Assembly: GCA_964645765.1 (NCBI GenBank) | Contig: CAZYBE010000011.1 | Span: 7,897-71,896, forward strand | DNA length: 64,000 bases | Direction of reading: 5' to 3' | Origin: an uncultured Eubacteriales bacterium | GTDB lineage: Bacteria > Acidobacteriota > Aminicenantia > Aminicenantales > Aminicenantaceae | In this document: positions 1-64,000 of the stretch, in pieces | Position numbering within the stretch: the stretch's first letter is position 1 | Layout: each line of letters opens with the position of its first letter | Notes under the pieces: generated by a model | What the model was told of the DNA's origin: nothing | Databases searched by the model: none | The model's input: the letters and a program-made list of their open reading frames with translations, nothing else | Translations under genes and position numbers: made by a program

Positions 1-77
1 TTCTCTTTTCATCGATTCTCTCCTTCTTTAAGGTCTCAATCACGTGCAAATATAAACACAATGAATTTTTTTACATT

Positions 78-113
78 GTCATGGCGAGCGGCCAGAGGGA
101 GCGTGGACATCTC
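78..113. repeat. Degenerate half copy of the GTCATTGCGAG palindromic element
   Basis: gtcatggcgagcggccagagggagcgtggacatctc resembles the left arm of the element at 10511 (gtcattgcgagcccgaagcgccgtggcaatc). Confidence 0.45.
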
Positions 114-161
114 TTCTTATCTCGTGAAGGGATGGCAGCGCTTTCGATTCTGCTATAAAAA

Positions 162-1151
162 TCAGGCCGGACTTCCATCCGAATAATCGGGCTGCATCCA
201 GGGTATTTCTCCTCCCTCAAAAAAAGGCTGGAGGTCAACCCTGATTTTTTGCATCTCTTCTGGAGTCATGGGAATAAAGCTTTTGACCAGGTCCAGATTT
301 TTCTTCAGCACCTCAAGACTGTCGGTTCCGATGACCGCAGCATTGACATGGGGCAAGCTCAGGGCATAGCGAACGAGCTCCTCAGCAGATATGCTCTCCA
401 CCTTCTCTCTCGGCCGGATGACTTTTATCACCAGCACGCCCATCTTCTTTCCCGCTGCAGCAGGAATGGCCTCTTTCTCAAAGTCTCCGATGCGCTCAGA
501 ATAGTGATTCAAAGCAATAAGCATGGTGTCGAAATCAAAGCGGTTGGCCAAGGCTATCATCGCTTCTGCCGAACGGTGTCCTGAATAGCCGATGAAGCGC
601 GTTATCTTCTCATCCCTGGCCTTGACCAGAGCTTTCAGAATTCCATCCTTGGCGCAGATTTTATCCACATCCTCCAGGGACTGAACATTATGAACCTGCA
701 AAAGGTCAAGCCTGTCTGTCTGGAGCCGCCTCAGGCTCTCTTCCAGGTCGCGCATAGCCTCGTCATACGACCTCTTCTGTATCTTTGTCGCCAGGAAGAC
801 TTCTTTCCTTCTCTCCTTCAGGACGAGTCCGTAGCGTTCCTCGCTGACAACATTTCCAAAAACATAGTCATGGCCTGTGTCCCAGTAATAAAAGCCGTGG
901 TCAAGGCCGTAGTTCAAAATCTCAACGCTCTTTTCCGGGTCCTTGACAGCGCAAAACCGGCTGCCGCCGCCGATGACGACCAGCGGGATAGACACGCCTG
1001 TTTTTCCAAGAATGCGGGTTGGCAAGCCTTTGGCATCAAAGCCATTTTTTTCTCCCGCAAATAGCTTCTGGCTGGATAAAGCTTTGATAGAAGCTGCAGA
1101 AGCAGCGCACCTTTTCAAGAAGTCGCGGCGGTTCATGGGCTTATTTTTCAT
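162..1151 (-). CDS. Aldo/keto reductase with Tat-like N-terminal signal
   Basis: N-terminal MNRRDFLK twin-arginine motif; LPTRILGKTG, YWDTGHDY, VFLATK, SLRRLQTDRLDLLQVH and IGYSGH match the AKR fold. Confidence 0.85.
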   Translation of the reverse strand: MKNKPMNRRDFLKRCAASAASIKALSSQKLFAGEKNGFDAKGLPTRILGKTGVSIPLVVIGGGSRFCAVKDPEKSVEILNYGLDHGFYYWDTGHDYVFGNVVSEERYGLVLKERRKEVFLATKIQKRSYDEAMRDLEESLRRLQTDRLDLLQVHNVQSLEDVDKICAKDGILKALVKARDEKITRFIGYSGHRSAEAMIALANRFDFDTMLIALNHYSERIGDFEKEAIPAAAGKKMGVLVIKVIRPREKVESISAEELVRYALSLPHVNAAVIGTDSLEVLKKNLDLVKSFIPMTPEEMQKIRVDLQPFFEGGEIPWMQPDYSDGSPA

Positions 1152-1153
1152 TT

Positions 1154-3826
1154 CTATTCCCTCTCTTTCTTAATAATCTCTCCCCAAAGCTTAATATTGT
1201 CGAAACTCGCTGTATCATCAAACGAGCCTACCCCGACCAGCCCATGGTCTAAAGTCTTATCCACAGCTATTAAAATTGGAGTTGACATGTCGTCAAGGTA
1301 TGCTCTGATTCCACCGCTTCTGACATCGTAAGTCACCTTAAACTCATGGAATCTCAAATCAACCATCCTGGCTGTGGATTGACCGGCCGGCTCGTTATTG
1401 ATTTTTACCCGGTCCGTGCCGTTGACCAGAGCGATGATATTGTGGGCATCGTCGCTCGATGCCGAAAAATGGACATAATAGAAATGGGTCGGGTCCTGGA
1501 AATGAAAGATGATGCAGACATCGCGTTTATCATTGGCCGGGTCAGCTTTGCATTTTGCCTTTCCTGTTAAGACAAAACTTGCGACATCAAAATCTTTGAG
1601 GAGCGACCAGGAAGCCGGTGCCCGGACTGCGGCCATCGGCCCTGGAGCGATAAGCTGGTAGACCATTGAATTCTCTTCTTTAGCTACCTGCCAGTTTTCA
1701 GTGACATTCGGCATCCAATTCTGAGCATTTCCGCTTTGGAAGTCATCGCTGACCAAGAGAGGCAAGCCGCTCGCAGCCTCGACCAGCTTGCAAACTGCGG
1801 GGATAATCATGACCACGAGCTCATATTCAGGCTTTTGCTGACGATTGAGGAGCAAAGAGACATTATCAAACCAAGATTGGGACGGCTTCACCCGGCTCTC
1901 GAGATAATTCACAGCTTCGAGCCCGGCTTCAGCCAGCGAAGTGACGTCCTCAGAAAGAGGGAGTATCTCTTTCAAAAGAAAAGAGTCTTCAAGGACAGGC
2001 CGAAGCCTGGCCTTGTTGTCTCGCCACTCCATCAACCACCTCTTCACCATCTCCCGATTTCTCTCATAAGCAGGAGCATCGGCCAGCATTTCTTCGACCA
2101 TCTCCTGGAATTTCCTTGCTCTCCCGCTCTCGGGTCGGACGGCATCGACCAGCCGATTCAAGGGAGTGGCCTGAGTGTACTCCCGGAAGCCGGACCTCGA
2201 ATAGTACTTGACAGGCTCGACGATATCAGCAAGAACCTGGAGCGAATCGATGCTATTCTTTCCTGCCAGTCGCATGATCATCTGAGGATATTTGGAGCCA
2301 TGGATCAAGCCCAGCCATTCCAGATTCCGGTCCAGGACTTCAAGACGACGGTACATGTCTTTTATGTCCTTAACCTCTTGCGGAGACCAGAATCTTTCGG
2401 CGATGGCTGCCGCCCTCGGCCAGATGCGCGAATCGATAGTCTCTGGCGAGATGAATTCAGCCCACATGCAGGCTTCGCCTCCCAAGATGCGGGCCTTCTG
2501 CTCATCATTTAAATCAGTGGCTTCCTTATCCATAGGGTCGACTCGATAATGGTCAGCCGCAGAGAGAAAATGGTCGAGATAATATCCGTTGGAAAGAATT
2601 CCCATGTATCCTGCTCTTGAGGTCTCTGCCAGAGTCTCCTGCCCCCGCCAGCTCTGGATGACAATGCTCTTGGGAAGGTCGGGATGGAAGATTTCGTCCC
2701 AGCCCACCATTTTTTTCCCGTATTTTTGCAGGATGGATTGAATCCTTTTGTTGAAATAAACCTGCAGGTCATGGTTGTCCTTCATTCCCTGCCTGTGCTT
2801 GAAAGCGACAATGCTGGGGTTGCTTTGCCAGTGTTTTCCGCTGACCTCATCACCGCCGATGTGGAAGTATTCGTCGGGAAATAGTCTGGCCATCTCTCCT
2901 ATGAACGTATCCAGGAAAACATAGACCCTCTCCCGGGTAGGGTCCAAGCAGGGGTCGCAGACCCCCCAGTGGCGCTCAATCTCGTAGGGTCCAGGCGCGC
3001 TGGCCAGCTCCGGATAGCCGACAAGCCAGGAGGTCGAATGGCCGGGCATGTCAAACTCAGGAACGACTCGAATGCCAAGGTCCCGGGCATAGTCTATAAT
3101 CTCGCGGACCTGCTTCTGGGTATAATAGTTGCCATCAGAGCCCATCTGATGGAGCCTGGGGAAAGCTTTGCATTCGACACGGAAGCCCTGGTCTTCTGAG
3201 AGATGCCAGTGAAGAACGTTGAGCTTAACAGCAGCCATCCCATCCAGGTTGCGCTTGATGACCTCGACCGGCAGCCAGTGGCGGCAGGAATCGACCAGCA
3301 ATCCCCGCCAGGGAAAGCGGGGCTCATCCTGAATCTGGACTTCGGGCATAAAAAATCCCTCTGAATCCATTTCCAAAAGCTGCAGGAATGTCTCGATGCC
3401 GCGCATCACGCCCACAGGTGTCGCGGCCTTCAGCGCGGCACGCGACGGAGAGACTTCAAGAGTGTAAGACTCGTTTTCCTTCAGGGATTGTATTCTTTCG
3501 CCCGGACCCTGGCAGAGGATGACCAGAAGAGCCTTGGATTCATCTTTTTCAACCGCTAAAGGCAGAGGGATGCCAGTCTGGTCGCTCAGGCGCTGGATCA
3601 GGCGCTGGGCAGCTTTGAGCAATCTGGAGTCTTTGTATCCGCTCAGGCTCAGCCGAAAGTTGGAATCGATGGCCATTTTCCCCTGCCCAAAAGAAATCTC
3701 CTTTGGCGCAGGCATCAAGTTATTCTCTCTCTCCTGAGCCGAGAAACAAAAAATGGCTGAGATAAAGATTAAGACGGCGAATGTCGAGACTGACCGCCGA
3801 AACCTCAATTGGCTCGAGATAATCAT
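1154..3826 (-). CDS. GH20 beta-N-acetylhexosaminidase with an extra C-terminal ConA-like/DUF1080-like domain
   Basis: Signal peptide; DEPRFPWRGLLVDSCRH, LHWHLSEDQGFR, VVPEFDMPGH, catalytic FHIGGDE, GGEACMWAE; about 200-aa beta-rich C-terminal extension. Confidence 0.9.
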   Translation of the reverse strand: MIISSQLRFRRSVSTFAVLIFISAIFCFSAQERENNLMPAPKEISFGQGKMAIDSNFRLSLSGYKDSRLLKAAQRLIQRLSDQTGIPLPLAVEKDESKALLVILCQGPGERIQSLKENESYTLEVSPSRAALKAATPVGVMRGIETFLQLLEMDSEGFFMPEVQIQDEPRFPWRGLLVDSCRHWLPVEVIKRNLDGMAAVKLNVLHWHLSEDQGFRVECKAFPRLHQMGSDGNYYTQKQVREIIDYARDLGIRVVPEFDMPGHSTSWLVGYPELASAPGPYEIERHWGVCDPCLDPTRERVYVFLDTFIGEMARLFPDEYFHIGGDEVSGKHWQSNPSIVAFKHRQGMKDNHDLQVYFNKRIQSILQKYGKKMVGWDEIFHPDLPKSIVIQSWRGQETLAETSRAGYMGILSNGYYLDHFLSAADHYRVDPMDKEATDLNDEQKARILGGEACMWAEFISPETIDSRIWPRAAAIAERFWSPQEVKDIKDMYRRLEVLDRNLEWLGLIHGSKYPQMIMRLAGKNSIDSLQVLADIVEPVKYYSRSGFREYTQATPLNRLVDAVRPESGRARKFQEMVEEMLADAPAYERNREMVKRWLMEWRDNKARLRPVLEDSFLLKEILPLSEDVTSLAEAGLEAVNYLESRVKPSQSWFDNVSLLLNRQQKPEYELVVMIIPAVCKLVEAASGLPLLVSDDFQSGNAQNWMPNVTENWQVAKEENSMVYQLIAPGPMAAVRAPASWSLLKDFDVASFVLTGKAKCKADPANDKRDVCIIFHFQDPTHFYYVHFSASSDDAHNIIALVNGTDRVKINNEPAGQSTARMVDLRFHEFKVTYDVRSGGIRAYLDDMSTPILIAVDKTLDHGLVGVGSFDDTASFDNIKLWGEIIKKERE

Positions 3827-4220
3827 CTTTCTTTTCCTTTCTCTAAAAATTATGCACCTTCAAAACAATATTCAAAATGTTATATAAAGATAAATTTCTT
3901 CTTTCACCCTATAATGTTTTTATATTTTACCCAATTCTCGGAAGTATTTCCAAATCTATAATAATTGAATGCGATGTTCGGGGAAGAGTTTTGGGAAATA
4001 GCTACAGCGAACGGAGAATGGCGTTAAAAATCCGATTGGGAGCGAAGCTATTTCCCAAAACCTTTTGGAAATGCTTCCGGCCGCCTTTCCCCCTCCCGTT
4101 GACACCGATATTTTGCTGTGCTATAGCTCTCTCTTCAAGAAAAAAGTGAAAACAGCCAAAACATCAACGAGAAGATTATCAATTTAAAGCAGCCCCTATT
4201 CAAAACAGGAGGAGGGAGGA

Positions 4221-5882
4221 ATGCAAGCGATCGGCTTGAGCTTCTTTGACTGGGTCATCATTCTGGTTTACTTCGCATTCGTGATCTGCATGGGCTTTTA
4301 TCTAAAGCGTTACACCAGGAGTGAGGAGGATTTTTTTCTTGCCGGAAGAAGAAGCAGCTCTTGGGTGGCAGGGCTGGCTTTCCTCTCTGCAAATCTTGGC
4401 GCCCTGGAATTGCTGGGCATGTCCGGCAATACATTCAAATATGGAATGTATGTTGCCCACTTCTACTGGATCGGCGCCATTCCGGCCATGCTCTTTCTTG
4501 GCATCTTCATGATGCCCTTTTATTACAGCGGCCGGATTAAATCCGTCCCCGGATACCTGAAGCTCCGCTTTGATGAAAAAACAAGGGTGCTGAACGGCAT
4601 CGCTTTTGCCATCATGACCTTGCTTGTCTCCGGAATCAACCTTTATGCCATGGCCCTTGTCCTCCATACCTTTGTCGGCTGGAACTGGGATGTGAGCATG
4701 TGGGCCTCGGCTCTGACTGTGGCGGTTTATGTAGGTTTGAGCGGTTTGATGTCAGCCATCTTCACTGAAATCATCCAGTTCTTTCTTATCTGGTTTGGAC
4801 TCTTCCTTGTCTCTGTTTTAGGCATCGTCGAGATCGGGAGCCTCCATGAAATCTTCACCCGAATTCCTGAAGCTTATTCCAAGCTCTGGTCAACCTCTGC
4901 CGACCCCACCCAGAATGGGATGATGATCACCTGGGCTGGAATCGTCCTCGGGCTGGGCTGGGTCCTTTCTTTCGGATACTGGACAACGGACTTTCTTGTC
5001 GTCCAGCGGGCTTTCTCGGCCAAGGACTTACGCTCGGCTCGGATGACTCCCATCATCGCTTCGTTCTTTAAAATGGCTGTTCCCTTCCTGGTCATCGTCA
5101 CCGGGCTCATCGCTCTGGCTTTATCCAGAGATGCCAACACCGGATTTCATTTGATGACTGAAGGCGGAAAGATCAACTATGATTCTGCACTTCCGATGCT
5201 CATCGCCCGTTACTATCCGACCGGCCTTGTCGGCTTGGGGATCACAGCTCTCCTGGCCGGGTTCATGGCCGGCCAGGCTGGAAACATCAGCGCCTTCAAC
5301 ACTGTCTGGACATATGATATCTACCATGCCGTGGTCAACAAAAAGGCTTCCCCCACGCATCTTTTGTGGATGGGCAGGGTGGCGACAGTGGCCGGCATTT
5401 TTTTCAGCGTCTTGACCGCCTACTGGGCAAAGAGCATGCCGACCATCATGGACTACATGCAGGCCATCTTTTCCTGGGTGAATGCCCCGCTGTTTGCGAC
5501 AATGCTCCTCGGAATGTTCGTCAAATGGATCACTCCTGACGGCGCATTCTGGGGTCTGACTACAGGAATGGCTTCCTCTTTCACCATGTTCCTGGCGGTG
5601 AAATTCAACTGGATCTCCGCCAACCTCCTCACTCTTTCCGGAGTTACCAGCGATATGGCAACCAATTTCTGGCGCGCCTGGTGGGCCTGGCTCATCTGCT
5701 TTGTGGTGACCATTGCCGTCAGCCTGTTCACCAGGAAAAAGCCGGACGAAGAATTAGTCGGGCTGGTCAAAGGTTTAACAAGAGAAGTTTCTCTGGAAAA
5801 GGCGCCCTGGTATAAAAAGCCTGTGTTCTATGCTGTCCTTTCGCTCATCATTTTCATCGTCCTCAACATCTATTTCTGGTAA
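4221..5882 (+). CDS. Sodium:solute symporter (SSS), probable sugar (galactose) uptake
   Basis: Many TM helices; EEDFFLAGRR, GYWTTDFLVVQRAFSAKDL; SD ggaggaggg upstream; same operon as galK. Confidence 0.9.
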   Translation: MQAIGLSFFDWVIILVYFAFVICMGFYLKRYTRSEEDFFLAGRRSSSWVAGLAFLSANLGALELLGMSGNTFKYGMYVAHFYWIGAIPAMLFLGIFMMPFYYSGRIKSVPGYLKLRFDEKTRVLNGIAFAIMTLLVSGINLYAMALVLHTFVGWNWDVSMWASALTVAVYVGLSGLMSAIFTEIIQFFLIWFGLFLVSVLGIVEIGSLHEIFTRIPEAYSKLWSTSADPTQNGMMITWAGIVLGLGWVLSFGYWTTDFLVVQRAFSAKDLRSARMTPIIASFFKMAVPFLVIVTGLIALALSRDANTGFHLMTEGGKINYDSALPMLIARYYPTGLVGLGITALLAGFMAGQAGNISAFNTVWTYDIYHAVVNKKASPTHLLWMGRVATVAGIFFSVLTAYWAKSMPTIMDYMQAIFSWVNAPLFATMLLGMFVKWITPDGAFWGLTTGMASSFTMFLAVKFNWISANLLTLSGVTSDMATNFWRAWWAWLICFVVTIAVSLFTRKKPDEELVGLVKGLTREVSLEKAPWYKKPVFYAVLSLIIFIVLNIYFW

Positions 5883-5891
5883 GGAGGAGAC

Positions 5892-6116
5892 ATGGCCATC
5901 CCAAGCAAAAAAATGAAACCCATCTGGTATTTTGTGGGATTAATCCTGCTCATCATGGGCGCAGTCATTCTTCTGGCCGGAATATACAGCCTGTCTTTCG
6001 GGACAAAAGAAATAACTATTTTCGCCAAACTTCATCCCAACATCTGGTGGGGCGGGTTCATGGTCATCATCGGCCTGGTTTTTCTGGTCACCAACAAAAA
6101 TGCCTTTGTCGATTGA
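5892..6116 (+). CDS. Small 2-TM membrane protein between the SSS symporter and galK
   Basis: Strong SD aaggaggag; two hydrophobic helices; tight operon spacing. Confidence 0.75.
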   Translation: MAIPSKKMKPIWYFVGLILLIMGAVILLAGIYSLSFGTKEITIFAKLHPNIWWGGFMVIIGLVFLVTNKNAFVD

Positions 6117-6133
6117 ATGGAGGAGCTGAGGCG

Positions 6134-7306
6134 ATGGACGAACTCATTCTCCAGGTTCAAAAAAAATTTAAAGAGCTTTTTGGCGAGAATCCGATGCTTT
6201 TCCGCTCTCCAGGACGAGTTAACCTCATCGGCGAGCACACAGACTACAATGAAGGCTTTGTCCTGCCTGCTGCCGTGGATAAAGCCATCTATATTGCCCT
6301 TTCTCAGAGGAAAGACCGCAAGTGTTTCCTTTTTGCCAACGACCTTAACCAGAGCCACGAGTTTCATGCCAGCGACTTGGTTAAATCCGAAAAGCGCTGG
6401 CCAAACTATATCATGGGCGTTGTCGACCAAATCCAGAAAGCCGGCCATGTCATTCCAGGCTTTAACTGTGTCTTCGGAGGGGATATTCCGATAGGTGCGG
6501 GCATGTCCTCTTCAGCAGCCATCGAGGCCGGCCTGGCCTTCGCCTTAAATAAGATTTTTGGCCTAAACATCGACCGCCTCGATTTGGTCAAGCTTTCACA
6601 AAAGGCTGAAAACGAGTTTGTGGGCGTCCGCTGCGGCATCATGGACCAGTTCATCAATATCTTTGGAAAACCCAAGAAGGTTTTGAAACTCGACTGCCGC
6701 AGCCTGGAATACACCTACTTTCCTTTTGAGCGGGAGGACTTAAAGATTGTGCTCTGCGACACTCAGGTGCCGCGGGCATTGGCCTCTTCCGAATACAACA
6801 TCCGCCGCCAGCAGTGCGAGTCAGGCGTGAAGCTCCTGCAGAAATACGCCCCCTCGATCAAAAGCCTGAGAGATGTTTCTCCGGAGCTCCTTGAAGCCCA
6901 TCAGCAGGAGTTTGATCCAATCATCTATAAAAGATGCGATTATGTCATCCGCGAGAACTTGCGAGTGGAAACGGCCTGCAAGGACTTGGAGCAAGGAGAT
7001 TTTCGTTCTTTCGGCCAGCGGATGTATGACTCCCACGCCGGCCTGCGCGATGGCTACGAGGTGAGCTGCAGAGAGCTCGATATTTTAGTGGAAGCAGCCT
7101 CTGAGGTCGAAGGTGTTCTCGGAGCGAGGCTGATGGGCGCTGGCTTTGGCGGCTGCACCATAAACTTAGTTGAGGAAGAAGCTATTGAGAATTTTTCCGA
7201 GAAAGTCAGCGCCGGCTATCAAGCCAAGACTGGAAGAGAATCAAAAATCTATGTCACCAAACTTTTATCTGGAACCGAGCAAATCACTTTTTCCCGTTTC
7301 TCTTGA
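6134..7306 (+). CDS. galK: Galactokinase (start revised to ATG 6134)
   Basis: SPGRVNLIGEHTDYNEGFVLP, PIGAGMSSSAA, CGIMDQF, GARLMGAGFGG; SD ggaggag at 6119-6125. Confidence 0.95.
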   Translation: MDELILQVQKKFKELFGENPMLFRSPGRVNLIGEHTDYNEGFVLPAAVDKAIYIALSQRKDRKCFLFANDLNQSHEFHASDLVKSEKRWPNYIMGVVDQIQKAGHVIPGFNCVFGGDIPIGAGMSSSAAIEAGLAFALNKIFGLNIDRLDLVKLSQKAENEFVGVRCGIMDQFINIFGKPKKVLKLDCRSLEYTYFPFEREDLKIVLCDTQVPRALASSEYNIRRQQCESGVKLLQKYAPSIKSLRDVSPELLEAHQQEFDPIIYKRCDYVIRENLRVETACKDLEQGDFRSFGQRMYDSHAGLRDGYEVSCRELDILVEAASEVEGVLGARLMGAGFGGCTINLVEEEAIENFSEKVSAGYQAKTGRESKIYVTKLLSGTEQITFSRFS

Positions 7307-7394
7307 CTTGACTACTTTGCTTTCCTATAATTCTCGAATTGTTAAGCACAATTTAATGAATGAGGTTTAACTGTAACCTCAGAAGGCGGTGAAA

Positions 7395-9074
7395 ATGGCA
7401 AGCCAGGGAATGAACGTTTGGGGTTGGATATTTTTTATCTTCGGCTGGGGCTGTATTCTATTCTTTGTCATTTTTTGTATGAAAAAGGTTCTTTTCGGAA
7501 AAAAGAAGAAAATAGAGGCTCAAGTTGAGGGAGGCCGCGAGAGATGGGGAACAAGGATCGGGTTGATTCTGGCTATGGCCGGAAATGCCATCGGCCTCGG
7601 CAATTTCCTCCGTTTTCCAGCTAAAGCTGCTGCCAACGGCGGCGGAGCCTTCATGATTCCCTACTTCTGTGCCTTGATCTTTTTGGGCGTTCCGCTGATG
7701 TGGGTCGAATGGAGCATCGGGCGCTACGGAGGAGTCCACGGCCACGGCTCGACGCCAGGAATGTTCTCCTTGATGTGGAAGAATAAGATTGCCAAATACA
7801 TCGGAACATTGGGCATCTCCCTTCCTCTCACCATCGCCATCTACTATGTCTTTACCGAATCCTGGACTTTAGGATTTGCCTGGTTCTCAGGCACGGGCAA
7901 GTATTTCGGCAACACTTCCCGAGAGGTGATGGGCCAATTCCTGCACGGATACCAGGGTGTGGAAAAAAACCAATTCTTCACTTCTTTAATCCCTGCCCTG
8001 ATTTTCCTGGCGATTACAATCAGCCTGAACTTTCTCTTCCTCTATCGAGGCATTTCCAAAGGGATTGAGATTTTAGCCAAGTATGGGATGCCACTTCTGT
8101 TTATCTTTGCCATAATCCTGGTTATCAGGGCCTTGACCATGGGGACTCCGGACCCAGCCCATGCTGACTGGAACATCGCCAACGGTATGGCTTTCATCTG
8201 GAATCCGGACTTCAGCCGCTTGGGACAATTCACAGTCTGGCTTGTTGCTGCCGGCCAAATCTTCTTCACTCTAAGCCTCGGCCAGGGAATGATCAACACC
8301 TATGCCTCTTATGTCGGAGAAAAGGATGATATCGCACTTAACGGGCTGTCCACATCCTCCCTGAATGAATTTGCTGAGGTTGTCCTCGGAGGAACAATTG
8401 CCATTCCGATTGCTGTCGCCTTTTTCGGCTTGGTCGAAACCCAAGTCATTGCCAAGGAAGGTGCTTTCAACCTCGGCTTCGTCTCCCTTCCTGTCATCTT
8501 CCAGAAGATTCCCTTGGGCCAGCTCTTTGGCGCCATGTGGTTCTTGCTTCTGTTCATTGCCGGCATCACCTCATCCGTGGCCATGACCCAGCCATCGATT
8601 GCCTTTTTGATCGATGAGTTCAAATGGAAGAGGTCCAAAGCTGTCATCGCCGTCTTCTCTTTCCAGATCATTGCCACTCTGTTTGTTGTCATCTTCTTCA
8701 AATACGGCTTCCTGGATGAGCTCGACTTCTGGGCCGGAACATTCGGCCTTGTCTTCTTTGCCGTCCTGGAGATCGGCATATTTTCCTGGATTTTTGGAAT
8801 CAAAAAGGGGTGGGAGGAAATTCATAAAGGCGCTGATATCAGGGTGCCAAGGGTTTTCAAGTTCATCATCAAATACATAACTCCTCTTTACCTGATTGTC
8901 ATACTTGTCGGATGGACCTTACAGGATGCCATCGGCAAATTCCTGATGAAGGGAGAAGAGCAAGCCAGGCATCCCTATCTCTGGGGCGCCAGAGTATTGT
9001 TCTTAGTCATCATCGTAGCCACAATTGTCCTGGTGAGGCTGGCCTGGAAGCGGAGGCGGGAAGTCAAAACCTAA
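7395..9074 (+). CDS. Sodium-dependent transporter, NSS/SNF family, with an extra N-terminal TM helix
   Basis: RERWGTRIGLILAMAGNAIGLGNFLRFP, NGGGAFMIPY, GQIFFTLSLG; ATG at 7395 (GTG 7389 is an alternative). Confidence 0.9.
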   Translation: MASQGMNVWGWIFFIFGWGCILFFVIFCMKKVLFGKKKKIEAQVEGGRERWGTRIGLILAMAGNAIGLGNFLRFPAKAAANGGGAFMIPYFCALIFLGVPLMWVEWSIGRYGGVHGHGSTPGMFSLMWKNKIAKYIGTLGISLPLTIAIYYVFTESWTLGFAWFSGTGKYFGNTSREVMGQFLHGYQGVEKNQFFTSLIPALIFLAITISLNFLFLYRGISKGIEILAKYGMPLLFIFAIILVIRALTMGTPDPAHADWNIANGMAFIWNPDFSRLGQFTVWLVAAGQIFFTLSLGQGMINTYASYVGEKDDIALNGLSTSSLNEFAEVVLGGTIAIPIAVAFFGLVETQVIAKEGAFNLGFVSLPVIFQKIPLGQLFGAMWFLLLFIAGITSSVAMTQPSIAFLIDEFKWKRSKAVIAVFSFQIIATLFVVIFFKYGFLDELDFWAGTFGLVFFAVLEIGIFSWIFGIKKGWEEIHKGADIRVPRVFKFIIKYITPLYLIVILVGWTLQDAIGKFLMKGEEQARHPYLWGARVLFLVIIVATIVLVRLAWKRRREVKT

Positions 9075-10432
9075 GCTTTCTTAATTTTTCTTTTCCAATA
9101 AAAATAAGCGGGGACCCCTAAGAAAATAATGATCAGTCCTGCCATGGAGTTCCAGAATTCGTTGATTAAAGTGTTGAGGGAGATTAAAAAGGCTGAAAGG
9201 ACGAAGATGATGGGAAAGACAGGATATCCAAGGGTCTTATAAGGCCTGGGCAGGTCCGGCCTTTTTTTCCTCAAGATCATCACCGCTGCCCCGGCCAGAC
9301 CGAAGAAAATCCATTCTCCGAAGATGACGTAGGTGAAGAGCTGTTCGAATGTTCCGGAAAGGCTGAGGATAACAGCCCACAACCCGAGAAGGACAATGGA
9401 ATAATGAGGAGTTAGAAATCTGGGATGGACAGCAGAAATCCATTTGAAAAAAAGACCATCCTTGGCCATGGCAAAATAGACCCGGGGAGAAGTCAAAATA
9501 GTTTGATTGGCTGCTCCTGTAATTGAAAAGAGAATGATCAGGGCGATAATCGAAGCCCCAACAGGGCCAACAACAGTGTTCATAACATCAGCCGCAATCC
9601 TGTCGGAATTTGCGATGTGGCCAGCGGGAAAGACATAGAGATAGGCAAAATTAGCTATGAGGTAAATGGCAATCACGATAAGAGTCCCGATAAAAATCCC
9701 CCACGGCAAATTCCTCTCAGGACGTCTGGTCTCTCCGGCACTATATGTGGCTCCTTCCCATCCTTTATAAGCCCAGAGGGATGCGACCAAGGCTATTCCG
9801 AAACTTCCTATCAAGTTCATTGAAAAGGGCGGAGGCGAAGGCGAGTAGAAATGAGAAGCATTTCCCTTGGCAAAAACAAAGGCTATGCCACAAATGGCAA
9901 CGAGGCCACCAAATTTTATGATTGTCAAAGCATTCTGCAGATTAGCTCCACATCTGACTCCAACATAATTCACAATCACCAGAAAAGCTATAAAACATAA
10001 GGCTATAAGCTTTGTCTCAAGTTTTGAGAGATGAAAAAAATGGGGAAGATATTCGGATGAGAAGGCCACAGCCAGAGTCGCAACAGCTCCTGAATCAATG
10101 ACCAAAAAAAGCGTCCAGCCAAAAAGGAAGGCGATAAGCGAGCCGTAAGCCTCTCTCAAATAAACATAGATTCCGCCTGCCTGAGGGTAAGCGGCTCCCA
10201 TCTCAGAGAAGGAAACAGCGCCAAAAAAAGAAAGTACCCCTCCCACAATCCAAACAGCAAATATAAGGAGTGGAGAATGGACTCCAGCAGCTATGACTTT
10301 TGGAACAAGGAATATTCCAGAGCCGATGACTCCGCCGACTACAATTCCGATAATATCCCAGAGCCCAAGGACTCTTGGAAGAGAAAGCCGGGATTTATCC
10401 AAAGCGCTCTTTTCGAATGTCTCTTTTGCCAC
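9071..10432 (-). CDS. APC-family amino acid permease
   Basis: GGVIGSGIFLVP, EMGAAYPQAGGIYVYLREAYG, SPRVYFAMAKDGLFF, RPDLPRPYK; stop overlaps the convergent NSS stop. Confidence 0.9.
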   Translation of the reverse strand: MAKETFEKSALDKSRLSLPRVLGLWDIIGIVVGGVIGSGIFLVPKVIAAGVHSPLLIFAVWIVGGVLSFFGAVSFSEMGAAYPQAGGIYVYLREAYGSLIAFLFGWTLFLVIDSGAVATLAVAFSSEYLPHFFHLSKLETKLIALCFIAFLVIVNYVGVRCGANLQNALTIIKFGGLVAICGIAFVFAKGNASHFYSPSPPPFSMNLIGSFGIALVASLWAYKGWEGATYSAGETRRPERNLPWGIFIGTLIVIAIYLIANFAYLYVFPAGHIANSDRIAADVMNTVVGPVGASIIALIILFSITGAANQTILTSPRVYFAMAKDGLFFKWISAVHPRFLTPHYSIVLLGLWAVILSLSGTFEQLFTYVIFGEWIFFGLAGAAVMILRKKRPDLPRPYKTLGYPVFPIIFVLSAFLISLNTLINEFWNSMAGLIIIFLGVPAYFYWKRKIKKA

Positions 10433-10510
10433 GTGCGACAGCCTATATCAAAAAATGGAGATTATCAATCTCTTTTTCCCCTTTTCCCTCTTTTTAAATG
10501 CTTTTATATT

Positions 10511-10651
10511 GTCATTGCGAGCCCGAAGCGCCGTGGCAATCCGACGGAGTCGTCGCGAGGAGCGGAGCGACGCGGCGATCTCATAAGATTAAAGAGATTG
10601 CGCAGCCTGTTCCGAGCAAAGCGAGGAATCTTCTTCGTTCCTCGCAATGAC
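10511..10651. repeat. 141-bp palindromic REP/MITE-like element
   Basis: Terminal inverted repeat GTCATTGCGAG (10511) / CTCGCAATGAC (10641-10651); internal gcgatctc...gagattgc arms. Confidence 0.75.
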
Positions 10652-10673
10652 ATTTTATTTATTGCGTTTGTGT

Positions 10674-10834
10674 TAATAATCTAAAAAATTACAGCCTTCT
10701 CCTCAACTCTGCATTATCTTCATTATCTTGGAAAAAGCCCGGAGGTGGGGGTGGAGCGAACTGTTCTCCATCCAGAGCCCACATGCCGCGTCCGTGAGTG
10801 GCGATGACGATGATATTCTCGAGGGGATGAATGA
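10674..10834 (-). pseudogene. Duplicated 3' end of the Asp-box propeller gene (direct repeat copy A)
   Basis: High identity to 11826-11986 at constant offset 1152; encodes IHPLENIIVIATHGRGMWALDG...DNAELRRRL*. Confidence 0.9.
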
Positions 10835-10840
10835 AATCCG

Positions 10841-11485
10841 CTATGTTCTTTTCCTTCTCCTGGCAAATTCGAGAATCGCCACGATGACCGCAATACAAAG
10901 AAGGACAGCCAGTATTGTTATTAATCGATTCTTGCTGGAAATGGTTTTTTTCAGCTGTTCAGACAACGTGCTTTTTTCGCCATTCAGCGCAGAGATTTGC
11001 TGATTTTGATTCGCCACAGAATCCTTGAGCGCAGCCTGTGCTTTTTGAAGAGAGGAAATCTCAGCGTCTTTTGATGCAATTAATGTGCCCTTCTCGGCTA
11101 CTTCCTTTTTCAGGGCATTGATCTGGCTGTTGAAGCTGCTTATCCTTTTTCGGTTTTTTTCCTCAAATTCCTTGCCGGCTTTAACCGCTTTTTCAAGTTC
11201 TCCCTTTTGGCTTTCCAACGTTGCAATTTGATTTTCCAGTGTATTAATAGTAGCTGATAGCTGTTTATTTTCGCTTTGTGCATTCTCGAGGGCACTTTTT
11301 GTATCCATGAGTTCCTTGTTCAGTGCCTCGTTGTTTTTTTGAAACTCGCTGATTCTGCTGTCAGCCTGGTTGAGTTGGACTTTTTGTTCTTTGGTTGTTG
11401 CCATCTTGGATGCGCATCCCACCGTTAAAAGGATCGAAAGCGCTACGGCTGTGATCACCATGTCAAAATAAGGTTTTTTCCTCAT
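10841..11485 (-). CDS. Coiled-coil lipoprotein with a C-terminal TM helix
   Basis: SD aaggag before ATG 11485; lipobox LTVG-C; long heptad region; C-terminal hydrophobic helix followed by RRRKRT. Confidence 0.8.
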   Translation of the reverse strand: MRKKPYFDMVITAVALSILLTVGCASKMATTKEQKVQLNQADSRISEFQKNNEALNKELMDTKSALENAQSENKQLSATINTLENQIATLESQKGELEKAVKAGKEFEEKNRKRISSFNSQINALKKEVAEKGTLIASKDAEISSLQKAQAALKDSVANQNQQISALNGEKSTLSEQLKKTISSKNRLITILAVLLCIAVIVAILEFARRRKRT

Positions 11486-11726
11486 GATGGAATCTCCTTT
11501 CATAAAAAATTATTGTGAAAGTAAGTTTGAGTAATTATTTTATATAAAAGCAAGAAGCATAACAGTATTATTGAGTGCATTCATTTGTTCTGTCAAGCCG
11601 ATTTTAAGGTGCGCCATTTAAAAATTAAAAGTGGACTGAAGACGCCGGGGATGGAGAAAGGCTGAGGCGGAAGCGGTGGGAAGTAAGAAGGGGAATTTTT
11701 CGTTGACCCTTAATAGGAGGGCTTGA

Positions 11727-11751
11727 GTAGGTCGGGGCGTCGTAGCCCCGA
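11727..11751 (+). repeat. Single GTAG-type REP-like hairpin
   Basis: GTAG followed by tcggggc-loop-gccccga stem. Confidence 0.35.
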
Positions 11752-11825
11752 TTAGAGCCGGGCTTGGGAAAAAAAAGAGCCACGCGTTCCTTAATCTCCA
11801 ATTAAAATCTGCAATGAATTTTTAC

Positions 11826-11986
11826 TAACAATCTAAAAAATTACAGCCCTCATCTCAACTCTGCATTATCTCCACTGTCTTGGAAAAAGCGCTGAGGTGG
11901 AGGTGGAGCGAACTGTTTTCCATCCAGAGCCCACATGCCGCGTCCGTGAGTGGCGATGACGATGATATTCTCGCGGGGATGAATGA
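11826..11986 (-). repeat. Direct repeat copy B (3' end of the intact gene)
   Basis: Aligns with 10674-10834. Confidence 0.9.
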
Positions 11987-14276
11987 TCAGGTCATGGACA
12001 TAGGTCGAGGGAAGATTTCCACCGAGCACATTCCAGGTAGCGCCTGCATCTGTCGAGACATAGACGCCTGAATCAGTTCCGACAAAAATAATATTCTTAT
12101 TCCTCGGATGTTCTTTAATCACGTTCACCGGGCCGAGAGGAATGCCTTTGGAAATATCTACCCAGGTCTTACCGTAATCTGTCGATTTCCAGACATAAGG
12201 GGCAAAATCATCGTTCCTCTTTCCGTTCTGTGTCATGTAAACTGTGCCTAAATCAAAAGCAGAAGCGGCAATCCTCGAAACCCATTTCTGATAGGGCAGG
12301 CCAGCCATGATCTCCTGCCAGGTCTTTCCTCCATCCTTGGTGACATGGACTTTGCCGTCGTCTGTTCCAACATAGATCAGGCCGAACATGAGGGGCGATT
12401 CAGAGATGGAAAAGATGGTATGATAGGGAATATCGCCCATCTCCTCTTTTGTGTTGTAGGTCAGGTCAGGGCTGATTCTTTCCCAGGTGTCTCCCCGGTC
12501 CCTGGAACGGAAAAGGTACTGCATGCCGTGATAGATGATGTTGGGATTGTTAGGAGAAATGATGGTCGGAGCCAGCCACTGCCCTCTCAGCCCAGGCTCG
12601 TTCTCATATTGCCTGGGGAGTATCATTTTCATGCGCTGAGCCGGGGGAAGGCTGAGGTCAGACCTGGTCAGAGAGCCATAAAAAGTTGAAGAATAGATGA
12701 TGTTGGGGTTTGTCGGGTCGACGGCATGGGTGCAGCCTTCACCGCCAGGGGCTCTTTCAAATTCCACTGTTCGAATCTGGTTTCGCACTTTATCGACTTC
12801 GACCACAGCTCTGAAGCTTCCATGGTCCTGCATGGAACCGATGACATGAAATGGATTGTCCATATCGTAAGCAATGTTGAAAAACTGGCTGACAGGAAGG
12901 TTATTAGTAAATTGTCTCCAAGTCTTTCCTCTGTCATAAGAAATTACGATTCCGCCGTCGTTGACATTGATAATGTAATTGGAATTGTCAGGGTCAATCC
13001 ACATGCCGTGATGGTCAACATGCATGCCCCAAAGAGCGCGGAAAGTCTTTCCCCCATCATTGGAAACCCTTAATGGGACGCCCATGATGTAGAATGTGTT
13101 TTCATCATTGGGGTCGACGCGAATCTGTCCGAAAACCCAGCCGTAGGTGCCAGAATGGCGCTCCAATTCCTGTTTAACCTGCGGAGTTAAAGGGCTCACC
13201 AGAGTCCAGTTTTCTCCCCTGTCGTCAGAGCGGTAGACTGTCGCTCCTTTTATGATTCCGCTCGAGGGAAGGCCATAGATGCCAGTTCTCTCTGCTTCAG
13301 TCGGCTCGCGGCCAGGCTCGTAATTGTCGATATAGGCATAGAGCACATTAGACTTGGAGAGGCAAAGATCAATCCCGATTCGTCCTCTGTACTTTGGAGC
13401 TGGAAGCCCGCTGTTGATCGGCTTCCAGGTGTTACCGCCGTCTGTTGTCTTGTAGATTCCGCTCCCCGTGTAATCAGGCTCATTGCGGGGGTCGTTCCAT
13501 TTCTTGCGCATTCTCTGCCAGAAGGCCGCATAAAGGGTGTTGCTGTCCTTCGGGTCCATGACTAAGTCGATGGCTCCTGTCTTTTCATCGACATAGAGAA
13601 CCTTGCTCCAGGTCTTGCCGCCGTCTGTTGTCTTGAAGACGCCTCGCTCCTCGCTGTTTGTCCATTCATGACCGGAAGCAGCGACATAAACGATATCCGG
13701 ATTCTCGGGATGGATGACAATCCTGGGAATGGTCTGGGTTCCTGCCAGTCCCATATGCTGCCACGTCTTGCCTCCGTCGGCCGATTTATATACCCCTGCT
13801 CCTGACTGCGAGCTGCGGAAGATGTTGGCTTCGCCAGTTCCGACCCAGACAATCTGTTGGTTCGAAGGAGCGATAGCGACATCGCCGATCGATGTCGACG
13901 GTCCCTGGTCGAAAATCGGCTCCCAGGTTGTTCCTTCGTTATCTGTCTTCCACAGGCCGCCAGAAGCCGTGCCGACATAGATTGTGTAATTTTTTCCCTT
14001 GGGCCTGACAACAGCGATGTCGGTGCATCTGCCGCTGACGTTTGTCGGCCCGAGAAACTGCCACTTTAAATCTTTGTAGGGAGAGTTCGTCTTCATTTCC
14101 AGCTGCTTCTCAAACCACTGCAGCCTCAGGGCTGGGCCTGTGGAAATGATTCTTTCCGGCGTCTTGGCTTTTTTGCCCTGTTTGGCTTGAGCCGGAAAAA
14201 CAAGCAGAGTCATCGACAGAACACATAGGCAGGCAACCAATGCCTGCAGCCAGAATAATTGCCGTTTCGAAATCAT
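11850..14276 (-). CDS. Secreted BNR/Asp-box (VPS10/GH74-like) beta-propeller protein
   Basis: Signal peptide; many S/T-x-D-x-G-x-T-W Asp boxes; GPTNVSGR start; C-terminal ATHGRGMW. Confidence 0.85.
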   Translation of the reverse strand: MISKRQLFWLQALVACLCVLSMTLLVFPAQAKQGKKAKTPERIISTGPALRLQWFEKQLEMKTNSPYKDLKWQFLGPTNVSGRCTDIAVVRPKGKNYTIYVGTASGGLWKTDNEGTTWEPIFDQGPSTSIGDVAIAPSNQQIVWVGTGEANIFRSSQSGAGVYKSADGGKTWQHMGLAGTQTIPRIVIHPENPDIVYVAASGHEWTNSEERGVFKTTDGGKTWSKVLYVDEKTGAIDLVMDPKDSNTLYAAFWQRMRKKWNDPRNEPDYTGSGIYKTTDGGNTWKPINSGLPAPKYRGRIGIDLCLSKSNVLYAYIDNYEPGREPTEAERTGIYGLPSSGIIKGATVYRSDDRGENWTLVSPLTPQVKQELERHSGTYGWVFGQIRVDPNDENTFYIMGVPLRVSNDGGKTFRALWGMHVDHHGMWIDPDNSNYIINVNDGGIVISYDRGKTWRQFTNNLPVSQFFNIAYDMDNPFHVIGSMQDHGSFRAVVEVDKVRNQIRTVEFERAPGGEGCTHAVDPTNPNIIYSSTFYGSLTRSDLSLPPAQRMKMILPRQYENEPGLRGQWLAPTIISPNNPNIIYHGMQYLFRSRDRGDTWERISPDLTYNTKEEMGDIPYHTIFSISESPLMFGLIYVGTDDGKVHVTKDGGKTWQEIMAGLPYQKWVSRIAASAFDLGTVYMTQNGKRNDDFAPYVWKSTDYGKTWVDISKGIPLGPVNVIKEHPRNKNIIFVGTDSGVYVSTDAGATWNVLGGNLPSTYVHDLIIHPRENIIVIATHGRGMWALDGKQFAPPPPQRFFQDSGDNAELR

Positions 14277-14438
14277 GCTAGGGCCTCCTTTTTTTATGAT
14301 TGATAATCATGAAAAGCTGAGTCACAAAAATTATAATAACTTTGAGATTTTTTCAATAGGATCTCTGAATTTTTAAGCATCTCTCTTTCCATGACGATAT
14401 TAGCCTGCTTATGGATAAAAAAGAAAAGGGGTTTTTCT

Positions 14439-15215
14439 TTATTGTAGAGGAATCTTCGATTCTTTTATCCTCAGGGTTATGACGGCCTTGACCTCTTCCG
14501 AGGCTCCTTCTGAACTTACCCGAAAAAAGGTGGCTGTCATCTGTTTCTGTCTCGGGAGAGAGCTGACCGGTTTTTCTTCGCTTTTTTTGCTCAGCATTTT
14601 TTTTATCAAGTCATAAGCAACTCCCAAGGCATCAAATATCGATACTGAATTAAAAGGGGAGTTAGTCCTCTCGATTGGATTATGAGGCTTGTAAGTGTCA
14701 GGCCAAGGCGGAAGATTAAACTTTAACGGCACACTTTTCTGGGTTATCTTGGTGCTGGAGATAACCAATTCATCTCCGATAAACATCGACAGCTTGAATT
14801 CGCGCGCTTCTATCTCGTTATCGGCTTTTTTCTCTTTTTCCTCCATATTGAGCTTGATATCAATCTCGATTTCCTCTCTCAGCATTAAGTCACTCGCTTT
14901 CAATTCTAAAAAATAGATGTGGGAGCCAGATTTATCAAACAGGTCATCAGCCTCGATACTGATCGTGTTTATTCCCCTTTTAACCAGGCCTCCTTTAATC
15001 GTGTTTTCTCTGTCGAATAATTTGTAATATGCATCCCTCTCCATATCGATAGCGAGCACTAATCTTGCCGGGGGGAAGACGCCTTCATTTGCGCTACTTA
15101 CGAGCGAGATATCATCAAGGAGGGGGAATACTGTTTGAGCATGAAGGCCAAGGCCAGAACATCCCATAATCAGCAACAAAACAAATAATCTCTTAATCAT
15201 TGTATTGAAATTCAA
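14439..15215 (-). CDS. Hypothetical exported protein
   Basis: 258-aa ORF with a signal peptide, overlapping the upstream TonB-like gene. Confidence 0.7.
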   Translation of the reverse strand: MNFNTMIKRLFVLLLIMGCSGLGLHAQTVFPLLDDISLVSSANEGVFPPARLVLAIDMERDAYYKLFDRENTIKGGLVKRGINTISIEADDLFDKSGSHIYFLELKASDLMLREEIEIDIKLNMEEKEKKADNEIEAREFKLSMFIGDELVISSTKITQKSVPLKFNLPPWPDTYKPHNPIERTNSPFNSVSIFDALGVAYDLIKKMLSKKSEEKPVSSLPRQKQMTATFFRVSSEGASEEVKAVITLRIKESKIPLQ

Positions 15216-16107
15216 AATAGGCTTCTATGTTCTTGTTCGGAAAATCATCCGGGAACTGAGGAAAGGGAGAGCTCATTCTCAAGGCTTTCAATGCGGTTTC
15301 ATCAAGGACCTGAACCATTGATGTGCTGACAATCTGGACTGAAGAAAGCTCTCCGCCTCTTTCAATGACTGCCGAAATTCTAACCACGCCCTGAAGATTT
15401 TTTATTTGTTCAAAAGGAATAATCCAGTTCAAAAGGATTTTATTCAAAACCTTCTCTGCCCAGGGAGTTATATTATAGCCTTGGACTTTGAAAGAGGCCC
15501 TTGCCCCTCGAGTTCCGCGCCGCAGCTCATAAGGCCCGATGGAAGCCGTTCCGCTGGGACGGCCAGTGGCTGAAAAATCGGAATACGGGTATTTCAATCG
15601 ATTGATATCTTTTATGTAGCCCTCTTTCTTCTCACCAGGCATGGCTTTCATCTTCCCGAGTCTTGAGGGCAAATCCAGGCTGTAGCCTGGGGGGAGTTCT
15701 GACTTGTACTTTGAAGCCTGATCGAACTCGAATTTCGAGGTTAAGCCTGAATAAAACTCCGCTTTGCTTGCTTCTTTAGCATTCTTGGCCCCGCCGGGAG
15801 AGGGCGGCTGGCCGATTTCAGCCTCTGAACCAGGGACATTGCTTCGGCCTTCTCCTGGCTCAGCTTGAATTTTCGTTTCCTTGCCTGCATATCCAGACTC
15901 TGTTTTGGAGGTTAATCCCTGGAGATTTTCCAAGAACTTGCCGATATCCTCAGGCAGGAATACCTTTTCAGGTGAAGCGAGAATAACATTCCTTACAACC
16001 CTTTTAACAGGGTAAATCTTTATCTGAATTTTTGCATTCAAAATAAAATGAATCAGGACGGCATGAACTGCGAGCGAAAGAAGAAAAATAGCTGCTTTTC
16101 TTAACAA
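15193..16107 (-). CDS. TonB/TolA-like protein (N-terminal TM, C-terminal TonB_C domain)
   Basis: TM with SLAVHAVL (SxxxH motif); C-terminal NWIIP...ISAVIERGGEL...STS..LDETALKALRMSSPFPQFP. Confidence 0.8.
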   Translation of the reverse strand: MLRKAAIFLLSLAVHAVLIHFILNAKIQIKIYPVKRVVRNVILASPEKVFLPEDIGKFLENLQGLTSKTESGYAGKETKIQAEPGEGRSNVPGSEAEIGQPPSPGGAKNAKEASKAEFYSGLTSKFEFDQASKYKSELPPGYSLDLPSRLGKMKAMPGEKKEGYIKDINRLKYPYSDFSATGRPSGTASIGPYELRRGTRGARASFKVQGYNITPWAEKVLNKILLNWIIPFEQIKNLQGVVRISAVIERGGELSSVQIVSTSMVQVLDETALKALRMSSPFPQFPDDFPNKNIEAYFEFQYND

Positions 16108-16198
16108 TTCAGGTCCTCATTTATCAGGTAACTCAATATTTAAGATTTTACCACTCCTTACCTAATAAAATGCAAATTTTGAAAAAAAGTTGCTTAAT

Positions 16199-16342
16199 TA
16201 TGGGGACACAATACTTAATACCATCTTTAAATGAACTAGCTACGGGGACAGAGTGCTCAATTCCTACTTTGCTAAAAAATGTCCTATCTCAGGCGTGAAT
16301 TTCAATTCATAAAGCTCAATAATTAAGTATTGTGTCCCCATA
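16199..16342. mobile_element. 144-bp MITE-like element with a perfect 21-bp terminal inverted repeat
   Basis: tatggggacacaatacttaat (16199-16219) / attaagtattgtgtccccata (16322-16342); internal partial copy tacggggacagagtgctcaat. Confidence 0.7.
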
Positions 16343-16401
16343 AAAGGGCAATAAAAAAAATTAAAAAGGTGGGGGGAAATGGATTTGTTGCTCTTAAAAA
16401 G

Positions 16402-16536
16402 TTATTGCTTAGGAGATTTTCGCTCTGAAAATAAAAGCCAAACTGTTATAAAAAGAGCCAAAACCAATAATCCAACCGTAAAAAAAGCAATCATCTGGAG
16501 GCATGTTTTCAGAAGACTCAGCAGAGCTCCTTCCAT
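16402..16536 (-). CDS. 44-aa single-TM small protein, not in the ORF track
   Basis: My translation: MEGALLSLLKTCLQMIAFFTVGLLVLALFITVWLLFSERKSPKQ*; starts 31 nt after the propeller-1 stop. Confidence 0.5.
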   Translation of the reverse strand: MEGALLSLLKTCLQMIAFFTVGLLVLALFITVWLLFSERKSPKQ

Positions 16537-16567
16537 GCTCACTTGATTTATCTCGCTTAATCTTAAT

Positions 16568-18670
16568 TTATTTTTTCTTGCCTTTCTCTTTTGGCAGGAA
16601 ATTTTCCATCACCCAGATTTGTGGAAGTTCAGATTTGGGTGGACGGGAGGCAAAAGTGATGCGCCGTCCATCAGGATGAAAGCTCAGATGTTCCATCCTC
16701 TCCATGGTCACGCCAAGGCTTTGAGGTGTGCCGCCTTCTGAAGGAATCCGCCTCAGCTCCCACTTTAAATCATCCTCAGGGTCTTCTGAAAAATATATAT
16801 ATTTACCATCAGGACTCCAAGCAATATCAATAATCCAACGGCCTCCCTGCTTGAATCGATGCAGTTCTTTCAATTCTCCCCCTGCTGCAGGAACGACTTT
16901 CAAGACACGTGTATTTTCTTCAGCTCGCATAAGCACAGCCAATTTCTTGCCATCCCGAGAAAGGGCTATACTATGATTGTCCTGAGGAGCATGTTCAAGC
17001 TCTTTCTCCTCTCCAGTCTCTATGTTCCTGAGTAAAACCTGAGTTAGATTTTTAGTCTCGTGGGCTCTGACATAAATGACCCACTTACCATCGTGTGAAA
17101 TTTGTGGGGAATGAATATATTCTTTCCCCTCTGTCTTCATGAAAGAAGTCACTTGCCCAGTTTGGGCACTTATCAGAAAGATTCCACCGCCATCTCCGAC
17201 AGTCGCTTTGGCAAAAATAGAGCGGCCATCAGGAGTCCAGCGGGGATAACCAAGGTTGAGTTCATAGGGGAGTTCACGAACTTGTCCGGATTCGACAGAA
17301 TAAATGCAAATGACATTTCGACGCTCCTGAGGTCCCCGCATTGAGCGGTAAACAAGATATTTTCCATCAGGCGACCAGTCAGGCGACATGTTGTGGCCTT
17401 CATAGGGAAGGGGTTCCTTTTCAGGCGGGGAAATTATCTTCCCTGATTCTGGGTCGAGTGTTGCTGTGTAAACATCATACAACAAACCAGGTGGAGTGTA
17501 ATAAAAGGCGCCATCCTGAGTGATTCCCAGAGGCTCAATAAACCCTATATCACTCTTTAAAAGCAAGGGAGCAGCCTGAGGTTTTCCTTCATCGACTCGT
17601 ATGATCCAGGCGTCCATGGTTCCTGTTCGTTTGCTGGCAAAGAGGATATTCTTTCCATCCGGGGCCCAAGCGAGTAAGTAGTCGTGGGCTGGGTGTGGAA
17701 CCAGGGGAATTTCTCGATTCCCATCAATGTCGAGCAAAAAGATATCATGCTCATAGCTGTCTTCTTTTGGTGGACAGTCATAGGCGAGGTAGCGTCCATC
17801 AGGAGACAATAATGCTTTAACATCATAGGGGGCGCGCACCATAATCTTTTTAAGAATGCGAACCGAGCCGTCAGCCACAGATACGAGCCCGAGCTCACAC
17901 CCTTTCCCTCTAATGATTCCGACCAGAATGTATTTGCCGTCTGGGGACCAATCAACCGCAGCAACCCATTCTCCCTCTTTTCCTGGATACAGAATGCGAG
18001 GTTTTTTGTTGTCCATTCCAATGATGCGCAGCTCGGTGTAATCAGCCTTAACCCACTCGTAAACGAGTTGCTTGGAGTCTGGTGACCATCGCGAATTCAA
18101 CGCATATCCAGGGCTATCCCAAAGTTTTCTCTCGGTGAGCCTGAGTTTCTTTCCGGTGGCAATCTCTCTCACAGCGATGTCGCCTATTTCCCAGTCCACC
18201 TCTGAAAGGTACTTGCCGTCTGGAGAAACTTTTCCAAATCCACCCCACTCGGAGACTGTCCAGATCGGGTCAATTCTAAATTGCCCATAACCCTTTTCAA
18301 CAAAATTTTGCGCTTTTAAAAGAACAGAAAGTTTTTCTTTCGCCATTTTGACGGAATCGGCCTGCTCTGGATAATTGTCGATGACTTTTTGAAAAGCTTT
18401 TTGGGCATCTTTAAGACCTAACTTTTCATAGCAAATTCCAACTTGAAACTGTGCTTTTGCAGCTACTTTTCTGTTTTCGGGGAATTTGGTGATGACTTTA
18501 AGAAAGAGTTGAATCGCTCCCTGTAAATCTCCTTCTGCATCTTTCTTAAAGATTGCGGCTTCAAAGAGTTCCTCGGCTGACTCCTGAGAAAAAGCATGTT
18601 TCAGCGGGATAAAGAAAAAAATAATCCATAAAAAGACCAATAACCAAATTGAAATTTTTATTCGTCTCAT
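16568..18670 (-). CDS. Module 1: secreted TPR + TolB/PD40 beta-propeller protein
   Basis: Signal peptide; AKAQFQVGICYEKLG TPR; many WSPDG repeats; C-terminal IWVMENFLP; SD ggagg. Confidence 0.9.
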   Translation of the reverse strand: MRRIKISIWLLVFLWIIFFFIPLKHAFSQESAEELFEAAIFKKDAEGDLQGAIQLFLKVITKFPENRKVAAKAQFQVGICYEKLGLKDAQKAFQKVIDNYPEQADSVKMAKEKLSVLLKAQNFVEKGYGQFRIDPIWTVSEWGGFGKVSPDGKYLSEVDWEIGDIAVREIATGKKLRLTERKLWDSPGYALNSRWSPDSKQLVYEWVKADYTELRIIGMDNKKPRILYPGKEGEWVAAVDWSPDGKYILVGIIRGKGCELGLVSVADGSVRILKKIMVRAPYDVKALLSPDGRYLAYDCPPKEDSYEHDIFLLDIDGNREIPLVPHPAHDYLLAWAPDGKNILFASKRTGTMDAWIIRVDEGKPQAAPLLLKSDIGFIEPLGITQDGAFYYTPPGLLYDVYTATLDPESGKIISPPEKEPLPYEGHNMSPDWSPDGKYLVYRSMRGPQERRNVICIYSVESGQVRELPYELNLGYPRWTPDGRSIFAKATVGDGGGIFLISAQTGQVTSFMKTEGKEYIHSPQISHDGKWVIYVRAHETKNLTQVLLRNIETGEEKELEHAPQDNHSIALSRDGKKLAVLMRAEENTRVLKVVPAAGGELKELHRFKQGGRWIIDIAWSPDGKYIYFSEDPEDDLKWELRRIPSEGGTPQSLGVTMERMEHLSFHPDGRRITFASRPPKSELPQIWVMENFLPKEKGKKK

Positions 18671-18743
18671 CGCTTATCCTCCCTGTAAAAAATTGTTCAC
18701 AGGAGAATGTTATCAAATCTTCTGGAACGAGTGGTTAAGCTTG

Positions 18744-18765
18744 TGTTGAGATTCAAATGCGTTTT
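18744..18765. promoter_or_regulatory. Candidate module-1 box upstream of propeller 1
   Basis: tgttgagattcaaatgcgtttt versus tgttgtgatttgatttcgtttt at 21910-21931. Confidence 0.4.
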
Positions 18766-18776
18766 GATTGCAATTA

Positions 18777-19457
18777 TTATCCTTGAAATTTGTACCCAAC
18801 TCCCCTGATGCTGATGAGATGTCTTGGCTCTTCAGGATTTTTCTCTATTTTTTTTCTTAAATGGACGATATGCGGGTCTATCGTTCTGGGCGAGACAATA
18901 GCCTCTTTCCACGCTTCATCGAGTATCGCATCTCTGCTAACCACTTCTCCTCTGTGTTCGATGAAAAACTTAAGGAGCTTAAATTCGAGGGCTGTTAGAT
19001 ATAACTTTTTTCCTGCTTTGAGAATTTCATGGCTCTTAAAATCTACAGATATGTCTCCAAATTTGTAAACGTCTCCGGTCTCCTCCTTCTGCTTAATCCT
19101 TCTTAAAATAGCTTTCACTCTGGCCACGAGTTCCCTTGAGCCGACAGGCTTGGTGACATAATCATCAGCGCCCAACTCCAATCCCATCACTTTATCCATC
19201 TCATCTGTCTTTGCTGCTGTGAGCATCAGAATCGGCACGTTTTTGCCCGCCTCCCTGAGCTTCTTGCATACCTCGAAACCATTTAACTCTGGAAGCAGGA
19301 TATCAAGGATGATCAACTGAAAGTCATGCTCCATTGCTTTCTTTAAACCTTCTTTCCCATCCATGGCAACAGAGACTTTATAGCCTTCGAATTCAAGGTC
19401 ATCTTTCAATCCCATGAGAATGGCCTTGTCATCTTCGATTATTAAAATCTTTTCCAT
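18777..19457 (-). CDS. Module 1 OmpR-family response regulator
   Basis: IIEDD, LIILDILLP, GADDYVTKP, winged-helix RTIDPHIVHLRKKIE, RGVGYKF. Confidence 0.95.
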   Translation of the reverse strand: MEKILIIEDDKAILMGLKDDLEFEGYKVSVAMDGKEGLKKAMEHDFQLIILDILLPELNGFEVCKKLREAGKNVPILMLTAAKTDEMDKVMGLELGADDYVTKPVGSRELVARVKAILRRIKQKEETGDVYKFGDISVDFKSHEILKAGKKLYLTALEFKLLKFFIEHRGEVVSRDAILDEAWKEAIVSPRTIDPHIVHLRKKIEKNPEEPRHLISIRGVGYKFQG

Positions 19458-19478
19458 GTTACTCCCTTTTATACCCCT

Positions 19479-21605
19479 TTATGGCTTTACAGGAATTCTA
19501 ATCGTGACTTTTGTCCCTTCCCCCACTCCACTCTCCAAAAGCACCTCACCTCGATGGGCTTGGACGATATGGCTGACTACAGTCAGGCCAATGCCGCTTC
19601 CTTTGATATTGCTATTGTGCACACTTTGAGTCCTGTAAAATTTTTCAAAAACCTTTTCTTGCTCGTCCTTGCTGATGCCTATTCCCTCGTCCTTTACCTC
19701 AAAAAAAATGTTTTTTTCATCAGACCGGGCACGAAGAAAGACATTTCTACTCTCGCCCGAGTATTTTACAGCATTATCAAGCAGATTAAAGAGAGCCCGG
19801 GAAAGCGCTTCTCTGTCTGCATTAACTCTAAGCATCTGTTTTGATATCTCGCTATTAATGACGAATCCCTGTGAAGCCACCTGTTCCTGGAAACGAGAAG
19901 CAACATCCCTTGCCAATTCAACGACATCTACCTCCTCAAACTTGTACTCTTTCATCCCGGCTTCGATCTTCGAGAAATCGAGAATATTTTCTATGAGCCT
20001 GCTCAAGCGCTCGCTTTCCGTGGTTATCGTCTCATAGTACTGTTGTTTTTTATCCTCCCCCTGGACCCGTCCTCTCTGAAGCATCTCCGATAAATAGCGG
20101 ATCGAAGTTAAAGGCGTCCTGAATTCATGCGAAACAGTGGAGACAAAATCTGATTTTAGCCTTGCTAACTCCAGTTCTTTGGCTGTGCTCTTGATGGCCA
20201 GAAATCCTCCAAAGAACAACGCGACTATTACGACCATGACAGAAAGAATATAGATATTCCTCCGCAGGTTAAATTGCCTTTTTGCAGACCCCCGCTCGGT
20301 TTGGTAGATACTTACTTTCCAAGGAGGGAAATCATCCTCAAAGCTCCTTGAAAAAGTTAATCGTGGGAGCGGGCTTTTCAGACGAGTCAAGTCTTCACCT
20401 GCTATCTTTTTACCCTGCTCATTTTCTACCAAGATGTGCCAATCTTTTTTCAGCGGGAGCTTGGCTAAAATCGGAGGAAGTAGCTTTTCTGATAGGATGC
20501 CTGAGGCTATTTTCATGCCGAAGACTGAGCTCTCATTGACAGGAATACAGGAGATAAGATAATTCTCCTCTCCGATTGGCTCAGAAAGATGGGAGAAGCT
20601 TCCAGGACTTGGAGAAAGAGGCTTTCTCGTCTCAATAATTGGGATGAATTTCGCCATGATATTTTCTATGGTATTCATTCTTTTTAACTGCTCTTCCTCA
20701 ACCTTCTTTAAGCTTTGCCACTTTTCCTGGATAACTTTGCCCTCCTTTGTTCCGTTGATATTGATATCTGTTATGGATTTTTCAATCATGTCTTTAATTT
20801 TATTCAAATAGAAATAAAACTGGCCTCGACTCAAAGGCCATCTGGATTCCAAAAGGCTGTTGTAAAATTCAAGAAATGATTCGACCGCTTTTATCTTCCT
20901 ATCCATCTTCCAATTAATGTTTCCTATTTGATATTGAGCTATTAGCCCGATTGGAACCCCATCTGAACTAAACCCATCCGGCCATTCTTTCAAAATCTTC
21001 TGATATGATTCGGCGGCCTTTATATAATTTCCAGACTTCTCGTAACACCGTCCAATACAATTCAACAATATGGCACGGGAGACACTATCAGAAGCAATAT
21101 TTGTCAACGTTTGATAAGATTTTATTGCCTGAGGATAATCTCTTGTCTTGAATTCCAATGCCTCTGCTTCTTTGAAAAGTGGATTGGCCTCGACCTTGGT
21201 GCCATACTCTTTTAATTCCTGGATTTCCCCTGATAGCAGGAAAAGCGGCTTGCGGATTGGAAAGACGACATTTCCTTTCTCTTTGACCAAGAAAATCTCA
21301 TCGACTATTTCCTCTTCATCCGCTATTTTTTTGCATAGTTCTTCAAAATCACCCTCTTGACTGATGATGCGAGAGCCTTGGACTTTCCGGATTATTCTAT
21401 CCTCAGCCTCAAAGATAACTGCTCTAACCTGGTCAATAACAAGCCCTGCGGACCTCTGCTGTTCATCTTCTATCTCTTTCTCCCTGATTAGCTTTTCTCT
21501 CTCCGCTTCCCGGATAGCGAATATGGTCAGTATAAGGCTGAAGATAAATATTATCGCAGCGAAGAGTATTGTCGCTCTTCTCTGCCAGTTCAGTTTTATC
21601 TTCAT
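19479..21605 (-). CDS. Module 1 sensor histidine kinase with an extracytoplasmic TPR-like domain
   Basis: Two TMs; LLNCIGRCYEKSGNYIKAAESYQKI; H-box VSHEFRTP; NLLDNAVKY, DEGIGI, GSGIGL. Confidence 0.95.
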   Translation of the reverse strand: MKIKLNWQRRATILFAAIIFIFSLILTIFAIREAEREKLIREKEIEDEQQRSAGLVIDQVRAVIFEAEDRIIRKVQGSRIISQEGDFEELCKKIADEEEIVDEIFLVKEKGNVVFPIRKPLFLLSGEIQELKEYGTKVEANPLFKEAEALEFKTRDYPQAIKSYQTLTNIASDSVSRAILLNCIGRCYEKSGNYIKAAESYQKILKEWPDGFSSDGVPIGLIAQYQIGNINWKMDRKIKAVESFLEFYNSLLESRWPLSRGQFYFYLNKIKDMIEKSITDININGTKEGKVIQEKWQSLKKVEEEQLKRMNTIENIMAKFIPIIETRKPLSPSPGSFSHLSEPIGEENYLISCIPVNESSVFGMKIASGILSEKLLPPILAKLPLKKDWHILVENEQGKKIAGEDLTRLKSPLPRLTFSRSFEDDFPPWKVSIYQTERGSAKRQFNLRRNIYILSVMVVIVALFFGGFLAIKSTAKELELARLKSDFVSTVSHEFRTPLTSIRYLSEMLQRGRVQGEDKKQQYYETITTESERLSRLIENILDFSKIEAGMKEYKFEEVDVVELARDVASRFQEQVASQGFVINSEISKQMLRVNADREALSRALFNLLDNAVKYSGESRNVFLRARSDEKNIFFEVKDEGIGISKDEQEKVFEKFYRTQSVHNSNIKGSGIGLTVVSHIVQAHRGEVLLESGVGEGTKVTIRIPVKP

Positions 21606-21909
21606 TTGGAAATAATCCTCAGCTCATTATTCAATATGATTTGTTTTCTTTGACAATTTGGACATTTGAACCCCGTTTCCGCTTCAAGAGCTTAATACAG
21701 GAAAAACCAATAGTCAATTCTATAACTCAATATCTCTTTCAACCAACTTAAGCTGAATTTCCTCTATGATGATGTGATGCAAGGACTTTTTTCTATTCTC
21801 TTCTCCTTTATTTAGGTCTTGTGGACCAAACTTGCACCGTCAAGTAAAACTCACACTCAAAGCATAGAGCATTTTTCAATAAGAAAGTGTTAAGGCCCTG
21901 TTTAGATTC

Positions 21910-21931
21910 TGTTGTGATTTGATTTCGTTTT
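21910..21931. promoter_or_regulatory. Candidate module-1 box upstream of kinase 1
   Basis: Similar to 18744-18765; lies at the edge of the duplicated tail. Confidence 0.35.
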
Positions 21932-22040
21932 TTTCAGAAGACTTAACAGAGCCCCTCTGTGCTCACTTAATTTATCCCGCTTAATCTTAATTTATTTTTT
22001 CTTGCCTTTCTCTTTGGGCAGGAAGTTCTCCATGACCCAG
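21932..22040 (-). repeat. Propeller-2 3' end and downstream tail, duplicated from propeller 1 (about 16506-16615); contains a dead copy of the sORF start
   Basis: ttttcagaagact...gctcactt.attta..cgcttaatcttaatttatttttt shared; ATG replaced by ACA. Confidence 0.75.
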
Positions 22041-24091
22041 ACCTCGGACTTTTCATTCTGCGTCCTCGCAGTAAAGGCAATACGTCGACCGTCTGGGTGA
22101 GCACGCAAATGCATCAACCTTGACATCGCTAAATCAAGCTTCTCAGGCTCGCCGCCTTTCACTGGCACGCGCCACAAATCGACCATGTCCTCACTTCCCT
22201 CACGTGTTTTTCCGTAGAGTATGTACTGCCCATCCCTCGCCCACGCAATCGTGCTGATGTCTTTGACTTGTATCAACTCCAGAGGCTCGCCGCCTGCGGT
22301 TGGAAGAAGCTTCACCACATTTCCCGCAGTAAAGGCTATTTGTCTACCATCCGGTGAAAGTACTATAAGATGACGGTCTGGGCTTTGGGAAAAGCGAAGA
22401 AGCTCCTTCTCAATGCCGGTTTCAACTTCGTAGCGTATGATCCGACGGGATTCCTTGCCTGACCGCATAAAGTAAACTATTTTTCCGTCAGGAGCCCCTT
22501 CAGGCGAAAATATGGCTTCGCCCTTATCCGAATCCGACTGGGCGATGACCTCAGCATCGCCTGTCTGAGCGTTGATAGCGAACAAAAACCACCATTTTCC
22601 CTTCTCGTTCGGTCCGATGGCGAGAATCGAGCGGCCATCAGGAGACCAGCGGATGTAGTGAAAGTTCAGGCCTCCAACATGCTTGGGAACCAATTCACGG
22701 ATTTCATCTGTTCGAAAGGAGCGAATGAGCAAAACAACTCCTCCTCCTGCCACTTCCCCTCGTGACGAACGGCAGACCAGTTCCTGACCGTCGGGTGACC
22801 AACTGGGAGCGGAATTGAAGCCTTCATACTTCTGAACTGCCTTGATGGGAGAGGCCAGCACCTTGCCGGTCTCCGGGTCGATCGAGGCAACGTAGATGTC
22901 ACTCCACCCAGAATAGATACCATAATACAAGGAGCCCTCTCGAGTGATGCCGAGTGGACGGAGATTTCCCATATCTGCCCTTACAAGCTCAGCATCTCCT
23001 TTGGGTTTCCCATCAGCAACATGAATGGCCCAAATGCCTATGCTTCCAGTGCGGTCACTCTTGAAAACCAACCCTTTCCCGTCAGGTGTCCAGCCGAGGA
23101 CCAGATCATCAGCCGGATGCTCAACGAGCGGTATTTGCCGGCTTCCGTCGGCGGCGAGGAGGAAAATATCGCGGTTTCTCAAGTCTTGCTGTTGAGGAAA
23201 GCTGTAAGCAATATATTTTCCATCAGGTGAAAGGCTCATCCTCAATCGGTCACCCGAACATGGCGCCAGTGATTTTACATCCTTGACAGATCCATCTTCC
23301 GTGGATACAAACGCAATCTTTAGGGCTTGGCCCTGCATACTAAAAAAGGTCAGAATTTGCTTCCCGTCCCCAGACCAAGAGGCCGGCCATGGCCACTCTT
23401 CCTTGCTGGCGTAGAGGACTCGGGGTGCGGAGCCATCCATTCCTATGATTCGCAGTTCACCGAATCCTTCCTTATTCTGCCAGGTGTATGCGACTTGGCG
23501 ACCGTCGGGAGAGAATATGGACTGGTAGGCCATCTCTCCGGCATTATAGGAAGCATCTTTGGTGATTAGGCGGTTTTCCCCTTTTTCAAGGTCGCGGACT
23601 CCAAGATTGCCATTCTCCCACCAGTTCACATAGGTGAGGTATCTGCCGTCTGGGGAAGGTGCTCCCATAAAATAGGAATCGATGGCGTCAGCCCAGACCT
23701 GGCGGATTCGGAATTCCTTTTCGCCTTTTTCGATTATTGCCTGCGCTCTCGACAAAACATCCAGCTTTTCACGCGCCACTCTTACTGCTTCGGCTTGCTC
23801 TGGATAATTGTCGACTACCTTCTGAAAGGCTTGCTGGGCTTCTTCAAGACCTAACTTTTCATAGCAAAAGCCGATATACAGTTGAGATTTGGCTGCGTAT
23901 TCTCTTTCTCCAGGATATTTCTGGATTAGCTCACTGAAGAGCTTGATGGCTTCATTCAGGTCGCCCTTTGTTTCCATGGCGAATTTCGCTTTCTCGAAAA
24001 GCACTTTGTGCTCTGGAGAATTTTGAAGGCCAAAAGCCATCAGCGCAGCTGCTAAAACTGCGGTTGTGATAATAATTTTTTTTAAGTTCAT
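21992..24091 (-). CDS. Module 2: secreted TPR + TolB/PD40 beta-propeller protein
   Basis: Signal peptide; AAKSQLYIGFCYEKLG; PD40 repeats; VWVMENFLPKEKGKKK. Confidence 0.9.
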   Translation of the reverse strand: MNLKKIIITTAVLAAALMAFGLQNSPEHKVLFEKAKFAMETKGDLNEAIKLFSELIQKYPGEREYAAKSQLYIGFCYEKLGLEEAQQAFQKVVDNYPEQAEAVRVAREKLDVLSRAQAIIEKGEKEFRIRQVWADAIDSYFMGAPSPDGRYLTYVNWWENGNLGVRDLEKGENRLITKDASYNAGEMAYQSIFSPDGRQVAYTWQNKEGFGELRIIGMDGSAPRVLYASKEEWPWPASWSGDGKQILTFFSMQGQALKIAFVSTEDGSVKDVKSLAPCSGDRLRMSLSPDGKYIAYSFPQQQDLRNRDIFLLAADGSRQIPLVEHPADDLVLGWTPDGKGLVFKSDRTGSIGIWAIHVADGKPKGDAELVRADMGNLRPLGITREGSLYYGIYSGWSDIYVASIDPETGKVLASPIKAVQKYEGFNSAPSWSPDGQELVCRSSRGEVAGGGVVLLIRSFRTDEIRELVPKHVGGLNFHYIRWSPDGRSILAIGPNEKGKWWFLFAINAQTGDAEVIAQSDSDKGEAIFSPEGAPDGKIVYFMRSGKESRRIIRYEVETGIEKELLRFSQSPDRHLIVLSPDGRQIAFTAGNVVKLLPTAGGEPLELIQVKDISTIAWARDGQYILYGKTREGSEDMVDLWRVPVKGGEPEKLDLAMSRLMHLRAHPDGRRIAFTARTQNEKSEVWVMENFLPKEKGKKK

Positions 24092-24155
24092 GATGCTACC
24101 TCCTGGTGGTTATTTTTCCATTCACCAACAAAGTAGCTCTTTTTATCTTTAATGT

Positions 24156-24191
24156 TGTCAAACAAAAGTAAAAGAATGTAAAAGATTGTTA
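24156..24191. promoter_or_regulatory. Module-2 box upstream of propeller 2
   Basis: Four GT(A/C/T)A half-sites at 24157, 24168, 24178, 24188 (spacing 11/10/10). Confidence 0.6.
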
Positions 24192-24878
24192 TCAGCCCAT
24201 GAACCGGTATCCTGCTCCATAGACGGAAAAAATATGTTTGGGATGAGCTGGGTCTTCCTCGACCTTTTTCCTCAATTTCAGGATATGATTATCGATGGTT
24301 CGGGTTGTGGGAAACCTCTCATAGCCCCAGATTTTATCGAGCAAAGCCTCTCTGGTGACAACTTCGCCTCTATGCGCAATGAAGTACTTAAGAATCTCCA
24401 CTTCAAGCGATGTCAGGTCAACTTCCTTGCCCTTGCGCCTGACTTTGAAATGAGAAAAATCAACTTCAACATCGCCAAAAGAATAAACGTCAGGGATTCT
24501 TTTCGCTTCCCTTTTCTCGCGCCGAAGGTGAGCCTTGACCCGTGCTAAAAGCTCGCGAATGCTGAAAGGTTTGGTTATATAATCATCGGCGCCGACCTCC
24601 AACCCTACCACCTTGTCAACCTCTCCCCCTTTGGCGGTGAGCATTATGATTGGGATATCCATGTTTTTCTGGCGAAGCTCCCGGCAGACTTCAAGGCCAT
24701 CCATCTTGGGGAGCATGATGTCAAGGATGATTAAATCCGGCCGTTCTTCCAAAGCTTTGCGAAGCCCTTCCTGGCCATCATAAGCCCAGGTCACCTCATA
24801 TCCTTCGCCAGCCAGATTGAGTTTCAACCCTTTAACCAGGTCCTCTTCATCTTCGATAATCAATATCTTCTCTTTCAT
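24192..24878 (-). CDS. Module 2 OmpR-family response regulator
   Basis: LIILDIMLPKMDG, GADDYITKPF, RTIDNHILKLRKK. Confidence 0.95.
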   Translation of the reverse strand: MKEKILIIEDEEDLVKGLKLNLAGEGYEVTWAYDGQEGLRKALEERPDLIILDIMLPKMDGLEVCRELRQKNMDIPIIMLTAKGGEVDKVVGLEVGADDYITKPFSIRELLARVKAHLRREKREAKRIPDVYSFGDVEVDFSHFKVRRKGKEVDLTSLEVEILKYFIAHRGEVVTREALLDKIWGYERFPTTRTIDNHILKLRKKVEEDPAHPKHIFSVYGAGYRFMG

Positions 24879-24880
24879 TC

Positions 24881-27010
24881 TTATTCCTTAATAGGGCCAG
24901 TAAGAGGAAGAATCACTGAAAAGATACTTCCTTCTCCTGGCTGGCTCTCGACTTTAACTCTGCCGCCGTGGGCCTCTGTAATGTGCTTGACCAGCGTCAG
25001 TCCTAAGCCGCTTCCTCCTGTTTCTGCAGAGACTTTATTTTTCACCCGGTAAAATCTTTTAAAAATCTTTGATGTTTCTCTGGGCGAGATTCCTATTCCC
25101 TTATCTTCGACTTGAAGAATAGCATGATTTCTCTCTTTGAATAATCTTACTGCCACTTCCTTCCTTTCTAGAGAAAATTTCATGGCATTGCTTAAGAGGT
25201 TGATTAAAACACTGGCCATGGCTTCCCGGTCAAAATCCATCTGGGGAAGGTCGGCGGCAATTTCTGCTTGAATCTTAAATCCTTTCTTCTCCAAGTGATA
25301 GCGATAGGAATCTAAAGTATCCCGAACCACATCGGACAAATTCCCTTTTTTAAGATTGAATTCTTTTCTTCCCATCTCAATCCTGGAGAAATCAAGGACA
25401 TTATTGATGAGGTGCGACAGCCGCTCGCTCTCTTTGGTGATGATTTCATAAGCCTCTCGCTTTTCTTCCTCTTTCAAGTCGTCTTTTCGTTGGAGTGTTT
25501 CGCCATAGAGCCGAACGAGCGTCAGAGGCGTTTTTAACTCGTGGGAGACATTATGGACGAATTCGGTTCTTAGCCGGGTTGTCTCTGATTCCCGGGCAAT
25601 ATCCCGTATGATCAAAACGACACCCAAAAGCATTAAGACCACAATGACACTGAGAAGCATTCCATAGAGAATGTTCTCTCGGACCGCTGTTCTCTCCAAC
25701 TCATTGAAGGCAGGCTGAGAAGTCAGGAGTTTCCAGGGGAAAGGAAACTGGCGAAAGGATAAAGATAGAGAATCCTTTGAAGCCAATTCCTTTTTCCCGC
25801 TTAAGACATTTTGACCGCTTTCATCGATGATTTGGATTTGAAGTCTGGAATCTTCTCTTATCTCCGCAAGTATTTTCGGCAATATCTCTTTTTTAAAATA
25901 ATCAAGATCCCAGCAATGGCCACCATAAAGAGTTTTTTCTGGTTGAAAATCAGGAAGGAGGCGATAAGAGATAAGACAAAAATTTGCTTCTTGGCGAACG
26001 GCAAAGAAACGTTCTGGCTGGCTCTCTTCCCCTCTCCTGGAGAGAGCATGTTTTTCTTTTATTCGGGGAACAACCTCCCTCTTCAAAAAGTCTGTAAAAA
26101 GCAATGCTTGAAGATAAGGAGCTTCCCTCTCTCTCAAGGCACGGTAGGCTTTTTGAATTTCCGGAAACTTCTCATTCAGTTTTTTTTTAAGAATTGATTC
26201 GATATCGGCAATGAAAAAATCATAGCTGGGAGAGCCAAGAAGCCAATCTCCATTCCTTATCTTCTGATAAAGGTCGAGCAAAATTTTAAGGCTTTGCTCT
26301 TCTTTCCCTCGACGCTGTTCTATCTCAAATAACTGAAATGTAGCCCCTATTCCATAAGGATGGCCTGCTTTATTCTTTAATTGTGCATGCTTAGCAGATA
26401 GCTCGCTATAAACTTTGTAAGCTTCCTCATTTTCTTTTAAAGAAAAGAGACAGCGGCCCAGGCCTTCGAGGGCCGTTGCCCGATCTTGCTCTATAGAGGC
26501 TGACACTGAGCATTGTTTATAAAGCTCAGCGGCCCGGCGGTAGTTCTTTTGGGTGAATTCAAAAGATTCTGCTCTCTGAAGGTCTTGGGAAAATTTACTG
26601 GTCAATAGACTTTTTTCCTCTTGGAAAACCGAAACATCCTCGGCTCCAGTGCGAGGAAAAATGATTTGATAATCCGCATCGAGGAGAAAAGCCTGGCCTG
26701 TGACTTGCTTGGAGTCTAAAGGAAAATTATAAGGGCCTTGACTCGCGCTTTCTTGCTGGATCAAGGAAATAAAATTTTCCGCCTTTAAGGCCTGCTTTTC
26801 ATACTCAAGAAGTTTAGCCTCAAGAGATTTCAGTGCAGCCTCGCCTGAAATCCAGAGATTTGACTCAAGAATTTTCTGGACTGCCTCACGCCTTTTGGCA
26901 AAAGTGCTCAAACTTAAATAGCCAACGATAAGCGAAGGCAACAAAATGGCCAGCAGGAAAATGAGGATGATTTTTTTTCGGGCAAATATCCCCTGAATAA
27001 ATATTTTCAT
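24881..27010 (-). CDS. Module 2 sensor histidine kinase with a TPR-like sensor domain
   Basis: Two TMs; ALEGLGRCLFSLKENEEAYKVY; VSHELKTP; NLLSNAMKF; GSGLGL. Confidence 0.95.
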   Translation of the reverse strand: MKIFIQGIFARKKIILIFLLAILLPSLIVGYLSLSTFAKRREAVQKILESNLWISGEAALKSLEAKLLEYEKQALKAENFISLIQQESASQGPYNFPLDSKQVTGQAFLLDADYQIIFPRTGAEDVSVFQEEKSLLTSKFSQDLQRAESFEFTQKNYRRAAELYKQCSVSASIEQDRATALEGLGRCLFSLKENEEAYKVYSELSAKHAQLKNKAGHPYGIGATFQLFEIEQRRGKEEQSLKILLDLYQKIRNGDWLLGSPSYDFFIADIESILKKKLNEKFPEIQKAYRALREREAPYLQALLFTDFLKREVVPRIKEKHALSRRGEESQPERFFAVRQEANFCLISYRLLPDFQPEKTLYGGHCWDLDYFKKEILPKILAEIREDSRLQIQIIDESGQNVLSGKKELASKDSLSLSFRQFPFPWKLLTSQPAFNELERTAVRENILYGMLLSVIVVLMLLGVVLIIRDIARESETTRLRTEFVHNVSHELKTPLTLVRLYGETLQRKDDLKEEEKREAYEIITKESERLSHLINNVLDFSRIEMGRKEFNLKKGNLSDVVRDTLDSYRYHLEKKGFKIQAEIAADLPQMDFDREAMASVLINLLSNAMKFSLERKEVAVRLFKERNHAILQVEDKGIGISPRETSKIFKRFYRVKNKVSAETGGSGLGLTLVKHITEAHGGRVKVESQPGEGSIFSVILPLTGPIKE

Positions 27011-27076
27011 CGCCAGCTTTGAAATCCGACTTGCTGAATAATTTCATGTCAATTGTATCAAATTCAATCATCAAAA

Positions 27077-27113
27077 TGTCAAAAAAATGTAAAAAATTGT
27101 CATCAAATGTAAA
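27077..27113. promoter_or_regulatory. Module-2 box upstream of kinase 2
   Basis: TGT(C/A)A half-sites at 27077, 27088, 27098, 27108 (spacing 11/10/10); includes minus-strand TTGACA with TGnTACAAT downstream. Confidence 0.6.
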
Positions 27114-27258
27114 AGGGAATTTTATGAGGGGGACGAAAATTAATTGCAAAAAGTGCGAAAAGAAATATCAATAATCTTGAATTTGAATTTAAAGAACAGG
27201 TAATAAAAAGATTTGAATGTCTTCTTTGGGAATTCTTTGTTTCCGCTTTTCTGCTATC

Positions 27259-29412
27259 TCACTGAGTGCCTTTTTTTATTAAAGGCAGAAAGCCCTCCAT
27301 CAGCCAGAGCTCTTCGTTGCCGCCAAAGCCTGCCGTGAAGGCAAATTTTTTGCCATCCGGCGACCAGTCGATATGAAAATTCTGAACTTCTTCATTTAGA
27401 ATTCCTGTCCTAATTTCCCTCGGTTCTCCTCCCCCTAAAGATACAACCATAATACGCCCCTTAGATGTGTACGCAAGTTCTTTTCCATCCGGCGACCAAG
27501 AGAGTTCGCAGTGGCCGTGGACATTTTCAACGTTTACTACAATCCTTGGCTCCCCACCCTGAACAGGCTTAATATTGATTGTCTTATCCAGCGAAAAATA
27601 AGCTATATGATTTCCATCTGGTGCCCACTTTATTGCGGCATAATCTACCCTGTCTGCCTCTGATGTAAGCTGACGGACTTCGCCTCCTTCCGCTGGGACG
27701 ATATAAATATTCAAGAGAACTTCCTCTTTTGATTTTTCTGTTTCGTGTAAAAACGCAATCCACTTGCCATCAGGCGACCAACAAGGGAACCTGCCCTGAG
27801 TGGGGCTTTTGGTAATTTGTTTCGGCTCCCCTCCTTCTACAGGGATGGTCCAGATGCTCACCCGGGGCGGGAGGACTCCCTCTTTATAAGCCACAAAAAC
27901 TATCTTTTTTCCGTCTGGAGACACATCATTTCCACCACCCGGTAACACTTCCACAAGTTTAGTGTCCTTGCTGGAATGAACCGGAAAAAGGTTCCCTCCT
28001 TGAGACGGAACGGCAACGATATTTCCCTTCCCCCATCTGAAGTATATCGTCTTTCCATCAGGAGACCACCTCGGATGGCATGGATAGCCTTCGAAATCTT
28101 CACTGCCTGTAAACAGGGTTGCCGTTTCAGGGCTAACCTGTGTTGCCTTCCCGCCGCCTGCGGGGACTGTGTAGACCGCTTGATGCAGGGGATTCGTTAA
28201 GAGGAGTCTAATTTTGTTGTCGGTTGTCCATCCAGCGATCATACTAAGGCTTTCCGAAGGCAGCTTTATTTTTATTGGAGCTTCTGCGAGTTTTCGATCT
28301 ACGGACGCAGGAACGATCCAAATCTCATCGCTAAAATTGCTGTCGCCGGGCTCATAATGAAAGGCAATCATCTTACCGTCTGGAGACCACACAGGTCCTC
28401 TCGCTCTCCCGGGAAACTCGGTCACTTTAATAGGCTTAGTGCCGTCAGAATTTATAACCCAAAGGTCTTTTTGCACCTTCCCATTTTCTAAAAAATGCGG
28501 TCGGGTAAATGCGATTCGTTTCCCGTCAGGAGAAAAGGCGGGTTCTCGCGCCCATGCGTCTGTCAAGCGTCTCGCTTCTCCACCGTCTACGGGAATTGTA
28601 TATAATAGGTGTAATAAAACTGGTTCGCTTTTTTCTGGTTTTATCTCGGATGAAGTAATATCCATTGAACAAAAGGCAAGTGTTTTTCCGTCCGCTGACA
28701 GGCTCAAGCGATAATCGTAGGCGTGGCCTCCACCATACAAATTAATGGGAATCTTCTTAGGTTTGCCTCCCGAAGCGGAAACCACATATATTACATCTTT
28801 CTTGTTGTCTTCTGCATTAAACGCTATCCATTGACCATTGGCTGACCATGCCATTATATTGCCCATATTCCAGGCTCCCATGGGCTCGGTCAGCCTGACA
28901 GGTTCGCCCGCAAGATCAGCTTGCACCTTCCCATGAATAGGGACGACCCAGACGCTGCCTTGAGAAGTAAATGCGAGCAGCTTTCCATCCGCTGAAAGGA
29001 CTCCGTTGCCCGGGTTGGCCGGGATTCGGATTTTTCGAAAGCTTGGCTTGTGTGTTTCCTCTGTTAGAGCTTTGGCTATCTTGGCTAGCCGTTCTTTGGC
29101 CAAGGCCACTTCTTGTGCTTGTTCAGGATATTTATCAACGACACTCTGAAAAGCTTTCTGGGCTTCATTTAATCCTAGTTTTTCATAGCAGAGGCCTATA
29201 TGGAGCTGTGCTTTGGCAGCAATTTCTCGGTTTCCCGGAAACTGTTTTACTATCGTCTGATAAATCTCAATCGCTTTCTCTAACTCCCCCCCAACCTCTT
29301 CCTTGTAGATGCCAGACTGGTAAAGCTGCTCGGCACTCTGCTGAAGGGAAGCGGATGACGCAAAGGCCAATATTAAGATAAAAACAATGAACACAAATAA
29401 TTTTTGTTTCAT
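27259..29412 (-). CDS. Module 3: secreted TPR + TolB/PD40 beta-propeller protein
   Basis: Signal peptide; AAKAQLHIGLCYEKLG; WSPDG repeats; LWLMEGFLP. Confidence 0.9.
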   Translation of the reverse strand: MKQKLFVFIVFILILAFASSASLQQSAEQLYQSGIYKEEVGGELEKAIEIYQTIVKQFPGNREIAAKAQLHIGLCYEKLGLNEAQKAFQSVVDKYPEQAQEVALAKERLAKIAKALTEETHKPSFRKIRIPANPGNGVLSADGKLLAFTSQGSVWVVPIHGKVQADLAGEPVRLTEPMGAWNMGNIMAWSANGQWIAFNAEDNKKDVIYVVSASGGKPKKIPINLYGGGHAYDYRLSLSADGKTLAFCSMDITSSEIKPEKSEPVLLHLLYTIPVDGGEARRLTDAWAREPAFSPDGKRIAFTRPHFLENGKVQKDLWVINSDGTKPIKVTEFPGRARGPVWSPDGKMIAFHYEPGDSNFSDEIWIVPASVDRKLAEAPIKIKLPSESLSMIAGWTTDNKIRLLLTNPLHQAVYTVPAGGGKATQVSPETATLFTGSEDFEGYPCHPRWSPDGKTIYFRWGKGNIVAVPSQGGNLFPVHSSKDTKLVEVLPGGGNDVSPDGKKIVFVAYKEGVLPPRVSIWTIPVEGGEPKQITKSPTQGRFPCWSPDGKWIAFLHETEKSKEEVLLNIYIVPAEGGEVRQLTSEADRVDYAAIKWAPDGNHIAYFSLDKTINIKPVQGGEPRIVVNVENVHGHCELSWSPDGKELAYTSKGRIMVVSLGGGEPREIRTGILNEEVQNFHIDWSPDGKKFAFTAGFGGNEELWLMEGFLPLIKKGTQ

Positions 29413-29481
29413 GACTCATACCTCCTCATGTTAAAATTTTTTCTCCATGAGGAAGGATAAGCATTTCAGATGTCATGTGCT

Positions 29482-29518
29482 TGAAGCTTTCATCTCTTTT
29501 GTGTGAAAGTTATGTGAA
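29482..29518. promoter_or_regulatory. Module-3 box upstream of propeller 3
   Basis: 30/37 identity to 32601-32637 by hand alignment; TGAA units spaced 22 and 11. Confidence 0.7.
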
Positions 29519-29524
29519 CCTTGA

Positions 29525-30205
29525 TCATCCTGCAAATTTATATCCAACTCCCCTCACGCCGATGATGTATTTTGGATTTTGCGGGTCGTCCTCGATTTTT
29601 TTTCTCAGCAGGGAAATGTGCTTGTCCACGGTCCGGGGCTCGATATAGACATTCTCACCCCAGACTTCATCGAGAACCTTATTCCGATGAACAACCCGGC
29701 CTCGGTTCGCAATGAGAAAATGCAGCAGAGCAAACTCGAGCGCAGTGAGCTCAATAGGTTTCTCATTCTTTTTTGCCTCGAACCTTTTAAAATCCACCTC
29801 GACGTCGCCGAAGCGATAGAAGTCGATTTCCAGCTGCGGCTCTTTAGCCCTCCGGAGAAGGGCTTTCACCCGAGCCAGCAGCTCCCGGGGACTGAACGGC
29901 TTGGTGACATAATCATCAGCTCCCAGCTCCAGCCCGAGGACCTTGTCGACCTCCTGGCTTTTCGCGGTGAGGACCAGGATGGGTGTTGTTATCTTGGCTT
30001 GACGCAGTTGCTTGCAGACTTCAAATCCGTCCATCTTCGGCAGCATGATGTCGAGGATGAGGAGGTCATAATTCTGCTCTTTTGCCATGGCCAGACCTTT
30101 AAGCCCGTCCTTGGCGCTTGAAACCTCGTGCCCTTCGAGCCTGAGGTTGTCCTCAAGAGGAAAAAGAATACTCTCCTCGTCCTCGATGATCAGAATTTTT
30201 GCCAT
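29525..30205 (-). CDS. Module 3 OmpR-family response regulator
   Basis: LLILDIMLP, GADDYVTKPF, RTVDKHISLLRKK. Confidence 0.95.
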   Translation of the reverse strand: MAKILIIEDEESILFPLEDNLRLEGHEVSSAKDGLKGLAMAKEQNYDLLILDIMLPKMDGFEVCKQLRQAKITTPILVLTAKSQEVDKVLGLELGADDYVTKPFSPRELLARVKALLRRAKEPQLEIDFYRFGDVEVDFKRFEAKKNEKPIELTALEFALLHFLIANRGRVVHRNKVLDEVWGENVYIEPRTVDKHISLLRKKIEDDPQNPKYIIGVRGVGYKFAG

Positions 30206-30206
30206 T

Positions 30207-32348
30207 TTACTTATCCTCTCGCTGTGAAATCGGAAGTCTTATGGAAAATAGGCTGCCTTTGCCGAGCTCGCTTTCAACATCGACTTTCCCCTGGTGGGCT
30301 TCGACAATTTCCCTGACCAGAGTCAGTCCCAAGCCGCTCCCTTTCACCGTTCGGGTCAATTCATCGCCTCCTCGGTAAAATCGCTCGAACACTTTGTCGA
30401 CTTCATCTTTCTTGATTCCGATGCCGAAATCTTTCACCGCAATTGTCAAATTAGGGCCTTCTCTAAACGAGCTGACAATGACCTTCTTCGATTCACCCGA
30501 ATATTTAATGGCGTTATCAATCAAGTTGGCGACGGCCTGCGTGATGGCTGTTCGATCCGTGGTGATCACGGGAAGCGGGTCCTCAATTTCGAGCTCGATA
30601 TGAAAACCTTCGTGACGGACCCTATCCTGAATGGATGAGACGACTTCATGCAGAAGCACACCGCAGTCGGTCTTTTCAAAGGCAAATTCTTTGCGGCCTT
30701 CCTCAATCTTTGCCAGATTTAAAATATTGTCCGTGAGCAGGGAAAGCCTTTCGCTTTGCTCTAATAAGACGTCATAGTACTGCTGGCGGCGCTCTTCAGA
30801 GGGCACCCGGCCTGACTGAAGCATCTCCGCCAGTTGCCGGATTGAAGTCAGAGGGCTCTTGAATTCGTGGGAGATGGTCGAAACAAAGTCTGATTTCATC
30901 CTGGCCAATTCCAGCTCATGAGAAACAGCCCGGATGGTCAGGATCAAACCGAAAACCAGAATGCCCGCAATAAGTAAGAATATATAGAAATAGAGCCCAT
31001 GGCGTGATGCCAGAAAAGTCTTCAGAAGTTGAGGGGGCGGTTGATAGAACTCGAGAGACCAGTCCGGAAAGTTGGATGCGAAATTCGCGCGGACTGTAAC
31101 CATCCCTGAAGGCAAATTTTCCGACTTCAACAAGGACTGGCCATTTCTTCCTCTCACGACCCATGCCGTTTCTTCTTTGGAGACAGACTGTTGTAGGGCC
31201 GGATTGAGAACGTTGGCCCGGAGCCAGTCTGAGTCGAGGAGGATTCCCCAGGCTTCGCCGGGTTGGCCTTCATTCTCGGCAGCCTGGTTCTCGGTTGAAA
31301 CAAGATAGGAATACTTCCCGATATCCAAGGCAAATCTTACTGGGGAATCGCTTGGTTCAGACAGGGCGCTGGAGATTTTTGCCTCTAAATCAGATGCGGC
31401 GCTTTCCTGGAACATAAGTGCCCTCTCCGTCCTCTCTCTTTTTTCCCTCTCCTCTTTCTCTAAAAGAGAGAAAGCGCTTCGGTATGACTGTGCTTTCGGG
31501 TCTGAGGGAGACTTTGAGAGGATTTCAACGATGGAATCCCTGACGCGCTTGGCAAAAATTTCATACTGCGCCTTTTCCAGAGCCCATTCCTGATCAACCA
31601 GAGATTGGTAAAGGTCCATGAATGTCTTGATGGAGCCTGAAAAGTTGGACATTTCCAAGATAAGGGAGCCAAGTTCCAAACGGGCCGCCAATCCTAACGG
31701 GATTCCCTCTGAGATAAGCACCTGGCTATAGTCTCTGGCTATTATCTCATAAGTTGTCACAGCGTCTTTGAAAAACGCCGATTTTCTCTGAATCCTGGCA
31801 ACCGCATTCAGCAGCTCTCCTTTAAGGCGATGTTCTGTTGTCTGATCCAAGGCCTGTTGATAAGCGACCAAGGCTTTTGGGTAATTTCTCTGTTGAAACT
31901 CCAGTTGCTGCGCGGATTGTATCTTTTTTGCCAGGGAAGAAGGTCGAGACAGGGGAGAGACAGGCTTCCGGCTTCCATCGGGGAGATACAAAAGTCTTGC
32001 AGCGGGAAGGCGAATAGTCTCGAATCCCTGGAAATAGAAGACCTGTTCAATTAAAGGGTTCTCGGTTTTTAGGTTTTCCAGGGAACGTAGCAAAGCGTCC
32101 CATGACATCTCCCTGCGATTGACAATAGTACTGAAGAAGGCCTGCTCGACTCTGTATATATTTCCTTCAACGTCTTTAGCAATTCGCTCGGCAATTCTCC
32201 GCTGCTCGTCAAGCCTCTCTTTCTCGAGCAACGCCCGGTCATTCTGTATGCCCCGAAAAGCCAGATATCCCAGGAGCAGACTGGGCAATCCTATACCCAG
32301 CGCAAAGAGCAACAGTATTCTTTTTCGCTTATGTATTGATACTTTCAT
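30207..32348 (-). CDS. Module 3 sensor histidine kinase with a TPR-like sensor domain
   Basis: Two TMs; ELLNAVARIQRK; ISHEFKSP; NLIDNAIKY; GSGLGL. Confidence 0.95.
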   Translation of the reverse strand: MKVSIHKRKRILLLFALGIGLPSLLLGYLAFRGIQNDRALLEKERLDEQRRIAERIAKDVEGNIYRVEQAFFSTIVNRREMSWDALLRSLENLKTENPLIEQVFYFQGFETIRLPAARLLYLPDGSRKPVSPLSRPSSLAKKIQSAQQLEFQQRNYPKALVAYQQALDQTTEHRLKGELLNAVARIQRKSAFFKDAVTTYEIIARDYSQVLISEGIPLGLAARLELGSLILEMSNFSGSIKTFMDLYQSLVDQEWALEKAQYEIFAKRVRDSIVEILSKSPSDPKAQSYRSAFSLLEKEEREKRERTERALMFQESAASDLEAKISSALSEPSDSPVRFALDIGKYSYLVSTENQAAENEGQPGEAWGILLDSDWLRANVLNPALQQSVSKEETAWVVRGRNGQSLLKSENLPSGMVTVRANFASNFPDWSLEFYQPPPQLLKTFLASRHGLYFYIFLLIAGILVFGLILTIRAVSHELELARMKSDFVSTISHEFKSPLTSIRQLAEMLQSGRVPSEERRQQYYDVLLEQSERLSLLTDNILNLAKIEEGRKEFAFEKTDCGVLLHEVVSSIQDRVRHEGFHIELEIEDPLPVITTDRTAITQAVANLIDNAIKYSGESKKVIVSSFREGPNLTIAVKDFGIGIKKDEVDKVFERFYRGGDELTRTVKGSGLGLTLVREIVEAHQGKVDVESELGKGSLFSIRLPISQREDK

Positions 32349-32600
32349 AAAATAACCAGCAGCTTTAGAAATATTTATCTACGAGAATTATTGCCAGAGC
32401 CCTAGATATTTCTCTTTCACTTCCAAAAGCTTTTCTAATCTTAAAGAACCTTTCAGCCAAAAACAAGGTGCTCTTGAGAACGCGCAGTTTATATCACTTA
32501 TTTACACTGTTTAAAATAATTGATTAGGGCTGCATATAGAAATATGAGCTCATTTATCGCCTTCTTCCCAGAAACATACAGAATTAAAATTTTTCCTTAA

Positions 32601-32637
32601 TGAAGATTTTGTAACTTTTGTGTGAAGATTATGTGAA
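32601..32637. promoter_or_regulatory. Module-3 box upstream of kinase 3
   Basis: tgaagattttgtaacttttgtgtgaagattatgtgaa, matches 29482-29518. Confidence 0.7.
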
Positions 32638-32651
32638 GAAGAAAAGGATTT

Positions 32652-32924
32652 TTATCTCAATGAAAAATAGATTTCTTTCCTGTGGCCTATTCTTACAATA
32701 ATAATTATAAGTTGCTTCTCTTTCTTCTTGAATATAACCCCATAGTTTCCAACTCTCAATCTGTAAAAGTCTTCTTTTGTCCCACTTAGCTTCTTTATAT
32801 TATTCTTGAGAACCTCAGGATTCTTTGCAAGTATAAGCAATTTTTCTTTTATAATTTTTTGATGAGCTCTGTCTATATTTTTTAGGTCATCCAGAGCTTT
32901 TCCGAGAAATTTGAGTTTATACAT
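32652..32924 (-). CDS. RelE/ParE-family toxin
   Basis: MYKLKFLGKALDDLK...IKKLSG..YRLRVGNYGVIF...IVRIGHRKEIY; ATG 2 nt after the antitoxin stop. Confidence 0.85.
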   Translation of the reverse strand: MYKLKFLGKALDDLKNIDRAHQKIIKEKLLILAKNPEVLKNNIKKLSGTKEDFYRLRVGNYGVIFKKKEKQLIIIIVRIGHRKEIYFSLR

Positions 32925-32926
32925 CT

Positions 32927-33151
32927 CTAGATGCCCAGATCTTTCCAAACCTCCCCTGCATCAATTAACTTATCTCGACCTTCTTCCAAGTCCTTCATTC
33001 TTTTTTTTGCCAGTTTTAGATCAAGAAGATCAAAGTACACAGTAAGAGATTTTTCTATTATTTTGCTTTTTTTCTCTCCCAGTTCCTTTGCCACAGTGTC
33101 AAGTTCCTTTGAAACCTCTTCGTCCAGTGTTATGTTATGCCTTATCTGCAT
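32927..33151 (-). CDS. Ribbon-helix-helix type antitoxin
   Basis: MQIRHNITLDEEVSKELD...KSKIIEKSL; acidic C-terminus LIDAGEVWKDLGI; SD ggagg. Confidence 0.8.
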   Translation of the reverse strand: MQIRHNITLDEEVSKELDTVAKELGEKKSKIIEKSLTVYFDLLDLKLAKKRMKDLEEGRDKLIDAGEVWKDLGI

Positions 33152-33178
33152 GCCGCACCTCCCCAGATAAAATAAATT

Positions 33179-33201
33179 TGTGCACATATTATACACATAT
33201 T
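33179..33201 (-). promoter_or_regulatory. TA promoter/operator
   Basis: Minus-strand TATAAT at 33188-33193, TGTGCACA palindrome and a cacatatt repeat. Confidence 0.4.
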
Positions 33202-33402
33202 TTGTGGAAAATCAATAGGAAATTGAAACCCACATGGTAAGGTCTCGACATTCAGGATTGTAGGATTAATGGATCGTTTTAATAGATTAGCAATTTAAAC
33301 TAGACAAGAAGAGGGCTGATCCAAGCAGAAGATCAACCCCCAAGCCATTCATCCTATTTTTTTCTCTTTATCAACTACAAATAAGTTATTTCGCTAATTA
33401 TT

Positions 33403-35553
33403 TCAGTCTTTTTCTTCTCTCGAGGGCAGGAAATTTTCCATCACCCAGATTTCCGGCCCTTTGTCAGTCGGTCCATGAGAAGTAAAGGCAATCTGTCGAC
33501 CGTCGGGATGAGGGCTTATGGTGGAGGGCCCGGTCATGGATATTCCCATTTTTTGAGGCTGCCCGCCAATGAAAGGCACACGCCACAACTCCCAGAGATT
33601 CTCTCCACTCTGGATCCTGGGGTAGATGACAAATCGTCCGTCGGCGCTCCATCGCGTATTAACCATGGCGTTTCTACTATTCTCGAACCGGCACAGCTCC
33701 CGTGGCTCCCCGCCTTGGGCCGGGATGATCTTGATGACTCTCTCATATTTCTCGGTTGGAGATTTAATAGGCTGTTCGATTACGGCCAGCCATTTTTTGT
33801 CCGGAGAGATTGTGAGCATCGGATTTTTTTCCAGGTCGAGTTGGTGTATCTTTTCGGATTGGCCTGTTTCAAGGTTTTGATAGATGATAGGACAAACGGA
33901 ATTGACCAGGTCATAGTGGAGATAGAAGAGAGCCTTCCCATCATCGGACCACTCGGGAGATAAAAAGAATCCTTCCCTCGCCATCGCCGGGCCTTTGCTC
34001 TGCGTCTGCGCGATAGTCGTAACTTCTCCGGTATTCGCGTCAAGTCTGGTGAGCCCTACGCGCTTCTCTTGATCCATTCCAGACACCAGGATTGACGAAC
34101 AACCGGGCGCCCAGCGCAGATCATAAACATGCCGATTGAGCGGGAAAACCCTTTCACGGCCCTCTTCGAGCGAGCGAACACAGAGAAAGTTGGGGGCCTG
34201 GAGATAGTTTATGGAAGCTCGGGGTAATGAACTCCTGACAAACGCGACCTGTTTACCGTCGGGTGAAAATTCCGGATTGGAATTGCGACCCTCAAAAGGC
34301 AAAAACATTTTTTTGACCGGACCATTGCTAAGGCATGTCTCAGGATTTACAGCGGCGACGAAAATGCTCTGAATACCACTCGAAGAGGCGTAATAGAAGT
34401 CTCCGTTTTGCGTGACACCCATGGGATCAACATAACCGAGATTTCTTTGGACTATTTCCGGTTCACCATTGGGCCGTCCGTCGGATACGGGGAGGATCCA
34501 AGCATCAAAGGTTCCCGTGCGGTCACTCGCAAACATAAGATATTTTCCGTTCGGGGTCCAGCCGAGCAAATAATCGTTGGCAGGATGCTCGATCAAAGGG
34601 ACCTCGGTTTTCCCATCAATCGAGAGCAGATAGATATCACTATCTGGTCCCTCTTTGTATTGAAAATTGAAGGCAATGTACTTCCCGTCTGGGGAAAATC
34701 TCATTTTGCCATCGCTCCATTCCCTCTTCTTAAGAGTTTTGATGGAGCCATCGGCAACTGATACAAGTGAAACAAGACAGTCGCTCTTTGTATAGATTAC
34801 GGCTAGAATGTGTTTCCCGTCTGGAGACCAATCTGAGAGGCTAATACATGGATAAGATTCAGTCAGAATTCTGGGTTTTGAACCGTCGAGTCCGATAATT
34901 CTCAGGTCGTTCTTTCCGTCTTTGTTCCACCAGCCGTAGGCAATCTTCGTTCCGTCAGGAGACCACCGGGAATTTTCGGGCCAACTTTTGTCCTCCCAGT
35001 TCTTTTTGTCCGTGAGCGACCATTTCTTTTGAGTGGCGATTTCGTAGACGGCAAGGTTGCCCGTGTCCCAGTCTGTGTAGGAGATATAACGCCCGTCAGG
35101 GGAAGGGGCCCCCATCACTTCCACGTCCGGCCCTTCCCAAACCAACCGCAGATTTTTCCCTCTATCACCTTGTTCAACAAAAGACTGAGCTTGGACAAGG
35201 TTGGACAGCTTTTCCTGCGCCATCCTCACAATGTCCCTCTGGCCGGGATAATCGCTGATCACCTTTTGGAAAGCTTCTTGAGCTTGTTTCGCCTTTTCTT
35301 TCCCCAACTTTTCGTAGCAGGTTCCAATGCGGAACTGGGCTTTGGCCGCCAGAGATTCATCCTTTGTTTCATCAACAACCTTCTGATAGAGAGAAATCGC
35401 TTCTTCCAGATTTCCCTCCCCGCGCTCTTTGGCAAGTGCTTTTTGGAATAAGTCGTAAGCGCTTTGGGTTGATAAGCTCGCAAAGCTGAGAGGCAAGAAA
35501 AAGAGAACTGCGATCAAGATTGAAGATTTTTTCAGAATTGAATATTTCTTCAT
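33403..35553 (-). CDS. Module 4: secreted TPR + TolB/PD40 beta-propeller protein
   Basis: Signal peptide; AAKAQFRIGTCYEKLG; PD40 repeats; IWVMENFLP. Confidence 0.9.
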   Translation of the reverse strand: MKKYSILKKSSILIAVLFFLPLSFASLSTQSAYDLFQKALAKERGEGNLEEAISLYQKVVDETKDESLAAKAQFRIGTCYEKLGKEKAKQAQEAFQKVISDYPGQRDIVRMAQEKLSNLVQAQSFVEQGDRGKNLRLVWEGPDVEVMGAPSPDGRYISYTDWDTGNLAVYEIATQKKWSLTDKKNWEDKSWPENSRWSPDGTKIAYGWWNKDGKNDLRIIGLDGSKPRILTESYPCISLSDWSPDGKHILAVIYTKSDCLVSLVSVADGSIKTLKKREWSDGKMRFSPDGKYIAFNFQYKEGPDSDIYLLSIDGKTEVPLIEHPANDYLLGWTPNGKYLMFASDRTGTFDAWILPVSDGRPNGEPEIVQRNLGYVDPMGVTQNGDFYYASSSGIQSIFVAAVNPETCLSNGPVKKMFLPFEGRNSNPEFSPDGKQVAFVRSSLPRASINYLQAPNFLCVRSLEEGRERVFPLNRHVYDLRWAPGCSSILVSGMDQEKRVGLTRLDANTGEVTTIAQTQSKGPAMAREGFFLSPEWSDDGKALFYLHYDLVNSVCPIIYQNLETGQSEKIHQLDLEKNPMLTISPDKKWLAVIEQPIKSPTEKYERVIKIIPAQGGEPRELCRFENSRNAMVNTRWSADGRFVIYPRIQSGENLWELWRVPFIGGQPQKMGISMTGPSTISPHPDGRQIAFTSHGPTDKGPEIWVMENFLPSREEKD

Positions 35554-35670
35554 TCCTATCCTCCTTTGACTTTAATTAATTCAACCCTCAATTTAGCGCT
35601 CTCGGCTTAGGAATGTGTCATGATGATGTCTCAAAACTGTAATTTTTTTGTAAAAATAGCTTCAGAAAAT

Positions 35671-35698
35671 TGTCTTCTTTTTGTCATGAAAATGTCAT
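35671..35698. promoter_or_regulatory. Module-4 box upstream of propeller 4
   Basis: ttgtcatgaaaatgtcat (35681-35698) is identical to 38401-38418; TGTC at an 11-bp period; second set at 35616-35640. Confidence 0.75.
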
Positions 35699-36387
35699 TT
35701 ATCGAGGATAAGCTTGTAGCCGACGCCATGAATTGTGATCAAGTATTGCGGGTTGGCTGGGTCATCTTCAAGCTTGTTTCGAAGCAAAGCGATGTGATTG
35801 TCCACAGTCCGAGTTGTCGGATATTGGTCATAGCCCCACACTTCATCGAGAAGCTCTTCGCGTGTGACCACTTCGCCCGCGCGTGCAGCCAAGAGGCGAA
35901 GCACACCAAATTCCTTGCGCGACATGTTTATTGCCTTGCCGGCTTTCTGCGCCTCGAACTTCCTGAAATCGACGAACACCTTGCCGAAATGCAGCTCTTC
36001 CGGAAGATTCCCGGCCTTGGATTTCTGCATGCGTCTTAAAATGGCACGGATTCTTGCCATCAACTCAGGAACTGAAAAAGGCTTTGTGACATAATCATCA
36101 GCTCCAAGGTCAAGCCCGAGCACACGGTCCACTTCCTCACCCCTGGCAGTCAACATTAAGATCGGCGTGACGATGCCCTCATCACGCATCTTACGGCAAA
36201 GCTCATAGCCGCTCATTTTAGGCAGCATCAAATCCAGAATAATCAAGTCGGGCTTTTTCTCTCGAATTAAACAGTAGCCCTGCTCCCCGTCTGTAGCGGT
36301 TAAAACCTCATACTTTTCATACTCCAGGTTATCCTTGAGTCCGCGGAGTATCGCCTGATCATCCTCGATGATGAGGATCCGTTTCAT
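35695..36387 (-). CDS. Module 4 OmpR-family response regulator
   Basis: LIILDLMLP, GADDYVTKPF, RTVDNHIALLRNK. Confidence 0.95.
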   Translation of the reverse strand: MKRILIIEDDQAILRGLKDNLEYEKYEVLTATDGEQGYCLIREKKPDLIILDLMLPKMSGYELCRKMRDEGIVTPILMLTARGEEVDRVLGLDLGADDYVTKPFSVPELMARIRAILRRMQKSKAGNLPEELHFGKVFVDFRKFEAQKAGKAINMSRKEFGVLRLLAARAGEVVTREELLDEVWGYDQYPTTRTVDNHIALLRNKLEDDPANPQYLITIHGVGYKLILDK

Positions 36388-38351
36388 AACTCCTTCTCCA
36401 GGGGAAGGTAAATGGAAAATGTGCTCCCTTTTCCAGGTGTACTTTCCACCTCGATATATCCTCTGTGAGCTTTAACAATATGGGAAACAAGGGCAAGACC
36501 AAGGCCAGTTCCGGGAAGGCGCTTGTTCTCCTCAGAAGGGATTCGGTAGAACTTTTCAAAAATCCGCTCTTTTTCCCGCGGATCAATTCCCACACCCCGG
36601 TCAACAACCTGAATCAGGGCATGGCCGTCCTTTCTTTGAAGCCGCAACTCGATTTCCCGGGACTCACCCGAGTACTTCATGGCATTGTGGAGGAGGTTCA
36701 AAATTGCCTGTTCGATCGCATCTCGATCCACTCGAACTTCGGGCAAGCCTTCATCTGCCTGGACATGAAGCTTGAAGCCCTGTTTACTCAGGGGATATTC
36801 CATGGCTCGCGCAGCTCCCTGGATAATTTCGGAGAGAGAAGCTGTTTCAGGCCTGTAAATCCTTTTCCCTTGCTCGATCTTGGAGAAGTCGAGCACGTTG
36901 TTTAAAAGCCGTGTCAGGCGCTCGCTCTCGTTAACAATCGTGTCCAGGTATTCTCTCTGCGTCTTGGGATCCTTTGAGCGGCCCAAACGCAGCGTTTCAG
37001 CGAACATCCGGATGGCTGTAAGCGGTGTCTTTAGCTCATGGGAGACACTGGAAACAAATTGGGAGCGCATCTCAGCCATCTGGACTTCGCGGCGCACGTC
37101 TCTCCAGAGGAGATAGGCTCCGAACAGAGTCACGCTCAAGACTAAAAGCAGAGCGAGCAAATAAAAAGCAGGTTGAACGCTCCATTGCTTAGATAGCACT
37201 GACAATTCGCCGGCCTCGAAAGCGATTTTCAAACCCCGGAAATTCGGACCTAGGAATTTTCCTTCGGAAGCTTCATCTCGGATAAAGCGGATTTCTCCAG
37301 GGTAAGTTTTTAGAAAGCCGCTGTCTGATTTGAGTGAAGCGAGGATATCCCCAGCTTCAACAACAATGACCAAAGGATTTGTTCCAGCCGGAGGCGAAGC
37401 CAGACTGATTAGCCACGGACCTTCACCATAAGGGACCCAGATGGATTCATTTTTCTGACTTTCCTGATTCGTAAACAAGGGCAAGGTTTGGAAATCTCTT
37501 TGGAGCGCCAAAGATTGTTCCATCTTTCGGATATAATCCAGAATCTGCTGATTATATTTATGTGCAGCATCTTTAACGGACGGTTCGGGGGTGTTGATTA
37601 ATTTTTCTGCTAAATCTTTAAGCAGATAGGCTTCAGCAGGAGAAAGCCACCGCTTCGCTTCAATTTCTGCGCTGATAGCTTCTGCGATTTCCTCAAAGCC
37701 CGTACCAGCTTCAAGAAGCGGCCCTGCGGCATATAAGCAGAAGGGAATTCCATACTCATCTTTTATTCTCGAAGGGAGCTTTAAAATACTATGGAAATGC
37801 TCTAAAGCTTCTTTTTTTCTATCCGTCTTCGAGAGAGCTCGCGCCAACAAAAGATGAGCGTAGCTTTTTCGAATGGGTTCTCGAGTTGCATTAATCAGCT
37901 GGCGATAGAGCTCAGCCGCACGGGTAAAATTTTTCTTTGCAAATTCCTGTTGCTCGGCATGCTGAATCTGTATTGCAAAATTAGAATCACTCAAAATTTG
38001 TCTGAATTCCGCGCTCTGTTGATTTGATTCCCACGGCAAACGCAACTTTGCTTCTTTCACCTGACCGATAAGCGCGACCTCAGGATTTATATATTCTAGG
38101 TTGCCCGGGAGTTCAGTCCAATTTATCGACACACCTGCTTCCTGTAATTTGATCTTTTCCAGGCGCATGAGTAAGACTTGGCCAAATTCTCTCGCCGCAC
38201 GCTGTCGCTCATCCTCCATTCGCTTCTGAGCAAGCTCCTGTTCTTGCCTTATCATACGCCAAGCAAAAATTACCAGGAGTAAGCTTGGCAAAACGACAGC
38301 GATTAAAAACAGAAAAAATTGCTTGCGATGGCTGTGCGAATTTATCGGCAT
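36384..38351 (-). CDS. Module 4 sensor histidine kinase with a TPR-like sensor domain
   Basis: Two TMs; AHLLLARALSKTDRKKEALEHF; VSHELKTP; NLLHNAMKY; GTGLGL. Confidence 0.95.
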   Translation of the reverse strand: MPINSHSHRKQFFLFLIAVVLPSLLLVIFAWRMIRQEQELAQKRMEDERQRAAREFGQVLLMRLEKIKLQEAGVSINWTELPGNLEYINPEVALIGQVKEAKLRLPWESNQQSAEFRQILSDSNFAIQIQHAEQQEFAKKNFTRAAELYRQLINATREPIRKSYAHLLLARALSKTDRKKEALEHFHSILKLPSRIKDEYGIPFCLYAAGPLLEAGTGFEEIAEAISAEIEAKRWLSPAEAYLLKDLAEKLINTPEPSVKDAAHKYNQQILDYIRKMEQSLALQRDFQTLPLFTNQESQKNESIWVPYGEGPWLISLASPPAGTNPLVIVVEAGDILASLKSDSGFLKTYPGEIRFIRDEASEGKFLGPNFRGLKIAFEAGELSVLSKQWSVQPAFYLLALLLVLSVTLFGAYLLWRDVRREVQMAEMRSQFVSSVSHELKTPLTAIRMFAETLRLGRSKDPKTQREYLDTIVNESERLTRLLNNVLDFSKIEQGKRIYRPETASLSEIIQGAARAMEYPLSKQGFKLHVQADEGLPEVRVDRDAIEQAILNLLHNAMKYSGESREIELRLQRKDGHALIQVVDRGVGIDPREKERIFEKFYRIPSEENKRLPGTGLGLALVSHIVKAHRGYIEVESTPGKGSTFSIYLPLEKEL

Positions 38352-38400
38352 GGGGTTAGCCTTTATGCGGAAGTTATCTTATTAAGAGGGATATCGAAAG

Positions 38401-38418
38401 TTGTCATGAAAATGTCAT
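38401..38418. promoter_or_regulatory. Module-4 box upstream of kinase 4
   Basis: 18-bp perfect match to 35681-35698. Confidence 0.75.
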
Positions 38419-38667
38419 GAGGCAAGCACTTGTCTACCTATTACCCTTTTTTCTTATCCATTAGTTTATAACATAGGAAATAACTGTGGTCAAACAATCT
38501 GGCTTTCTGTGAATGTTCTACTAGTCCAGTAAGATTCTTAATACGAGGGCAGATGCTTTAAGAGAGAATAATCTTGAGCCTCAGTGAGTGGCTTGATTGG
38601 TCAACGCAAAAAGTTACTTGATATCTTCGATAAGCTTCTCATAATTTTCGATGTTCTGATCTAGATT

Positions 38668-40848
38668 TTACTTTTTTTGCCTATTTTCTTCAGGCAGGAA
38701 ATTCTCCATCACCCAAATATCTACACTCAGAGTGGAGCAACAAAAGGCCATACTCTGTCCATCGGGATGAAGACTTAGATATTTCAATTGTTTCATCTCC
38801 AAGCCAAGCTCCTGTGGTTTTTCTTCGTCCAAAGAAATCTGCCATAGGCTGCATTTGTTAATGTTATCCTTGTATTTGGCGAAAACCAATCCTTTTCCAT
38901 CGGTTGTCCATGCGAATGTTGAAAAAGTTTCTTTTTTCCCAAGCGTCAAAATTTTTCTGAGTTCTCCACCAGAAGAAGGCATGACATAAAGGGTATCCAA
39001 TATGGTCTCCAAGTTCTGTCTCGTAAATGCCAGCCAATCTCCATCTGGTGAGAGAGACATGTGAAAACATCCAGACTTAAGTTCCTGTTCTCGGCCAGAT
39101 TCAATATCATAAACCTTGAGAATGGAGGGGTATTTTTCAAGGGGTTCATCATATTTTTGCACCGTATAATAGAGCTTCTTTTTATCAGGCGACCAGCTGG
39201 CCCAGAAGATTCTGATAAAATCAGGGCCGAATGTTTTCAGCTTCTTCGAATCTCCAGTTTGCACATCAATTTCAAAAATCCCAAGTTGCCCTGAAGGATC
39301 TTCTCCTGCCGCTAGGATAGATTCTCCATCTGGAGACCATTTGATAGGTTGAACAGACTTCAAGTCGAGCCTGAATTCTTTTTGTTCGTCGGTACCTTCC
39401 GACTGGATACAGAGAAACCAGACATAATCGCTTCCGAATAGCCTGGAAGACATATAGGCCAGAGACTTCCCATCCGGAGACCAATCGGGAAAGAGATTTG
39501 AACCCTCATACTTTTGCATCGCTTTTTCTGGTGAGGTCTTGAGTTTGGCTTTTTGTTTATCGTAAGTGGCCGTGTAAATATCACTCGTCCAATTTTCCTT
39601 ACTGTAATAAAAAGATCCACTTTTATCAAGACCCAGGGGATTTATCTCTCCCAATTCCTTGTGAACCAGCAGAGGATTTCCCTGGAGCTGTCCTTCTTCA
39701 ATTCCTACAATCCAAGAATCTAAGGATCCTCTCCTATTGCTGGCAAAAAAGAGCTTTTTTCCATTAGGCGATAAGTCAAGGATAAAATCATCAGCTGGAT
39801 GCTCCACCAGCTTTATGTCCTTCCCGTCTTCCAAAGAGTATAGAAAGATGTCACGTTCTGGGGAATCTTTCTTCTGGGGCAAATCATAGACTATGTACTT
39901 CCCATCAGGTGAAAGCAAGGCGTTATCTAGAGGATTAAGAGGCGTTTCAAGCTGCTTCAGCATCCGGATCGAACCATCTGCAACTTTGACCAATGCCAAC
40001 TGACCTGTCATATCGCTTTTTAAGAAGGCAGTAAGGATATGATTTCCATCCGATGCCCAGTCCAGAGGAACTACAAAAGGAAATTCCTCACTGTGCAGGA
40101 GAACGCGGGGCTTCGGTTTTGTCAGAGGAATAATGCAGATATCACATCCGCCGCCGCTGGGTAAGCCTAAACTCGACCAGCCATAGGCAATCTTTTGGCC
40201 ATCGGGAGCCCATATGGAACTCGTAGCATACTTCATTTTCTTAATCAATGACATCCTTTCTTTTGCTGAAATCTTTTCCACATCACCGAATATGAAAAAA
40301 TTATCCGTCAACCGCCTTCTCTTTTTTGTGTTCAGATCGAGAACAGCAAGGTCGCCTCCATGCCTATCTGTAAAAGCTATGTATCGGCCGTCTGGGGAAA
40401 CAGAGCTCAGATTGTTCATCCGCACATCGAGGTTTTCCCAGAGCTTCCTCATTCTGAATTGTCTGTTGCCTTTATCCGACACGGCTTGGGCTTTAATAAA
40501 AATGGCAAGTTTTTCTTTGGCCACCTTGACAGCTTCAGCCTGCTCAGGATAATTTTCGACGACTTTTTTAAAAGCTTTTTCGGCTTCTTTAAAACCTAAT
40601 TTTTCATAGCAGAGGCCGATGTGAAGTTGAGCTTTAGCCGCAACCTCACGATTATCTGGATACTGTTTCAATATTTTCTGATAAAGCTCGATGGCCTTCT
40701 GCAAATCTCCCTGAGCTTCTTCCATGTAAAGTGCTTTTTCGAAGAGCTCTCCTGCAGTCTGCTGGTATGATAAGCTATTGAATACGAAGAGAAGAAGGCA
40801 AAAGGCTGAAACAAAAAGACTGAAAACGATTTTCCTAACATTTTTCAT
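38668..40848 (-). CDS. Module 5: secreted TPR + TolB/PD40 beta-propeller protein
   Basis: SD ggagg before ATG 40848; AAKAQLHIGLCYEKLG; PD40 repeats; IWVMENFLP. Confidence 0.9.
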   Translation of the reverse strand: MKNVRKIVFSLFVSAFCLLLFVFNSLSYQQTAGELFEKALYMEEAQGDLQKAIELYQKILKQYPDNREVAAKAQLHIGLCYEKLGFKEAEKAFKKVVENYPEQAEAVKVAKEKLAIFIKAQAVSDKGNRQFRMRKLWENLDVRMNNLSSVSPDGRYIAFTDRHGGDLAVLDLNTKKRRRLTDNFFIFGDVEKISAKERMSLIKKMKYATSSIWAPDGQKIAYGWSSLGLPSGGGCDICIIPLTKPKPRVLLHSEEFPFVVPLDWASDGNHILTAFLKSDMTGQLALVKVADGSIRMLKQLETPLNPLDNALLSPDGKYIVYDLPQKKDSPERDIFLYSLEDGKDIKLVEHPADDFILDLSPNGKKLFFASNRRGSLDSWIVGIEEGQLQGNPLLVHKELGEINPLGLDKSGSFYYSKENWTSDIYTATYDKQKAKLKTSPEKAMQKYEGSNLFPDWSPDGKSLAYMSSRLFGSDYVWFLCIQSEGTDEQKEFRLDLKSVQPIKWSPDGESILAAGEDPSGQLGIFEIDVQTGDSKKLKTFGPDFIRIFWASWSPDKKKLYYTVQKYDEPLEKYPSILKVYDIESGREQELKSGCFHMSLSPDGDWLAFTRQNLETILDTLYVMPSSGGELRKILTLGKKETFSTFAWTTDGKGLVFAKYKDNINKCSLWQISLDEEKPQELGLEMKQLKYLSLHPDGQSMAFCCSTLSVDIWVMENFLPEENRQKK

Positions 40849-40956
40849 TGTATCCCTCCATTTCATAGTTTCAGCCTTAATATAATGTTTTCTTCAATGG
40901 GATGTGTTCAGGAAGTATGAAAATATAATGAAATTTCATCGCAAATGGCCCCAAAG

Positions 40957-41643
40957 CTAATCAACGAATTTGTATCCCACTCCTCTGATGCTGAGGATAT
41001 GTTTTGGATTGGTGGGGTCATCTTCTATTTTCTTTCTGATATTGGCGATGTGGCTGTCAATGGTCCGAAAAGAAACGGAAACATTGTCTTCGCCCCAGAC
41101 TTTATCCAGAAAATCATCTCTTGTTACCACCTCGCCTTTTTTCTGGATAAAAAGTTTTAGCATCAGAAATTCTAAAGACGTTAACTCAAGCTTCTTTCCT
41201 TTCTTTCTGGCCTCGTATTTCTTGAAGTCCAGTTCTACCTGGCCAAATTTATATTCTGCTAAATCTTTTGCTCTTTCTTCTGTTCTGCGCAGAACCGCCC
41301 TGGCACGGGCCATAAGCTCTCGCAGGCTGAAAGGCTTGGTCACATAATCATCAGCACCCAACTCCAAGCCCAAGACTCTATCGATCTCTTTGTCTTTCAC
41401 GGTAAGCATGATGATCGGCGTTGAATCCCCTTCCATTCTCAATTTCTTGCAGACTTCGTAACCGTCCAGGAGAGGAAGCATGATATCCAGGATGACGAGG
41501 TCCGGTTTCTGCTGCTTGACCATCTTGAAACCCTTCTCGCCATCCTCTGCCGTGAAAACTGAATAACCTTCGGATTCAAATTCATCCTTAAGGCTCAACA
41601 AGATTCCGGGCTCGTCTTCAATGATTAGAACTTTTTTCGCCAT
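40957..41643 (-). CDS. Module 5 OmpR-family response regulator
   Basis: LVILDIMLP, GADDYVTKPF, RTIDSHIANIRKK. Confidence 0.95.
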   Translation of the reverse strand: MAKKVLIIEDEPGILLSLKDEFESEGYSVFTAEDGEKGFKMVKQQKPDLVILDIMLPLLDGYEVCKKLRMEGDSTPIIMLTVKDKEIDRVLGLELGADDYVTKPFSLRELMARARAVLRRTEERAKDLAEYKFGQVELDFKKYEARKKGKKLELTSLEFLMLKLFIQKKGEVVTRDDFLDKVWGEDNVSVSFRTIDSHIANIRKKIEDDPTNPKHILSIRGVGYKFVD

Positions 41644-41650
41644 GTAAACC

Positions 41651-43792
41651 TCATAACTCTTTTCTCTTTATCGGAAAAACTAAAGAAAAAGTGCTTCCCT
41701 GACCGATTTTGCTCTTGACAGATATCTTCCCTCCATGGGCTTCGACAGTATGCTTGACCAGAGTCAACCCCAAACCTGCGCCTTTCGCTGATTGCCTGAG
41801 CGCATTTCGTCCTTGATAAAATTTGTCGAATATTTTGTTGAGTTCATCCTGAGGGATGCCTATTCCTCTATCCATGACTTCCAAGATGACATTATCTTCA
41901 TCTTTTTTGAGATTGACATAAATATCTTTTATATCAGTGGAAAATTTTAGGGCGTTATCCAGAAGATTATTGAAAGCCTGCGACAGAGCATCTTGATCAA
42001 CATAGAGATGGGGAATACCCTCAGAAACTACGGCATGAATCTTTATCCCCTTTTGAATCTCATCTTTTCTGAAATTCTCTATCTGCTGGAGCACAAGCTG
42101 AGCGACATCGGTCTCGACAAACTCATATTCCTTCTTCCCTTCTTCTATCTTGGAAAAATCAAGAATGTTTTTTACAAGTCTGGTCAACTTGTCTGCATCC
42201 TGAGAGATGAGTGAAAAATACTGTTCCATTTTTACTTCATCTTTAACCTTTCCCTCTTTTAGCCTTTCAATCAGAGCCTTTATCGAGGTTAAGGGAGTCT
42301 TGAATTCGTGGGAGACAGCAGAGACAAAGTCGGATTTTATCTTTAAAACCTCCATCTCATGAGCAATGGTCCGGACTATGATAGCCGCACCAAAAATAAG
42401 GATGACGACCAGGGTGAGGATGGTCCAGAAGTAAAAGCTCTGCCTGATATCAACGATCGACGAACTCTCCGGCTGGCTGCGAAAAATTTCTATCCTCCAG
42501 GGCGGAAAATTGTCTTCGAAGAATTCAGTAACAGCGGATACTCCTGCAGATGAATCTTTCCTGCCAAAAAGAACTCTTCCAGAAAGATCGGAAATAGCTA
42601 GCCTCATATTTTCACTGGATGGAATCTCTTCGATTATTGTTTTCAGCGTTTGATCTTCTAAAGATTCATTTTTTATCTTGACTCCAATTATTCCCATTGA
42701 ATTCGTTCCTGTCTTATCCGGAATCATGGCTGCAGAAATAAGAAAACTTCTTTCATCTATTGATTTGGAATGGTGCAACGGCTGCAGCCTGTCTATCCCT
42801 GGCTCAAGGAGTTTTTTACGCAATTCGGGAATAACGTCTTTTTCCAACGCTGTTATGACTTGCCACTGCTCGATCTTTTTCTGTTGCATTTTCTTTAACA
42901 GCTCAAATTCTCTCAAATATTCATCCGATACAGTATCAGCTAATTTTTTTGACATAGCATCAGCAATGATTTCTTCCAATATGGAGGAATAAGTCCGGAA
43001 TTGGTCTTCTTTCAAGCTCCAGGAATCTTGAAGAAGGTCCCTGTATAAGGCTAAAGAGCTTCTCAGACGATTCTCATCATCACCTGAATTCTTATAGCAA
43101 TCCAAAATCTGCAATCTGGCTACGAGGCTTAAGGGCAAGCCTGACGGGGTTATGCTTTCAGGATATTCTTCACATATTCTTAAATAAATTTTAATCGCCT
43201 CTTTGGAATTTTTTAATTTCGTAAAACAACGGCCGATACTATTGAGCACCTGAGCCTGGCAATTTTTGTCTTTGGAATTGGAGAAAATTTCTTCGTAGAG
43301 AGAAATGGCTTTTCTGTAATTTCCTTGCCTGAATTCATATTCTTCTGCCTCTTTCAATTTCCGGGTTTGAGAATCGCTAAAAGACGCCGCAGATACAGGA
43401 ATTGCAGTCTTTGTAGTGTCCTGAAACAAAGGGAAAAGAGGAGCTTCATTTTTATAAACAAGAAAAATCTGTTCTACCAATGGGTTCGAAGCCAATCTCG
43501 TCTCTAAAAGTCCCCTTATGGCTGAATAATTCCTGTCAGAAAAGGATGGAAATTGAGACAGATTCTGAAGAGCTAAATCAATATCCTTCAATCGGGTATG
43601 AATTTGAGTCTTTAAATAATCAGCAGCTCTCCTCAGTTCTGCTTCTTCCTGCCTGGCGAGTCTGAATTTTTCATTCCTTATGGCCCTGATGCCAAAGATG
43701 CTGAGTGAAACAGAGGGAAGGAAAATTGTTAGGAAGAAGATTAATACAAGTTTCTTTTGCCTTTTAAGAGCTATCTTAAGATTCTCGAGCAT
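41651..43792 (-). CDS. Module 5 sensor histidine kinase with a TPR-like sensor domain
   Basis: Two TMs; QVLNSIGRCFTKLKNSKEAIKIY; VSHEFKTP; NLLDNALKF; GAGLGL. Confidence 0.95.
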   Translation of the reverse strand: MLENLKIALKRQKKLVLIFFLTIFLPSVSLSIFGIRAIRNEKFRLARQEEAELRRAADYLKTQIHTRLKDIDLALQNLSQFPSFSDRNYSAIRGLLETRLASNPLVEQIFLVYKNEAPLFPLFQDTTKTAIPVSAASFSDSQTRKLKEAEEYEFRQGNYRKAISLYEEIFSNSKDKNCQAQVLNSIGRCFTKLKNSKEAIKIYLRICEEYPESITPSGLPLSLVARLQILDCYKNSGDDENRLRSSLALYRDLLQDSWSLKEDQFRTYSSILEEIIADAMSKKLADTVSDEYLREFELLKKMQQKKIEQWQVITALEKDVIPELRKKLLEPGIDRLQPLHHSKSIDERSFLISAAMIPDKTGTNSMGIIGVKIKNESLEDQTLKTIIEEIPSSENMRLAISDLSGRVLFGRKDSSAGVSAVTEFFEDNFPPWRIEIFRSQPESSSIVDIRQSFYFWTILTLVVILIFGAAIIVRTIAHEMEVLKIKSDFVSAVSHEFKTPLTSIKALIERLKEGKVKDEVKMEQYFSLISQDADKLTRLVKNILDFSKIEEGKKEYEFVETDVAQLVLQQIENFRKDEIQKGIKIHAVVSEGIPHLYVDQDALSQAFNNLLDNALKFSTDIKDIYVNLKKDEDNVILEVMDRGIGIPQDELNKIFDKFYQGRNALRQSAKGAGLGLTLVKHTVEAHGGKISVKSKIGQGSTFSLVFPIKRKEL

Positions 43793-43848
43793 TTATAAGG
43801 AACGCCCCGATATTTTATTAGTTAGTTTATCATATTGGCTTGGCTTAA

Positions 43849-43877
43849 AAGTTAAGCAAGTGTGAAGATTCTGTCAA
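43849..43877 (-). promoter_or_regulatory. sigma70-type promoter for kinase 5
   Basis: Minus-strand TTGACA (43872-43877), 17-nt spacer, TAACTT (43849-43854); overlapped by a gtgaag/gtcaag 11-bp repeat. Confidence 0.55.
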
Positions 43878-43957
43878 GCTATTGTGGAGGCACAAAAGTC
43901 AGCTTAGAGGAGGAAATTGACAAAAACGGCTAAATTGAATAAAAATAAAAACACGGT

Positions 43958-44032
43958 GGGCGATTAACTCAGTGGCAGAGTGCTACCTTCACACGGTAGA
44001 AGTCACAGGTTCAAATCCTGTATCGCCCACCA
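43958..44032 (+). tRNA. tRNA-Val (anticodon CAC)
   Basis: GGGCGAT/ATCGCCC acceptor stem, CTACC-TTCACAC-GGTAG anticodon arm, GGTTCAAATCC T-arm, encoded CCA; 75 nt. Confidence 0.95.
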
Positions 44033-44328
44033 ACCTTATTCCGAAACGCCAACCTTTTTCGGGGCCCCTCCTAATTGGCTAGGAGGGGTAGGGATGGTTA
44101 ATATTAATAATTTAAAGTCTTAAGGGCGTTTTGGGGTGTCTTCACGTCGAGCTTATTTTTATCCCTCTTTATAGGCCAAGGGGGATTAATAATTTTTAGA
44201 TCAATTCTTGGAGGCGTTTCGGGCCATAAACAATTGCGCAATCCCCCGGCCCGGCAAAACGACAGGTGTGCCCAAAATCGGGCTGGGAAGCTGGCCGACG
44301 ACGTGATGAAGATGCCTTTCGCTCCGAC

Positions 44329-45258
44329 CTACTTTTTGCCCAACACGAACAGCAATCCAGGATGCGCGCGCAATTCCTGATTGACGCGCATGCCACGAAA
44401 TAGCAGCCTTACGTCCGGATTATCACTTTCACATGACTTCAGGAACGCCTTGTCGTCTCGGTTCAGGACAAACAGCTTCCTGTAAAACTCCTCGACCTGT
44501 TTCTTTATGTCTCCGAGCTCGACACGCGTTGCCTGTGCCTCCCTGAGAAACGGACCCAGAGACCGGACGAATGCCTTCTCGTCATACTTCTCAATGCTGC
44601 GCAACAGGCTATCGAGGCGAGGCTCTCTCTTCGCCAAGACAAGGTAGAACATCATGAGCTTTCTTAGCAGGACCTTTCTCATCTTCATCCTGGAAGCATG
44701 AAAAATGTCATGAATGTCGCGCGGGTAAAGCCGTTCCACCATCGCTTTTGTCTTCATCGCCGTGATCTCTTCAAGCGAGTAGGTCTTTACTTTGAAGACG
44801 GGGAGGTCGAAGACGTGACCGAAGCGCTTTGAAAGCGTGCCTGCGACTGGAACTCTTTCGAGAAAATTGATTTCCAGCTTCACGCTGTCCGCCGGGCCCG
44901 CGAGGCTCCGGTAGCGGAGGAGAAACCTTTCCATGATGTAGGAGCCCGGCTTCAGATCAAACCCGTAGTCCAACGATCCCGCAAGGCGCGTTATCTCTTC
45001 CCGCACATGCGGCCGGATCTCCAGCATTCTTTCCTTCTTGATTGCGCCGACGAAATTGAAGTCCAGGTCGATGGACAGCCTCGGCAGGTCGAGATAAACG
45101 AAATTCAGAGCCGTCCCGCCCTTGAGGGCCAGTGCTTTCGCAAGCACTTCATTTTCCTGGACCGCGGCCAGTAGTCTCGTGATGTGATAGGCCTTCTCAA
45201 GAAAAACGGGATTGAAACCCGTATCCCTCTGAAGCTTCTGCAACGCTTTCAGGTCCAT
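44329..45258 (-). CDS. abiEii: AbiEii-type nucleotidyltransferase toxin (type IV TA); start revised to 45258
   Basis: LEKAYH, ALKGGTALNFVYLDLPRLSIDLDF, VKLEINF, K..AMVERLYPRDIHD; ATG immediately after the AbiEi stop. Confidence 0.85.
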   Translation of the reverse strand: MDLKALQKLQRDTGFNPVFLEKAYHITRLLAAVQENEVLAKALALKGGTALNFVYLDLPRLSIDLDFNFVGAIKKERMLEIRPHVREEITRLAGSLDYGFDLKPGSYIMERFLLRYRSLAGPADSVKLEINFLERVPVAGTLSKRFGHVFDLPVFKVKTYSLEEITAMKTKAMVERLYPRDIHDIFHASRMKMRKVLLRKLMMFYLVLAKREPRLDSLLRSIEKYDEKAFVRSLGPFLREAQATRVELGDIKKQVEEFYRKLFVLNRDDKAFLKSCESDNPDVRLLFRGMRVNQELRAHPGLLFVLGKK

Positions 45259-45259
45259 T

Positions 45260-46108
45260 TCAAACGCCCTCCGTCGCCTTCTCCAGCCTCGGATCGACAA
45301 TGACCTTCCATTTGCCGACGAATTTCCCACCCTTCCCCTTTTCGAAATAGTACGTGCTTTGTGATAGTGAGGCCTGAAGCTCTTCAAGGAATGCGTCCGG
45401 CGTCTTGACCGGTTCCCTCAGCAGGTCGAAAACGTAGCCCGCGCGGTTGAGCAGGATGCGCTTTCCCGTCCTCTTGATGTAGCCGAGCAGCCTGTCCCAT
45501 TTCACTTCGCGCGCATCCATGAGGCACCTGACGATTTCCTCGTATCCGCCCGCGTACTGAGGCATACGCAGGACATCGACTATGGTCCTTTCCAGATCCG
45601 AGACCGCGACCTTCTCGTCCCTGTACTTGATTTGCTCGATGCCAAAGAATTCCTTCTCCCGGAGCCTGACGGGACGGATGACGCTTCCCTTATAGGTGAG
45701 GACTTTCGCCTGCTTCGTGGTCGTGACGTAGACTTGGGAGGCCGCCTGCTGCGCGAGGCCGTGGAGGGCCAGGGCCGTGTAATATGAGAGGAAATAAGGC
45801 CACGCAAGGTGCGCCGCCACAATGACCGGGTCCTCGGCATAGCTTCCCCTGTCGTGGACGATGTGCGCCGGGATCCGGACGTAGAGGTTTGCCTTCACTT
45901 TTCCCAGTGCGCCTTTCTGCTCCATTTTCCTCAGGACGCCGTAGGCTTGCAGCTTCGGGATTCTGAGAAGCTTCATCGCCTCCTCCGCTGTGACGATTTT
46001 CCTGTCCTCGGCTTCCAGGAGGAAGTAGAGCTTCTGTTCCAGGCCCGAAAGCTTCTTCAGGACGTACATTTTCTTAACTCTGTCTTTCATATTTATCCAT
46101 CCTGACAT
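45260..46108 (-). CDS. abiEi: AbiEi-type antitoxin / transcriptional regulator
   Basis: N-terminal wHTH, FLSYYTALALHGL, VSDLERTIVD..R.P.Y.GG.EE; upstream of AbiEii. Confidence 0.85.
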   Translation of the reverse strand: MSGWINMKDRVKKMYVLKKLSGLEQKLYFLLEAEDRKIVTAEEAMKLLRIPKLQAYGVLRKMEQKGALGKVKANLYVRIPAHIVHDRGSYAEDPVIVAAHLAWPYFLSYYTALALHGLAQQAASQVYVTTTKQAKVLTYKGSVIRPVRLREKEFFGIEQIKYRDEKVAVSDLERTIVDVLRMPQYAGGYEEIVRCLMDAREVKWDRLLGYIKRTGKRILLNRAGYVFDLLREPVKTPDAFLEELQASLSQSTYYFEKGKGGKFVGKWKVIVDPRLEKATEGV

Positions 46109-46114
46109 AATTTT

Positions 46115-46195
46115 TAAGTCAAAGTTAAATATGTTCTTAACTTCGTATTAAATATTATATCATAACAGACTAATTTATAAGTTAAAGTTAAATAT
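46115..46195. promoter_or_regulatory. 18-bp direct repeat upstream of abiEi (candidate operator)
   Basis: taagtcaaagttaaatat (46115-46132) and taagttaaagttaaatat (46178-46195). Confidence 0.5.
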
Positions 46196-46437
46196 TGTGC
46201 CTGTTTCTGATGCCGTTCCCTCCCTTTTCGATATAGGATTTTCGGCTTTTTCGTGTCCGGGGGTTTATACGATTCTGTCCACTCCACTGTGCCCAAAGTG
46301 TGCCCAAAAATATCTAGAGAAATCAAAAAATCCATCAAAATATCGAAAAATATCGCAATCCGGAAAGCCTGGAATTTCGCGTTTTTACAGGGGAAATCCC
46401 TTATTTTCTTCGCTTTCTCCCCTTTTTGCGTAACCTG

Positions 46438-46477
46438 CACACGGTAGAAGTCAGAGGTTTAAATCCTGTATCGCCCA
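46438..46477 (+). repeat. attR-like copy 1 of the tRNA-Val 3' half
   Basis: cacacggtagaagtcagaggtttaaatcctgtatcgccca versus the tRNA 43990-44029. Confidence 0.9.
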
Positions 46478-48401
46478 TTTTCTTTTTTACCAACAAGATA
46501 CCAAAAGGGACGATCTTGCATATTTTAACGCAGCGGCCATGATTGTGGCTAAACGCCCTTTCCCTGCCCTCGATAGCTTCCACAATAAAGTGATTTAAGC
46601 TCAGACAATACCTTTCAGGGACCAAACTCTTTCTAATTGCCATAAAGAAACTTGATCCCTCGGGTTGAGGAAGCCGAGCAGGAAGAAATATGAGTCTCTC
46701 CGGGAATGACTTCCATTCTGGTTTCGAGACCACCGCAGTTCCGTTTGATAAGCAGGACATGGAAATCTTTCCAGGGCTGGATAATGTTCTGTTCATCGAA
46801 CTCGTCGACCGCAGAACCAGAAATCGCGCAGGGATTCCGTCGTGGAAGAAGGAAAAAAGCATAAACAATATTGAGCTGCGATTTCAGCTTTTTATTTCGC
46901 GAGCCCGCATAACCGGGAAATCTTGCTCTTCCGCTTATTTTAAGTATAATTAAAGAAATTGCACGGAGAGGACAAAGTTTTGTCTATAATTAAAAAATAC
47001 ATCGAACGGCCGGAATACATTAAACGTATCACTCCTTTTGTTGACAAGCCCACCATCAAAATTCTCGTGGGACAACGTCGGGTCGGCAAGAGCTTCCTTC
47101 TTTACCAGATCATGGATGCGCTAAGGAAAAGGGGCATCCCCGAGAGTCGAATCGTTTACATCAACAAAGAGCTGCATGACTTTGAAGACATCAGAAACGA
47201 CCGCGATCTCATAGCCTATATAGACCGTCAGTGCAGGACAGGGAAGACGCTCCGTCATGTTTTCATCGATCAAGTCCAGGACATCGCGCATTTCGAGAGA
47301 GCTCTTAAATCGCTGATCGCTGCCGGTGGGACCGACCTCTATTGCACCGGGAGCGACGCCCGAATGCTTTCAGGAGAGCTGGCGACCGATCTCAATGGCC
47401 GCTATGTAGAAACAGTTATTCACGCCCTGTCTTATTTAGAGTTTCTTGATTTTCACCGATTAGAATCCTCTACAAAATCCCTCGAGGCCTACATACGGTT
47501 GGGCGGTCTTCCGTTCCTGATCCATCTCCCTCTTAAAGAATCGACAGCCTACGACTATCTGCGCAATATTTACGGCACAATCCTATTCAAGGATGTTATC
47601 CGCCGGCACCGCATCAGGAATCCGGCCTTTCTTGAGCGGCTCGTCCTCTTCCTTGCCGATAATACAGGCAACCTTGTCTCGGCCAAAAAAATCAGTGATT
47701 TTCTTAAGTCACAAAGGATGAAGATCTCCCCGAATCTTGTCCTGGACTATCTCGCCCACTTAGCTCAATCCTACTTTGTCCATCAAGTGCGCCGCTCCGA
47801 CGCGTATGGGAAAAAAATATTCGAGATCGGCGAAAAATACTATTTCGAGGACCTCGGGCTGCGACATGCGCTCGTAGGCTACCGCCAGGCAGACATCCAA
47901 AAAGTCATCGAGAACCTCGTTTTCATGCATATGAAAATCGCCGGATACGATGTAACCATTGGGAAGCTCAATGGGGGAGAGATCGACTTCATCTGCAGGA
48001 GACGTGATGAGAAGATCTATATTCAGACGGCATACCTCCTTACCGACCAGAAGACTAAGGACCGGGAATTTTGGCGCCTTCTGAATATAAAAGACGATTA
48101 TCCCAAATTCGTTATCTCTATGGACCCGATGGCCAGCGGTGATATCCTGGGTATCCAGCATCTCTCCCTGATCAACTTTTTACAAAAAAAATGGTGAAGG
48201 AGAAATAACTGTCCTGTGGCTAAAATTGTGGCTAAGCCCTGGATAAAAGAGGCAGAACCAGGTTAAGAGAGGATAAAACAGGAAAAAATAGGCTGATTCA
48301 AGCGTATTGATAATAAAAACAATAAGATAGAAAAGACTTTTCAAGATTTTGTGCACTCTACACACGGTAGAAGTCACAGGTCCAAGTCCTGTATCGCCCA
48401 C
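46478..48401. mobile_element. Mini genomic island 2 at tRNA-Val, no integrase
   Basis: Lies between att copies 1 and 2; single cargo gene. Confidence 0.75.
46980..48197 (+). CDS. AAA+ ATPase (AAA_14-like) with a C-terminal DUF4143/PD-(D/E)XK-like domain
   Basis: Walker A GQRRVGKS; Walker B VFIDQVQ; TGS; KYYFEDLGLR; ENLVF; EIDF...YIQ. Start uncertain (TTG 46980 after ggagag). Confidence 0.85.
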   Translation: MSIIKKYIERPEYIKRITPFVDKPTIKILVGQRRVGKSFLLYQIMDALRKRGIPESRIVYINKELHDFEDIRNDRDLIAYIDRQCRTGKTLRHVFIDQVQDIAHFERALKSLIAAGGTDLYCTGSDARMLSGELATDLNGRYVETVIHALSYLEFLDFHRLESSTKSLEAYIRLGGLPFLIHLPLKESTAYDYLRNIYGTILFKDVIRRHRIRNPAFLERLVLFLADNTGNLVSAKKISDFLKSQRMKISPNLVLDYLAHLAQSYFVHQVRRSDAYGKKIFEIGEKYYFEDLGLRHALVGYRQADIQKVIENLVFMHMKIAGYDVTIGKLNGGEIDFICRRRDEKIYIQTAYLLTDQKTKDREFWRLLNIKDDYPKFVISMDPMASGDILGIQHLSLINFLQKKW

Positions 48402-48408
48402 TAACCTT
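48361..48408 (+). repeat. attR-like copy 2 of the tRNA-Val 3' half
   Basis: cacacggtagaagtcacaggtccaagtcctgtatcgcccactaacctt matches the tRNA end plus its trailer. Confidence 0.9.
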
Positions 48409-48660
48409 TACGCAAGATACTTACCTGCTTGGTGGCTTCCCCTTATACGTCAGGGGAGGTGGAAGGGATTAAAAGCTAAGACAGACGTCTTGAAAAATGT
48501 CTCAAGAAATTAAGCCCCGAAACGTCGTCCTGCTTTAGGCCTTCTTTTATTGCTAAGGGGGATAAGGGGGCATAACAAATTTTAGTTAGATTCTTGAGGG
48601 CGTTTCGGATTTTGCGCCATTGCGCCATCCATCAAAATGACAGGTGTGCTCAAAATGACG
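48409..48660. repeat. Sequence homologous to the left end of island 1
   Basis: Shared hairpin (cccct..agggg) and blocks ttttat..aagggggat, ttcttg.ggcgtttcgg, caaaa.gacaggtgtgc.caaaat with 44065-44280. Confidence 0.6.
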
Positions 48661-48727
48661 AAATCGTCTTCATCAAATATTCACAATTTCTTCATATTTC
48701 CTTAACGCAGACGCGATACAGTGGAGT

Positions 48728-49756
48728 GTGAACAAGAAGCAAGTTTCCCTCCTGACTGAACGCCCGCAAGCCCGGAACCTCAATATCGAGGAAGCAAGAA
48801 ATTTGTTGGCAGAGGGCTGGGTAGCTGCCGACCTCCATGTTCATACACTTCATTCGTACGACGTCATCCCAACCCGGCTGGTGGATCCTTTGACGCTCTA
48901 CCGGAAAGCGCGGCGGCTCGGCATGACCTATATCACCTTTACCGATCACGACTCTATGGACGCTTATGACCAAATCGGATGGACTCGAGAAGGCCTTGTC
49001 CCAGCCGTCGAGGTCACGATCTTGGATCCCGATAAAGTGGGGCACACTGTCCATATCAATGTCTACGCTCTCGACCGCGGCCAATTTGGCGAAATCTTGA
49101 AAATCGCCCGTCTTGACCAGAACATCGAGCGGTTGGTTTCCTATTTGAAGGACGAGCATCTCCCCTACACATTCAATCATCCGTTCTGGCACGAACCACG
49201 GGAGAAGCCCAATCTTCGGGCCATCCTCGATATCGCCGACCTCTTCCCCGTTTTGGAATATAACATGGGACGGATCGCCCGAATTAATCGACAGGCGCTT
49301 AGGCTGGCCCAGGCGAGGAGGCGGGGCATCGTGGCGACGACGGATACCCACGTCGGCGAGATCGGCAGGGCTTTTACCATCGCCCGGGGCGACACATTCA
49401 TGGAATTTTTTGACCAAATTCGATTGGGGCAATCCTTCATTGTTCCAGCCGACCTGAACATCTCTCGCTTAAAGGGGGAAACGACAATCCGCATCCGCCA
49501 ACTTTTTAATAAATCCGGCTGGCTATATGCCAAAGACTGGTTCGCAATTAACACCGGGAGTGCGATCCTCGACGGAATCATCGCTCGGCTGGCACAGGCA
49601 CGCCCTGAGACACAGGGGCTCGCCAAAAAGATTCTCAAAATAATTCTAGAGGGCGCGTCCCGCTCAGGAATCCCCGGCTCTCTATATCTTCGATCCCAAC
49701 AAAACCTAGCGGACCAAATTCACGGACTCCTGGAAAGTATGGAGACCGTTACTTGA
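48728..49756 (+). CDS. PHP-domain metal-dependent phosphoesterase
   Basis: ADLHVHT..S, ITFTDHD, VPAVE, NHP, ATTDTH. Confidence 0.8.
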   Translation: MNKKQVSLLTERPQARNLNIEEARNLLAEGWVAADLHVHTLHSYDVIPTRLVDPLTLYRKARRLGMTYITFTDHDSMDAYDQIGWTREGLVPAVEVTILDPDKVGHTVHINVYALDRGQFGEILKIARLDQNIERLVSYLKDEHLPYTFNHPFWHEPREKPNLRAILDIADLFPVLEYNMGRIARINRQALRLAQARRRGIVATTDTHVGEIGRAFTIARGDTFMEFFDQIRLGQSFIVPADLNISRLKGETTIRIRQLFNKSGWLYAKDWFAINTGSAILDGIIARLAQARPETQGLAKKILKIILEGASRSGIPGSLYLRSQQNLADQIHGLLESMETVT

Positions 49757-49802
49757 CCCCATCTTTTTCTTGTCCAATGTAGTATAGTTAATAGAATAAA
49801 GC

Positions 49803-50546
49803 TTGTCATCAGCTAATAGATCGGAGGATCGAATAATTATAGCGATATTCGGCGACGTACACGGGAACATCGAAGCACTTCGAACAGCTTATCGAGCCGT
49901 GGAAATTAAGGCCGACAAGATATTTCATCTTGGCGACCTAGGGGGTTATGCTCCTTTTGTGAATGAAGTGGTAGACTTTTTGATTGAGCATAGCATAAAT
50001 GGAGTCCAGGGCAACTATGATGACGCTGTGGCCAACGATAGGGAACACTGTGGCTGTAAATATGAAGATCCCGTTCAAGAACAGATGACAGCTCTCTCGT
50101 TCGAATGGACGAAGAAGCACACAACGCAGAAGACGAAGGAGTACTTGAAGGGCCTCCCGCCGGTGCTTCATTTCTTTACTCAAGGCAAGAAGATCTTACT
50201 GTTTCATGCGGCACCGCATAAGAACAATCTTTACTGGTACGAAGGTCGCCCAGAGAAGTTTTTCACGGAGATGGCCGAGAAGACCGACTCCGATATCCTC
50301 GTCTACGGCCATACGCACAAGCCGTATCGAAAGGACTTTGGAGGGAGGGTCTTTATTAATGCCGGAAGCGTTGGGAAACCGAAGGACGGAGACCCGAGGG
50401 CATGCGTGGCTTTGATCGAGGTCACTCCCGATACGGTAAAGACAGATTTTGTAAGGATCGAGTACGAGGTCGAAAAAACCGTCGCGGCCATCTTGGAACA
50501 GGGTTTACCTGCATATTTCGCTGAAAAATTAAGACAAGGGAGATAG
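49803..50546 (+). CDS. Calcineurin-like metallophosphoesterase (YfcE-like); start uncertain
   Basis: GDVHGN, LGDLGGY, QGNYD, FH, GHTHKP, NAGSVGKPKDGDPRA. Confidence 0.85.
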   Translation: MSSANRSEDRIIIAIFGDVHGNIEALRTAYRAVEIKADKIFHLGDLGGYAPFVNEVVDFLIEHSINGVQGNYDDAVANDREHCGCKYEDPVQEQMTALSFEWTKKHTTQKTKEYLKGLPPVLHFFTQGKKILLFHAAPHKNNLYWYEGRPEKFFTEMAEKTDSDILVYGHTHKPYRKDFGGRVFINAGSVGKPKDGDPRACVALIEVTPDTVKTDFVRIEYEVEKTVAAILEQGLPAYFAEKLRQGR

Positions 50547-50602
50547 CCCTGAAAAATAAATACTGTCTTTACGTCGGGAATGATTCATGAGGGAAAGGTA
50601 CC

Positions 50603-51643
50603 ATGGCGGACGCTAAGCTGCATAAGACCGATGAGGCACTCAAAGCGGCGCAAAAGATATTGGCAGCCGAGGGAAAAGACCTGCGGGCCTCGCTTTACCG
50701 GGATATTTTTCTCAATGCGCTGAAGTGCCAACGGGATGAACTTGATATTTTGGACCTGAAGATCATCAACCGCGCCCTGGCCGAGTTCCGGCATGCCGCA
50801 TGCGTATTCAAACCGTACAGACCGCTCCGCAAGGTTTCCATCTTCGGTTCGGCTCGCGAACCCAAGGGAAGTCCCTACTACAAGCTGGCGGTAAGATTCG
50901 CTCGTCGTCTGGTCGAGAAAGGCTTTATGGTCATCACCGGAGCGGCATCAGGCATTATGAAAGCCGGGATCGAGGGAGCCGGACTTCGGAACAGCTTTGG
51001 AGTGAATATCCTCCTGCCCTTTGAGAGAGGGCTGGCTAAAATCATCCGAGACGATCCGAAAGTCGTCAGGTTTAAATACTTTTTCACGCGCAAAATATTT
51101 TTTGTGATGGAAGCCGATGCGGTCACCCTATTCCCCGGCGGCTTTGGCACGCACGATGAAGGATTTGAGGTGTTAACGTTGCTTCAAACTGGGAAAGCGC
51201 CGCCCATGCCCATTATCCTTATGGAACTTCCTGGAGAAGATTACTGGGAAACTTGGGATCGATTTATAAGACGGCAGTTACTGGCCCGGGGTTTCATATC
51301 TGCGGAGGACTTGAGTTTCTATAAAATTGCACGGTATCCTGAAGAAGCTATAGACTGGATCACCTCTTATTATTCAACGTATCACTCCCTGCGCCAGGTC
51401 AGAGACAAGCTTGTGATCAGGTTGGAAAAGGAACTCAAAGACGCTCATGTCAGAAGATTAAACGATATGTTCCAGGACCTCATTGAATCGGGGAAAATTT
51501 TCAAAACGCGGGCGCTTCCCGAAGAGAAAGACGAACCAAATCTCAGGTCAAAACCCAGGATTGCTTTCGCTTATAACCGAAAAAGCGCGGGGCGCCTTAA
51601 TAAAATGATTTTGACGATCAATAGAATGGGCCGCTTGGCATAA
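50603..51643 (+). CDS. LOG-family Rossmann-fold nucleotide-binding protein with extensions
   Basis: VSIFGSAR, ITGAASGIM, FFTRKIFF, FPGGFGTHDEGFEVLTL.QTGK. Confidence 0.85.
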   Translation: MADAKLHKTDEALKAAQKILAAEGKDLRASLYRDIFLNALKCQRDELDILDLKIINRALAEFRHAACVFKPYRPLRKVSIFGSAREPKGSPYYKLAVRFARRLVEKGFMVITGAASGIMKAGIEGAGLRNSFGVNILLPFERGLAKIIRDDPKVVRFKYFFTRKIFFVMEADAVTLFPGGFGTHDEGFEVLTLLQTGKAPPMPIILMELPGEDYWETWDRFIRRQLLARGFISAEDLSFYKIARYPEEAIDWITSYYSTYHSLRQVRDKLVIRLEKELKDAHVRRLNDMFQDLIESGKIFKTRALPEEKDEPNLRSKPRIAFAYNRKSAGRLNKMILTINRMGRLA

Positions 51644-51679
51644 TAGAGGGAGTGATCAAAGCTATAATAAGGGAATTTC

Positions 51680-53062
<1,383 letters not shown>

Positions 53063-53241
53063 TTATAGTATATTATGATTTATACGTATCCTTTCTTCAA
53101 ATATCTTAAAATTGTTATGGATTTATTTGGATTCAATTTGGATTTTAATAAAAAAATCCAACCGTTCCGTAGCCGGCGCTTGCTTGACTTTTATAAAAGC
53201 AAGGCTTATTTTTTATAAAGAAAATAAAAAGGATAAATATT

Positions 53242-54528
53242 ATGAACAAAGAATCCTTTAATCCCTTTGTCCTGGCTCAATTCCAATTCGACAGGACTGC
53301 GGATTGGCTCAGCCTGGACTTACCAACCAGAGAGCTGTTGCGTGTTCCGATGAAAGAATATCAATTCCTCATTCCCCTTCGCTTGGATGACGGGAGTGTC
53401 AAGGTCTTCCGCGGCTTCCGCGTGGTCCATAACGATGCCCGAGGAGCCGGCAAGGGAGGTATTCGTTTCCATCCTCATCAGACCATTGACACCATCCGCG
53501 CCCTGGCAATGTGGATGACCTGGAAATGCGCCCTGATGGACCTTCCCTTGGGTGGCAGCAGCGGAGGGGTAGCCTGTGATCCTCACTACTTAAGCCTTCG
53601 AGAGCAGGAGCATCTCTGCCGGGGCTGGGTTAGGCAGCTGGCCAGGGACCTTGGTCCGCAGGTCGATGTTCCCGCGCCTGAGCTCATGACCAGCGCGCAG
53701 CACATGCTCTGGATGCTGGACGAGTACGAGGCTCTCCGCGGGGAGAAAACCCCGGGATTTATTACCGGCAAGCCTGTAGGGATGGGAGGATCTCTCGGCA
53801 GAGTGGAAGCTGCGGGTTTTGGCCTCGTCTTTTCCCTGCGCGAGGCCCTGAAAGAAATGAAGATGAAGCCGGACGGCACGACTGCCAGTGTCCAGGGGTT
53901 CGGCAATGTGGCTCAGCATGCTGTCCGACTCTTCGAACAGGTTGGCGGCAAAGTGACCTGCGTTTCTTGCTGGGATCAGAAAGACGCAACGCCCTATGCT
54001 TATAAAAAAGAATCCGGCATCGAGCTCGAAGCCCTGGCTGGCATCACGGACCGCTTCGGCGGGATCGATAAAGAGAGTGCCCGGAAGATGGGGTATGAAG
54101 TCCTTCCCGGAGAGGCCTGGCTCGCTCAGGATGTGGACATCTTGATTCCGGCGGCTGTCGAGAATCAAATCACAGATAAGAATGTGCAAACAATCCGCCC
54201 GCGCGTCAGAATCATCGCCGAGGGAGCCAACGGCCCCACCACCTTCGAAGCCGACAGAGTCATCGCTGAGCGGGGTATCCTCGTCATTCCTGATATTCTC
54301 GCCAACGCCGGTGGTGTGACCTGCAGCTATTTCGAGCAGGTCCAGAGCAACATGAACTATTATTGGGAGAAAGACGAGGTTCTCGGCAAGCTGGATGTCA
54401 AAATAACCTCTGCCTTCAACGCTGTCCTCGAATTCGCCAAAAAAAAGAAGCTTTCCATGCGGGAGGCGGCTTTTTCTATCGCCGTGGCCCGGGTGGCCCA
54501 AGCCTGCAAGGACCGAGGTTGGGTTTAA
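53242..54528 (+). CDS. Glu/Leu/Phe/Val dehydrogenase homolog with altered catalytic residues
   Basis: GKGGIRFHP, MTWKCA, QGFGNVA and NAGGV present, but GGSSGG replaces GGxKGG and PAPE replaces PAPD/PAGD. Confidence 0.9.
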   Translation: MNKESFNPFVLAQFQFDRTADWLSLDLPTRELLRVPMKEYQFLIPLRLDDGSVKVFRGFRVVHNDARGAGKGGIRFHPHQTIDTIRALAMWMTWKCALMDLPLGGSSGGVACDPHYLSLREQEHLCRGWVRQLARDLGPQVDVPAPELMTSAQHMLWMLDEYEALRGEKTPGFITGKPVGMGGSLGRVEAAGFGLVFSLREALKEMKMKPDGTTASVQGFGNVAQHAVRLFEQVGGKVTCVSCWDQKDATPYAYKKESGIELEALAGITDRFGGIDKESARKMGYEVLPGEAWLAQDVDILIPAAVENQITDKNVQTIRPRVRIIAEGANGPTTFEADRVIAERGILVIPDILANAGGVTCSYFEQVQSNMNYYWEKDEVLGKLDVKITSAFNAVLEFAKKKKLSMREAAFSIAVARVAQACKDRGWV

Positions 54529-54530
54529 GT

Positions 54531-56270
54531 TTGCATTATCAACAGTCCATCTCGCCCTTCGACCGCCATTTCTTTACGGGGAAAGAAAAGTTCACGGCTA
54601 TCGGTCGCGGTTCCTTGGGGGGAAAAGCCCATGGCCTGGCCCTGATGAAGGACATTCTCGAAAGCCGCCTGGCAGCATCCTACCGGCCTGATATCGACAT
54701 CACCACACCGACCCTGACAGTCATCACCACAGAATTCTTCGACCTTTTCATGAAGCAAAACAACCTCTACGACGTGGCTTTATCCGGCCTCCGCGATGAC
54801 CTCATCGCCACTGCTTTTCAGAAGGCCGAGCTTCCTGCCCAGCTCGTTGGCGACCTGCGCGCCCTTATCGCCCAGGTTCACTCGCCGCTGGCCATCCGGT
54901 CCTCCAGCATGCTCGAGGACGCCATGTTCGAGCCGTTCGCCAGCGTCTATTCCACAAAAATGATCCCAAACAACGAGCTGGATACTGACACCCGCTTCAG
55001 GAAGCTGGTGGAGGCGGTCAAGTTTGTCTACGCTTCGACTTTCTTGAGGGACGCGAAAAACTACATTCAAGCGACAAAGCACAAGATGATAGACGAAAAG
55101 ATGGCAGTCATCATCCAAGAAATCGTCGGCGTGCGGCACGGCCAGCGCTTCTATCCTCATATCTCGGGTGTAGCCCGTTCCTATAATTTTTATCCGCTCG
55201 GCCATACCAAGCCCGCCGACGGAGTGATCGATCTTGCTCTCGGCTTGGGCAAAATGATCGTGGATGACGGCGTCGCCTGGTCTTATTCGCCGGCCTATCC
55301 CAAGGCAAATCCGCCCTATAACACGCTTGCCGAACTCTTAGGCCAGAGCCAGAACGAATTCTGGGCTGTCAACATGGGGCCTCCTCCCGAGTTCAATCCC
55401 CTCAAAGAAACCGAATATATGGCGAAGTTCAGCCTGGAGGATGCCGAGATGGATGGAATCCTCCGCTTCATCGCCTCCACCTACAGGGCTCAGGACGACA
55501 AAATCGTCTACGGAATCTCGGAGAAGGGGCCGAGGATTATCGATTTCGCGTCAATCCTGAAATTCGACCTCATTCCACTCAACAAGATGCTTAAAGAACT
55601 GCTTAAAATCTGCGAGGACACACTGGAGAGAATGGTTGAGGTTGAATTTGCCTTGACTCTCGATGAACACCGTGGCGCTCCTGCCCGTTTTGGATTTCTG
55701 CAGGTCAGACCGATGGTTGTATCAGAGACAAAAGTCGACCTCTCTTTGGCGGAGCTGAGCGGAGAGAAGGTGCTCGTGGCTTCCGATTCGGCCCTGGGAA
55801 ATGGAGTCCTCGAAAATATCCGCGACATCGTTTATGCCAAGCCGGAGAAATTCAGCATTCATCATTCGGAGGCCATCGCCTCAGAGCTCGAACACTTGAA
55901 CTGTCAGCTGGTGGCTTCAAGCAGCCCTTACCTGCTCGTCGGGTTCGGCCGCTGGGGGACATCCGACCCACAGGCCGGAATTCCTGTCAATTTCGGCCAG
56001 ATCTGCGGAGCCAAAGTCATCGTCGAGTCAGCACTTCCTGAGATGAGCTCGATGCTCAGCCAGGGTTCGCATTTTTTCCACAATATCACCAGCTTCAAAG
56101 TCTTCTATTTCTCAGTAAGCTCATGGGATAAATACAAAATCGATTGGGACTGGTTGAACAAGCAGGAAGTCGTCCAGGAAACAGAATTCGTCCGACAGGT
56201 CAGGGTTCTGTCTCCCTTGAAAATAAAAGTCGACGGGAGAACCAGTCGGGGGGTGATCTATCATGAGTAA
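54531..56270 (+). CDS. PEP-synthase-N-like ATP-grasp protein 1, no His domain; start revised to TTG 54531
   Basis: GGKAHGL, AIRSSSMLED, MAVIIQEIVG, VEFA, LQVRP; ends GSHFFHNI; no TSHAAI phospho-His motif. Confidence 0.85.
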   Translation: MHYQQSISPFDRHFFTGKEKFTAIGRGSLGGKAHGLALMKDILESRLAASYRPDIDITTPTLTVITTEFFDLFMKQNNLYDVALSGLRDDLIATAFQKAELPAQLVGDLRALIAQVHSPLAIRSSSMLEDAMFEPFASVYSTKMIPNNELDTDTRFRKLVEAVKFVYASTFLRDAKNYIQATKHKMIDEKMAVIIQEIVGVRHGQRFYPHISGVARSYNFYPLGHTKPADGVIDLALGLGKMIVDDGVAWSYSPAYPKANPPYNTLAELLGQSQNEFWAVNMGPPPEFNPLKETEYMAKFSLEDAEMDGILRFIASTYRAQDDKIVYGISEKGPRIIDFASILKFDLIPLNKMLKELLKICEDTLERMVEVEFALTLDEHRGAPARFGFLQVRPMVVSETKVDLSLAELSGEKVLVASDSALGNGVLENIRDIVYAKPEKFSIHHSEAIASELEHLNCQLVASSSPYLLVGFGRWGTSDPQAGIPVNFGQICGAKVIVESALPEMSSMLSQGSHFFHNITSFKVFYFSVSSWDKYKIDWDWLNKQEVVQETEFVRQVRVLSPLKIKVDGRTSRGVIYHE

Positions 56271-59200
56271 AGAGCAAAAAAATATAGATACTTTAGTCTG
56301 GTTCCTGTCCGAACGGGCCAAGGAACTGAATTGCCTCTACAAAATCGAAGGGCTCCTCAACAAACCTGATGCCAGCCTTACGGATATCTGCAAAGGGGTC
56401 GTCGAGGCTATTCCGCCGGGCTGGCAGTATCCAGATGTCTGCGTCGCCAAAATCACCATAGAGGGGCACACCTGCCAATCCCCAAACTTCAAAGAGACGC
56501 CCTGGGTCCAGTTTGCCGACATCAAAGTCCAGGATAAGAAAATCGGGAGGTTGAGCGTTTACTACACAAGCGAGATGCCCCATGCCGACGACGGTCCCTT
56601 TTTGAAAGAGGAAACAAAACTTCTGGGCACGATCGTCGAGCGGTTAGGGCATTACATCCTCTACTCCCGGATGAAACAAGCATTCCAAGAATACCAGACT
56701 GCCCGGGAAGAAATCTCGGCCCACCGGACAGAAGAATGGCGCGTGGCTTTGAATTTCTTGCGTCAGACCAACAAGAACCTTTTTCTGAATATCTCCCGCC
56801 AAATGCTCAATTTCCTCAGTTGGAGCGGCGTTCAGGAAGCAGAGAAAATCCTCCTAAAATCTTTAGCCGGCCAAAAAAGCCGCCCCGAGAGTTATTCTGA
56901 AGACGACAATCGTCCCTATCGAATGACCCTGCCCGCCTTCAGCGAAAAACTCAGCGATGAAACGTTCAAGCTGGCGGCCAAGCATCTCACCAACGAGCAA
57001 ATTCTCTCCAACATCCAGAAGTGGATTCAGGAGGACCGGCTGAGCTTTCTGGTCCAGGTGACAAACAGGAATCTCTCCCTTGCTCAGGTTGTTGACGCTA
57101 TCCGGCGCTATCATCATATTGCGGCGGAAGGCATCGAACTCCCTCCTGCCAGCAAGCGGGGCGTCCTGGTCTCCCTGATCCGGCGCTTCCTCTCGGACCA
57201 GCCGGAATTCATAAACACGGCTATCGAGCACACTGAGGTCGATAACTTTTACGAAATTCTGGATCATATCGTTTTTCCGGCTGCAAGCCAGGGAAAACTC
57301 GGCGGGAAAAGCAGCGGGTTATTCCTTGCCAAGCATATCCTGAAGAAATCGGCCGATTCCCTGAGCCACTTTAGCGAGATCAAGGTTCCCAAGACGTGGT
57401 ACATCACCTCGGATGGACTCTTGAGCTTTCTCTCCTACAACAACCTCAACGAGGCTGTCGAACAAAAATACAAGGACATCAACCAGGTCCGGCTGGAATA
57501 TCCCCACATCGTCCACACCTTCAAAAATTCCCGCTTCTCCACGGACATCATCCAGGGTCTGTCTATGGTCCTGGATGACTTCAAGGATCAGCCGATCATC
57601 GTCCGCAGCTCCAGCCTGCTCGAAGACCGGCCAGGCTCATCATTTTCAGGAAAATACAAGAGTCTGTTCCTGGCCAACCAAGGAAGCAAGCAGGAGCGCC
57701 TGGATGCCCTCAAGGATGCCATCGCTGAAGTCTATGCCTCGACCTACGGACCCGACCCGATCGGCTACCGCTCGGAGAGGGGCTTGCTTGACCTTAACGA
57801 GGAAATGGGCATCATGATTCAAGAAGTCGTAGGCACGCGGGTCGGAGACTATTTTCTGCCTTCGTTTGCAGGTGTCGCCTTCAGCCGGAACGACTCTCGC
57901 TGGTCCCCAAGGATCAAGCGTGAAGATGGCCTGCTGCGGCTGGTCCCAGGATTGGGAACGAGAGCTGTGGATAGGACGAGCGACGACTATCCTGTTTTGA
58001 TCGCTCCAGGACAGGTCGGCCTCCGGGTTAATGTCACGGCCGACGAGGTTGTCCGTTATGCACCTAAGAAGGTTGATGTCATCAACTTAAAAACGAATAG
58101 CTTCGAGACTATAAGAGTCACAGACTTGTTCAAGACCTCCGGCAGTGGAATTCCTGCCATAGATAAAATCGTCTCCATCTATGACGGTCAAAGTCTTCGG
58201 AAGCCTTTGGGAAATGCTATCGATTTCGAGAAGGATGACCTCGTGGTCACCTTTGAAGGGTTGATAAACAATTCGTCCTTCATTCCTCAGCTCCGCCAGG
58301 TGATGCGGCTCCTGGAAGAAAGGCTCAATTCGCCGGTGGACATCGAATTCGCATCCGATGGGAAAAATTTTTATCTCCTCCAATGCCGGCCTCAAAGCTA
58401 CATGGAGGGAGGCGGGCCTGCCTTTATCCCCAAGGACTTATCCAAGGACAAAGTCCTATTCCTGGCCAACCGTTTCATCTCCAACGGCAGCGTGCCCGAT
58501 GTCAGCTATATCGTCTATGTCGACCCTCAAAGCTACAATGACCTGCCCAGCCAGACGTCTCTTCTGGCTGTAGGACGCGCAGTGGGAAGGCTGAACAAGC
58601 TCTTGCCCAGGCGCCGCTTCATTCTCATCGGGCCAGGACGCTGGGGAAGCCGGGGAGACATCAAGCTTGGGGTGAAAGTCTCCTACTCGGACATTTCGAA
58701 CACAGCTGCACTGGTAGAAATTGCCCGGCAATTGGGAAATTATCTTCCAGATCTTTCCTTCGGCACGCACTTCTTCCAGGACCTTGTGGAAGCAGAGATC
58801 CGTTATCTGCCTCTTTATCCCGACGAAAAGGGCACTGTTTTCCAGGAGAACTTTTTCAGGGAGTCACCGAATATCCTTGCTCATGTCCTGCCTGATTTTG
58901 CCGACCTTGCGGATACGGTCAAAGTGATTGATGTTCCTGCGACGACTGGAGGATTAGTGCTCCGCATCCTGATGAATGCCGACCTCGATGAAGCCGTCGG
59001 CATCCTGGTCAACCCCCAAGCCGAACCTCCCTCTCCAGTTGTCCCGAAAGAAGCGGAGAAGAAGAAGCCAGAAAACTATTGGGCCTGGCGGCTCGAAATG
59101 GCAGAACACATCGCTTCCCAGCTTGACCCTCAGCGCTTTGGAGTCAAAGCTATGTACATTATCGGCAGCACCAAGAATGCCACAGCCGGGCCGCAGAGCG

Positions 59201-59457
59201 ACATCGACCTCTTAATTCATTTTCAAGGGACAAAAAACCAGCGCCGGGAGTTGCTGATTTGGCTGGAAGGCTGGAGTATTTGCCTGGACGAGCTGAATTT
59301 CCAGAGGATAGGGTACAAAAGCGGGGGGCTGCTCGATGTCCACATTGTCACCGACGAGGATGTCGCCAACAAGGCAGGCTATGCGATAAAAATAGGCGCC
59401 GCCACAGATGCCGCAAGGCCTCTCCGCCTCAAAGAAAAAACCGGCGACTCAAGCTGA
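56263..59457 (+). CDS. GAF-like + PEP-synthase-N-like ATP-grasp + nucleotidyltransferase fusion
   Basis: N-terminal ERAKELNCLY...GPFLKEE; GGKSSG, VRSSSLLED, DIEFA, LLQCRP; C-terminal YIIGST...SDIDLL...LDVH. Confidence 0.85.
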   Translation: MSKEQKNIDTLVWFLSERAKELNCLYKIEGLLNKPDASLTDICKGVVEAIPPGWQYPDVCVAKITIEGHTCQSPNFKETPWVQFADIKVQDKKIGRLSVYYTSEMPHADDGPFLKEETKLLGTIVERLGHYILYSRMKQAFQEYQTAREEISAHRTEEWRVALNFLRQTNKNLFLNISRQMLNFLSWSGVQEAEKILLKSLAGQKSRPESYSEDDNRPYRMTLPAFSEKLSDETFKLAAKHLTNEQILSNIQKWIQEDRLSFLVQVTNRNLSLAQVVDAIRRYHHIAAEGIELPPASKRGVLVSLIRRFLSDQPEFINTAIEHTEVDNFYEILDHIVFPAASQGKLGGKSSGLFLAKHILKKSADSLSHFSEIKVPKTWYITSDGLLSFLSYNNLNEAVEQKYKDINQVRLEYPHIVHTFKNSRFSTDIIQGLSMVLDDFKDQPIIVRSSSLLEDRPGSSFSGKYKSLFLANQGSKQERLDALKDAIAEVYASTYGPDPIGYRSERGLLDLNEEMGIMIQEVVGTRVGDYFLPSFAGVAFSRNDSRWSPRIKREDGLLRLVPGLGTRAVDRTSDDYPVLIAPGQVGLRVNVTADEVVRYAPKKVDVINLKTNSFETIRVTDLFKTSGSGIPAIDKIVSIYDGQSLRKPLGNAIDFEKDDLVVTFEGLINNSSFIPQLRQVMRLLEERLNSPVDIEFASDGKNFYLLQCRPQSYMEGGGPAFIPKDLSKDKVLFLANRFISNGSVPDVSYIVYVDPQSYNDLPSQTSLLAVGRAVGRLNKLLPRRRFILIGPGRWGSRGDIKLGVKVSYSDISNTAALVEIARQLGNYLPDLSFGTHFFQDLVEAEIRYLPLYPDEKGTVFQENFFRESPNILAHVLPDFADLADTVKVIDVPATTGGLVLRILMNADLDEAVGILVNPQAEPPSPVVPKEAEKKKPENYWAWRLEMAEHIASQLDPQRFGVKAMYIIGSTKNATAGPQSDIDLLIHFQGTKNQRRELLIWLEGWSICLDELNFQRIGYKSGGLLDVHIVTDEDVANKAGYAIKIGAATDAARPLRLKEKTGDSS

Positions 59458-59465
59458 GCGCGCTC

Positions 59466-60329
59466 TCAAATCAGCTCGCGGCTGGCCGCGTCCAAATTTT
59501 CAAGGTCAAAGCGAATCAGAGCGAGCTCCGGACCGTCGTGAGCAGCGGAAAAACATATTGTGCGGCCGATGCGGTCTCGCCAGGAATGAGACAGCCTTGC
59601 CGACTCATGGACATGCCCATGAAACGTTAAGAGCGGCTGGCGGGCTTCGATGAAGCGCCGGACAGCTATGCTGCCGAGGTGACGGTCCAAAGGGACGTAA
59701 TCAATCATTTTTCCTCCAAGAGAGGATAGGTCAAGCTTCGTCTGGTAGGGAGGTGTATGGAAGAGAAAGATCGCCTTGGCCAGGTCTTCTTTCTCCGTCA
59801 GCCGCTCGAGGTCATCCTTAATCGTCGCATATTTTTTTTCCTGCTCAGAAACGGAAACAGTTCGAAACCCCTCTTCCGGTGAGACGGCGCCGGCGTCGAG
59901 ATAGCGGGAGACATCGTAGCGCTCCCAATCTTTCAGCCGAAAAGGAGTTGGAGGGACATAGGCATACCCATAAACAATAAAGTCCTTGAATGTCACCTTA
60001 CAATTATGAATATACTCCCATACGCCCAGTGAAGCCGCATCCAGAACTGCTGCCTCTTCCATCCGGCTGTCGTCGTTGCCCAAGATTATAAAAACCCTGG
60101 GATAGGAGCTTCCAAGCTCCTGGCGCAGCTCTAGAAGATTTTTCACCAAGAAATCGTTGATAAAATCCTGGTGCAAGAAATCAAAGGATTCGTGGACGTA
60201 CCAGGTCAGGGGCAAGGCATCGCCGCCGACAAACACGGCCTCGGGCTTTTCTCGAGAGATGGCGGAAAAAAGCTTCTGGTAACGGGCGATTCTGCCGTGG
60301 AGGTCAGAGACAAAAAAAATCAAGGACAT
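59466..60329 (-). CDS. Metallophosphoesterase (Icc-like)
   Basis: VSDLHG, VGGD, ILGNDD, FHTPP, HGHVHES; ATG at 60329. Confidence 0.85.
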   Translation of the reverse strand: MSLIFFVSDLHGRIARYQKLFSAISREKPEAVFVGGDALPLTWYVHESFDFLHQDFINDFLVKNLLELRQELGSSYPRVFIILGNDDSRMEEAAVLDAASLGVWEYIHNCKVTFKDFIVYGYAYVPPTPFRLKDWERYDVSRYLDAGAVSPEEGFRTVSVSEQEKKYATIKDDLERLTEKEDLAKAIFLFHTPPYQTKLDLSSLGGKMIDYVPLDRHLGSIAVRRFIEARQPLLTFHGHVHESARLSHSWRDRIGRTICFSAAHDGPELALIRFDLENLDAASRELI

Positions 60330-60406
60330 AAGGAAATCATAGCGAAAAAAATCCAAGGAGACAACTTTGGCGGATTCATCTGAGGCGAGACCTTGGCCGG
60401 AGGAAG

Positions 60407-61138
60407 TTATGTATTTTCCTCGGCATTGAATTTATAGCCAACTCCTCTTACAGTCTGGATGTATCTCCTGGCCTTCCCGAGCTTTTTCCGGAGTCCGGTA
60501 ATATGGTAGTCGACGACGCGCTCGGTGATCGGGTAGCCGTCCTCTCGCACGTGGTCGAGGATTCGGGAGCGGGTAAAGACATAATTGGGTTTGCTCGCCA
60601 TCAAGACAAGGATATCGAATTCCGTTTTGGAGAGGCCGATCTTTCTGCCGCTGAGTAGGACCTCGTAGGCTTCCCGATTGATCACCAAATCGTCGATTTC
60701 CAGAATTGTCTTTTCTTTTTCGGCTGAATCAAATTTCCTGCGCAACTGGGCGTGGATGCGGGCCAGGAGGATTTCCGGCTCAAAGGGCTTGGTAATGTAA
60801 TCGTCGGCGTAGTCTTTAAGGCCGAGCACAATATCTTCAACCTGCTTTTTGGCTGTCACTATGATGACCAGGATGTCAGCGGTCGAGGGGTCCTTCTTGA
60901 GGATACTCGAAACCTTATAGCCGTCTATTCCCGGCAGGATCAGGTCCAACAGAATAAGGTCCGGCCTCTCTCTCCTTGCCAGTTCTAATGCCTCTTCTCC
61001 TGTCTGGGCGCAAAGAACTTGATATCCCTCTTTCCAAAGGATAAAAGAGAGGCTTTTCTGAAGGTTGATATCATCCTCAACGCACAAAATCTTGGCTTTG
61101 GGTCGAGTGTCTCCGGGTGATGATTTCATGCTGCACAC
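60407..61138 (-). CDS. Orphan OmpR/PhoB-family response regulator
   Basis: VEDD, LILLDLILPGIDG, ADDYITKPF, ERVVDYHITGLRKKLG, TVRGVGYKF. Confidence 0.9.
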   Translation of the reverse strand: MCSMKSSPGDTRPKAKILCVEDDINLQKSLSFILWKEGYQVLCAQTGEEALELARRERPDLILLDLILPGIDGYKVSSILKKDPSTADILVIIVTAKKQVEDIVLGLKDYADDYITKPFEPEILLARIHAQLRRKFDSAEKEKTILEIDDLVINREAYEVLLSGRKIGLSKTEFDILVLMASKPNYVFTRSRILDHVREDGYPITERVVDYHITGLRKKLGKARRYIQTVRGVGYKFNAEENT

Positions 61139-61224
61139 TTTTCAGAAATCCTCATTTTAATAAAAATCAAACAAAAAGCAAATAAAATCAAAATAGTTAG
61201 AAGAATCCGCGAATCCATATTATA

Positions 61225-61380
61225 AGTGGGCTCAGGCTGGGTGTCTCGAAAACCGTTTGAAGGCTGAGCGGGCATGGTTCCTCGACCAAAGGGAGAGGAG
61301 AGCGAAGCCTGAAACCGAGCCGCTTTTGACTCGCTGGGGCAAAAGCGGCGTGTTTTCGAGACACCCAGCCTGAGCCCACT
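61225..61380. mobile_element. 156-bp MITE-like element with a perfect 29-bp terminal inverted repeat
   Basis: agtgggctcaggctgggtgtctcgaaaac (61225-61253) / exact reverse complement at 61352-61380; internal hairpin cgcttttg...caaaagcg. Confidence 0.75.
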
Positions 61381-61392
61381 CACGGAAGGACC

Positions 61393-62838
61393 TCATCTCT
61401 TCGACTCTCTTTGTTCGTAAGCCTCGATCCATTTTTCGACGATTTGAGCCAGAGTCTGGCACAGCTGAGGTCCGCTGCCGTGGATAGGACGCAACTCTTC
61501 GGCAAGCTCTGGATAGCCTTTGCAGTCCAGCCAGGACGAGACGATATCATTGTCGGAGTACGGCTGAATTTTCTCGGTGCTCAGGGTCTGAAGAGTGGCG
61601 TAGAGATCATGCAGGTTGAATATTTTCTCTCCATTGATAATCAAAGGCGTCCTCTCCATTCGAGCGATTTCGACCTGAAAATGCCTCTTCAACTGAGTAA
61701 TGAGTTTCTGGCCCCGGCCCCTTTTGGGACGCAATCGATCGCCGAGCTCCGGGTAGCTGTGCATGTAGAGCCAGGTCGAGAACTTATCTTTCTCCCCATA
61801 GCTCTCCAGTATCTCCCGAAGCTTCAGTCCATGCTCGGTGTCCTTCTCGGCTTCCAAGAGGATGTTGCAAATGTCGTAGATATCTTTAGCGCGGTGCATT
61901 TCACGTCCATCCTTATCATGGATGAGAAAATCTCCCAGCCCTGTAAGGTTGAGAATATAATCCTTGAGCTTCTGCAGACTGTCTTGGTCGCCTTTGGGCA
62001 GGATGAAACCAAGGTCCTTGAGTTCAAAAGCTTCTTTTGCTTTGGAAGCAATGATCACAGGGATACGAGGATAATAAATGTTGACAAGGCGGATGAGGTC
62101 ACGGCCTGCCCTGCTCTGAAGGTCATCGCCTCTGGGAAAAAAGATATCGGCGATGAGACAGACAACATCGTCTCCGTGCCCCTGCGAGAGATAGTCCTTT
62201 TTTCTGACCTGAGACTCATCTTCAACCCCAAAGAGGAACTCGAGACTCTCCTCATAAGTGCGGGTAATCATGATGTCCGCCCGCTGACCGATGATCGTGT
62301 AGAGGACTGGGAGGAATTGAGAGAACCAGCGCGGCTCGTCATCGACCACATGGAAAATAAACCGCCGCACTCTTGAATATTTCTTGATATTGAGCAAATC
62401 TTCCGCCGCCCTGACGACCGATGGAATAATGCTCCTGGGAGCAAATTCATTCTTGTTGACCGCAAAGACAAGGTCGGCATTGGCTGTGTAGGGATACTTT
62501 TGTCTTGCAGCCTGAGGAGGCGAGCATTGAATGAAGGCTTGAGAGGAAAGAAGGACAAGGACCGCGTTACTGTTCTGCTTGCGGACTTTTCCGGCGTCAA
62601 GAATCGCCAACCCCGTGTCATCGAACAGGAATACAGAGGCCTCATCGGACGCGGCCATCATCACCGACTGAGGGTCAGAGAGAATTTCTGTCCCCAGCCA
62701 AGGCATGTTCTCTTCCAAGAGTTCTGCGGACTCCCGGAGCCGGGCGTCGGCGGCAAAAAGGACCGCCCGTTTTATCTTGACGGGGTTGATGACTCGGGGA
62801 ATGAACGGATATTCTCGAGGACGGCTTGAGCTAGTCAT
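61393..62838 (-). CDS. Stand-alone protein with tandem receiver-like domains and two helical repeats
   Basis: FHVVDDEP, RTYEES, CLIADIFFP...AG.DL, IPVIIAS; repeats FSTWLYMHSYPELGDRLRP and VSSWLDCKGYPELAEELRP. Confidence 0.7.
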   Translation of the reverse strand: MTSSSRPREYPFIPRVINPVKIKRAVLFAADARLRESAELLEENMPWLGTEILSDPQSVMMAASDEASVFLFDDTGLAILDAGKVRKQNSNAVLVLLSSQAFIQCSPPQAARQKYPYTANADLVFAVNKNEFAPRSIIPSVVRAAEDLLNIKKYSRVRRFIFHVVDDEPRWFSQFLPVLYTIIGQRADIMITRTYEESLEFLFGVEDESQVRKKDYLSQGHGDDVVCLIADIFFPRGDDLQSRAGRDLIRLVNIYYPRIPVIIASKAKEAFELKDLGFILPKGDQDSLQKLKDYILNLTGLGDFLIHDKDGREMHRAKDIYDICNILLEAEKDTEHGLKLREILESYGEKDKFSTWLYMHSYPELGDRLRPKRGRGQKLITQLKRHFQVEIARMERTPLIINGEKIFNLHDLYATLQTLSTEKIQPYSDNDIVSSWLDCKGYPELAEELRPIHGSGPQLCQTLAQIVEKWIEAYEQRESKR

Positions 62839-64000
62839 TCTCTAATACAACCTGGCAGCGCTGGTTGAGAGAATCGGCGTAAACCGTGACCGGGCTGGGA
62901 AAAGTCAAGACAGAAGGTATAGAATCAGGCTGGGGACAAGAAAAGAACCAAGGGTCAAAGGTGTCTTGCATGGGCATGACATAGCCATAAACGATGTTGT
63001 TGCATATCAGGTTGGTCAAGAAATGCGTGCCCTGGGTTCCATACATTCTCGTCTGCAGCCTTTTTTGGTCTTCATCAAAGCCTCCCTGGATCATATAGAG
63101 AAAATGGCTGCCGTAAACACCTCCTGTCAGGCTCTCTTCCTCCGCTAAAGGCTCTGACCGGCCAGCGATGTCCACCCCGTATTCGAAAATCGCCGCCGCC
63201 TGGTCAACGGACCTGTAGTCAATAGAAATGCCCCAATCCGGGTTCCTGCTGCCGAGACGACCTGGAACGACCATGATATATTTCTCTCCACGCCTCTCCA
63301 TCTCCTCGTTGACCTGGGCCATCTTTTTCCTGACCGCTGCCAACATTTCTTTTGTATAAACAAAAGGGGAGACAACGACCGCAAACTTGATGTTCTTTTT
63401 GACCCCATGACCCTGGGCATTATTGATCGAAAGGTAGGTATGCCGACAATGCTCGGGGACCTGGATGGAGTCAAACCTGAGCTCGGGAAGCTGGGTGAGT
63501 TGGACGATATGAAAGGTTCCTTCTCTTTTATCTTTCCTGGAAAAGTCAAGGTTGAAGACGAACTCGATCTGAAAATGGGAAGAGACGCGGGAGGCGATCG
63601 TCTCCATAATTTCGACAAGAGCAGTCTTGAAGTCGAAGTGGTTGTTCTGGACGAGCTCTTCTATGGTGATCAGGTCGTTCTTGACTCCCAAAAGCCTGAT
63701 TTTATGAAAATTGGCAAACTGCACGTGGAGCTTCCTCATCGTCTCCAGCTCTTCTCCCTTGAGCTCCCTATTCCTCGTCAGGTCCAGAGCGTAAAAATAC
63801 TGCTGGCCTCTTCCAATCCTCAGCAACTGAAGAGGGATAGGGTTGCGTATAGTAGCCATGGAAATGACGGGAAAATCGTCCAAGACTGTGGCATAGCCGT
63901 GCCCGAATGCGATCCGCGCAAACCCTTCCCTGGGGTCCTGGTTTTTGAGGGCATGGGGAAAAAAGGAATTGGCAACTCCAGAAATGTAGGGATAATAAAC
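62831..64000 (-). CDS. PEP-synthase-N-like ATP-grasp paralog 3, 5'-truncated by the window edge and degenerate
   Basis: Frame stays open to 64000 (VYYPYISGVANS...GFARIAFGHG); VPGRLGSR and GTHFL match the other two paralogs; LQxRP replaced by VQLTQ. Confidence 0.75.
   Translation of the reverse strand, partial: VYYPYISGVANSFFPHALKNQDPREGFARIAFGHGYATVLDDFPVISMATIRNPIPLQLLRIGRGQQYFYALDLTRNRELKGEELETMRKLHVQFANFHKIRLLGVKNDLITIEELVQNNHFDFKTALVEIMETIASRVSSHFQIEFVFNLDFSRKDKREGTFHIVQLTQLPELRFDSIQVPEHCRHTYLSINNAQGHGVKKNIKFAVVVSPFVYTKEMLAAVRKKMAQVNEEMERRGEKYIMVVPGRLGSRNPDWGISIDYRSVDQAAAIFEYGVDIAGRSEPLAEEESLTGGVYGSHFLYMIQGGFDEDQKRLQTRMYGTQGTHFLTNLICNNIVYGYVMPMQDTFDPWFFSCPQPDSIPSVLTFPSPVTVYADSLNQRCQVVLEND

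Follow-up and report, generated by a model that had tools for sequence, protein, structure and literature searches.

Envelope-sensing systems that pair an inner-membrane kinase bearing a periplasmic sensor with an OmpR-family regulator, and that place the regulator's direct-repeat site before a neighboring gene whose product is secreted to the periplasm, are known from Enterobacteria, where CpxA/CpxR with CpxP and BaeSR with Spy are autoregulated and the accessory protein is an output and possible feedback partner. PD40 blades and TPR_6-type TPR occur in the periplasmic TolB and CpoB (YbgF) of the Tol-Pal system, and a tandem of six- and seven-bladed propellers (beta6-beta7) forms the N-terminal part of tricorn protease. 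PorE (PG1058) of the Bacteroidota type IX secretion system, which is governed by the two-component pair PorXY, is a periplasmic protein in which a beta-propeller comes after an N-terminal TPR (PMC5053529). In CDI/Rhs toxin loci (CdiA-CT exchange at the VENN motif) and in pilE/pilS conversion, a short conserved motif separates a stable 5' part from a variable 3' cassette that is swapped by homologous recombination, with tandem spare copies as donors. The locus we present here has features of each of these systems, and we found no description of its arrangement in the literature searched; a preliminary description of this DNA had likewise known of no characterization.

The window analyzed is a 64,000-nt stretch of DNA from an uncultured sediment bacterium. 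It contains five collinear triplets (modules M1 to M5) on the minus strand between 16568 and 43792, each running from a histidine kinase (HK) through an OmpR-type regulator (RR) to a secreted TPR plus double-propeller protein (PP) (Table 1). The preliminary description had recognized these five tandem modules; the start that it gave, 16402, is where a 46-aa open reading frame ends that lies downstream of PP5 and outside the modules. A ParE-type toxin-antitoxin pair sits in the 1-kb interval separating PP2 from HK3. Identity among the five modules is 27-32% for HK, 49-58% for RR, and 28-45% for PP, and judging from this divergence the window paralogues are old.

Table 1. Positions of genes, putative operators, and recombination joints in the window
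Feature	Position	Strand	Remarks
HK1, M1 histidine kinase, 713 aa	41651..43792	-	TM1, periplasmic TPR + PDC-like sensor, TM2 (452-471), His495, HATPase_c
RR1, M1 OmpR-family response regulator, 228 aa	40957..41643	-	
PP1, M1, 732 aa	38668..40866	-	Signal peptide, TPR, two PD40 propellers; Met7 possibly true start
HK2, M2 histidine kinase, 655 aa	36384..38351	-	
RR2, M2 OmpR-family response regulator, 230 aa	35695..36387	-	4 nt overlap with HK2 stop
PP2, M2, 716 aa	33403..35553	-	
HK3, M3 histidine kinase, 713 aa	30207..32348	-	
RR3, M3 OmpR-family response regulator, 226 aa	29525..30205	-	
PP3, M3, 717 aa	27259..29412	-	Most divergent body (28-30% identity to others); C-terminal motif WLMEGFLP
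HK4, M4 histidine kinase, 709 aa	24881..27010	-	
RR4, M4 OmpR-family response regulator, 228 aa	24192..24878	-	
PP4, M4, 699 aa	21992..24091	-	
HK5, M5 histidine kinase, 708 aa	19479..21605	-	Residues 1-480 modeled with AF2
RR5, M5 OmpR-family response regulator, 226 aa	18777..19457	-	
PP5, M5, 700 aa	16568..18670	-	AF2 model, pLDDT 83
M1 operator-like phased repeats upstream of HK1	43851..43878	-	CTTGACAGAAT CTTCACACTTG CTTAAC
M1 operator-like repeats, RR1-PP1 spacer	40904..40935	-	TTTCAT..TTTCATACTTCCTGAACAC
M2 putative operator upstream of HK2	38400..38421	-	TCATGACA TTT TCATGACA
M2 putative operator, RR2 stop codon, upstream of PP2	35670..35697	-	TGACATTTTCATGACA..GAAGACA
M3 putative operator upstream of HK3	32600..32638	-	CTTCACA x2, GTTACAA, CTTCAT, 11-bp phase
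M3 putative operator, RR3-PP3 spacer	29496..29519	-	GTTCACATAAC TTTCACACAAA
M4 putative operator upstream of HK4	27077..27114	-	TTTTACA / GATGACA / TTTTACA / TTTGACA
M4 putative operator, RR4-PP4 spacer	24154..24191	-	TAACAAT / TTTTACA / TTTTACT / TTTGACA
M5 putative operator upstream of HK5	21887..21919	-	AATCACAACAG AATCTAAACAG GGCCTTAACAC
M5 putative operator, RR5-PP5 spacer	18731..18754	-	GAATCTCAACAC AAGCTTAACCAC
5' recombination joint, PP4	23849..23896	-	Codons 66-81, AAKSQLYIGFCYEKLG
5' joint equivalent, PP1	40594..40641		
5' joint equivalent, PP2	35302..35349		
5' joint equivalent, PP3	29173..29220		
5' joint equivalent, PP5	18416..18463		
3' joint, PP4	22016..22039	-	WVMENFLP
3' joint equivalent, PP1	38692..38715		
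3' joint equivalent, PP2	33424..33447		
3' joint equivalent, PP3	27283..27306		
3' joint equivalent, PP5	16592..16615		
Near-repeat tract	21931..22041	-	89% identical to 16506-16617; last 16 codons of PP4/PP5 + about 60 nt downstream

The triplet is widespread, chiefly in Aminicenantes, with about 1,570 sensor clusters at 50% identity. A PP gene follows 81 of 87 regulators of the triplet's family, 61 of 80 PP genes have an HK-RR pair immediately upstream, and our own HMMs recovered HK-RR-PP, mostly in tandem, in nearly all sufficiently flanked loci among 74 related ones, in comparison sequences that are mostly metagenome assembled and some of which may be chimeric. By this synteny the three genes are a real, conserved unit.

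Pfam assigned HisKA and HATPase_c to the window kinases, with TPR matches in the periplasmic part, and Response_reg and Trans_reg_C to RR1, the regulator scanned; RR5 hits OmpR/PhoB-family models in NCBIfam. The conserved phosphotransfer His and Asp were both found. In the AF2 model of HK5 (residues 1 to 480), the TM1 helix is followed by a small alpha/beta element, a TPR-like repeat at 137-281, and, beyond a long helix, a PDC/Cache-like alpha/beta domain at 338-435; TM2 then continues directly into the DHp, without a HAMP. The kinase TPR is the most conserved segment of the sensor, and the remainder is strongly type-specific, with 20-25% identity between types versus 50-89% within a type across genomes. 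The recognition helices of the regulators vary from module to module.

The PP family joins a CpoB-like TPR to two tricorn/TolB-like propellers with 13 blades (6+7). Pfam found TPR_6 and PD40 in the window PPs, and the AF2 model of PP5 shows a signal peptide, a five-helix TPR (32-125), and two tandem propellers (132-689) whose 52 strands make up the 13 blades; the signal peptides suggest Sec export. Each of the five window PPs carries the motifs noticed earlier, AAK(A/S)Q..(I/V)G.CYEKLG and W(V/L)ME(N/G)FLP, and across all paralogues the TPR is the most conserved part, together with the C-terminal tail. The best solved sequence relatives in a phmmer search of the PDB were TolB (1e-9) and CpoB (6e-4), Foldseek of the PP5 model returned tandem-propeller proteins including tricorn protease (1k32, rank 2) and TolB, and the precomputed Pfam families are Tricorn_N and Tricorn_2nd.

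Weak Pfam matches to the Lactonase, SGL, DPPIV_N, and Peptidase_S9_N propellers raise the question of whether the PPs are enzymes or parts of a degradative machine (a propeller hydrolase, a lactonase, or a substrate gate for a separate peptidase), with the HK-RR pairs as substrate-responsive regulators of polymer use. The resemblance to the substrate-channelling propellers of tricorn and an S9 peptidase gene close to one related locus fit this proposal, and Aminicenantes have been described as polymer fermenters. However, the Pfam matches are confined to noncatalytic propeller parts, and a peptidase gene is linked neither in the window nor regularly in related loci. Pfam, NCBIfam, and AF2 with Foldseek agree with the preliminary description that the window PPs, of about 700 aa, contain no peptidase or hydrolase domain, and no catalytic domain was found in PP relatives of 1,260 to 1,290 aa. 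We consider an enzymatic role improbable; PP, which may reside in the periplasm or at the outer membrane, most likely serves to bind peptides, proteins, or glycans in the periplasm.

Direct repeats at 11-bp phase, particular to each module, lie upstream of HK and again just past the RR stop codon, before PP; those of M1 and M5 are weak from the window alone and are assigned from orthologue footprints. Within the window each repeat core occurs at its own two sites only, apart from one M1-like site at 48669-48706. The repeats are kept per regulator type in 5 to 10 genomes, at upstream and spacer positions alike, and one persists within a spacer that otherwise cannot be aligned. Among 66 modules, cognate upstream and spacer regions have 3.1 8-mers in common, versus 1.10 +/- 0.19 when permuted (20,000 permutations, maximum 1.9). 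Scans for sigma-70 promoters and terminators gave no signal above chance. Since a module's own repeats precede both HK and PP and are kept per module type, the likeliest role of PP is that of a regulated output in an autoregulated circuit; of the two roles proposed earlier, extracytoplasmic receptor or output, the module-specific repeats upstream of each PP favor the latter. Binding of the regulators to the repeats, its effect as activation or repression, and a promoter of PP's own are all predictions from sequence, and PP could be cotranscribed with the kinase-regulator pair yet act as a cosensor.

Most of the PP gene does not share the history of its module. Spearman coefficients are 0.39-0.66 among HK sensor, HK core, RR, and PP leader/TPR, whereas those of the propeller body with the same segments are 0.01-0.05 (0.05 for the kinase sensor); the correlation with RR identity is r=0.65 for the PP leader and r=0.09 for the body. 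Median body identity in the 40 pairs with RRs at least 80% identical is 0.38, the same as background, and conversely bodies 93%, 87%, and 76% identical stand behind RRs only 48-54% identical. M4 of the window and the related locus L074 are 88.6% identical in HK and 93.9% in RR but 42.8% in PP, with nucleotide identity of 90.8% across 27108-23850 and about 45% beyond. Locus L075 has an M4-type kinase-regulator pair fused to an M5-type body, while in L077 an M4-type body follows another pair and the M4 pair has a different body. Breakpoints concentrate at the AAKAQ..G.CYEKLG motif and the WVMENFLP end, and conversion at the 3' joint is the likely origin of the near-repeat tract of PP4 and PP5. 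These comparisons identify the propeller body as a cassette swapped repeatedly between modules and genomes at two conserved joints.

It is hardly credible that the mosaics are artefacts, made when metagenome assembly linked paralogues through conserved motifs. The comparison loci are nearly all MAG or metagenome contigs and the joints coincide with the most conserved segments, but at the 5' joint paralogues share exact matches of 13-18 nt at most, shorter than the usual k-mers, the chimeric L075 junction has an identical copy in a second sample, and dozens of independent assemblies repeat the pattern with consistent breakpoints.

The exchange bears directly on the model of the preliminary description, in which five dedicated kinase-propeller pairs, coevolved via TPR-TPR contacts, form a diversified ligand-sensing array. 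Strict gene order and the tracking of the regulator by the PP leader/TPR speak for such pairs, but physical linkage explains the latter, since the breakpoint comes only after the leader. The bodies do not follow kinase or regulator and are exchanged among close relatives, and the dedicated-pair idea thus fails on incongruence; the PP TPR, near-uniform in all paralogues, cannot by itself supply the specificity for pairing with a cognate kinase. We regard dedicated pairs as quite improbable. Exchange at the joints instead points to stable regulatory slots with interchangeable propeller cargo.

On balance, we think it probable that the modules are self-contained, autoregulated envelope-sensing circuits whose main local output is PP, with its body as an exchangeable cassette. 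With its type-specific sensor of TPR and PDC-like domain, the kinase would detect a signal in the periplasm and phosphorylate its partner regulator. The regulator would bind the type-specific repeats upstream of its own kinase gene and those in the 90-141 nt spacer before the PP gene, and this binding would drive synthesis of the predicted Sec-exported double-propeller protein. What is passed on with kinase and regulator is the putative promoter of PP, its signal peptide, and its first TPR helices, with each tandem module as a slot to be loaded. That an output should be freely exchanged between differently tuned sensors is odd, and counts against the circuit reading.

As a plug-in coreceptor, PP would bind the ligand in partnership with the kinase: the conserved TPR of PP or its C-terminal tail would dock on the conserved TPR of any kinase in the family, the exchangeable body would set the ligand, and induction by the regulator would be positive feedback. 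Kinase and PP both have a periplasmic TPR_6, and IGRCYEK in HK5 and HK1 resembles the IG.CYEKLG of PP; docking is also consistent with the conservation of these segments on both sides, with the peptide-binding TPRs that are the Foldseek neighbors of the kinase TPR, and with the rarity of PP apart from a kinase-regulator pair. However, the remaining, strongly type-specific kinase sensor implies a stable signal per type whichever propeller follows, and a generic dock would permit cross talk among the five modules, which leaves this proposal doubtful. In an autoregulated circuit, PP may still feed back on the kinase, by analogy with CpxP on CpxA. The module-specific putative operators and the PP shuffling are the two new results.

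Compared with Cpx and Bae, whose likeness to the modules extends to an autoregulation that we infer here, sensor and accessory protein are without sequence homology. PP is a 700-aa TPR and double-propeller protein rather than a small helical one, the kinase sensor is TPR plus PDC-like without HAMP, the modules stand in tandem arrays of many paralogous types, and the body of the output gene is exchanged between modules. PP fuses the folds of TolB and CpoB in one protein, with two propellers and without the TolB N-terminal domain; it scores far under the NCBIfam cutoffs (133 versus 343 for TolB, 30 versus 90 for YbgF), its genes lie outside any tol-pal operon, and it exists as dozens of paralogues under predicted two-component control. 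It shares the 6+7 tandem with tricorn protease but lacks the C1-PDZ-C2 catalytic part, is secreted, and has an N-terminal TPR. PorE resembles it in the order of TPR and propeller and in two-component control, but is a single-copy lipoprotein that combines one propeller with CRD and OmpA_C domains and is not encoded next to its regulators. Exchange of the body resembles that in CDI/Rhs and pilE/pilS, although high-frequency switching within a strain is not in evidence for PP and its loci lack the immunity gene of CDI/Rhs; the cargo is a predicted binding propeller where those systems carry a toxin or pilin, the joints number two, and every copy comes with its own kinase-regulator pair and putative promoter.

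The array at 16568-43792 on the minus strand consists of 15 large genes that form five repeats (modules M1 to M5), each encoding, in order, a histidine kinase (HK) of 655-713 aa, an OmpR-type regulator (RR) of 226-230 aa and a secreted TPR and double-propeller protein (PP) of 699-732 aa. The ORF list and the Pfam domains bear out the five kinase-regulator-propeller modules of the preliminary description, and the PP motifs quoted there were found in all five PPs. Identity among the paralogues is 27-32% for the kinases, 49-58% for the regulators and 28-45% for the PPs, by which measure the module copies are ancient paralogues. The array is interrupted only once, by 1 kb between PP2 and HK3 that contains a ParE-family toxin gene and a small antitoxin-like ORF. 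Directly 3' of PP5 lies a 46-aa single-TM ORF (MSMEGALLSLLKTCLQMIAFFTVGLLVLALFITVWLLFSERKSPKQ), and PP4 is trailed by a decayed copy of the 5' end of this ORF. We rejected it as a fourth module component; comparable short ORFs with a terminal VWLC(F/C)(S/T) recur after just 6 of 113 PP genes at related loci, and the ORF therefore falls outside the module.

HisKA and HATPase_c were detected in all five kinases (Pfam, E values of 1e-17 to 1e-29), with TPR matches in the N-terminal half and an SHE(F/L)(K/R)(T/S)P motif (His438-495), and the combination of a phospho-acceptor His in HisKA with HATPase_c places them in the OmpR/PhoB class of two-component systems. The regulators belong to the same class, having a receiver with a conserved Asp and a winged-helix Trans_reg_C domain: RR1 matches Response_reg and Trans_reg_C (Pfam), the Asp of an LDIMLP motif is seen in the alignment of all five, and the best NCBIfam matches of RR5 are OmpR/PhoB family members (RpaB, PhoB, MtrA and others), all under the equivalog cut-offs. 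Their recognition helices vary from module to module at a few positions. A model of HK5 residues 1-480 (pLDDT 85) begins with a TM1 helix reaching into the periplasm and a small alpha/beta element, continues with a TPR-like helical repeat (137-281), a long helix and a PDC/Cache-like alpha/beta domain (338-435), and ends with a TM2 that runs into the phospho-acceptor helix with no HAMP domain. The Foldseek neighbors of this sensor are peptide-binding TPRs and the KinD PDC sensor. A profile built from the five window sensor regions alone matched 1,573 clusters (50% identity), most of ~700 aa, among 1.84 billion representatives at E <= 1e-10, and kinases with such sensors are, judging from these matches, a large and specific family.

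The PPs contain TPR_6 and PD40 repeats (Pfam), and their relatives carry the precomputed Pfam families Tricorn_N and Tricorn_2nd. Read from sequence, all five start with a basic and then hydrophobic stretch typical of a Sec signal peptide, and none of the five N-termini has a lipobox. In the AlphaFold2 model of PP5 (pLDDT 83), a hydrophobic helix at the N-terminus precedes a five-helix TPR (residues 32-125), after which 52 strands make up 13 blades in two tandem propellers; the chain stops at the final blade. Its Foldseek matches are tandem-propeller proteins (tricorn protease at rank two, LRP6 and TolB), and a sequence search against solved structures returned TolB propellers (~1e-9) and the CpoB TPR (6g5s, E 6e-4). 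We rejected assignment to TolB (TIGR02800; 132.7 bits versus a cut-off of 343), TolB_N having no Pfam match in the PPs and the neighboring genes being kinases and regulators, not tol-pal genes. CpoB/YbgF (TIGR02795; 29.7 bits versus 90.1) was likewise rejected, the likeness to CpoB being limited to the TPR, as was a tricorn protease or S9 peptidase, with no C1-PDZ-C2 or S9 alpha/beta hydrolase after the propellers and the tricorn/S9-type matches spanning propeller regions only. The propellers had been described as free of peptidase or hydrolase domains, which holds for the five PPs and for relatives of 1,258-1,291 aa, whose gain is two more propellers only. No PP matched an anti-phage defense model in PADLOC, and the kinase and regulator showed only generic HATPase and receiver likeness there. 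By analogy with TolB, CpoB and tricorn propellers, the PP ligands are most likely envelope peptides or proteins.

Relatives of PP5 number >6,400 at E <= 0.001, the majority of them from Aminicenantes and Acidobacteriota metagenomes and with generic names only. A pattern search gave 74 loci from species-representative genomes of Aminicenantes, Terriglobia, Bryobacterales, Bacteroidota, Planctomycetota and others, and related loci were searched with HMMs made from the window paralogues. Nearly all loci with sufficient flank showed the kinase-regulator-PD40 synteny, commonly with two to four copies within 22 kb. Of the 80 PP genes for which 3.3 kb of sequence lies upstream, 61 directly follow an HK-RR pair, and a PP gene follows 81 of 87 family regulators; several of the 6 exceptions have a PP slightly beyond the search distance or overlapping ORF calls. 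The five kinase-regulator types of the window have orthologous types elsewhere, sometimes in the same order, and one locus (L047) has M2-, M3- and M4-type modules consecutively. At two Bacteroidota loci a PP ends ~7 nt before a family kinase gene, and the gene order on these short contigs could be read as PP-HK-RR. Such triplets number thousands in the Aminicenantes and in further phyla of sediment and soil. Their annotations go no further than "Tol biopolymer transport system component" or "histidine kinase," and they are probably a major part of environmental sensing and response in these uncultured bacteria.

OmpR/PhoB-family regulators use direct repeats phased by 10-11 bp. The module spacers contain type-specific direct repeats of this phasing in two positions, with half-sites that vary from module to module. 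One set precedes the kinase gene (by 49-104 nt in M1, M2 and M4; by 250-315 nt in M3 and M5), and the other lies within ~35 nt past the regulator stop codon, 38-144 nt upstream of the PP start. In 66 modules, the region upstream of the kinase gene and the cognate spacer have 3.1 8-mers in common, compared with 1.10 +/- 0.19 (maximum, 1.9) under 20,000 permuted pairings. When grouped by regulator type, the repeats are footprints kept in 5-10 genomes at both positions, and the weaker M1 and M5 repeats were therefore rescued. The spacer upstream of the M5-type kinase at L077, a relative of ~93% nucleotide identity, is unalignable to the window, yet ATTCTCAACCTAATCGCAACATTTGCTTAAC is retained. Within the 64-kb window each operator core occurs at its own module's two sites only, with the exception of one M1-type operator-like array (CTTCATCAAATATTCACAATTTCTTCATATTTCCTTAAC; 16-nt core, 1 mismatch) just upstream of plus-strand ORFs for a PHP-like protein, a metallophosphoesterase and a LOG/lysine-decarboxylase-like protein, a set that may be an extra target of the M1 regulator. 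These putative operators point to autoregulation and to control of the PP by the regulator. Scans of the array for sigma-70 promoters and intrinsic terminators found no more of them than in shuffled sequence, and we therefore base no transcription-unit claim on these scans. Each module would offer testable predictions, with a kinase sensor type, a type-specific putative operator and a defined candidate regulated gene.

Several features adjoin the array (see the table). A tRNA-Val gene borders the HK1 promoter, and two further copies of the 3' part of this gene lie downstream (92-93% identity); the copies flank an AbiEii/AbiEi toxin-antitoxin pair and an AAA_14/DUF4143 ATPase, which looks like two small islands inserted in tandem at the tRNA. 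Three ORFs lie directly downstream of the array, and the juxtaposition of a TolA/TonB-like C-terminal domain with TolB/CpoB-like proteins may be more than coincidence. Farther out are a 161-nt direct repeat (92.5% identity) enclosing a coiled-coil ORF, and a sixth OmpR-family regulator, without an adjacent kinase of the module family, next to a metallophosphoesterase.

Features of the module array, its surroundings and related loci (window positions unless a locus is named)
Feature	Position	Strand	Remarks
ParE-family toxin and upstream 74-aa antitoxin-like ORF	32652-33151	-	PF05016, 2e-13 (toxin); inserted between PP2 and M3 operator
46-aa single-TM ORF	16402-16542	-	
TonB_C/TonB_2-domain protein	15193-16107	-	
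258-aa ORF	within 11850-16107	-	no family
808-aa BNR/sortilin-type propeller protein	11850-14276	-	
161-nt direct repeat	10674-10834, 11826-11986		
220-aa coiled-coil ORF	10841-11503	-	
tRNA-Val	43958-44032	+	
tRNA-Val 3' repeats	46433-46477, 48358-48408		
AbiEii/AbiEi pair	44329-46108		
AAA_14/DUF4143 ATPase	46959-48197		
M1-type operator-like array	48669-48706	+	
ORFs after M1-type array	48728-51643	+	
Metallophosphoesterase	59466-60356		
Sixth OmpR-family regulator	60407-61138	-	
M1 half-site			CTT(G/C/A)AC / TTTCAT
M2 half-site			TCATGACA
M3 half-site			(C/T)TTCACA
M4 half-site			TTTTACA / TTTGACA
M5 half-site			(A)ATC(T/A)(C/A)AAC and CTTAAC
Long PP relatives, ~1,260-1,290 aa	L012:9642-13517, L050:3201-7043, L040:239-4015, L069:8874-12719		one TPR and four propellers
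PP end before family kinase (Bacteroidota)	L030:426-5267, L053:3478-7023		

The preliminary description had inferred that each propeller is a dedicated receptor or output whose TPR pairs with its own kinase. Across 59 modules, p-distances of the kinase sensor, kinase core, regulator and PP TPR intercorrelate (Spearman, 0.39-0.66), while those of the propeller body correlate with these four at 0.01-0.05. Repeating the comparison by pairwise alignments (54 modules; 1,431 pairs), we found that regulator identity tracks that of the PP leader/TPR (r=0.65) and not that of the PP body (r=0.09). Among 40 pairs with regulators >= 80% identical, the bodies have a median identity of 0.38, which equals the family background, and just ~15% have a body identity > 0.55; conversely, bodies 93%, 87% and 76% identical lie behind regulators just 48-54% identical. 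A partial Mantel test of sensor against body, with regulator and kinase core controlled, gave no residual co-evolution signal (0.055, p=0.16). Dedicated, co-evolved pairing fails on these results by the yardstick that the preliminary description had itself set (incongruent trees), the body being uncorrelated with kinase and regulator and swapped among relatives.

The swaps are visible in individual loci. Window M4 and the related locus L074 share 88.6% amino acid identity in the kinase, 93.9% in the regulator and 42.8% in the PP, with nucleotide identity of 90.8% over 27108-23850, a stretch that begins ~100 nt before HK4 and reaches PP4 codon 81, and ~45% beyond. At L075, a kinase-regulator pair of the M4 type, with the leader as far as PP4 codon 110, is joined to an M5-type body (88% nucleotide identity, PP5 codons 77-701). 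At L077, an M4-type body (84%, codons 66-692) stands behind a different kinase-regulator pair and is followed by the PP3 tail and PP3-HK4 spacer, the M4 pair with an unrelated body and a collinear M5 module. Eleven further pairs have 5' breakpoints within ~15 codons of the G.C(Y/F)EKLG motif (the 5' joint) and 3' breakpoints at the WVMENFLP end of the PP (the 3' joint) or <= ~50 nt past the stop codon. Nucleotide similarity among the PP paralogues of the window is limited to these two joint segments and includes an 89% tract common to the PP4 and PP5 ends. The long PP relatives have the look of two bodies joined in frame, which would be expected to arise now and then where the joints recombine unequally. 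Assembly chimeras are an unlikely source of the mosaics, because the longest exact match of paralogues at the 5' joint is 18 nt and a second sample has the same L075 junction, identical over 5.3 kb. We also rejected the 5' joint as a DNA-level element: where residues are identical, codon identity in the joint (0.39-0.45) is like that elsewhere (0.33-0.47), synonymous sites are no more conserved, and conservation is therefore at the protein level, its use in recombination being incidental. The corresponding value of 0.60 at the 3' joint is expected because its residues (W, M, E, N, F) are of low degeneracy.

We propose that the stable unit would comprise operator, kinase, regulator, operator and PP leader (signal peptide and first TPR helices), with the propeller body as cargo. 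The PP is probably a regulated output and not the determinant of what is sensed, because a given kinase type retains its sensor from genome to genome (50-89% identity within a type, 20-25% between types) whichever body follows. In co-receptor kinases of the LuxPQ and TorTS type, a periplasmic partner forms a physical complex with the kinase sensor. Here, a co-receptor with a generic dock, in which the conserved PP TPR or tail binds the conserved kinase TPR, is unlikely. We raise as a rather doubtful possibility that the arrays are a diversity-generating repertoire, in which stable, differently tuned kinase-regulator slots express periplasmic propeller binders whose bodies are continually reshuffled at the two joints between slots and genomes. 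A lineage with such arrays could re-pair a sensed signal with a bound ligand, and the repertoire could serve in an innate-immunity-like manner, countering bacteriocins or phage proteins that make use of Tol components, or in nutrient capture. To our knowledge, no such mechanism has been described for two-component outputs, and the literature searched held no description of the kinase-regulator-propeller arrangement. For a two-component system it is unusual that the body of a regulated gene is swapped at fixed joints; if adaptive, this cassette exchange would be a new route for rewiring signal to response and a natural scaffold for exchanging binding domains behind orthogonal sensors.

We view the modules as two-component systems to which a regulated accessory protein of the periplasm is added, and the swapping of output-gene bodies as their unusual and potentially important feature. 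The nearest functional analogue is a Cpx/CpxP-type circuit. The PP combines folds of the Tol-Pal type yet falls outside both TolB and CpoB, and the exchange of its body at a short conserved motif resembles both CdiA-CT/VENN exchange and pilin conversion.

Follow-up and report, generated by a model that had tools for sequence, protein, structure and literature searches.

Module-specific direct-repeat boxes as probable operators of five tandem OmpR/PhoB-type regulators in an uncultured Aminicenantia bacterium

Introduction

When a two-component system is duplicated several times in tandem, which promoters does each copy of the regulator see? The question is raised by a 64,000-nucleotide stretch of DNA (hereafter the window) from an uncultured Eubacteriales bacterium (GTDB lineage Bacteria; Acidobacteriota; Aminicenantia; Aminicenantales; Aminicenantaceae; assembly GCA_964645765.1, contig CAZYBE010000011.1, positions 7,897 to 71,896), in which five tandem modules, with every gene on the minus strand, each encode a histidine kinase, an OmpR-type response regulator and a propeller protein. 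The literature that we searched contained no description of such a kinase-regulator-propeller cassette, and, to our knowledge, it is very rare for regulator binding sites to be known in an uncultured phylum. A preliminary description of the window had proposed that each module carries its own direct-repeat box in front of both its kinase and its propeller gene, giving five insulated autoregulatory loops with a readable helix-to-box code. Here, we examine these boxes within the window, in related genomes and against the DNA-reading helices of the regulators.

Results

Five paralogous modules

The kinase domain architecture in Table 1 was taken from Pfam searches on paralogues, and the module 5 kinase scored 1060 bits against a family HMM built for this analysis. 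Regulators 1 and 4 matched Response_reg (E = 5e-30 and 5e-32) and Trans_reg_C (E = 5e-23 and 9e-28) in Pfam, giving the OmpR/PhoB-type layout of a receiver with a phospho-acceptor Asp and a C-terminal winged-helix domain. D52 and the helix RT[VI]DxHI..LR are kept in 5/5 window regulators, whose closest solved structures are RegX3, RpaA, MtrA and PhoP. In module 4, the regulator start and the kinase stop overlap by 4 nt, and the second Met of the module 5 propeller protein (MKNVRK), with GGAGG just ahead of it, is probably the true start. The predicted structure of the module 1 propeller protein (pLDDT 78.8) comprises a signal peptide, a helical TPR-like domain and two beta-propellers; a Foldseek search of this model against PDB gave no functional lead, its matches being limited to generic tandem propellers, TolB and DPP-IV N-domains. 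A specific relationship between the TPR of the kinase sensor and the N-terminal TPR of the propeller protein, which would hint at a partnership, was considered and set aside as too weak, with one 37-residue TPR-like stretch at E = 0.001 in a single pairwise comparison.

Table 1 Genes, boxes and candidate -10 hexamers of the array (window coordinates; K, kinase-upstream region; P, propeller-upstream region; bits, score against class matrices built without window sequences)
Feature	Coordinates	Strand	Details
Module 5 histidine kinase	41651..43792	-	TPR-containing extracytoplasmic sensor, HisKA, HATPase_c
Module 5 OmpR/PhoB-type response regulator	40957..41643	-	helix SFRTIDSHIANIR
Module 5 secreted TPR + PD40 double-propeller protein	38668..40866	-	
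K5 box	43851..43878	-	CTTGACAGAATCTTCACACTTGCTTAAC; three units, 11/11; 29.6 bits
K5 -10 TAAACT with upstream TG	43824-43832		21 nt downstream of K5 box
P5 box	40906..40933	-	TTTCATTATATTTTCATACTTCCTGAAC; three units, 11/11; 32.4 bits
P5 -10 TATATT	40879-40884		21 nt downstream of P5 box
Module 4 histidine kinase	36384..38351	-	
Module 4 response regulator	35695..36387	-	helix TTRTVDNHIALLR
Module 4 TPR + PD40 propeller protein	33403..35553	-	
K4 box	38401..38419	-	CATGACATTTTCATGACAA; two units, 11 bp apart; 33.7 bits
K4 -10 TAAGAT	38376-38381		20 nt downstream of K4 box
P4 array	35615..35698	-	seven (G/T)ACA cores and one degenerate slot, single 11-bp phase, 84 bp
P4 -10 TAAATT	35590-35595		20 nt downstream of proximal pair GAGACATCATCATGACAC
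Module 3 histidine kinase	30207..32348	-	
Module 3 response regulator	29525..30205	-	helix EPRTVDKHISLLR
Module 3 TPR + PD40 propeller protein	27259..29412	-	
K3 box	32600..32637	-	TTCACATAATCTTCACACAAAAGTTACAAAATCTTCAT; four 11-bp slots, third degenerate; 25.5 bits
K3 -10 TATGTT	32573-32578		21 nt downstream of K3 box; leader to kinase start ~220 nt
P3 box	29481..29518	-	TTCACATAACTTTCACACAAAAGAGATGAAAGCTTCAA; four-slot layout like K3; 12.9 bits, second best in window
P3 -10-like TTATCC	29455-29460		20 nt downstream of P3 box
Module 2 histidine kinase	24881..27010	-	
Module 2 response regulator	24192..24878	-	helix TTRTIDNHILKLR
Module 2 TPR + PD40 propeller protein	21992..24091	-	
K2 box	27077..27114	-	TTTTACATTTGATGACAATTTTTTACATTTTTTTGACA; four units, 10/10/11; 36.5 bits
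K2 -10 TACAAT	27052-27057		19 nt downstream of K2 box
P2 box	24156..24193	-	GATAACAATCTTTTACATTCTTTTACTTTTGTTTGACA; four units, 10/10/11; 35.6 bits
P2 -10 TACTTT	24130-24135		20 nt downstream of P2 box
Module 1 histidine kinase	19479..21605	-	
Module 1 response regulator	18777..19457	-	helix SPRTIDPHIVHLR
Module 1 TPR + PD40 propeller protein	16568..18670	-	
K1 box, weakest site	21889..21924	-	AATCAAATCACAACAGAATCTAAACAGGGCCTTAAC; 7.3 bits; pair-alignment score 17
K1 -10-like TATGCT	21861-21866		22 nt downstream of K1 box; leader ~250 nt
P1 box	18734..18769	-	AATCAAAACGCATTTGAATCTCAACACAAGCTTAAC; 31.8 bits, best match in window
P1 -10-like TAACAT	18707-18712		21 nt downstream of P1 box

Anatomy of the boxes

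Each box consists of 2-8 direct-repeat units, a 5-6-bp core plus a spacer, with a period of 10-11 bp (11/11/11 in module 3), and all units are oriented with transcription. The proximal core ends 19-22 nt upstream of a TAnnnT-type hexamer at 10/10 promoters and would therefore occupy the -35 region. The hexamer is also conserved in orthologues, where it forms a second conserved island at -10; the -10 assignments rest on this conservation, since a generic sigma-70 consensus scan of region 16000-50000 stayed at noise level (28 found vs 24.5 expected). A terminator consensus scan of the same region was at shuffle level. K1 and K3 sit 250-290 nt upstream of the kinase start codons, implying long leaders. 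Rfam and ARAGORN found only one tRNA-Val, outside the array, and because both were empty within it, the boxes correspond to no known RNA element.

The most extended site is the P4 array, which starts on the stop codon of the module 4 regulator. Its 7/7 (G/T)ACA cores share one 11-bp phase, which 0/20000 shuffles match and which is kept in orthologues. The 18-mer that the preliminary description had placed at P4 is the distal end of this eight-slot array and was rejected as the promoter-proximal site in favor of the proximal pair listed in Table 1.

Kinase and propeller promoters share a box within each module

We aligned every K region with every P region locally in a 5x5 matrix and compared each module with 1000 dinucleotide shuffles. 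Diagonal scores were 17, 20, 23, 18 and 11 for modules 1 to 5, against 9-14 off the diagonal, and the observed score was reached by 1/1000 shuffles in module 1, by 0/1000 in modules 2-4 and by 227/1000 in module 5, so that module 5 is not significant in the window alone; K against reverse-complemented P gave no signal in the same alignments. The sequences quoted in the preliminary description were all found where it had placed them, including TTGTCATGAAAATGTCAT, identical at 35681 and 38401 (module 4), the 37-mers at 29482 and 32601 with 30/37 identities (module 3) and four half-sites with plus-strand spacing 11/10/10 at 24157 and 27078 (module 2). For its looser module 1 match, the best K1 register lies one 11-bp unit off the alignment proposed; module 5 it had itself called weak.

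The boxes are conserved in related genomes

Other Aminicenantes/Acidobacteriota-like genomes yielded 70 complete kinase-regulator-propeller modules at 48 loci, the genome collection as a whole containing more than 300 modules. Across these 70 modules, K-P similarity averaged 14.2 within a module vs 10.2 for other pairs, and the own P ranked within the top 3 for 36/70. When modules were grouped by their helix residues, each class carried one box type, in K and P alike, across genomes. We then built 24-nt class matrices without any window sequence and scanned both strands of the window (128 kb). The top two matches were the cognate K and P for modules 2-5, while the module 1 matrix placed P1 on top and gave K1 only 7.3 bits; non-cognate scores were all at or below 7.3 bits. 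The low P3 score (12.9 bits) reflects training orthologues from a different sub-clade. Module 5 was rescued by its orthologues: a matrix from six non-window modules sharing its helix class returned P5 and K5 as the two best matches in the whole window. Pairwise identity was 0.57-0.86 inside the boxes vs 0.27-0.74 in the 20 nt upstream, where most values were 0.27-0.29 and the higher ones arise because further repeat units lie there. The comparison with other genomes thus supports the proposal of module-specific direct-repeat boxes before both kinase and propeller genes.

Helix residues and box types vary in step

The paralogous regulators differ at the base-contacting positions of helix alpha-3 (RT[VI]D-x-HI-yz-LR), read correctly in the preliminary description as DPHIVH, DNHILK, DKHISL, DNHIAL and DSHIAN, and the boxes differ in step. 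The cores are CTCAAC/TTAAC in module 1, TT(T/G)ACA in module 2, TTCAC in module 3, (A/G)TGACA in module 4 and TTCAC/TTCAT/TTAAC in module 5; the 11-mer AATCTTCACAC is common to K3 and K5. The residue after the conserved Asp is N or T with (G/T)ACA cores and K, S or P with TCAC/TCAA/TAAC, and the remaining helix positions have no simple mapping onto box bases. The "readable code" of the preliminary description is thus supported only in part, for the one residue that tracks one core base, and the classes are phylogenetically non-independent. Receiver-domain identity is 0.83 within helix classes vs 0.58 between them; because the classes are clades, the co-variation rests on roughly 10-19 lineages rather than 70 independent points. 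The core types (G-type vs C-type) were defined after the data had been seen, which makes Fisher tests on them descriptive only.

A reverse search of metagenomes with the bare module 4 box recovered 31 sites whose immediate downstream neighbor is a module-type kinase or propeller gene. Of their cognate regulators, 16 were readable and 16/16 carried RTVD-N-H[IVM]-[AS], and neighboring modules in those loci had other helices. About 70% of the matches to the bare 17-mer fell in loci without module genes; they were treated as background rather than as regulon members, one example (L093) being a non-coding repeat.

We tentatively propose a more specific rule, which we think could hold but would not presume: the alpha-3 residue after Asp, equivalent to PhoB Val197, would decide which base stands at core position 3, with N/T specifying G/T (xxGACA, xxTACA) and K/S/P specifying C/A (TTCAC, CTCAAC, TTAAC), and the next variable pair, equivalent to PhoB Arg200/Arg201, would adjust the preference for flanking bases, yielding an orthogonal set of a dozen or more regulator-box pairs. 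Joyce and Havranek reportedly described a winged-helix code in 2018.

Discussion

Being conserved elsewhere and tracking the DNA-reading helix, the boxes are very probably ordinary OmpR/PhoB-type self-regulating operators, and we consider it likely that each is the operator of its own module's regulator. If it works like PhoB, OmpR and mycobacterial PhoP, the phosphorylated regulator would bind head-to-tail along one DNA face and recruit RNA polymerase to two promoters per module. The first would drive the kinase-regulator operon, giving positive autoregulation, and the second, within the 90-140 bp that follow the regulator gene, would drive the secreted TPR/double-propeller protein. Activation rather than repression is suggested by the position of the boxes. 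As helices and boxes differ in step, a regulator would be expected to act chiefly on the two promoters of its own module.

Several other readings deserve weighing against this one. The boxes might be no regulator operators at all but generic AT-rich -35 or UP elements, remnants of duplication or the site of an unlinked factor; the intergenic regions are indeed AT-rich (29-37% GC), and in module 2 and the TLN class the core is identical to the -35 consensus TTGACA. We regard this as highly improbable. The boxes are class-specific, mostly unlike TTGACA and repeated 2-8 times in helical phase; they are conserved while their flanks drift toward random identity; K-P similarity exceeds the shuffles in modules 1-4, whereas equally AT-rich cross-module K-P pairs score at background; and no class-specific DNA-binding protein other than the regulator, whose helix co-varies, is encoded alongside each box type. 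Cognate sites could instead repress, an occupied -35 causing negative autoregulation and holding off the propeller gene. The proximal unit would overlap the -35 position, and where it reads TTGACA, as in module 2 and the TLN class, binding of the regulator could block access of sigma-70 region 4. In most classes, however, the sequence at the -35 position is poor (TTAAC, TGAAC, TTCAT, ATGACA) and lies 19-22 nt from the -10 where 17 is optimal, a combination typical of activator-dependent promoters, and the tandem units further upstream (at -47, -58 and beyond, with as many as eight in P4) look like the arrays through which PhoB, OmpR and PhoP activate (PMC4415409, PMC11825685), which leaves repression improbable.

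Less easily dismissed, though still rather unlikely, is that the boxes are cognate sites in loops that are not insulated, with regulators of related cores (1, 3 and 5; 2 and 4) cross-binding in a cross-regulated network or cascade. Cores are alike in modules 2 and 4 and in modules 1, 3 and 5, K3 and K5 share their 11-mer, and in Pseudomonas aeruginosa regulators commonly control other regulators (PMC8599809). Against this, most cognate sites score 25-36 bits with the 24-nt matrices, far above any non-cognate match; spacer bases and unit order are conserved class-specifically; and two modules of one helix class never occur together in a genome assembly (0 redundant vs 4.4 expected, p about 0.004). 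The "insulated" loops of the preliminary description are thus supported only in part, by the 24-nt matrices but less so by the related cores of modules 1, 3 and 5.

Known systems offer partial counterparts to such self-regulating operators. The PHO box, known from E. coli and from PhoP of Streptomyces coelicolor and Mycobacterium tuberculosis, is built of 11-nt direct-repeat units, a conserved core plus a less conserved spacer, bound head-to-tail and variable in number (PMC4415409), and the mycobacterial PhoP transcription complex has a proximal dimer that overlaps the -35 (PMC11825685). The cassettes share with PhoR-PhoB the 11-nt units in variable number; their proximal units would likewise stand in for the -35, and their own operon is a probable target (PMC4415409, PMC11825685). 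The TTCAC cores of modules 3 and 5 recall the Streptomyces coelicolor PhoP unit GTTCACC, and the module 4 box reads on the opposite strand as TGTCATGAAAATGTCAT, near the PHO-type CTGTCATAAAACTGTCAT. This pho-like reading is antisense to the genes and confined to module 4; sense-strand CTGTCAT-type PHO boxes before phosphate-acquisition genes were not found, the predicted targets being the modules' own genes, and, unlike in a Pho regulon, no pst/pho genes occur among the ORFs examined in the window. The kinase has an outer domain of ~420 residues containing TPRs where PhoR has a PAS architecture, and the PhoB Val197-equivalent residue is N, T, K, S or P in the cassette regulators.

OmpR binds tandem direct-repeat sites at ompF and ompC (F1-F3, C1-C3), phased along one face of the DNA ahead of a weak -35, and its site cores are TTTACA/GTTACA-like, as in module 2. 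The eight contiguous 11-bp slots of P4 are unlike these sites, and OmpR targets porin genes whereas the cassette boxes front their own operon and a propeller gene. NCBIfam assigned no equivalog to kinase, regulator or propeller protein: window proteins fell below the cut-offs for PhoB (TIGR02154, 217.6 vs 296.2 bits), OmpR (189 vs 331 bits), PhoR (TIGR02966, 219 vs 334) and TolB (TIGR02800, 126.3 vs 343 bits).

As in Laub-type studies of insulated paralogous two-component systems, paralogues in one genome keep separate specificities; unlike in those kinase-regulator studies, the divergence followed here lies in the contact of regulator and DNA and is deduced solely from genome sequence, with two cognate sites per paralogue and replication from orthologues. 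DAP-seq maps likewise pair related regulators with related motifs and find autoregulation frequent, most Pseudomonas aeruginosa regulators showing potential autoregulation (PMC8599809).

The mechanism itself is textbook, and the value of the array lies in a clean natural series of five paralogues rather than in a new principle. Probable operators of five paralogous OmpR-type regulators, and of about a dozen family-wide, become readable from sequence, each regulator bringing two cognate promoters and many orthologous replicates. Such a series lends itself to testing what governs the choice of DNA by winged-helix regulators and what keeps duplicated two-component systems free of cross-talk, and it is a source of candidate orthogonal regulator/promoter parts. 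If helix residues do set the preference, they would provide a portable recognition code for the largest bacterial response-regulator family and a direct view of DNA-level insulation of tandemly duplicated signaling modules.

A large undescribed sensory cassette of Aminicenantes/Acidobacteriota-like bacteria also gains an annotation, as probably autoregulated and equipped with a dedicated secreted propeller protein. That protein recalls TolB and CpoB (YbgF), combining a signal peptide, a CpoB-like TPR segment and TolB-like PD40 blades. Unlike the TolB of Tol-Pal, it has two propellers, only one of which is matched by TolB in Foldseek, and it adjoins a two-component system rather than tol-pal genes.

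Organization of the kinase-regulator-propeller modules

The window carries five tandem three-gene modules, each encoding a TPR-sensor histidine kinase, an OmpR/PhoB-type response regulator and a propeller protein. The kinase (~710 residues) has two transmembrane segments around a ~420-residue TPR-containing outer domain, then HisKA and HATPase_c. The regulator (~228 residues) is encoded by a gene that abuts or overlaps the kinase gene. The propeller protein (~700 residues) has a signal peptide and an N-terminal TPR segment ahead of its PD40 (TolB-like) propeller repeats. None of the three reached NCBIfam equivalog level. The structure model of propeller 1 (pLDDT 78.8) predicts a short helical domain and two beta-propellers, and Foldseek matched it only to generic tandem propellers, TolB and DPP-IV N-domains. 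All five propeller proteins share a C-terminal motif and the N-terminal segment AKAQ..IG.CYEKLG....A..AFQKV...YP, to which the kinase sensor TPR (IGRCYEKSG...YQKIL..WP) is weakly similar (pairwise E = 0.001). Propeller 5 probably starts at its second Met (MKNVRK...), preceded by GGAGG, rather than at the first ATG; its 'atgagatggagg' leader is kept in orthologues.

A propeller-alignment search with one genome per species returned 76 loci, mostly from Candidatus Aminicenantes MAGs, several auto-labelled "Eubacteriales", together with some Acidobacteriota/Terriglobia and a few Ignavibacteria or Bacteroidota-labelled bins. HMMs made from the window's own proteins called 70 non-redundant complete modules in them, frequently in tandem arrays; one locus shows NAL-KSL-NLK recognition helices in the order of window modules 4-3-2, and no two modules of one helix class were found in one assembly. 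Some loci (e.g. L020, L036, L073) have paired propeller genes or fused double-length ORFs.

A direct-repeat box shared by kinase and propeller upstream regions

The region upstream of each kinase gene (K1-K5, by module) was compared with the regulator-to-propeller gaps (P1-P5, 90-141 bp) in a 5x5 local-alignment matrix and with dinucleotide shuffles. Off-diagonal cells scored 9-14, and K against reverse-complemented P gave no signal in the five modules. The preliminary description had proposed that each module carries its own box, common to K and P; this stands above random for modules 1-4 (shuffles reaching the observed score: 1/1000 for module 1, 0/1000 for modules 2-4) and fails for module 5 within the window alone (227/1000). 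The sequences it quoted were all found in place, including the identical module 4 18-mer, the module 3 37-mer pair (30/37 identical) and the four module 2 half-sites, spaced 11/10/10 on the plus strand; its five recognition helices were likewise correct. Across all modules, own K-P similarity averaged 14.2 versus 10.2 (sd 2.2) for other pairs, and the own P ranked among the top three for 36/70, the competing P regions belonging to orthologous modules.

The 24-nt matrices used to scan the whole window, on both strands, were built by EM exclusively from class members outside it. On these scores the predicted module 5 box is rescued, and K1 is marked as the sole weak site. In the related loci (~1 Mb, overlapping the training set in part), 116/126 matches of ≥20 bits preceded the kinase or propeller gene of a module, and the others lay mostly at locus ends.

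Helix classes, box types and window scores (bits from leave-window-out matrices)
Helix class	Window module	Box	Repeat units	Best matches (bits)	Next match (bits)	Own K-P alignment score
PVH	1	AATCTCAACnnAAnCTTAACC		P1 31.8; K1 only 7.3	13.9	17
NLK	2	TTTTACAnnnnTTTGACA	K2, P2: four, 10/10/11	K2 36.5; P2 35.6	12.7	20
KSL	3	TTCACnnAATCTTCAy	K3, P3: four slots, third degenerate	K3 25.5; P3 12.9	6.7	23
NAL	4	CATGACATTTTCrTGACA	K4: two	K4 33.7; P4 24.9	10.7 (second P4 site)	18
SAN	5	cTTGACAGAATCTTCAyACTTCCTTAAC	K5, P5: three, 11/11	P5 32.4; K5 29.6	23.3 (beyond array)	11
SVH	none	TCCACnnAAACTCAA
SAH	none	TTTCCAyATTTCCTyAACA
KAE	none	TCTCACAATCTTCACAC
NAQ	none	TTTACAnnnnCATGACAA
TLN	none	CTTGACAnAnTCTkGACAnnTnCTkGAT

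All boxes are direct repeats with a 10-11-bp period, oriented along transcription. P4 holds seven (G/T)ACA cores and one degenerate slot in a single 11-bp phase over 84 bp, beginning on the regulator stop codon; this phasing was matched by 0/20000 shuffles and is kept in orthologues, and the module 4 18-mer is the distal end of the array. In orthologues aligned on the box, a TAnnnT hexamer, often with TG upstream, forms another conserved island; it lies 19-22 nt downstream of the proximal core at 10/10 predicted window promoters. A generic sigma-70 consensus scan was uninformative. Pairwise identity was 0.57-0.86 within boxes and 0.27-0.29 in the 20 nt upstream in most sets, higher where that upstream stretch holds more repeat units.

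In P1, P2 and P3, a leader hairpin starts a few nucleotides past the proposed -10, its 3' arm abutting or overlapping the Shine-Dalgarno GGAGG. The module-2 class shows compensatory changes in 5/6 pairs (8 orthologues), and the 7-bp stem CCTCATG/CATGAGG does not vary within the module-3 class. The hairpin might stabilise the 5' end or gate translation.

Box type follows the recognition helix

Three residues of helix alpha-3 vary between modules (x, y and z in RT[VI]D-x-HI-yz-LR). Modules classed by these residues had a single box type per class, found in K and P alike and conserved across genomes. Where K and P clearly shared a box, (G/T)ACA-type cores occurred in 26/26 with x = N or T, and TCAC/TCAA/TAAC-type cores in 23/24 with x = K, S, P or A (9/0 versus 1/7 by class), the core-type categories having been set post hoc on data already seen. 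Helix classes are clades (receiver-domain identity 0.83 within versus 0.58 between classes), and the relation of x to core type reads as a correlation across a limited number of lineages. Within the module-3 class, EPRTVDKH regulators (window, L042) go with TTCACA(A/T)AA-type units and DARTVDKH regulators (L017, L022, L062, L018) with TTCA(C/T)GGAA units, a co-variation suggesting that the residue pair preceding the conserved Arg also influences bases 3' of the core.

Metagenome contigs searched with the bare box ATGACATTTTCRTGACA, a sampling independent of the protein-based one, gave at least 123 matches. Among the matches listed, 24 immediately preceded a module-type kinase gene and 7 lay between a regulator gene, directly 5' of the site, and a propeller gene; all 31 were in sense orientation, and the others fell in unrelated DNA. 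The 16/16 readable cognate regulators carried RTVD-N-H[IVM]-[AS]-x-[LI]R, with L, S, Q or G at the third variable position, which is evidently not decisive. Neighbouring modules of those loci had SAN, NLK or KSL helices.

Proposed regulation

PHO boxes consist of 11-nt direct-repeat units, variable in number and bound head-to-tail (PMC4415409); the mycobacterial PhoP transcription-activation complex has cooperative tandem dimers, the proximal one over the -35 (PMC11825685); and autoregulation is common (PMC8599809). The box anatomy here agrees with what is established for this family. The sequence establishes where the sites lie, how they are phased, that they are conserved and that they co-vary with the helix. 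Regulator binding, the sign of control (activation) and the extent of insulation are inferred. Most likely, each regulator would activate its own kinase-regulator operon and propeller gene through two regulator-dependent promoters. Cross-talk through related cores is possible, among modules 1, 3 and 5 or between modules 2 and 4; non-cognate cells of the 5x10 matrix were all ≤7.3 bits. Self-activation by each regulator would be a mechanism of an already known kind, and no description of the cassette was found in the searchable literature; the novelty lies in a natural series of several paralogues, from an uncultured lineage, whose operators and helices can be paired by reading the sequence.

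Neighbouring features

Coordinates of modules, candidate sites and neighbouring features
Feature	Position	Strand	Remark
Modules 1-5	16.5-43.8 kb	minus
Propeller C-terminal motif	16568-40866		(V/L)W(V/L)ME(N/G)FLP, 5/5
P1 hairpin	18678-18703	minus
P2 hairpin	24099-24128	minus
P3 hairpin	29421-29452	minus
EPRTVDKH-class units	29481-29518
K3 gap	32349-33402	minus	propeller 4 to kinase 3
Module 4 18-mer	35681; 38401
Propeller 5	38668-40866	minus	first ATG at 40866
Tandem islets	43958-48402
tRNA-Val(cac) 3' ~42 nt	43990-44031		repeated at 46438-46479, 48361-48402
AbiEii toxin/AbiEi antitoxin	44329-46108	minus	first islet
AAA_14/DUF4143 ATPase	46959-48197	plus	second islet
Extra phased site	48667-48706	plus	TTCAT-TTCAC-TTCAT-TTAAC (11/11/11)
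Module 5 matrix match	48688-48711
PHP/CehA-like metallohydrolase	48728-49756
Calcineurin-like phosphoesterase	49803-50546

Beyond the array, four phased units just upstream of the metallohydrolase ORF, which precedes the phosphoesterase, form the third best match in the window to the module-5-class matrix (23.3 bits) and may be an additional target of regulator 5. Their -10 spacing is atypical, with TACAGT only 10 nt past the last core, and no conserved equivalent was seen at ≥20 bits in orthologous loci. Repeats of the tRNA-Val(cac) 3' end mark two tandem islets inserted at this tRNA, in which no integrase was seen; with the islets removed, the extra site would lie ~420 bp from the K5 box, facing away from K5. 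The unusually long K3 gap contains, upstream of the K3 box, two short back-to-back ORFs that, judged by eye, look like an antitoxin and a RelE/ParE-type toxin.

Follow-up and report, generated by a model that had tools for sequence, protein, structure and literature searches.

Probable tandem accretion of decayed integrative elements at a tRNA-Val(CAC) gene in an uncultured Aminicenantes bacterium

How could two small islands without a recombinase gene of their own come to lie one behind the other at a tRNA gene, and could they still be moved? The question is raised by a locus in the 64,000-nt stretch of DNA analysed here (the window), from an uncultured member of the Aminicenantes/Acidobacteriota. 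In our judgement the locus probably arose by the tandem accretion of integrative elements that then decayed through deletion, and it can be compared with cis-mobilizable elements (CIMEs).

Displaced halves of the tRNA gene

ARAGORN found a single tRNA in the 64 kb, a functional tRNA-Val(CAC) gene at 43958-44032 (+) with an Rfam tRNA score of 70 bits. As the initial annotation had reported, the 3′ half of this gene, starting at the anticodon, is found again at 46438 and 48361. A 38-nt probe from the tRNA 3′ part matched at 43992 and, with 2 mismatches in each case, at 46440 and 48363, and 100 dinucleotide-preserving shuffles yielded no match at all (three copies versus 0 by chance). Core copy 1, the tRNA 3′ part from 43990 (+; core model match 43987-44031), represents the attL core of island 1; the displaced 3′ half at 46438-46477 (+; core copy 2) represents attR of island 1 together with attL of island 2; and the one at 48361-48403 (+; core copy 3) represents attR of island 2. 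Start-to-start distances of 2448 and 1923 bp agree with the units of about 2.4 and 1.9 kb described before. Unbroken identity among the copies sets in with the anticodon, at tRNA position 33. This point lies within the anticodon loop, a canonical integration sublocation flanked by a symmetric stem, in keeping with the proposed integrase-type att sites with crossover in this loop, and the displaced copies partly mimic the 5′ strand of the anticodon stem. Since core copies 2 and 3 carry substitutions at positions conserved in working tRNAs (a broken T-stem pair as well as C56>T in copy 2, and T55>C in copy 3), they are pseudo-halves.

The window is apparently derived from a metagenome assembly, and short-read assemblers can be led astray by repeats of 40-45 nt, so that the repeated cores might have joined strain variants with one island each. 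Nevertheless, all three core copies differ in sequence from one another, and contig L038, from an independent Logan assembly of run ERR4334733, crosses cores 2 and 3 with 100% identity over part of the right arm of island 1, core 2, island 2, core 3, the third element arm and the start of the PHP gene described below. Analogous multi-unit arrays also occur in many independent contigs, and an assembly artefact is extremely improbable.

Island 1 and its integrase-bearing relatives

Island 1, the unit of 2448 bp between core copies 1 and 2 (about 43990-46437), begins with a left (P′) arm, the A module (44033-44278, +), which contains a hairpin at 44066-44089 and one arm-type repeat, TGTGCCCAAA, at 44267-44276; intact relatives carry a doublet at this place. 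This module is also found after tRNA-Val or core copies in L161, L159, L088, L090, L082, L109 and other loci. The right (P) arm, a module of ~135 nt at 46287-46419 (+), comprises the arm-type doublet TGTGCCCAAAGTGTGCCCAAA at 46288-46308 (TGTGCCCAAA units at 46288 and 46299), phased ATC(G/A)AAA repeats at 46322-46358 and a conserved block, ACAGGGGAAATCCCTTATTTTCT, at 46387-46409, so that TGTGCCCAAA repeats, as putative protein sites, flank the core on both sides. The island-1 doublet TGTGCCCAAANTGTGCCCAAAA had 5 IMG/VR and >120 metagenome matches, typically 46-70 nt from a tRNA gene and abutting or overlapping a tyrosine integrase gene, as in L043, L054, L077, L115, L134, L149 and L151. The arm repeats of both islands adjoin tyrosine integrase genes and tRNA fragments elsewhere, suggesting that these short repeats could be integrase arm-binding sites.

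Between the arms lie two adjacent genes on the minus strand, 1 nt apart, which by sequence make up an AbiE pair (type IV toxin-antitoxin/abortive infection). The nucleotidyltransferase toxin gene abiEii (44329-45258, -; Pfam PF08843, E 2e-26; PADLOC AbiEii, E 5e-69) probably starts at the ATG giving MDLKAL, the PADLOC match beginning at residue 44 of the protein, and the antitoxin/regulator gene abiEi follows at 45260-46108 (-; Pfam AbiEi_1, PF09407; PADLOC AbiEi, E 1e-55). The close analogue L161 has the order tRNA-Val, A module, IS630 transposase, AbiEii/AbiEi, P module, core and A module, its AbiEii homologue being 54% identical and in the same position and its AbiEi homologue 59% identical.

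No Phage_integrase domain was detected with Pfam/hmmsearch in either unit or in other plausible open reading frames of the window, in line with the claim that the units hold no recombinase gene, but island 1 keeps an integrase pseudogene scar at 44231-44329 (-), the last ~33 codons of the gene (GRSERHLHHVVGQLPSPILGTPVVLPGRGIAQL), recognized by tblastn and translation. The full-length integrase P0014 matched it over aa 333-367 with 54% identity (E 5e-5). All catalytic residues are deleted, and the remaining tail, SERHLHHVVxQLPSPxLGTPVVLPGRGI, matches the integrase family and is kept in P0001-P0012. The search for a tyrosine integrase thus yielded nothing intact in the 64 kb but this scar in island 1, with nothing inside island 2.

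Intact relatives are present in other Acidobacteriota contigs, in which a 385-aa integrase and an HTH_17 excisionase abut tRNA-Val(CAC). P0014 shares at least 50% identity with about 40 protein clusters of 384-388 aa, and all 11 contexts examined (L170-L180) have xis and int against this tRNA, complete in 8 loci and with the core at the contig end in L176-L178. The integrase reading frame of these elements continues across the left arm into the core. The scar DNA of island 1 can be aligned to the full-length element L175 over its P′ arm and the 3′ end of its int gene, and relative to the compact P′ arm of L175 an 11-nt repeat unit is absent from island 1. Some parental-type elements carry a DUF87/TraG-like ATPase, with no other sign of conjugation among them, and none of the full-length elements was seen with both ends, their contigs or flanks being too short. 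Independent 5′-truncated integrases lie beside the left arm in L159, L089, L140, L126, L168 and L169. Because of the integrase tail scar, the intact int and xis relatives at the same tRNA and these several truncated integrases, island 1 can be read as a deletion relic. As one of two readings, beside minimal cassettes moved in trans, the initial annotation had offered descent from larger elements by deletion for both units; this stands for island 1, but island 2 has no such evidence.

Island 2 and the remnant of a third element

Island 2, the unit of 1923 bp between core copies 2 and 3 (46438-48360), has a different arm repeat, TGTGGCTAA, which likewise flanks its cargo on both sides. It occurs singly at 46544-46552 (+), 66 nt past core 2, and as the doublet TGTGGCTAAAATTGTGGCTAA at 48215-48235 (+; TGTGGCTAA units at 48215 and 48227), which begins 18 nt past the stop codon of the only cargo gene and lies 125 nt upstream of core 3. 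This gene (46959-48197, +) encodes an ATPase with AAA_14 and DUF4143 domains (Pfam), which matches the PADLOC PDC-S01 model over its full length (E 4e-140, residues 11-410), a family that is a candidate defence system only. Together with the AbiE pair, this PDC-S01-type ATPase upholds the earlier description of the cargo as defence-like.

The TGTGGCTAAAATTGTGGCTAA doublet is also found in IMG/VR contigs L045-L047, with a tyrosine integrase gene on one side and a tRNA-Val(CAC) 3′ half on the other. These are no straightforward full-length relatives because their doublet points the other way with respect to the core. No integrase trace was found in island 2 by hmmsearch, its minus-strand open reading frame has no homologue, and its arms have no counterpart among all fetched loci. 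Since there is no integrase trace and the arms are unique, an origin of island 2 by deletion may be proposed by analogy only.

The span first annotated ended at 48408 and does contain the two units, but the structure runs on. A stretch of ~250 nt at 48404-48656 (+), the A′ stub, is the left arm of a third, apparently older element of the island-1 type. It shares 72-76% identity with 44033-44278, fits the family A model, and ends at an arm repeat, TGTGCTCAAA, at 48645-48654, the rest being deleted. No homology was found between the stub and the native tRNA-Val flank of L002, and homology with relatives starts only at ~48649-48667, shortly before the first chromosomal gene rightward, which encodes a PHP-domain protein (48728-49756, +) and is conserved in 37 Aminicenantes loci.

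The stub also bears on whether the repeats could have formed without site-specific recombination, either by segmental duplication of the tRNA 3′ end and its flank or by RecA-mediated Campbell insertion of circles with about 300 bp of homology to tRNA-Val and its flank. The homology between 43980-44280 and 48351-48656 runs ~250 nt past the tRNA, which in principle is enough for homologous recombination. Nevertheless, the left edge of every copy is the anticodon loop, this 250-nt flank is an element arm with integrase-derived sequence rather than native chromosome and is absent after core 2, and the arm repeats are found beside integrase genes in many unrelated elements, making such an origin highly improbable.

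Accretion, exchange and likeness to known systems

Under the accretion of decayed elements that we regard as probable, three site-specific integrative elements would have entered tRNA-Val(CAC) successively, each using a tyrosine integrase with strand exchange in the anticodon loop. Each newcomer would bring a fresh tRNA 3′ half, shoving older elements and the displaced 3′ half downstream, and all three would have decayed by deletion after insertion. Island 1 would derive from the Acidobacteriota/Aminicenantes element family with a 385-aa integrase and an HTH_17 excisionase against the tRNA; it has kept nothing of xis and only the last 33 codons of int, with the AbiE pair left between a one-repeat left arm and an intact ~135-nt right arm. 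Island 2 would be a sister type with its other arm repeat and a single candidate defence ATPase, and the oldest element would have been cut down to the 250-nt left-arm stub at 48404-48656. None of the three is self-mobile. By analogy, the cognate integrase and excisionase of an intact relative could possibly excise or carry them, in trans or as a cis composite; we infer both the order of insertion and any present-day mobility of the islands.

Across ~50 metagenome loci, an nhmmer search recovered the P module, in every case ~13 nt before a displaced core. Module and core often occur together two or three times per contig, and the module consensus was built from 53 distinct units. Two observations tie this module to the 385-aa integrase: the arm repeats that they share, and islands in which a P module occurs together with an integrase remnant (L089, L159, L169). 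The 21 complete related islands span 1.3-10.3 kb, none with an intact integrase gene. The cargo of 58 related islands is mixed (kinases, TPR proteins, beta-lactamase-fold proteins, glycosyltransferases and methylases), so the name of a defence hotspot suits this locus but not the islands at large. Relatives in the form of full-length elements, which the initial annotation had set against its own reading, do occur as int and xis elements at the same tRNA, but the cargo of the integrase-less islands is variable.

These related islands raise the possibility that integrase-less units form an actively exchanged cassette pool, in which the P arm and core, with a P′ site, act as a portable recombination site, and the integrase and excisionase of an intact element would excise, circularise and re-insert mini-islands in trans, in a somewhat integron-like manner. 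The units of P module and core are many and are conserved position by position in the 53 copies although their cargo is unrelated, and copies outside the search-pattern selection mostly retain the doublet with 0-1 changes. Islands are as small as 1.3 kb and often several per contig, intact family integrases are common in the same kind of genomes, and the deletion end-points lie at or just past the P′ arm repeat in island 1, the A′ stub, L161 and L159. Furthermore, a comparison of the window with L161 gives 80% identity for the non-coding A arm and 66% at the nucleotide level for the AbiE genes, which hints at ongoing constraint or arm exchange rather than pure decay. However, the P′ arm repeat is unrecognisable at 35 of the 58 related core junctions, with a chance background of 18%, and island 1 retains one of two P′ repeats. 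The right arms are well conserved across the related junctions, but their conservation in part reflects ascertainment, the doublet pattern having been used to find the loci. Integrase fragments point to deletion descent from autonomous elements, and no identical island was seen in two different contexts among the related loci. An exchanged pool is therefore rather unlikely, and it is quite unlikely that the mini-islands are a live circulating pool of cargo cassettes in Aminicenantes/Acidobacteriota, each with a ~180-nt site of P arm and tRNA-Val core and shuffled in trans by the 385-aa integrase and HTH_17 excisionase. Should the surviving sites still be in use, the arrays would serve for the exchange of cassettes, and a circulating pool, if true, would amount to a tRNA-anchored, integron-like gene-capture system.

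Like integron arrays, the locus has one- or two-gene units without their own recombinase and conserved recombination sites between them, but it has no intI/attI platform and no attC hairpins, its sites are tRNA-derived with arm-type repeats, and units are scarred by their own former integrase. An integron cassette array was rejected, as the window holds no integrase and the junctions are tRNA-derived cores with arm repeats. In lambda-type attP sites, arm-type Int sites and sites for Xis and bending proteins flank the core. The arms described here resemble them in sequence, with direct-repeat doublets one helical turn apart on both arms, phased short repeats between arm doublet and core, and a core that sits on an inverted repeat, the anticodon stem; by analogy, we guess that the phased ATATCGAAA repeats are sites for the HTH_17 excisionase.

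In the tycheposon islands of Prochlorococcus, tyrosine-recombinase elements stack at tRNA genes with partial tRNA copies between them, newcomers push older elements inward, fragmented integrases and stray partial tRNAs mark old events, and defence and niche genes are among the cargo (bioRxiv 10.1101/2020.12.28.424599). The integrase family and host phylum are different here, and the decayed integrase-less units keep a strongly conserved ~135-nt right arm in very many copies, while the window units are without a replication module.

The description of CIMEs and tandem accretion began with ICESt1-related elements of Streptococcus thermophilus (Pavlovic et al. 2004; Bellanger et al. 2011, summarised in PMC5704250). 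CIMEs have lost integration/excision genes but kept attL and attR, need a functional partner for movement, and stack at the 3′ end of the target gene because newcomers integrate at the att site beside a decayed resident (PMC5704250). Both units here likewise keep attL and attR as cores and arms, with one of two repeats in the P′ arm of island 1, and are without integration/excision and transfer genes; the scar and the int and xis relatives point to a deletion origin for island 1, and island 2 holds no trace either way. In contrast to the described CIMEs, the units here sit in an uncultured member of Aminicenantes/Acidobacteriota, with the anticodon loop of tRNA-Val(CAC) as their target, island 1 lacks one P′ arm repeat, and, judged from sequence, parental conjugation is putative and mobilisation hypothetical.

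The locus is a new instance of a known route of genomic-island formation, in which decayed elements retain attachment sites, and shows a variable region forming beside a tRNA gene of a phylum that is uncultured and little known, where integrative elements would arrive repeatedly and then be trimmed to cargo (two defence-type modules here) with their attachment sites surviving. It also defines a previously unannotated element family that could serve in annotating Acidobacteriota metagenomes; its marks are the 385-aa integrase and the HTH_17 excisionase beside it, the anticodon loop of tRNA-Val(CAC) as target, the TGTGCCCAAA arm repeats and the conserved right arm of 135 nt.

Recurring tRNA-Val(CAC) halves and the two islands they bound

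The single tRNA in the window is tRNA-Val(CAC) (43958-44032, plus strand; ARAGORN), with an Rfam score of 70 bits, and Rfam matched nothing else between 43800 and 48800. A 38-nt probe from its 3′ part gave three matches, at 43992, 46440 and 48363, the latter two with two mismatches apiece, and none in 100 dinucleotide-preserving shuffles. Core starts are spaced by 2448 bp and then 1923 bp, and in the alignment identity is unbroken from the anticodon on, that is, from tRNA position 33 within the anticodon loop. These results uphold the initial annotation in its description of a tRNA-Val 3′ half recurring at 46438 and 48361, of units of about 2.4 kb and 1.9 kb, and of a boundary at the anticodon loop. 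The displaced cores partly mimic the 5′ strand of the anticodon stem; the changes are a disrupted T-stem pair and C56>T in copy 2 (46438) and T55>C in copy 3 (48361), and since working tRNAs stay constant at these positions, both copies are regarded as pseudo-halves. It is unlikely that the array is an assembly artefact, since an independent Logan contig (run ERR4334733) spans cores 2 and 3 with identical sequence and similar arrays occur in many contigs.

Island 1 (~43990-46437) encodes AbiEii (44329-45258) and AbiEi (45260-46108), both on the minus strand, and island 2 (46438-48360) encodes an AAA_14+DUF4143 ATPase (46959-48197) matching the PADLOC candidate family PDC-S01 (E 4e-140). Domain searches detected no recombinase domain in either unit or in the remaining plausible ORFs of the 64-kb window, in agreement with the earlier statement that neither unit has a recombinase gene. 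Directly upstream of abiEi, two 25-nt direct repeats, TAATTT(T/A)TAAGT(C/T)AAAGTTAAATAT, lie 63 nt apart (46108-46195) and are a candidate operator for AbiEi autoregulation.

The short repeats flanking the cores differ between the islands, each having its own. In island 1, TGTGCCCAAA occurs as a single copy at 44267, 235 nt past the tRNA, and as a doublet at 46288 and 46299, ~130 nt ahead of core 2. Island 2 has the same geometry (single repeat ~65 nt past the core, doublet ~125 nt before the next) with a different repeat sequence, TGTGGCTAA, found singly at 46544, 66 nt past core 2, and as a doublet at 48215 and 48227, 125 nt ahead of core 3. On the basis of their association and of the classical lambda-type layout, these repeats are interpreted as putative arm-type integrase binding sites. 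Exact-pattern scans gave five IMG/VR matches for the doublet TGTGCCCAAANTGTGCCCAAAA, together with, among the matches listed, more than 120 in metagenome contigs, and four IMG/VR matches for the doublet TGTGGCTAAANTTGTGGCTAA, so that the doublets are not mere local oddities; the left-arm pattern of island 1, AAAAYGACAGGTGTGCYCAAAAT, had no match in IMG/VR. In unrelated elements the usual distance between the TGTGCCCAAANTGTGCCCAAAA doublet and a complete tRNA gene (Leu, Ser, Pro, Glu, Asn, Thr or Lys) is 46-70 nt, and in L043, L054, L077, L115, L134, L149 and L151 the doublet borders on or overlaps the end of a tyrosine integrase gene. In three further contigs (L045-47) the TGTGGCTAAANTTGTGGCTAA doublet has a Phage_integrase gene on one side and a tRNA-Val(CAC) 3′ half on the other, in the reverse of its orientation in island 2. 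The 22-nt TGTGCCCAAANTGTGCCCAAAA doublet is kept beside integrases and tRNAs of many specificities and in very different GC backgrounds (L039-L167), and this spread suggests a large integrase clade with unusually conserved arm-site specificity.

Two other features of the window were observed. Five paralogous modules of three genes stand in tandem on the minus strand at 16568-43792, immediately upstream of the tRNA. Each module combines a histidine kinase of TPR-HisKA-HATPase architecture (~710 aa) with an OmpR-type response regulator (~228 aa) and a beta-propeller protein of TPR+PD40 type (~700-730 aa); such local amplification of a two-component module is unusual. An inverted repeat with perfect 29-nt arms and a spacer of 98 nt sits at 61225-61380, between a response-regulator gene and an uncharacterised 481-aa ORF.

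Integrase scar of island 1 and its intact relatives

When P0014, a full-length 385-aa integrase found by profile search, was compared with the window by tblastn, its residues 333-367 matched 44323-44231 on the minus strand (54% identity, E 5e-5). The translation of 44231-44329, GRSERHLHHVVGQLPSPILGTPVVLPGRGIAQL, is the family tail just past the catalytic tyrosine motif, and the abiEii stop codon (44329-44331) directly follows this scar. The nucleotide sequence of 44240-44320 can be aligned to that of L175, one of the contigs with an intact integrase, across its left arm and the 3′ end of int, and by comparison the window is without one 11-nt arm repeat; the L175 left arm carries a doublet of TGTGCCCAAA, the repeat common to both arms of island 1. 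The integrase tail and the L175 alignment show island 1 to be a deletion derivative that is without xis and int codons 1 to ~332 but has kept its attachment arms, and the earlier suggestion of a deletion relic is thus supported for this unit.

A diverged analogue of island 1 is L161, in which tRNA-Val, the left arm A, two small ORFs, an IS630 transposase, AbiEii (54%), AbiEi (59%), the right arm P, a core and a further A follow one another, and no integrase is present. Its transposase (1859-2941; IS630 family, DDE_3) is inserted in this AbiE island, the closest analogue of island 1. In L061, abiEi is truncated further and directly follows an A arm.

In island 2, an hmmsearch based on a locally built integrase profile gave no remnant, a search for homologues of the minus-strand ORF adjoining core 2 gave none either, and nhmmer with the arms of the island matched, in the fetched data, only the window and its Logan duplicate. 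The ATPase stop codon lies 17 nt from the doublet. An origin by deletion could be proposed for island 2 by analogy only.

In L159 (93 aa), L089, L140 and L126 the left arm is immediately followed by an integrase fragment, encoded on the opposite strand, and all these fragments belong to one lineage. Database search with the L159 fragment returned solely N-terminally truncated proteins of 55-158 aa, whose C-terminal tails (...LPSPxLxxxLGTxVILPGxGIxQV...VGDTGFEPVTSTV) run through the left arm into the reverse-complement tRNA core. Two of these proteins were viewed in their context, and there the truncated int ends the orders tRNA-Val, 50 nt, doublet (L168) and P, core, P′ (L169). The idea that the family exists as fragments only was rejected as an artefact of the 93-aa query, since full-length and profile searches gave ~40 intact clusters; with P0014 as query these were of 384-388 aa and at least 50% identity, some annotated as Acidobacteriota. 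In all 11 genomic contexts retrieved (L170-L180), the integrase comes after a gene for a 73-aa HTH_17 (excisionase-type) protein and ends within a tRNA-Val(CAC) gene; eight of these loci have the whole tRNA gene, and in L176-L178 the contig stops inside it. On their chromosomal side these contexts carry the genes found in L002 upstream of its tRNA, and their element side carries a conserved ~660-aa uncharacterised protein, a DUF87/TraG-like ATPase, or an HTH_31+Peptidase_M78 pair. The far (P-arm) end of the full-length element was not reached within 7-10 kb in L175, L176 and L178.

Arm modules, related islands and an older element

The right arm of island 1 (P module, 46287-46419, from the doublet to core 2) was found by nhmmer in ~50 metagenome contigs. 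In every case a displaced tRNA-Val core follows it at ~13 nt, and a contig often has two or three copies (L088, L113, L135, L052, L062, L048, L084, L152, L159). The consensus of 53 distinct units has four parts, namely the doublet, four phased ATATCGAAA-like repeats, the block ACAGGGGAAATCCCTTATTTTCTGCGCTTT and CCTACACACGGTAGAAG..., with weakly conserved positions in between. The left arm A (44033-44278, the 250 nt directly past the tRNA) is a family module as well, present behind tRNA-Val or behind displaced cores in L161, L159, L088, L090, L082, L109, L135 and others. With the locally built profile, none of the P-module loci had a full-length integrase.

Two variants of these junctions were also seen. 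A short P arm lacking ~110 nt, the phased ATATCGAAA repeats and the conserved block, recurs with its doublet ~13-20 nt from the core (L057, L062, L073, L075, L081, L113:6193, L121:846, L165, L002:11330). In L051, L057, L075, L098, L109 and L165, one and the same insert of ~150 nt (caagggacgagccttcggctcgccactcgcccgtgcc...; e.g. L057 578-795) interrupts the core between CACACGGT and AGAAGT. The insert is GC-rich and hairpin-rich, matched no Rfam family, and makes ARAGORN report the interrupted core wrongly as a tRNA-Gly(acc) of 94 nt; a small mobile insert and a novel structured element are both conceivable.

Twenty-one related islands are bounded on both sides (1.3-10.3 kb), and their 120 cargo ORFs matched 145 Pfam families, including Ser/Thr kinases, TPR and PD40 proteins, beta-lactamase-fold proteins, glycosyltransferases, peptidases and methylases. 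Many of their PADLOC "PD-T4-6" matches were generic matches to Ser/Thr kinase domains. Enrichment in defence was rejected for these heterogeneous islands, so the view of the locus as a defence hotspot with defence-like cargo is supported for the window units, by AbiEi/AbiEii and the PDC-S01 candidate, but not for their relatives.

A PHP-domain gene (48728-49756) borders the array on the right; homologues of it occur at 37 genome loci, almost all from Aminicenantes/Acidobacteriota MAGs, with identity up to 87%. In L002, one of these loci, the PHP gene follows tRNA-Val(CAC) after 356 bp that contain nothing else; compared with the window, L002 is an empty site. All relatives share homology with the window only from ~48649-48667 onward. 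The preceding stretch A′ (48404-48656) is 72-76% identical to 44033-44278, fits the family A model, and runs as far as the arm repeat TGTGCTCAAA, right up to the point at which conserved chromosomal sequence takes over. An explanation of A′ as native tRNA-Val flank copied into island 1 was rejected: the 285-nt L002 flank is unrelated to it, A is a family-wide element arm, and its end is integrase-derived, so A′ cannot be native flank. A′ is instead a stub left by an older element, deletion having removed the body of that element, its distal core and the native flank. If newcomers always enter the intact tRNA, the A′ element arrived first, followed by island 2 and then island 1; the arrangement fits just as well with island 2 having entered a P-core-A′ junction that already existed. 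Within L002 itself (5888-11470), a short P arm with its doublet abutting a core copy, and then an A-like piece, lie 5.4 kb downstream of tRNA-Val, so that PHP, DUF6938, glycosyltransferase and transglutaminase genes, which look chromosomal, are bracketed by tRNA and core.

Decay, possible mobilisation and known systems

The array is probably the product of decayed tandem accretion, and any mobility would require a helper. An actively trans-mobilised cassette pool would fit the block-by-block conservation of the P arm, the doublet mostly retained in P modules outside the search-pattern selection (some had collapsed to one repeat or lost it), several independent deletions that halt at the P′ repeat, and the closer match of the A arm (80% between window and L161) than of the AbiE genes (66% nt). 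Nevertheless, a recognisable P′ repeat occurs in only 23 of 58 related core junctions, over a background of 18%, island 1 has lost one P′ repeat, the 64-kb window is without an integrase, and identical islands appeared only in duplicate assemblies of the same regions, never in two contexts, so that such a pool seems rather unlikely and decayed accretion is preferred.

The closest described concept for the array is the CIME, which, according to PMC5704250 (citing Pavlovic 2004 and Bellanger 2011), is typically in tandem with newcomers integrated into an att site. The process mirrors that of tycheposon islands, where stacked elements are divided by partial tRNAs and newcomers shove older elements inward, and fragmented integrases persist (bioRxiv 10.1101/2020.12.28.424599). 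Unlike an integron, the array is without intI, attI and attC, and it is therefore not one. Stacked, decayed tRNA-integrated elements are already known as a phenomenon; what is new is this element family and the number of stripped units in environmental Acidobacteriota.

Follow-up and report, generated by a model that had tools for sequence, protein, structure and literature searches.

A conserved candidate pseudo-glutamate dehydrogenase lacking the catalytic lysine, encoded beside PPDK_N ATP-grasp proteins

The window analysed here, a stretch of 64,000 nucleotides, carries two divergently oriented glutamate dehydrogenase (GDH) genes next to genes for PPDK_N ATP-grasp proteins. On the plus strand, positions 53242..54528 encode a 428-aa GDH homologue, hereafter GDH2, in which Ser107 replaces the catalytic lysine and residue 147 is glutamate, with the ligand pocket and the Rossmann motif intact. 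GDH2 is a full-length member of the ELFV dehydrogenase superfamily of the small hexameric GDH type: the Pfam families ELFV_dehydrog_N (PF02812, E 5e-47) and ELFV_dehydrog (PF00208, E 4e-67) together cover its full length, and its top PDB matches are Pyrococcus/Thermococcus GDHs, with E ~1e-110 over residues 7-428. It does not reach the NCBIfam equivalog cutoffs for GDH, scoring 423 bits where 750 is required. The divergent gene, at 51680..53041 on the minus strand, is a canonical NADP-type gdhA of 453 aa that scores 751 bits vs the NCBIfam NADP-GDH equivalog cutoff of 536; it contains GGGKGG and PAGD, in agreement with the first-pass annotation, which had it retaining all its catalytic residues. 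GDH2 and gdhA (428 vs 453 aa) share ~33% identity and belong to different GDH subfamilies.

In alignments with PDB GDHs, Ser107 of the GDH2 sequence LPLGGSSGG (codon AGC, 53560..53562, plus strand) stands opposite the lysine of GGGKGG in 1gtm, 1euz and 1bvu, and Glu147 of VPAPE (codon GAG, 53680..53682, plus strand) stands opposite the catalytic, amino-group-binding aspartate of PAPD. The GGxKGG lysine is regarded as indispensable in ELFV dehydrogenases. It corresponds to the general base K125 of the C. symbiosum enzyme and the PAxD aspartate to its D165; K89, K113, R205 and S380 are the substrate-carboxylate ligands there. Among the features of a competent GDH, the substrate-carboxylate ligands, the asparagine of EGANGPT and the Rossmann GxGxxG/A motif are present in GDH2 (K71 in GKGG, K95 in TWK, R187, N330, S362 and GFGNVA), and the general-base lysine is missing. 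The first-pass annotation had read the GGxKGG lysine codon as AGC, had counted two base changes and had noted that the substrate-binding lysines and the Rossmann motif remain. All of this holds: two changes are indeed needed from AAA or AAG, and conservation of K71, K95 and GFGNVA across the clade reaches at least 97%. Its judgement that a sequencing error is unlikely can be put more firmly, because the lysine is also missing from a 92%-identical orthologue (P0002/L166) and from many tens of further relatives, which excludes a sequencing artefact.

The genes downstream of GDH2 are tightly packed. PPDK1 (54531..56270, plus strand) encodes 579 aa, in which a PPDK_N ATP-grasp domain is followed by a C-terminal domain outside any Pfam family, bearing GRWGT...GSHFF; its TTG start at 54531 lies 2 nt past the GDH2 stop codon (54526-54528) and yields a length in keeping with homologues of 578-585 aa. 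PPDK2 (56263..59457, plus strand), which overlaps PPDK1 by 8 nt, encodes 1064 aa comprising a GAF-like N-terminus, PPDK_N, a domain without Pfam assignment bearing GRWGS...GTHFF, and a C-terminal MNT/Pol-beta nucleotidyltransferase. No convincing terminator was found inside the GDH2, PPDK1 and PPDK2 genes, which together form a predicted operon; the 2-nt gap followed by the 8-nt overlap indicates translational coupling and agrees with the co-transcription of the ATP-grasp genes with GDH2 proposed earlier. The fourth conserved gene of the module is convergent and encodes a calcineurin-like metallophosphoesterase (59466..60356, minus strand).

The C-terminal domains of PPDK1 and PPDK2 are homologous (BLASTP E 6e-14), with invariant GRWG[ST] and G[ST]HFF motifs and an invariant histidine. 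The nucleotidyltransferase of PPDK2 carries an invariant GS...DxD motif, and the ATP-grasp motifs are present. Of the dikinase families in Pfam, PF01326 alone was detected in the two proteins, with scores far under the NCBIfam dikinase equivalog cutoffs; the phospho-His swivel family PF00391 and PF02896 gave no match in the C-terminal parts even at E<=5, and a search of the remaining regions of both proteins returned no other Pfam family. Lacking both the swivel domain and the PEP-binding barrel, neither protein can be regarded as a PEP-utilising dikinase of the PEPS, PPDK or rifampin phosphotransferase kind. AlphaFold2 models were poor (mean pLDDT 57 for PPDK2 from a 24-sequence alignment and 52 for PPDK1 from a 22-sequence alignment). 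The low-confidence PPDK1 model gave no meaningful Foldseek match, and that of PPDK2 gave a GAF-like N-terminus, with probability 1.0 to NifA/Nlh GAF domains, together with domain-level hints of a rifampin-phosphotransferase-like ATP-grasp fold and an MNT-like nucleotidyltransferase. The C-terminus of PPDK2 resembles the AMPylating MntA. The domain combination suggests that PPDK2 is an enzyme with a sensory or regulatory function. A PADLOC scan returned just generic nucleotidyltransferase and phosphoesterase motif matches, and a defence role was rejected. No GDH-PPDK_N fusion of the Rosetta-stone kind was found among long GDH-containing proteins.

The spacer between gdhA and GDH2 contains a conserved intergenic block (53112..53159, no strand assigned), in which GGATT occurs three times as a direct repeat at a spacing of 10-11 bp, together with an inverted AATCC. 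It is conserved in nine loci of the lysine-less clade, with spacers of 200-390 bp, and is absent from three lysine-bearing loci of the same gdhA/GDH2 layout (L006, L109 and L113). The block is a candidate regulator-binding site common to gdhA and GDH2. A promoter-like TTGACT-17-TATTTT element (53184..53212, plus strand) precedes the GDH2 ATG by 30 nt and is conserved in orthologous loci.

Loss of the lysine is a property of a clade. The best 120 database homologues of GDH2 are 72-100% identical to it and, where a source is named, are labelled Aminicenantes, Acidobacteriota or Zixibacteria; about 97 relatives among the matches listed lack the lysine, mostly labelled Aminicenantes/Acidobacteriota, with the ORF intact. 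In 116 full-length close homologues, position 107 is S in 53, K in 27, H in 20, N in 10, T in 3 and Y in 3, within an invariant frame of P102, L103, G104, G105, G108 and G109, and K71, K95, R187, N330, S362 and G219-F-G-N222 are 97-100% conserved. Residues 107 and 147 covary in the same set: K107 is paired with D147 in 27 of 27 sequences and E147 is seen solely where the lysine is gone, H107 and T107 pairing with E147, N107 mostly with E, and S107 with D (43) or E (10). Across all 97 lysine-less sequences listed, position 147 is D or E, with E in 42. The D147E change of GDH2 thus appears in the alignment as a secondary, conservative substitution that is not clade-wide. The first-pass annotation was right about Glu147 and overstated the case in saying that the catalytic aspartate is lacking, since D to E is conservative and is found in 42/97 of the lysine-less sequences only.

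GDH2 is under purifying selection: its dN/dS is 0.097 vs the 92%-identical orthologue and 0.04-0.07 vs five more distant lysine-less orthologues, similar to the values for PPDK1, PPDK2 and the phosphoesterase; that of gdhA is 0.025-0.05. The p-distance to ordinary GDHs is 0.564 for the lysine-less clade vs 0.551 for catalytic relatives, with no rate acceleration. Strain-specific decay, which the first-pass annotation had named as grounds for abandoning its reading, is ruled out by clade-wide loss at dN/dS 0.04-0.10. A decaying duplicate, or a sequencing or assembly artefact, might be suspected from the functional gdhA next door. The open reading frame is, however, intact in ~97 sequences listed, dN/dS stays at 0.04-0.10, the same state recurs in many independent assemblies and two base changes are needed; we regard this explanation as extremely improbable, and as effectively refuted by the lysine-less orthologues, the conserved residues and the low dN/dS.

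To localise what changed with the lysine, 112 positions that are at least 98% invariant in the 166 lysine-bearing relatives listed were compared with the 97 lysine-less sequences. At 91 of the 112, conservation in the lysine-less sequences is still at least 95%. Only K107, Q62 (now V/L/I) and Y411 (now F) have switched almost completely; at 147 both D and E occur. A compensating conserved gain of Lys, His or Arg was looked for in the lysine-less clade and none was found; without any newly conserved basic residue in the clade, a migrated lysine was rejected. These data bear on the proposal that GDH2 is still an enzyme, performing lysine-independent hydride transfer with release of 2-iminoglutarate (which would hydrolyse spontaneously), acting on another substrate or working at a low but sufficient rate. 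GDH2 has kept every binding residue, its Rossmann fold and a carboxylate at 147, the evolutionary rate is not accelerated, and dN/dS is as low as that of the neighbouring genes. Against this, the lysine, accepted as essential, is invariant in 166 of the 166 lysine-bearing relatives listed, no new basic residue makes up for it, and the polar Q62 and Y411, invariant in catalytic relatives, turn hydrophobic. The replacing residue moreover varies freely (S/H/N/T/Y/F/E), so that residue 107 would have no defined catalytic role. Residual catalysis is therefore an explanation that we consider improbable. The intact pocket, the carboxylate at 147 and the unaccelerated rate, on which a non-catalytic reading also draws, are equally expected of an active enzyme.

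The spectrum at position 107 also has a mutational side. The codons are AGC for S, AAC for N, ACC for T, TAT for Y and CAT for H; each is one step from Asn AAY, and AAY is one step from Lys AAR. The pattern looks like drift through asparagine at a position that is no longer important. The lysine has been lost repeatedly elsewhere in the family as well: M/H/V/F/R/Q/C takes its place in ~10 of the best 150 matches among 50%-identity representatives. A different account of the same residues would make GDH2 a target or decoy of covalent modification, with PPDK2 writing a phosphoryl or nucleotidyl mark, the metallophosphoesterase erasing it, and a hydroxyl or imidazole at 107 possibly acting as acceptor in the lysine-less forms. 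S, T, Y or H indeed occupies position 107 in 84 of the 97 lysine-less sequences listed, PPDK2 has invariant GS...DxD nucleotidyltransferase and ATP-grasp motifs and a C-terminus like that of AMPylating MntA, and the phosphoesterase is a conserved member of the module. Yet N (11), F, E and M are also found at 107 in these sequences, and the spectrum can be mutational, with S/T/H/Y codons all one step from AAY. We judge modification at this site to be a distinctly improbable explanation.

The genomic setting of GDH2 was surveyed in one-genome-per-species contigs and metagenome contigs, which gave at least 160 loci at 47-84% identity, a sample and not a census. Among the matches listed, PPDK2, often PPDK1 and frequently the phosphoesterase adjoin the GDH gene in 99 of 114 loci with adequate flank, and such linkage is typical of loci at >=59% identity. 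The usual layout around GDH is one or two PPDK_N ATP-grasp genes and, in most cases, a convergent metallophosphoesterase. Operon-bearing contigs are labelled Acidobacteriota, Zixibacteria, Ignavibacteriota, Planctomycetota, Calditrichota, Fibrobacterota, Lentisphaerota, Cloacimonadota, Bacteroidota, Bacillota and Myxococcota among bacteria and Thermoplasmatota among archaea, and the GDH operon occurs in all in >15 phyla. Nearly all operon-linked GDHs among the matches listed have K107 and D147; a cultured lentisphaerotal carrier of this form is Oligosphaera ethanolica DSM 24202 (L056).

In a neighbour-joining tree of 269 sequences with positions 106, 107, 147 and 151 masked, the root state is K and the lysine-less clade is nested within the lysine-bearing operon GDHs. 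The tree contains one large lysine-less clade of 87 sequences with S/H/N/T, whose sister group is mixed (Y/F/N plus two K), and separate losses at two further loci, L062 (E107) and L084 (T107), with at least 14 state changes at column 107 overall. The topology suggests that the lysine was lost at least three times independently, all within the operon-linked GDH family. Since the lysine-less clade is nested among GDHs of many phyla that keep both Lys and Asp and sit in the same operon, the operon predates the loss. The PPDK genes are kept in 11 of the 11 lysine-less loci with enough downstream flank among the matches listed, and the operon persists whether residue 107 is S, H, T, N, Y or K. The expectation that K-to-S would co-occur with the ATP-grasp neighbours was not borne out, as most members of the operon family across phyla keep K and D.

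What the loss does appear to accompany is an adjacent canonical gdhA. Among the matches listed, the sampled flank includes gdhA in its canonical 453-aa form at 9 of 10 lysine-less loci with enough sequence, immediately divergent in 8 and 6 kb away in L062, and at 12 of 61 lysine-bearing PPDK-linked loci; the exception, L084, has no gdhA within 10 kb. Fisher's test gives p ~5e-6 for 9/9 lysine-less loci (L084 falling below the identity cut-off) vs 12/61 lysine-bearing ones, a value that is overstated because the lysine-less loci stem from ~3 independent events and because L006, L109 and L113 share the same divergent gdhA yet keep the lysine. The comparison suggests that lysine loss co-occurs with an adjacent canonical gdhA and not with the ATP-grasp neighbours as such.

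A GDH homologue beside a second, catalytic GDH recalls Thermus thermophilus, in which GdhA is the catalytically inactive regulatory subunit of a GdhA/GdhB heterohexamer (PDB 3AOE; Tomita et al. 2010/2011, cited in PMC9570180). Thermus GdhA is, like GDH2 as predicted here, an inactive but retained homologue of the small hexameric GDH type encoded beside a catalytic GDH. The systems differ in that the Thermus subunits are close paralogues, whereas the catalytic neighbour of GDH2 belongs to a different subfamily (~33% identity), and in that GDH2 is co-transcribed with PPDK_N ATP-grasp genes and not with the catalytic GDH. In the search with GDH2, the catalytic chain 3aoe_A scored E 1.8e-99 and the regulatory chain 3aoe_E, a much poorer match, E 3.5e-61, which argues that the loss in GDH2 arose independently. 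With ordinary catalytic GDHs matching at ~1e-110 and the lysine-less clade nested in lysine-bearing operon GDHs, GDH2 is neither an orthologue nor a close relative of Thermus GdhA. The Thermus precedent invoked in the first-pass annotation is genuine (PMC9570180), but a heterohexamer of two close paralogues fits poorly here because gdhA is of another subfamily.

GDH2 could still act in a Thermus-like manner by entering mixed oligomers with the adjacent GdhA, or docking on it, and modulating its activity; in doing so it may convey signals that originate with PPDK1, PPDK2 and the phosphoesterase. The immediately divergent gdhA in 8 of 10 lysine-less loci listed, the conserved shared control region and the precedent of an inactive regulatory heterohexamer subunit (PMC9570180; bioRxiv 10.1101/2025.10.31.685773) speak for such a role, which would also account for selection on PPDK1 and PPDK2 persisting after GDH2 catalysis was lost. 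It is harder to reconcile with the ~33% identity between the two subfamilies, which makes a mixed hexamer doubtful, with the locus L084, and with 3aoe_E being a far poorer match to GDH2 than catalytic GDHs are; a purely structural subunit, moreover, has no obvious need of the retained substrate-pocket residues. On balance, modulation of GdhA seems unlikely.

Another parallel is offered by ADLP, the alanine-dehydrogenase-like pseudoenzyme of T. thermophilus, in which the catalytic lysine is replaced by Ser/Gly/Asp/Thr across the clade and which keeps NAD(H) binding; it senses NAD and regulates a CoA transferase to which it attaches (bioRxiv 10.1101/2025.10.31.685773). Like ADLP, GDH2 is an amino-acid dehydrogenase homologue whose catalytic lysine is variously replaced throughout a clade; the GDH2 clade evolves under purifying selection and retains its nucleotide-binding motif. 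By comparison, ADLP has the AlaDH fold and a CoA transferase partner, and GDH2 has the ELFV fold and is linked to PPDK_N proteins; the function of ADLP is demonstrated, whereas that of GDH2 is inferred. GDH2 is orthologous to neither Thermus GdhA nor ADLP and arose independently within another operon family. Also comparable are the operon GDHs that keep the catalytic Lys and Asp (for example L002, L006 and the Oligosphaera ethanolica DSM 24202 locus L056), which are 59-74% identical orthologues of GDH2 with the same layout; these are presumably active, whereas GDH2 lacks the general-base lysine.

Bacillus subtilis RocG is a 'trigger enzyme', a GDH that also controls the regulator GltC. It resembles the arrangement considered here in that the ligand state of a GDH is read by another protein and in that catalytic and regulatory functions are separable; it differs in being fully catalytic, in having a LysR-type transcription factor as partner and in lacking a PPDK_N operon. 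In an ancestral module, the GDH, like a trigger enzyme, would have catalysed its reaction and also signalled the glutamate/2-oxoglutarate (2-OG)/NAD(P)H state to the PPDK_N proteins, or else provided a scaffold for them. Three ancestral roles of the GDH can be envisaged: a regulated target, a metabolite supplier, and a ligand-sensing or scaffolding partner of the PPDK_N proteins. A metabolite supplier is disfavoured because loss of catalysis leaves no reason for purifying selection on GDH2, and a regulated target because its regulators would then need no keeping, unless GDH2 acts on GdhA. The sensing or scaffolding role is favoured because it explains the conserved pocket and fold, the drifting residue 107, the retained operon and the dispensable catalysis.

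Our preferred reading, which we put at about an even chance, is that GDH2 has lost all or nearly all catalytic activity and is kept as a ligand-binding GDH paralogue, a non-catalytic partner in the module. In an Aminicenantes-type lineage, placement of a canonical gdhA beside the operon behind a shared control region would have made catalysis by GDH2 redundant; the lysine would then have been lost and the ligand-binding or partner function left, a case of subfunctionalisation. From synteny, GDH2 and the PPDK_N proteins are predicted to interact, and the sensor feeding the ATP-grasp proteins that the first-pass annotation proposed is the best available reading of synteny and conservation. A wider and more tentative proposal, which we hold possible though with the balance against it, is that the module as a whole is an undescribed carbon/nitrogen-status signalling or protein-modification system in which the GDH hexamer senses or is modified and catalysis is dispensable. 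Dispensable catalysis would, on this proposal, explain repeated lysine loss with a preserved pocket.

GDH links carbon metabolism with nitrogen metabolism, and non-catalytic GDH subunits are, to our knowledge, known from essentially one organism, Thermus. GDH2, a real and conserved candidate pseudo-GDH as judged from its sequence, would represent a second, independent and much larger lysine-less GDH clade under strong selection, whose hosts appear to be mostly uncultured sediment or subsurface bacteria (Aminicenantes). It also draws attention to a widespread operon that pairs GDH with atypical PPDK_N ATP-grasp/nucleotidyltransferase proteins; our literature search found no paper on this GDH/PPDK_N module. 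The natural lysine-less variants amount to a 'separation-of-function' experiment in which GDH chemistry is evidently dispensable for the module, and they provide a handle for assigning function to two large families of hypothetical proteins annotated as 'PEP/pyruvate-binding domain'. For the metagenome-assembled genomes (MAGs) concerned, automatic annotation as 'glutamate dehydrogenase', and metabolic reconstruction built on it, would over-count active GDHs.

The operon comprising a GDH gene, an optional gene for a 580-aa PPDK_N protein, a gene for a PPDK_N+NTase protein of ~1060 aa and a convergent metallophosphoesterase gene is kept in over 15 phyla of Bacteria and Archaea (loci L002-L165), including Oligosphaera ethanolica DSM 24202 (L056) and Thermoplasmatota (L064, L067 and L070). 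It occurs in two layouts, with and without PPDK1, the smaller PPDK_N protein, and constitutes an uncharacterised operon family. At locus L167, where the GDH is P0079, a close relative that bears the catalytic Lys, PPDK1 has shrunk to a 44-aa C-terminal remnant (2522-2653), the PPDK_N+NTase protein PPDK2 is shorter (~916-942 aa) and gdhA, the canonical GDH gene, is not adjacent. These features are evidence that the module is still being remodelled.

The spacer between gdhA and GDH2, the homologue with Ser107 in place of the catalytic Lys, carries a conserved block (53112-53159; TTGTTATGGATTTATTTGGATTCAATTTGGATTTTAATAAAAAAATCC) with three copies of GGATT spaced 10-11 bp apart and one inverted AATCC. 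Nine loci of the K-less clade, whose GDHs lack this Lys, keep the block within an otherwise divergent spacer, and it is missing from K-bearing loci of identical gene layout. The block resembles the binding site of a regulator that recognises direct repeats, and the OmpR-type response regulator nearby is one candidate. The latter is encoded downstream of the phosphoesterase (60407-61138, minus strand), and is followed on the same strand by a 481-aa protein with zero Pfam matches (61393-62838) and a divergent third PPDK_N-like paralogue (62831 to beyond 64000), which is incomplete at the window end. The full-length L001 orthologue of this paralogue contains the motifs GSLGGKG, IRSS, PGRLGSR and GSHF. 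The same trio is found in L001, L004 and L005, and L166, the locus of the 92%-identical GDH2 orthologue, has at least the first two genes. No histidine kinase was seen beside the response regulator in the window region downstream of the phosphoesterase; an atypical phosphorelay is a possibility because the PPDK_N-like proteins encoded nearby have a conserved His. Further upstream on the plus strand, the stretch 48728-51643 encodes a protein with weak PHP similarity, a phosphoesterase of the Metallophos_2 type and a member of the LOG/'lysine decarboxylase' family (SLOG), none of them conserved alongside the GDH/PPDK_N module at other loci.

Within GDH2 (plus strand), residue 62 (53425-53427) changes from Q, conserved in 95% of catalytic relatives, to V, L or I in the K-less clade, and residue 411 (54472-54474) from Y (98%) to F. 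Q62 and Y411 may once have formed hydrogen bonds with the Lys that was lost. Judged by their substitutions, the GDHs of L114 (286-1569; K71M, K107F, R187H), L084 (10001-11284; K107T, S362D) and L090 (232-1515; K107N, N330H) are more degenerate K-less members, and substrate binding is probably also being lost in some lineages. Small GDHs of other lineages likewise lack the catalytic Lys, having M (P0129, P0206, P0244), H (P0154), V (P0162), F (P0205), R (P0241), Q (P0243) or C (P0247) at that position, and some of these nine have lost additional pocket residues. GDH paralogues without the catalytic Lys seem to recur and to have received little study.
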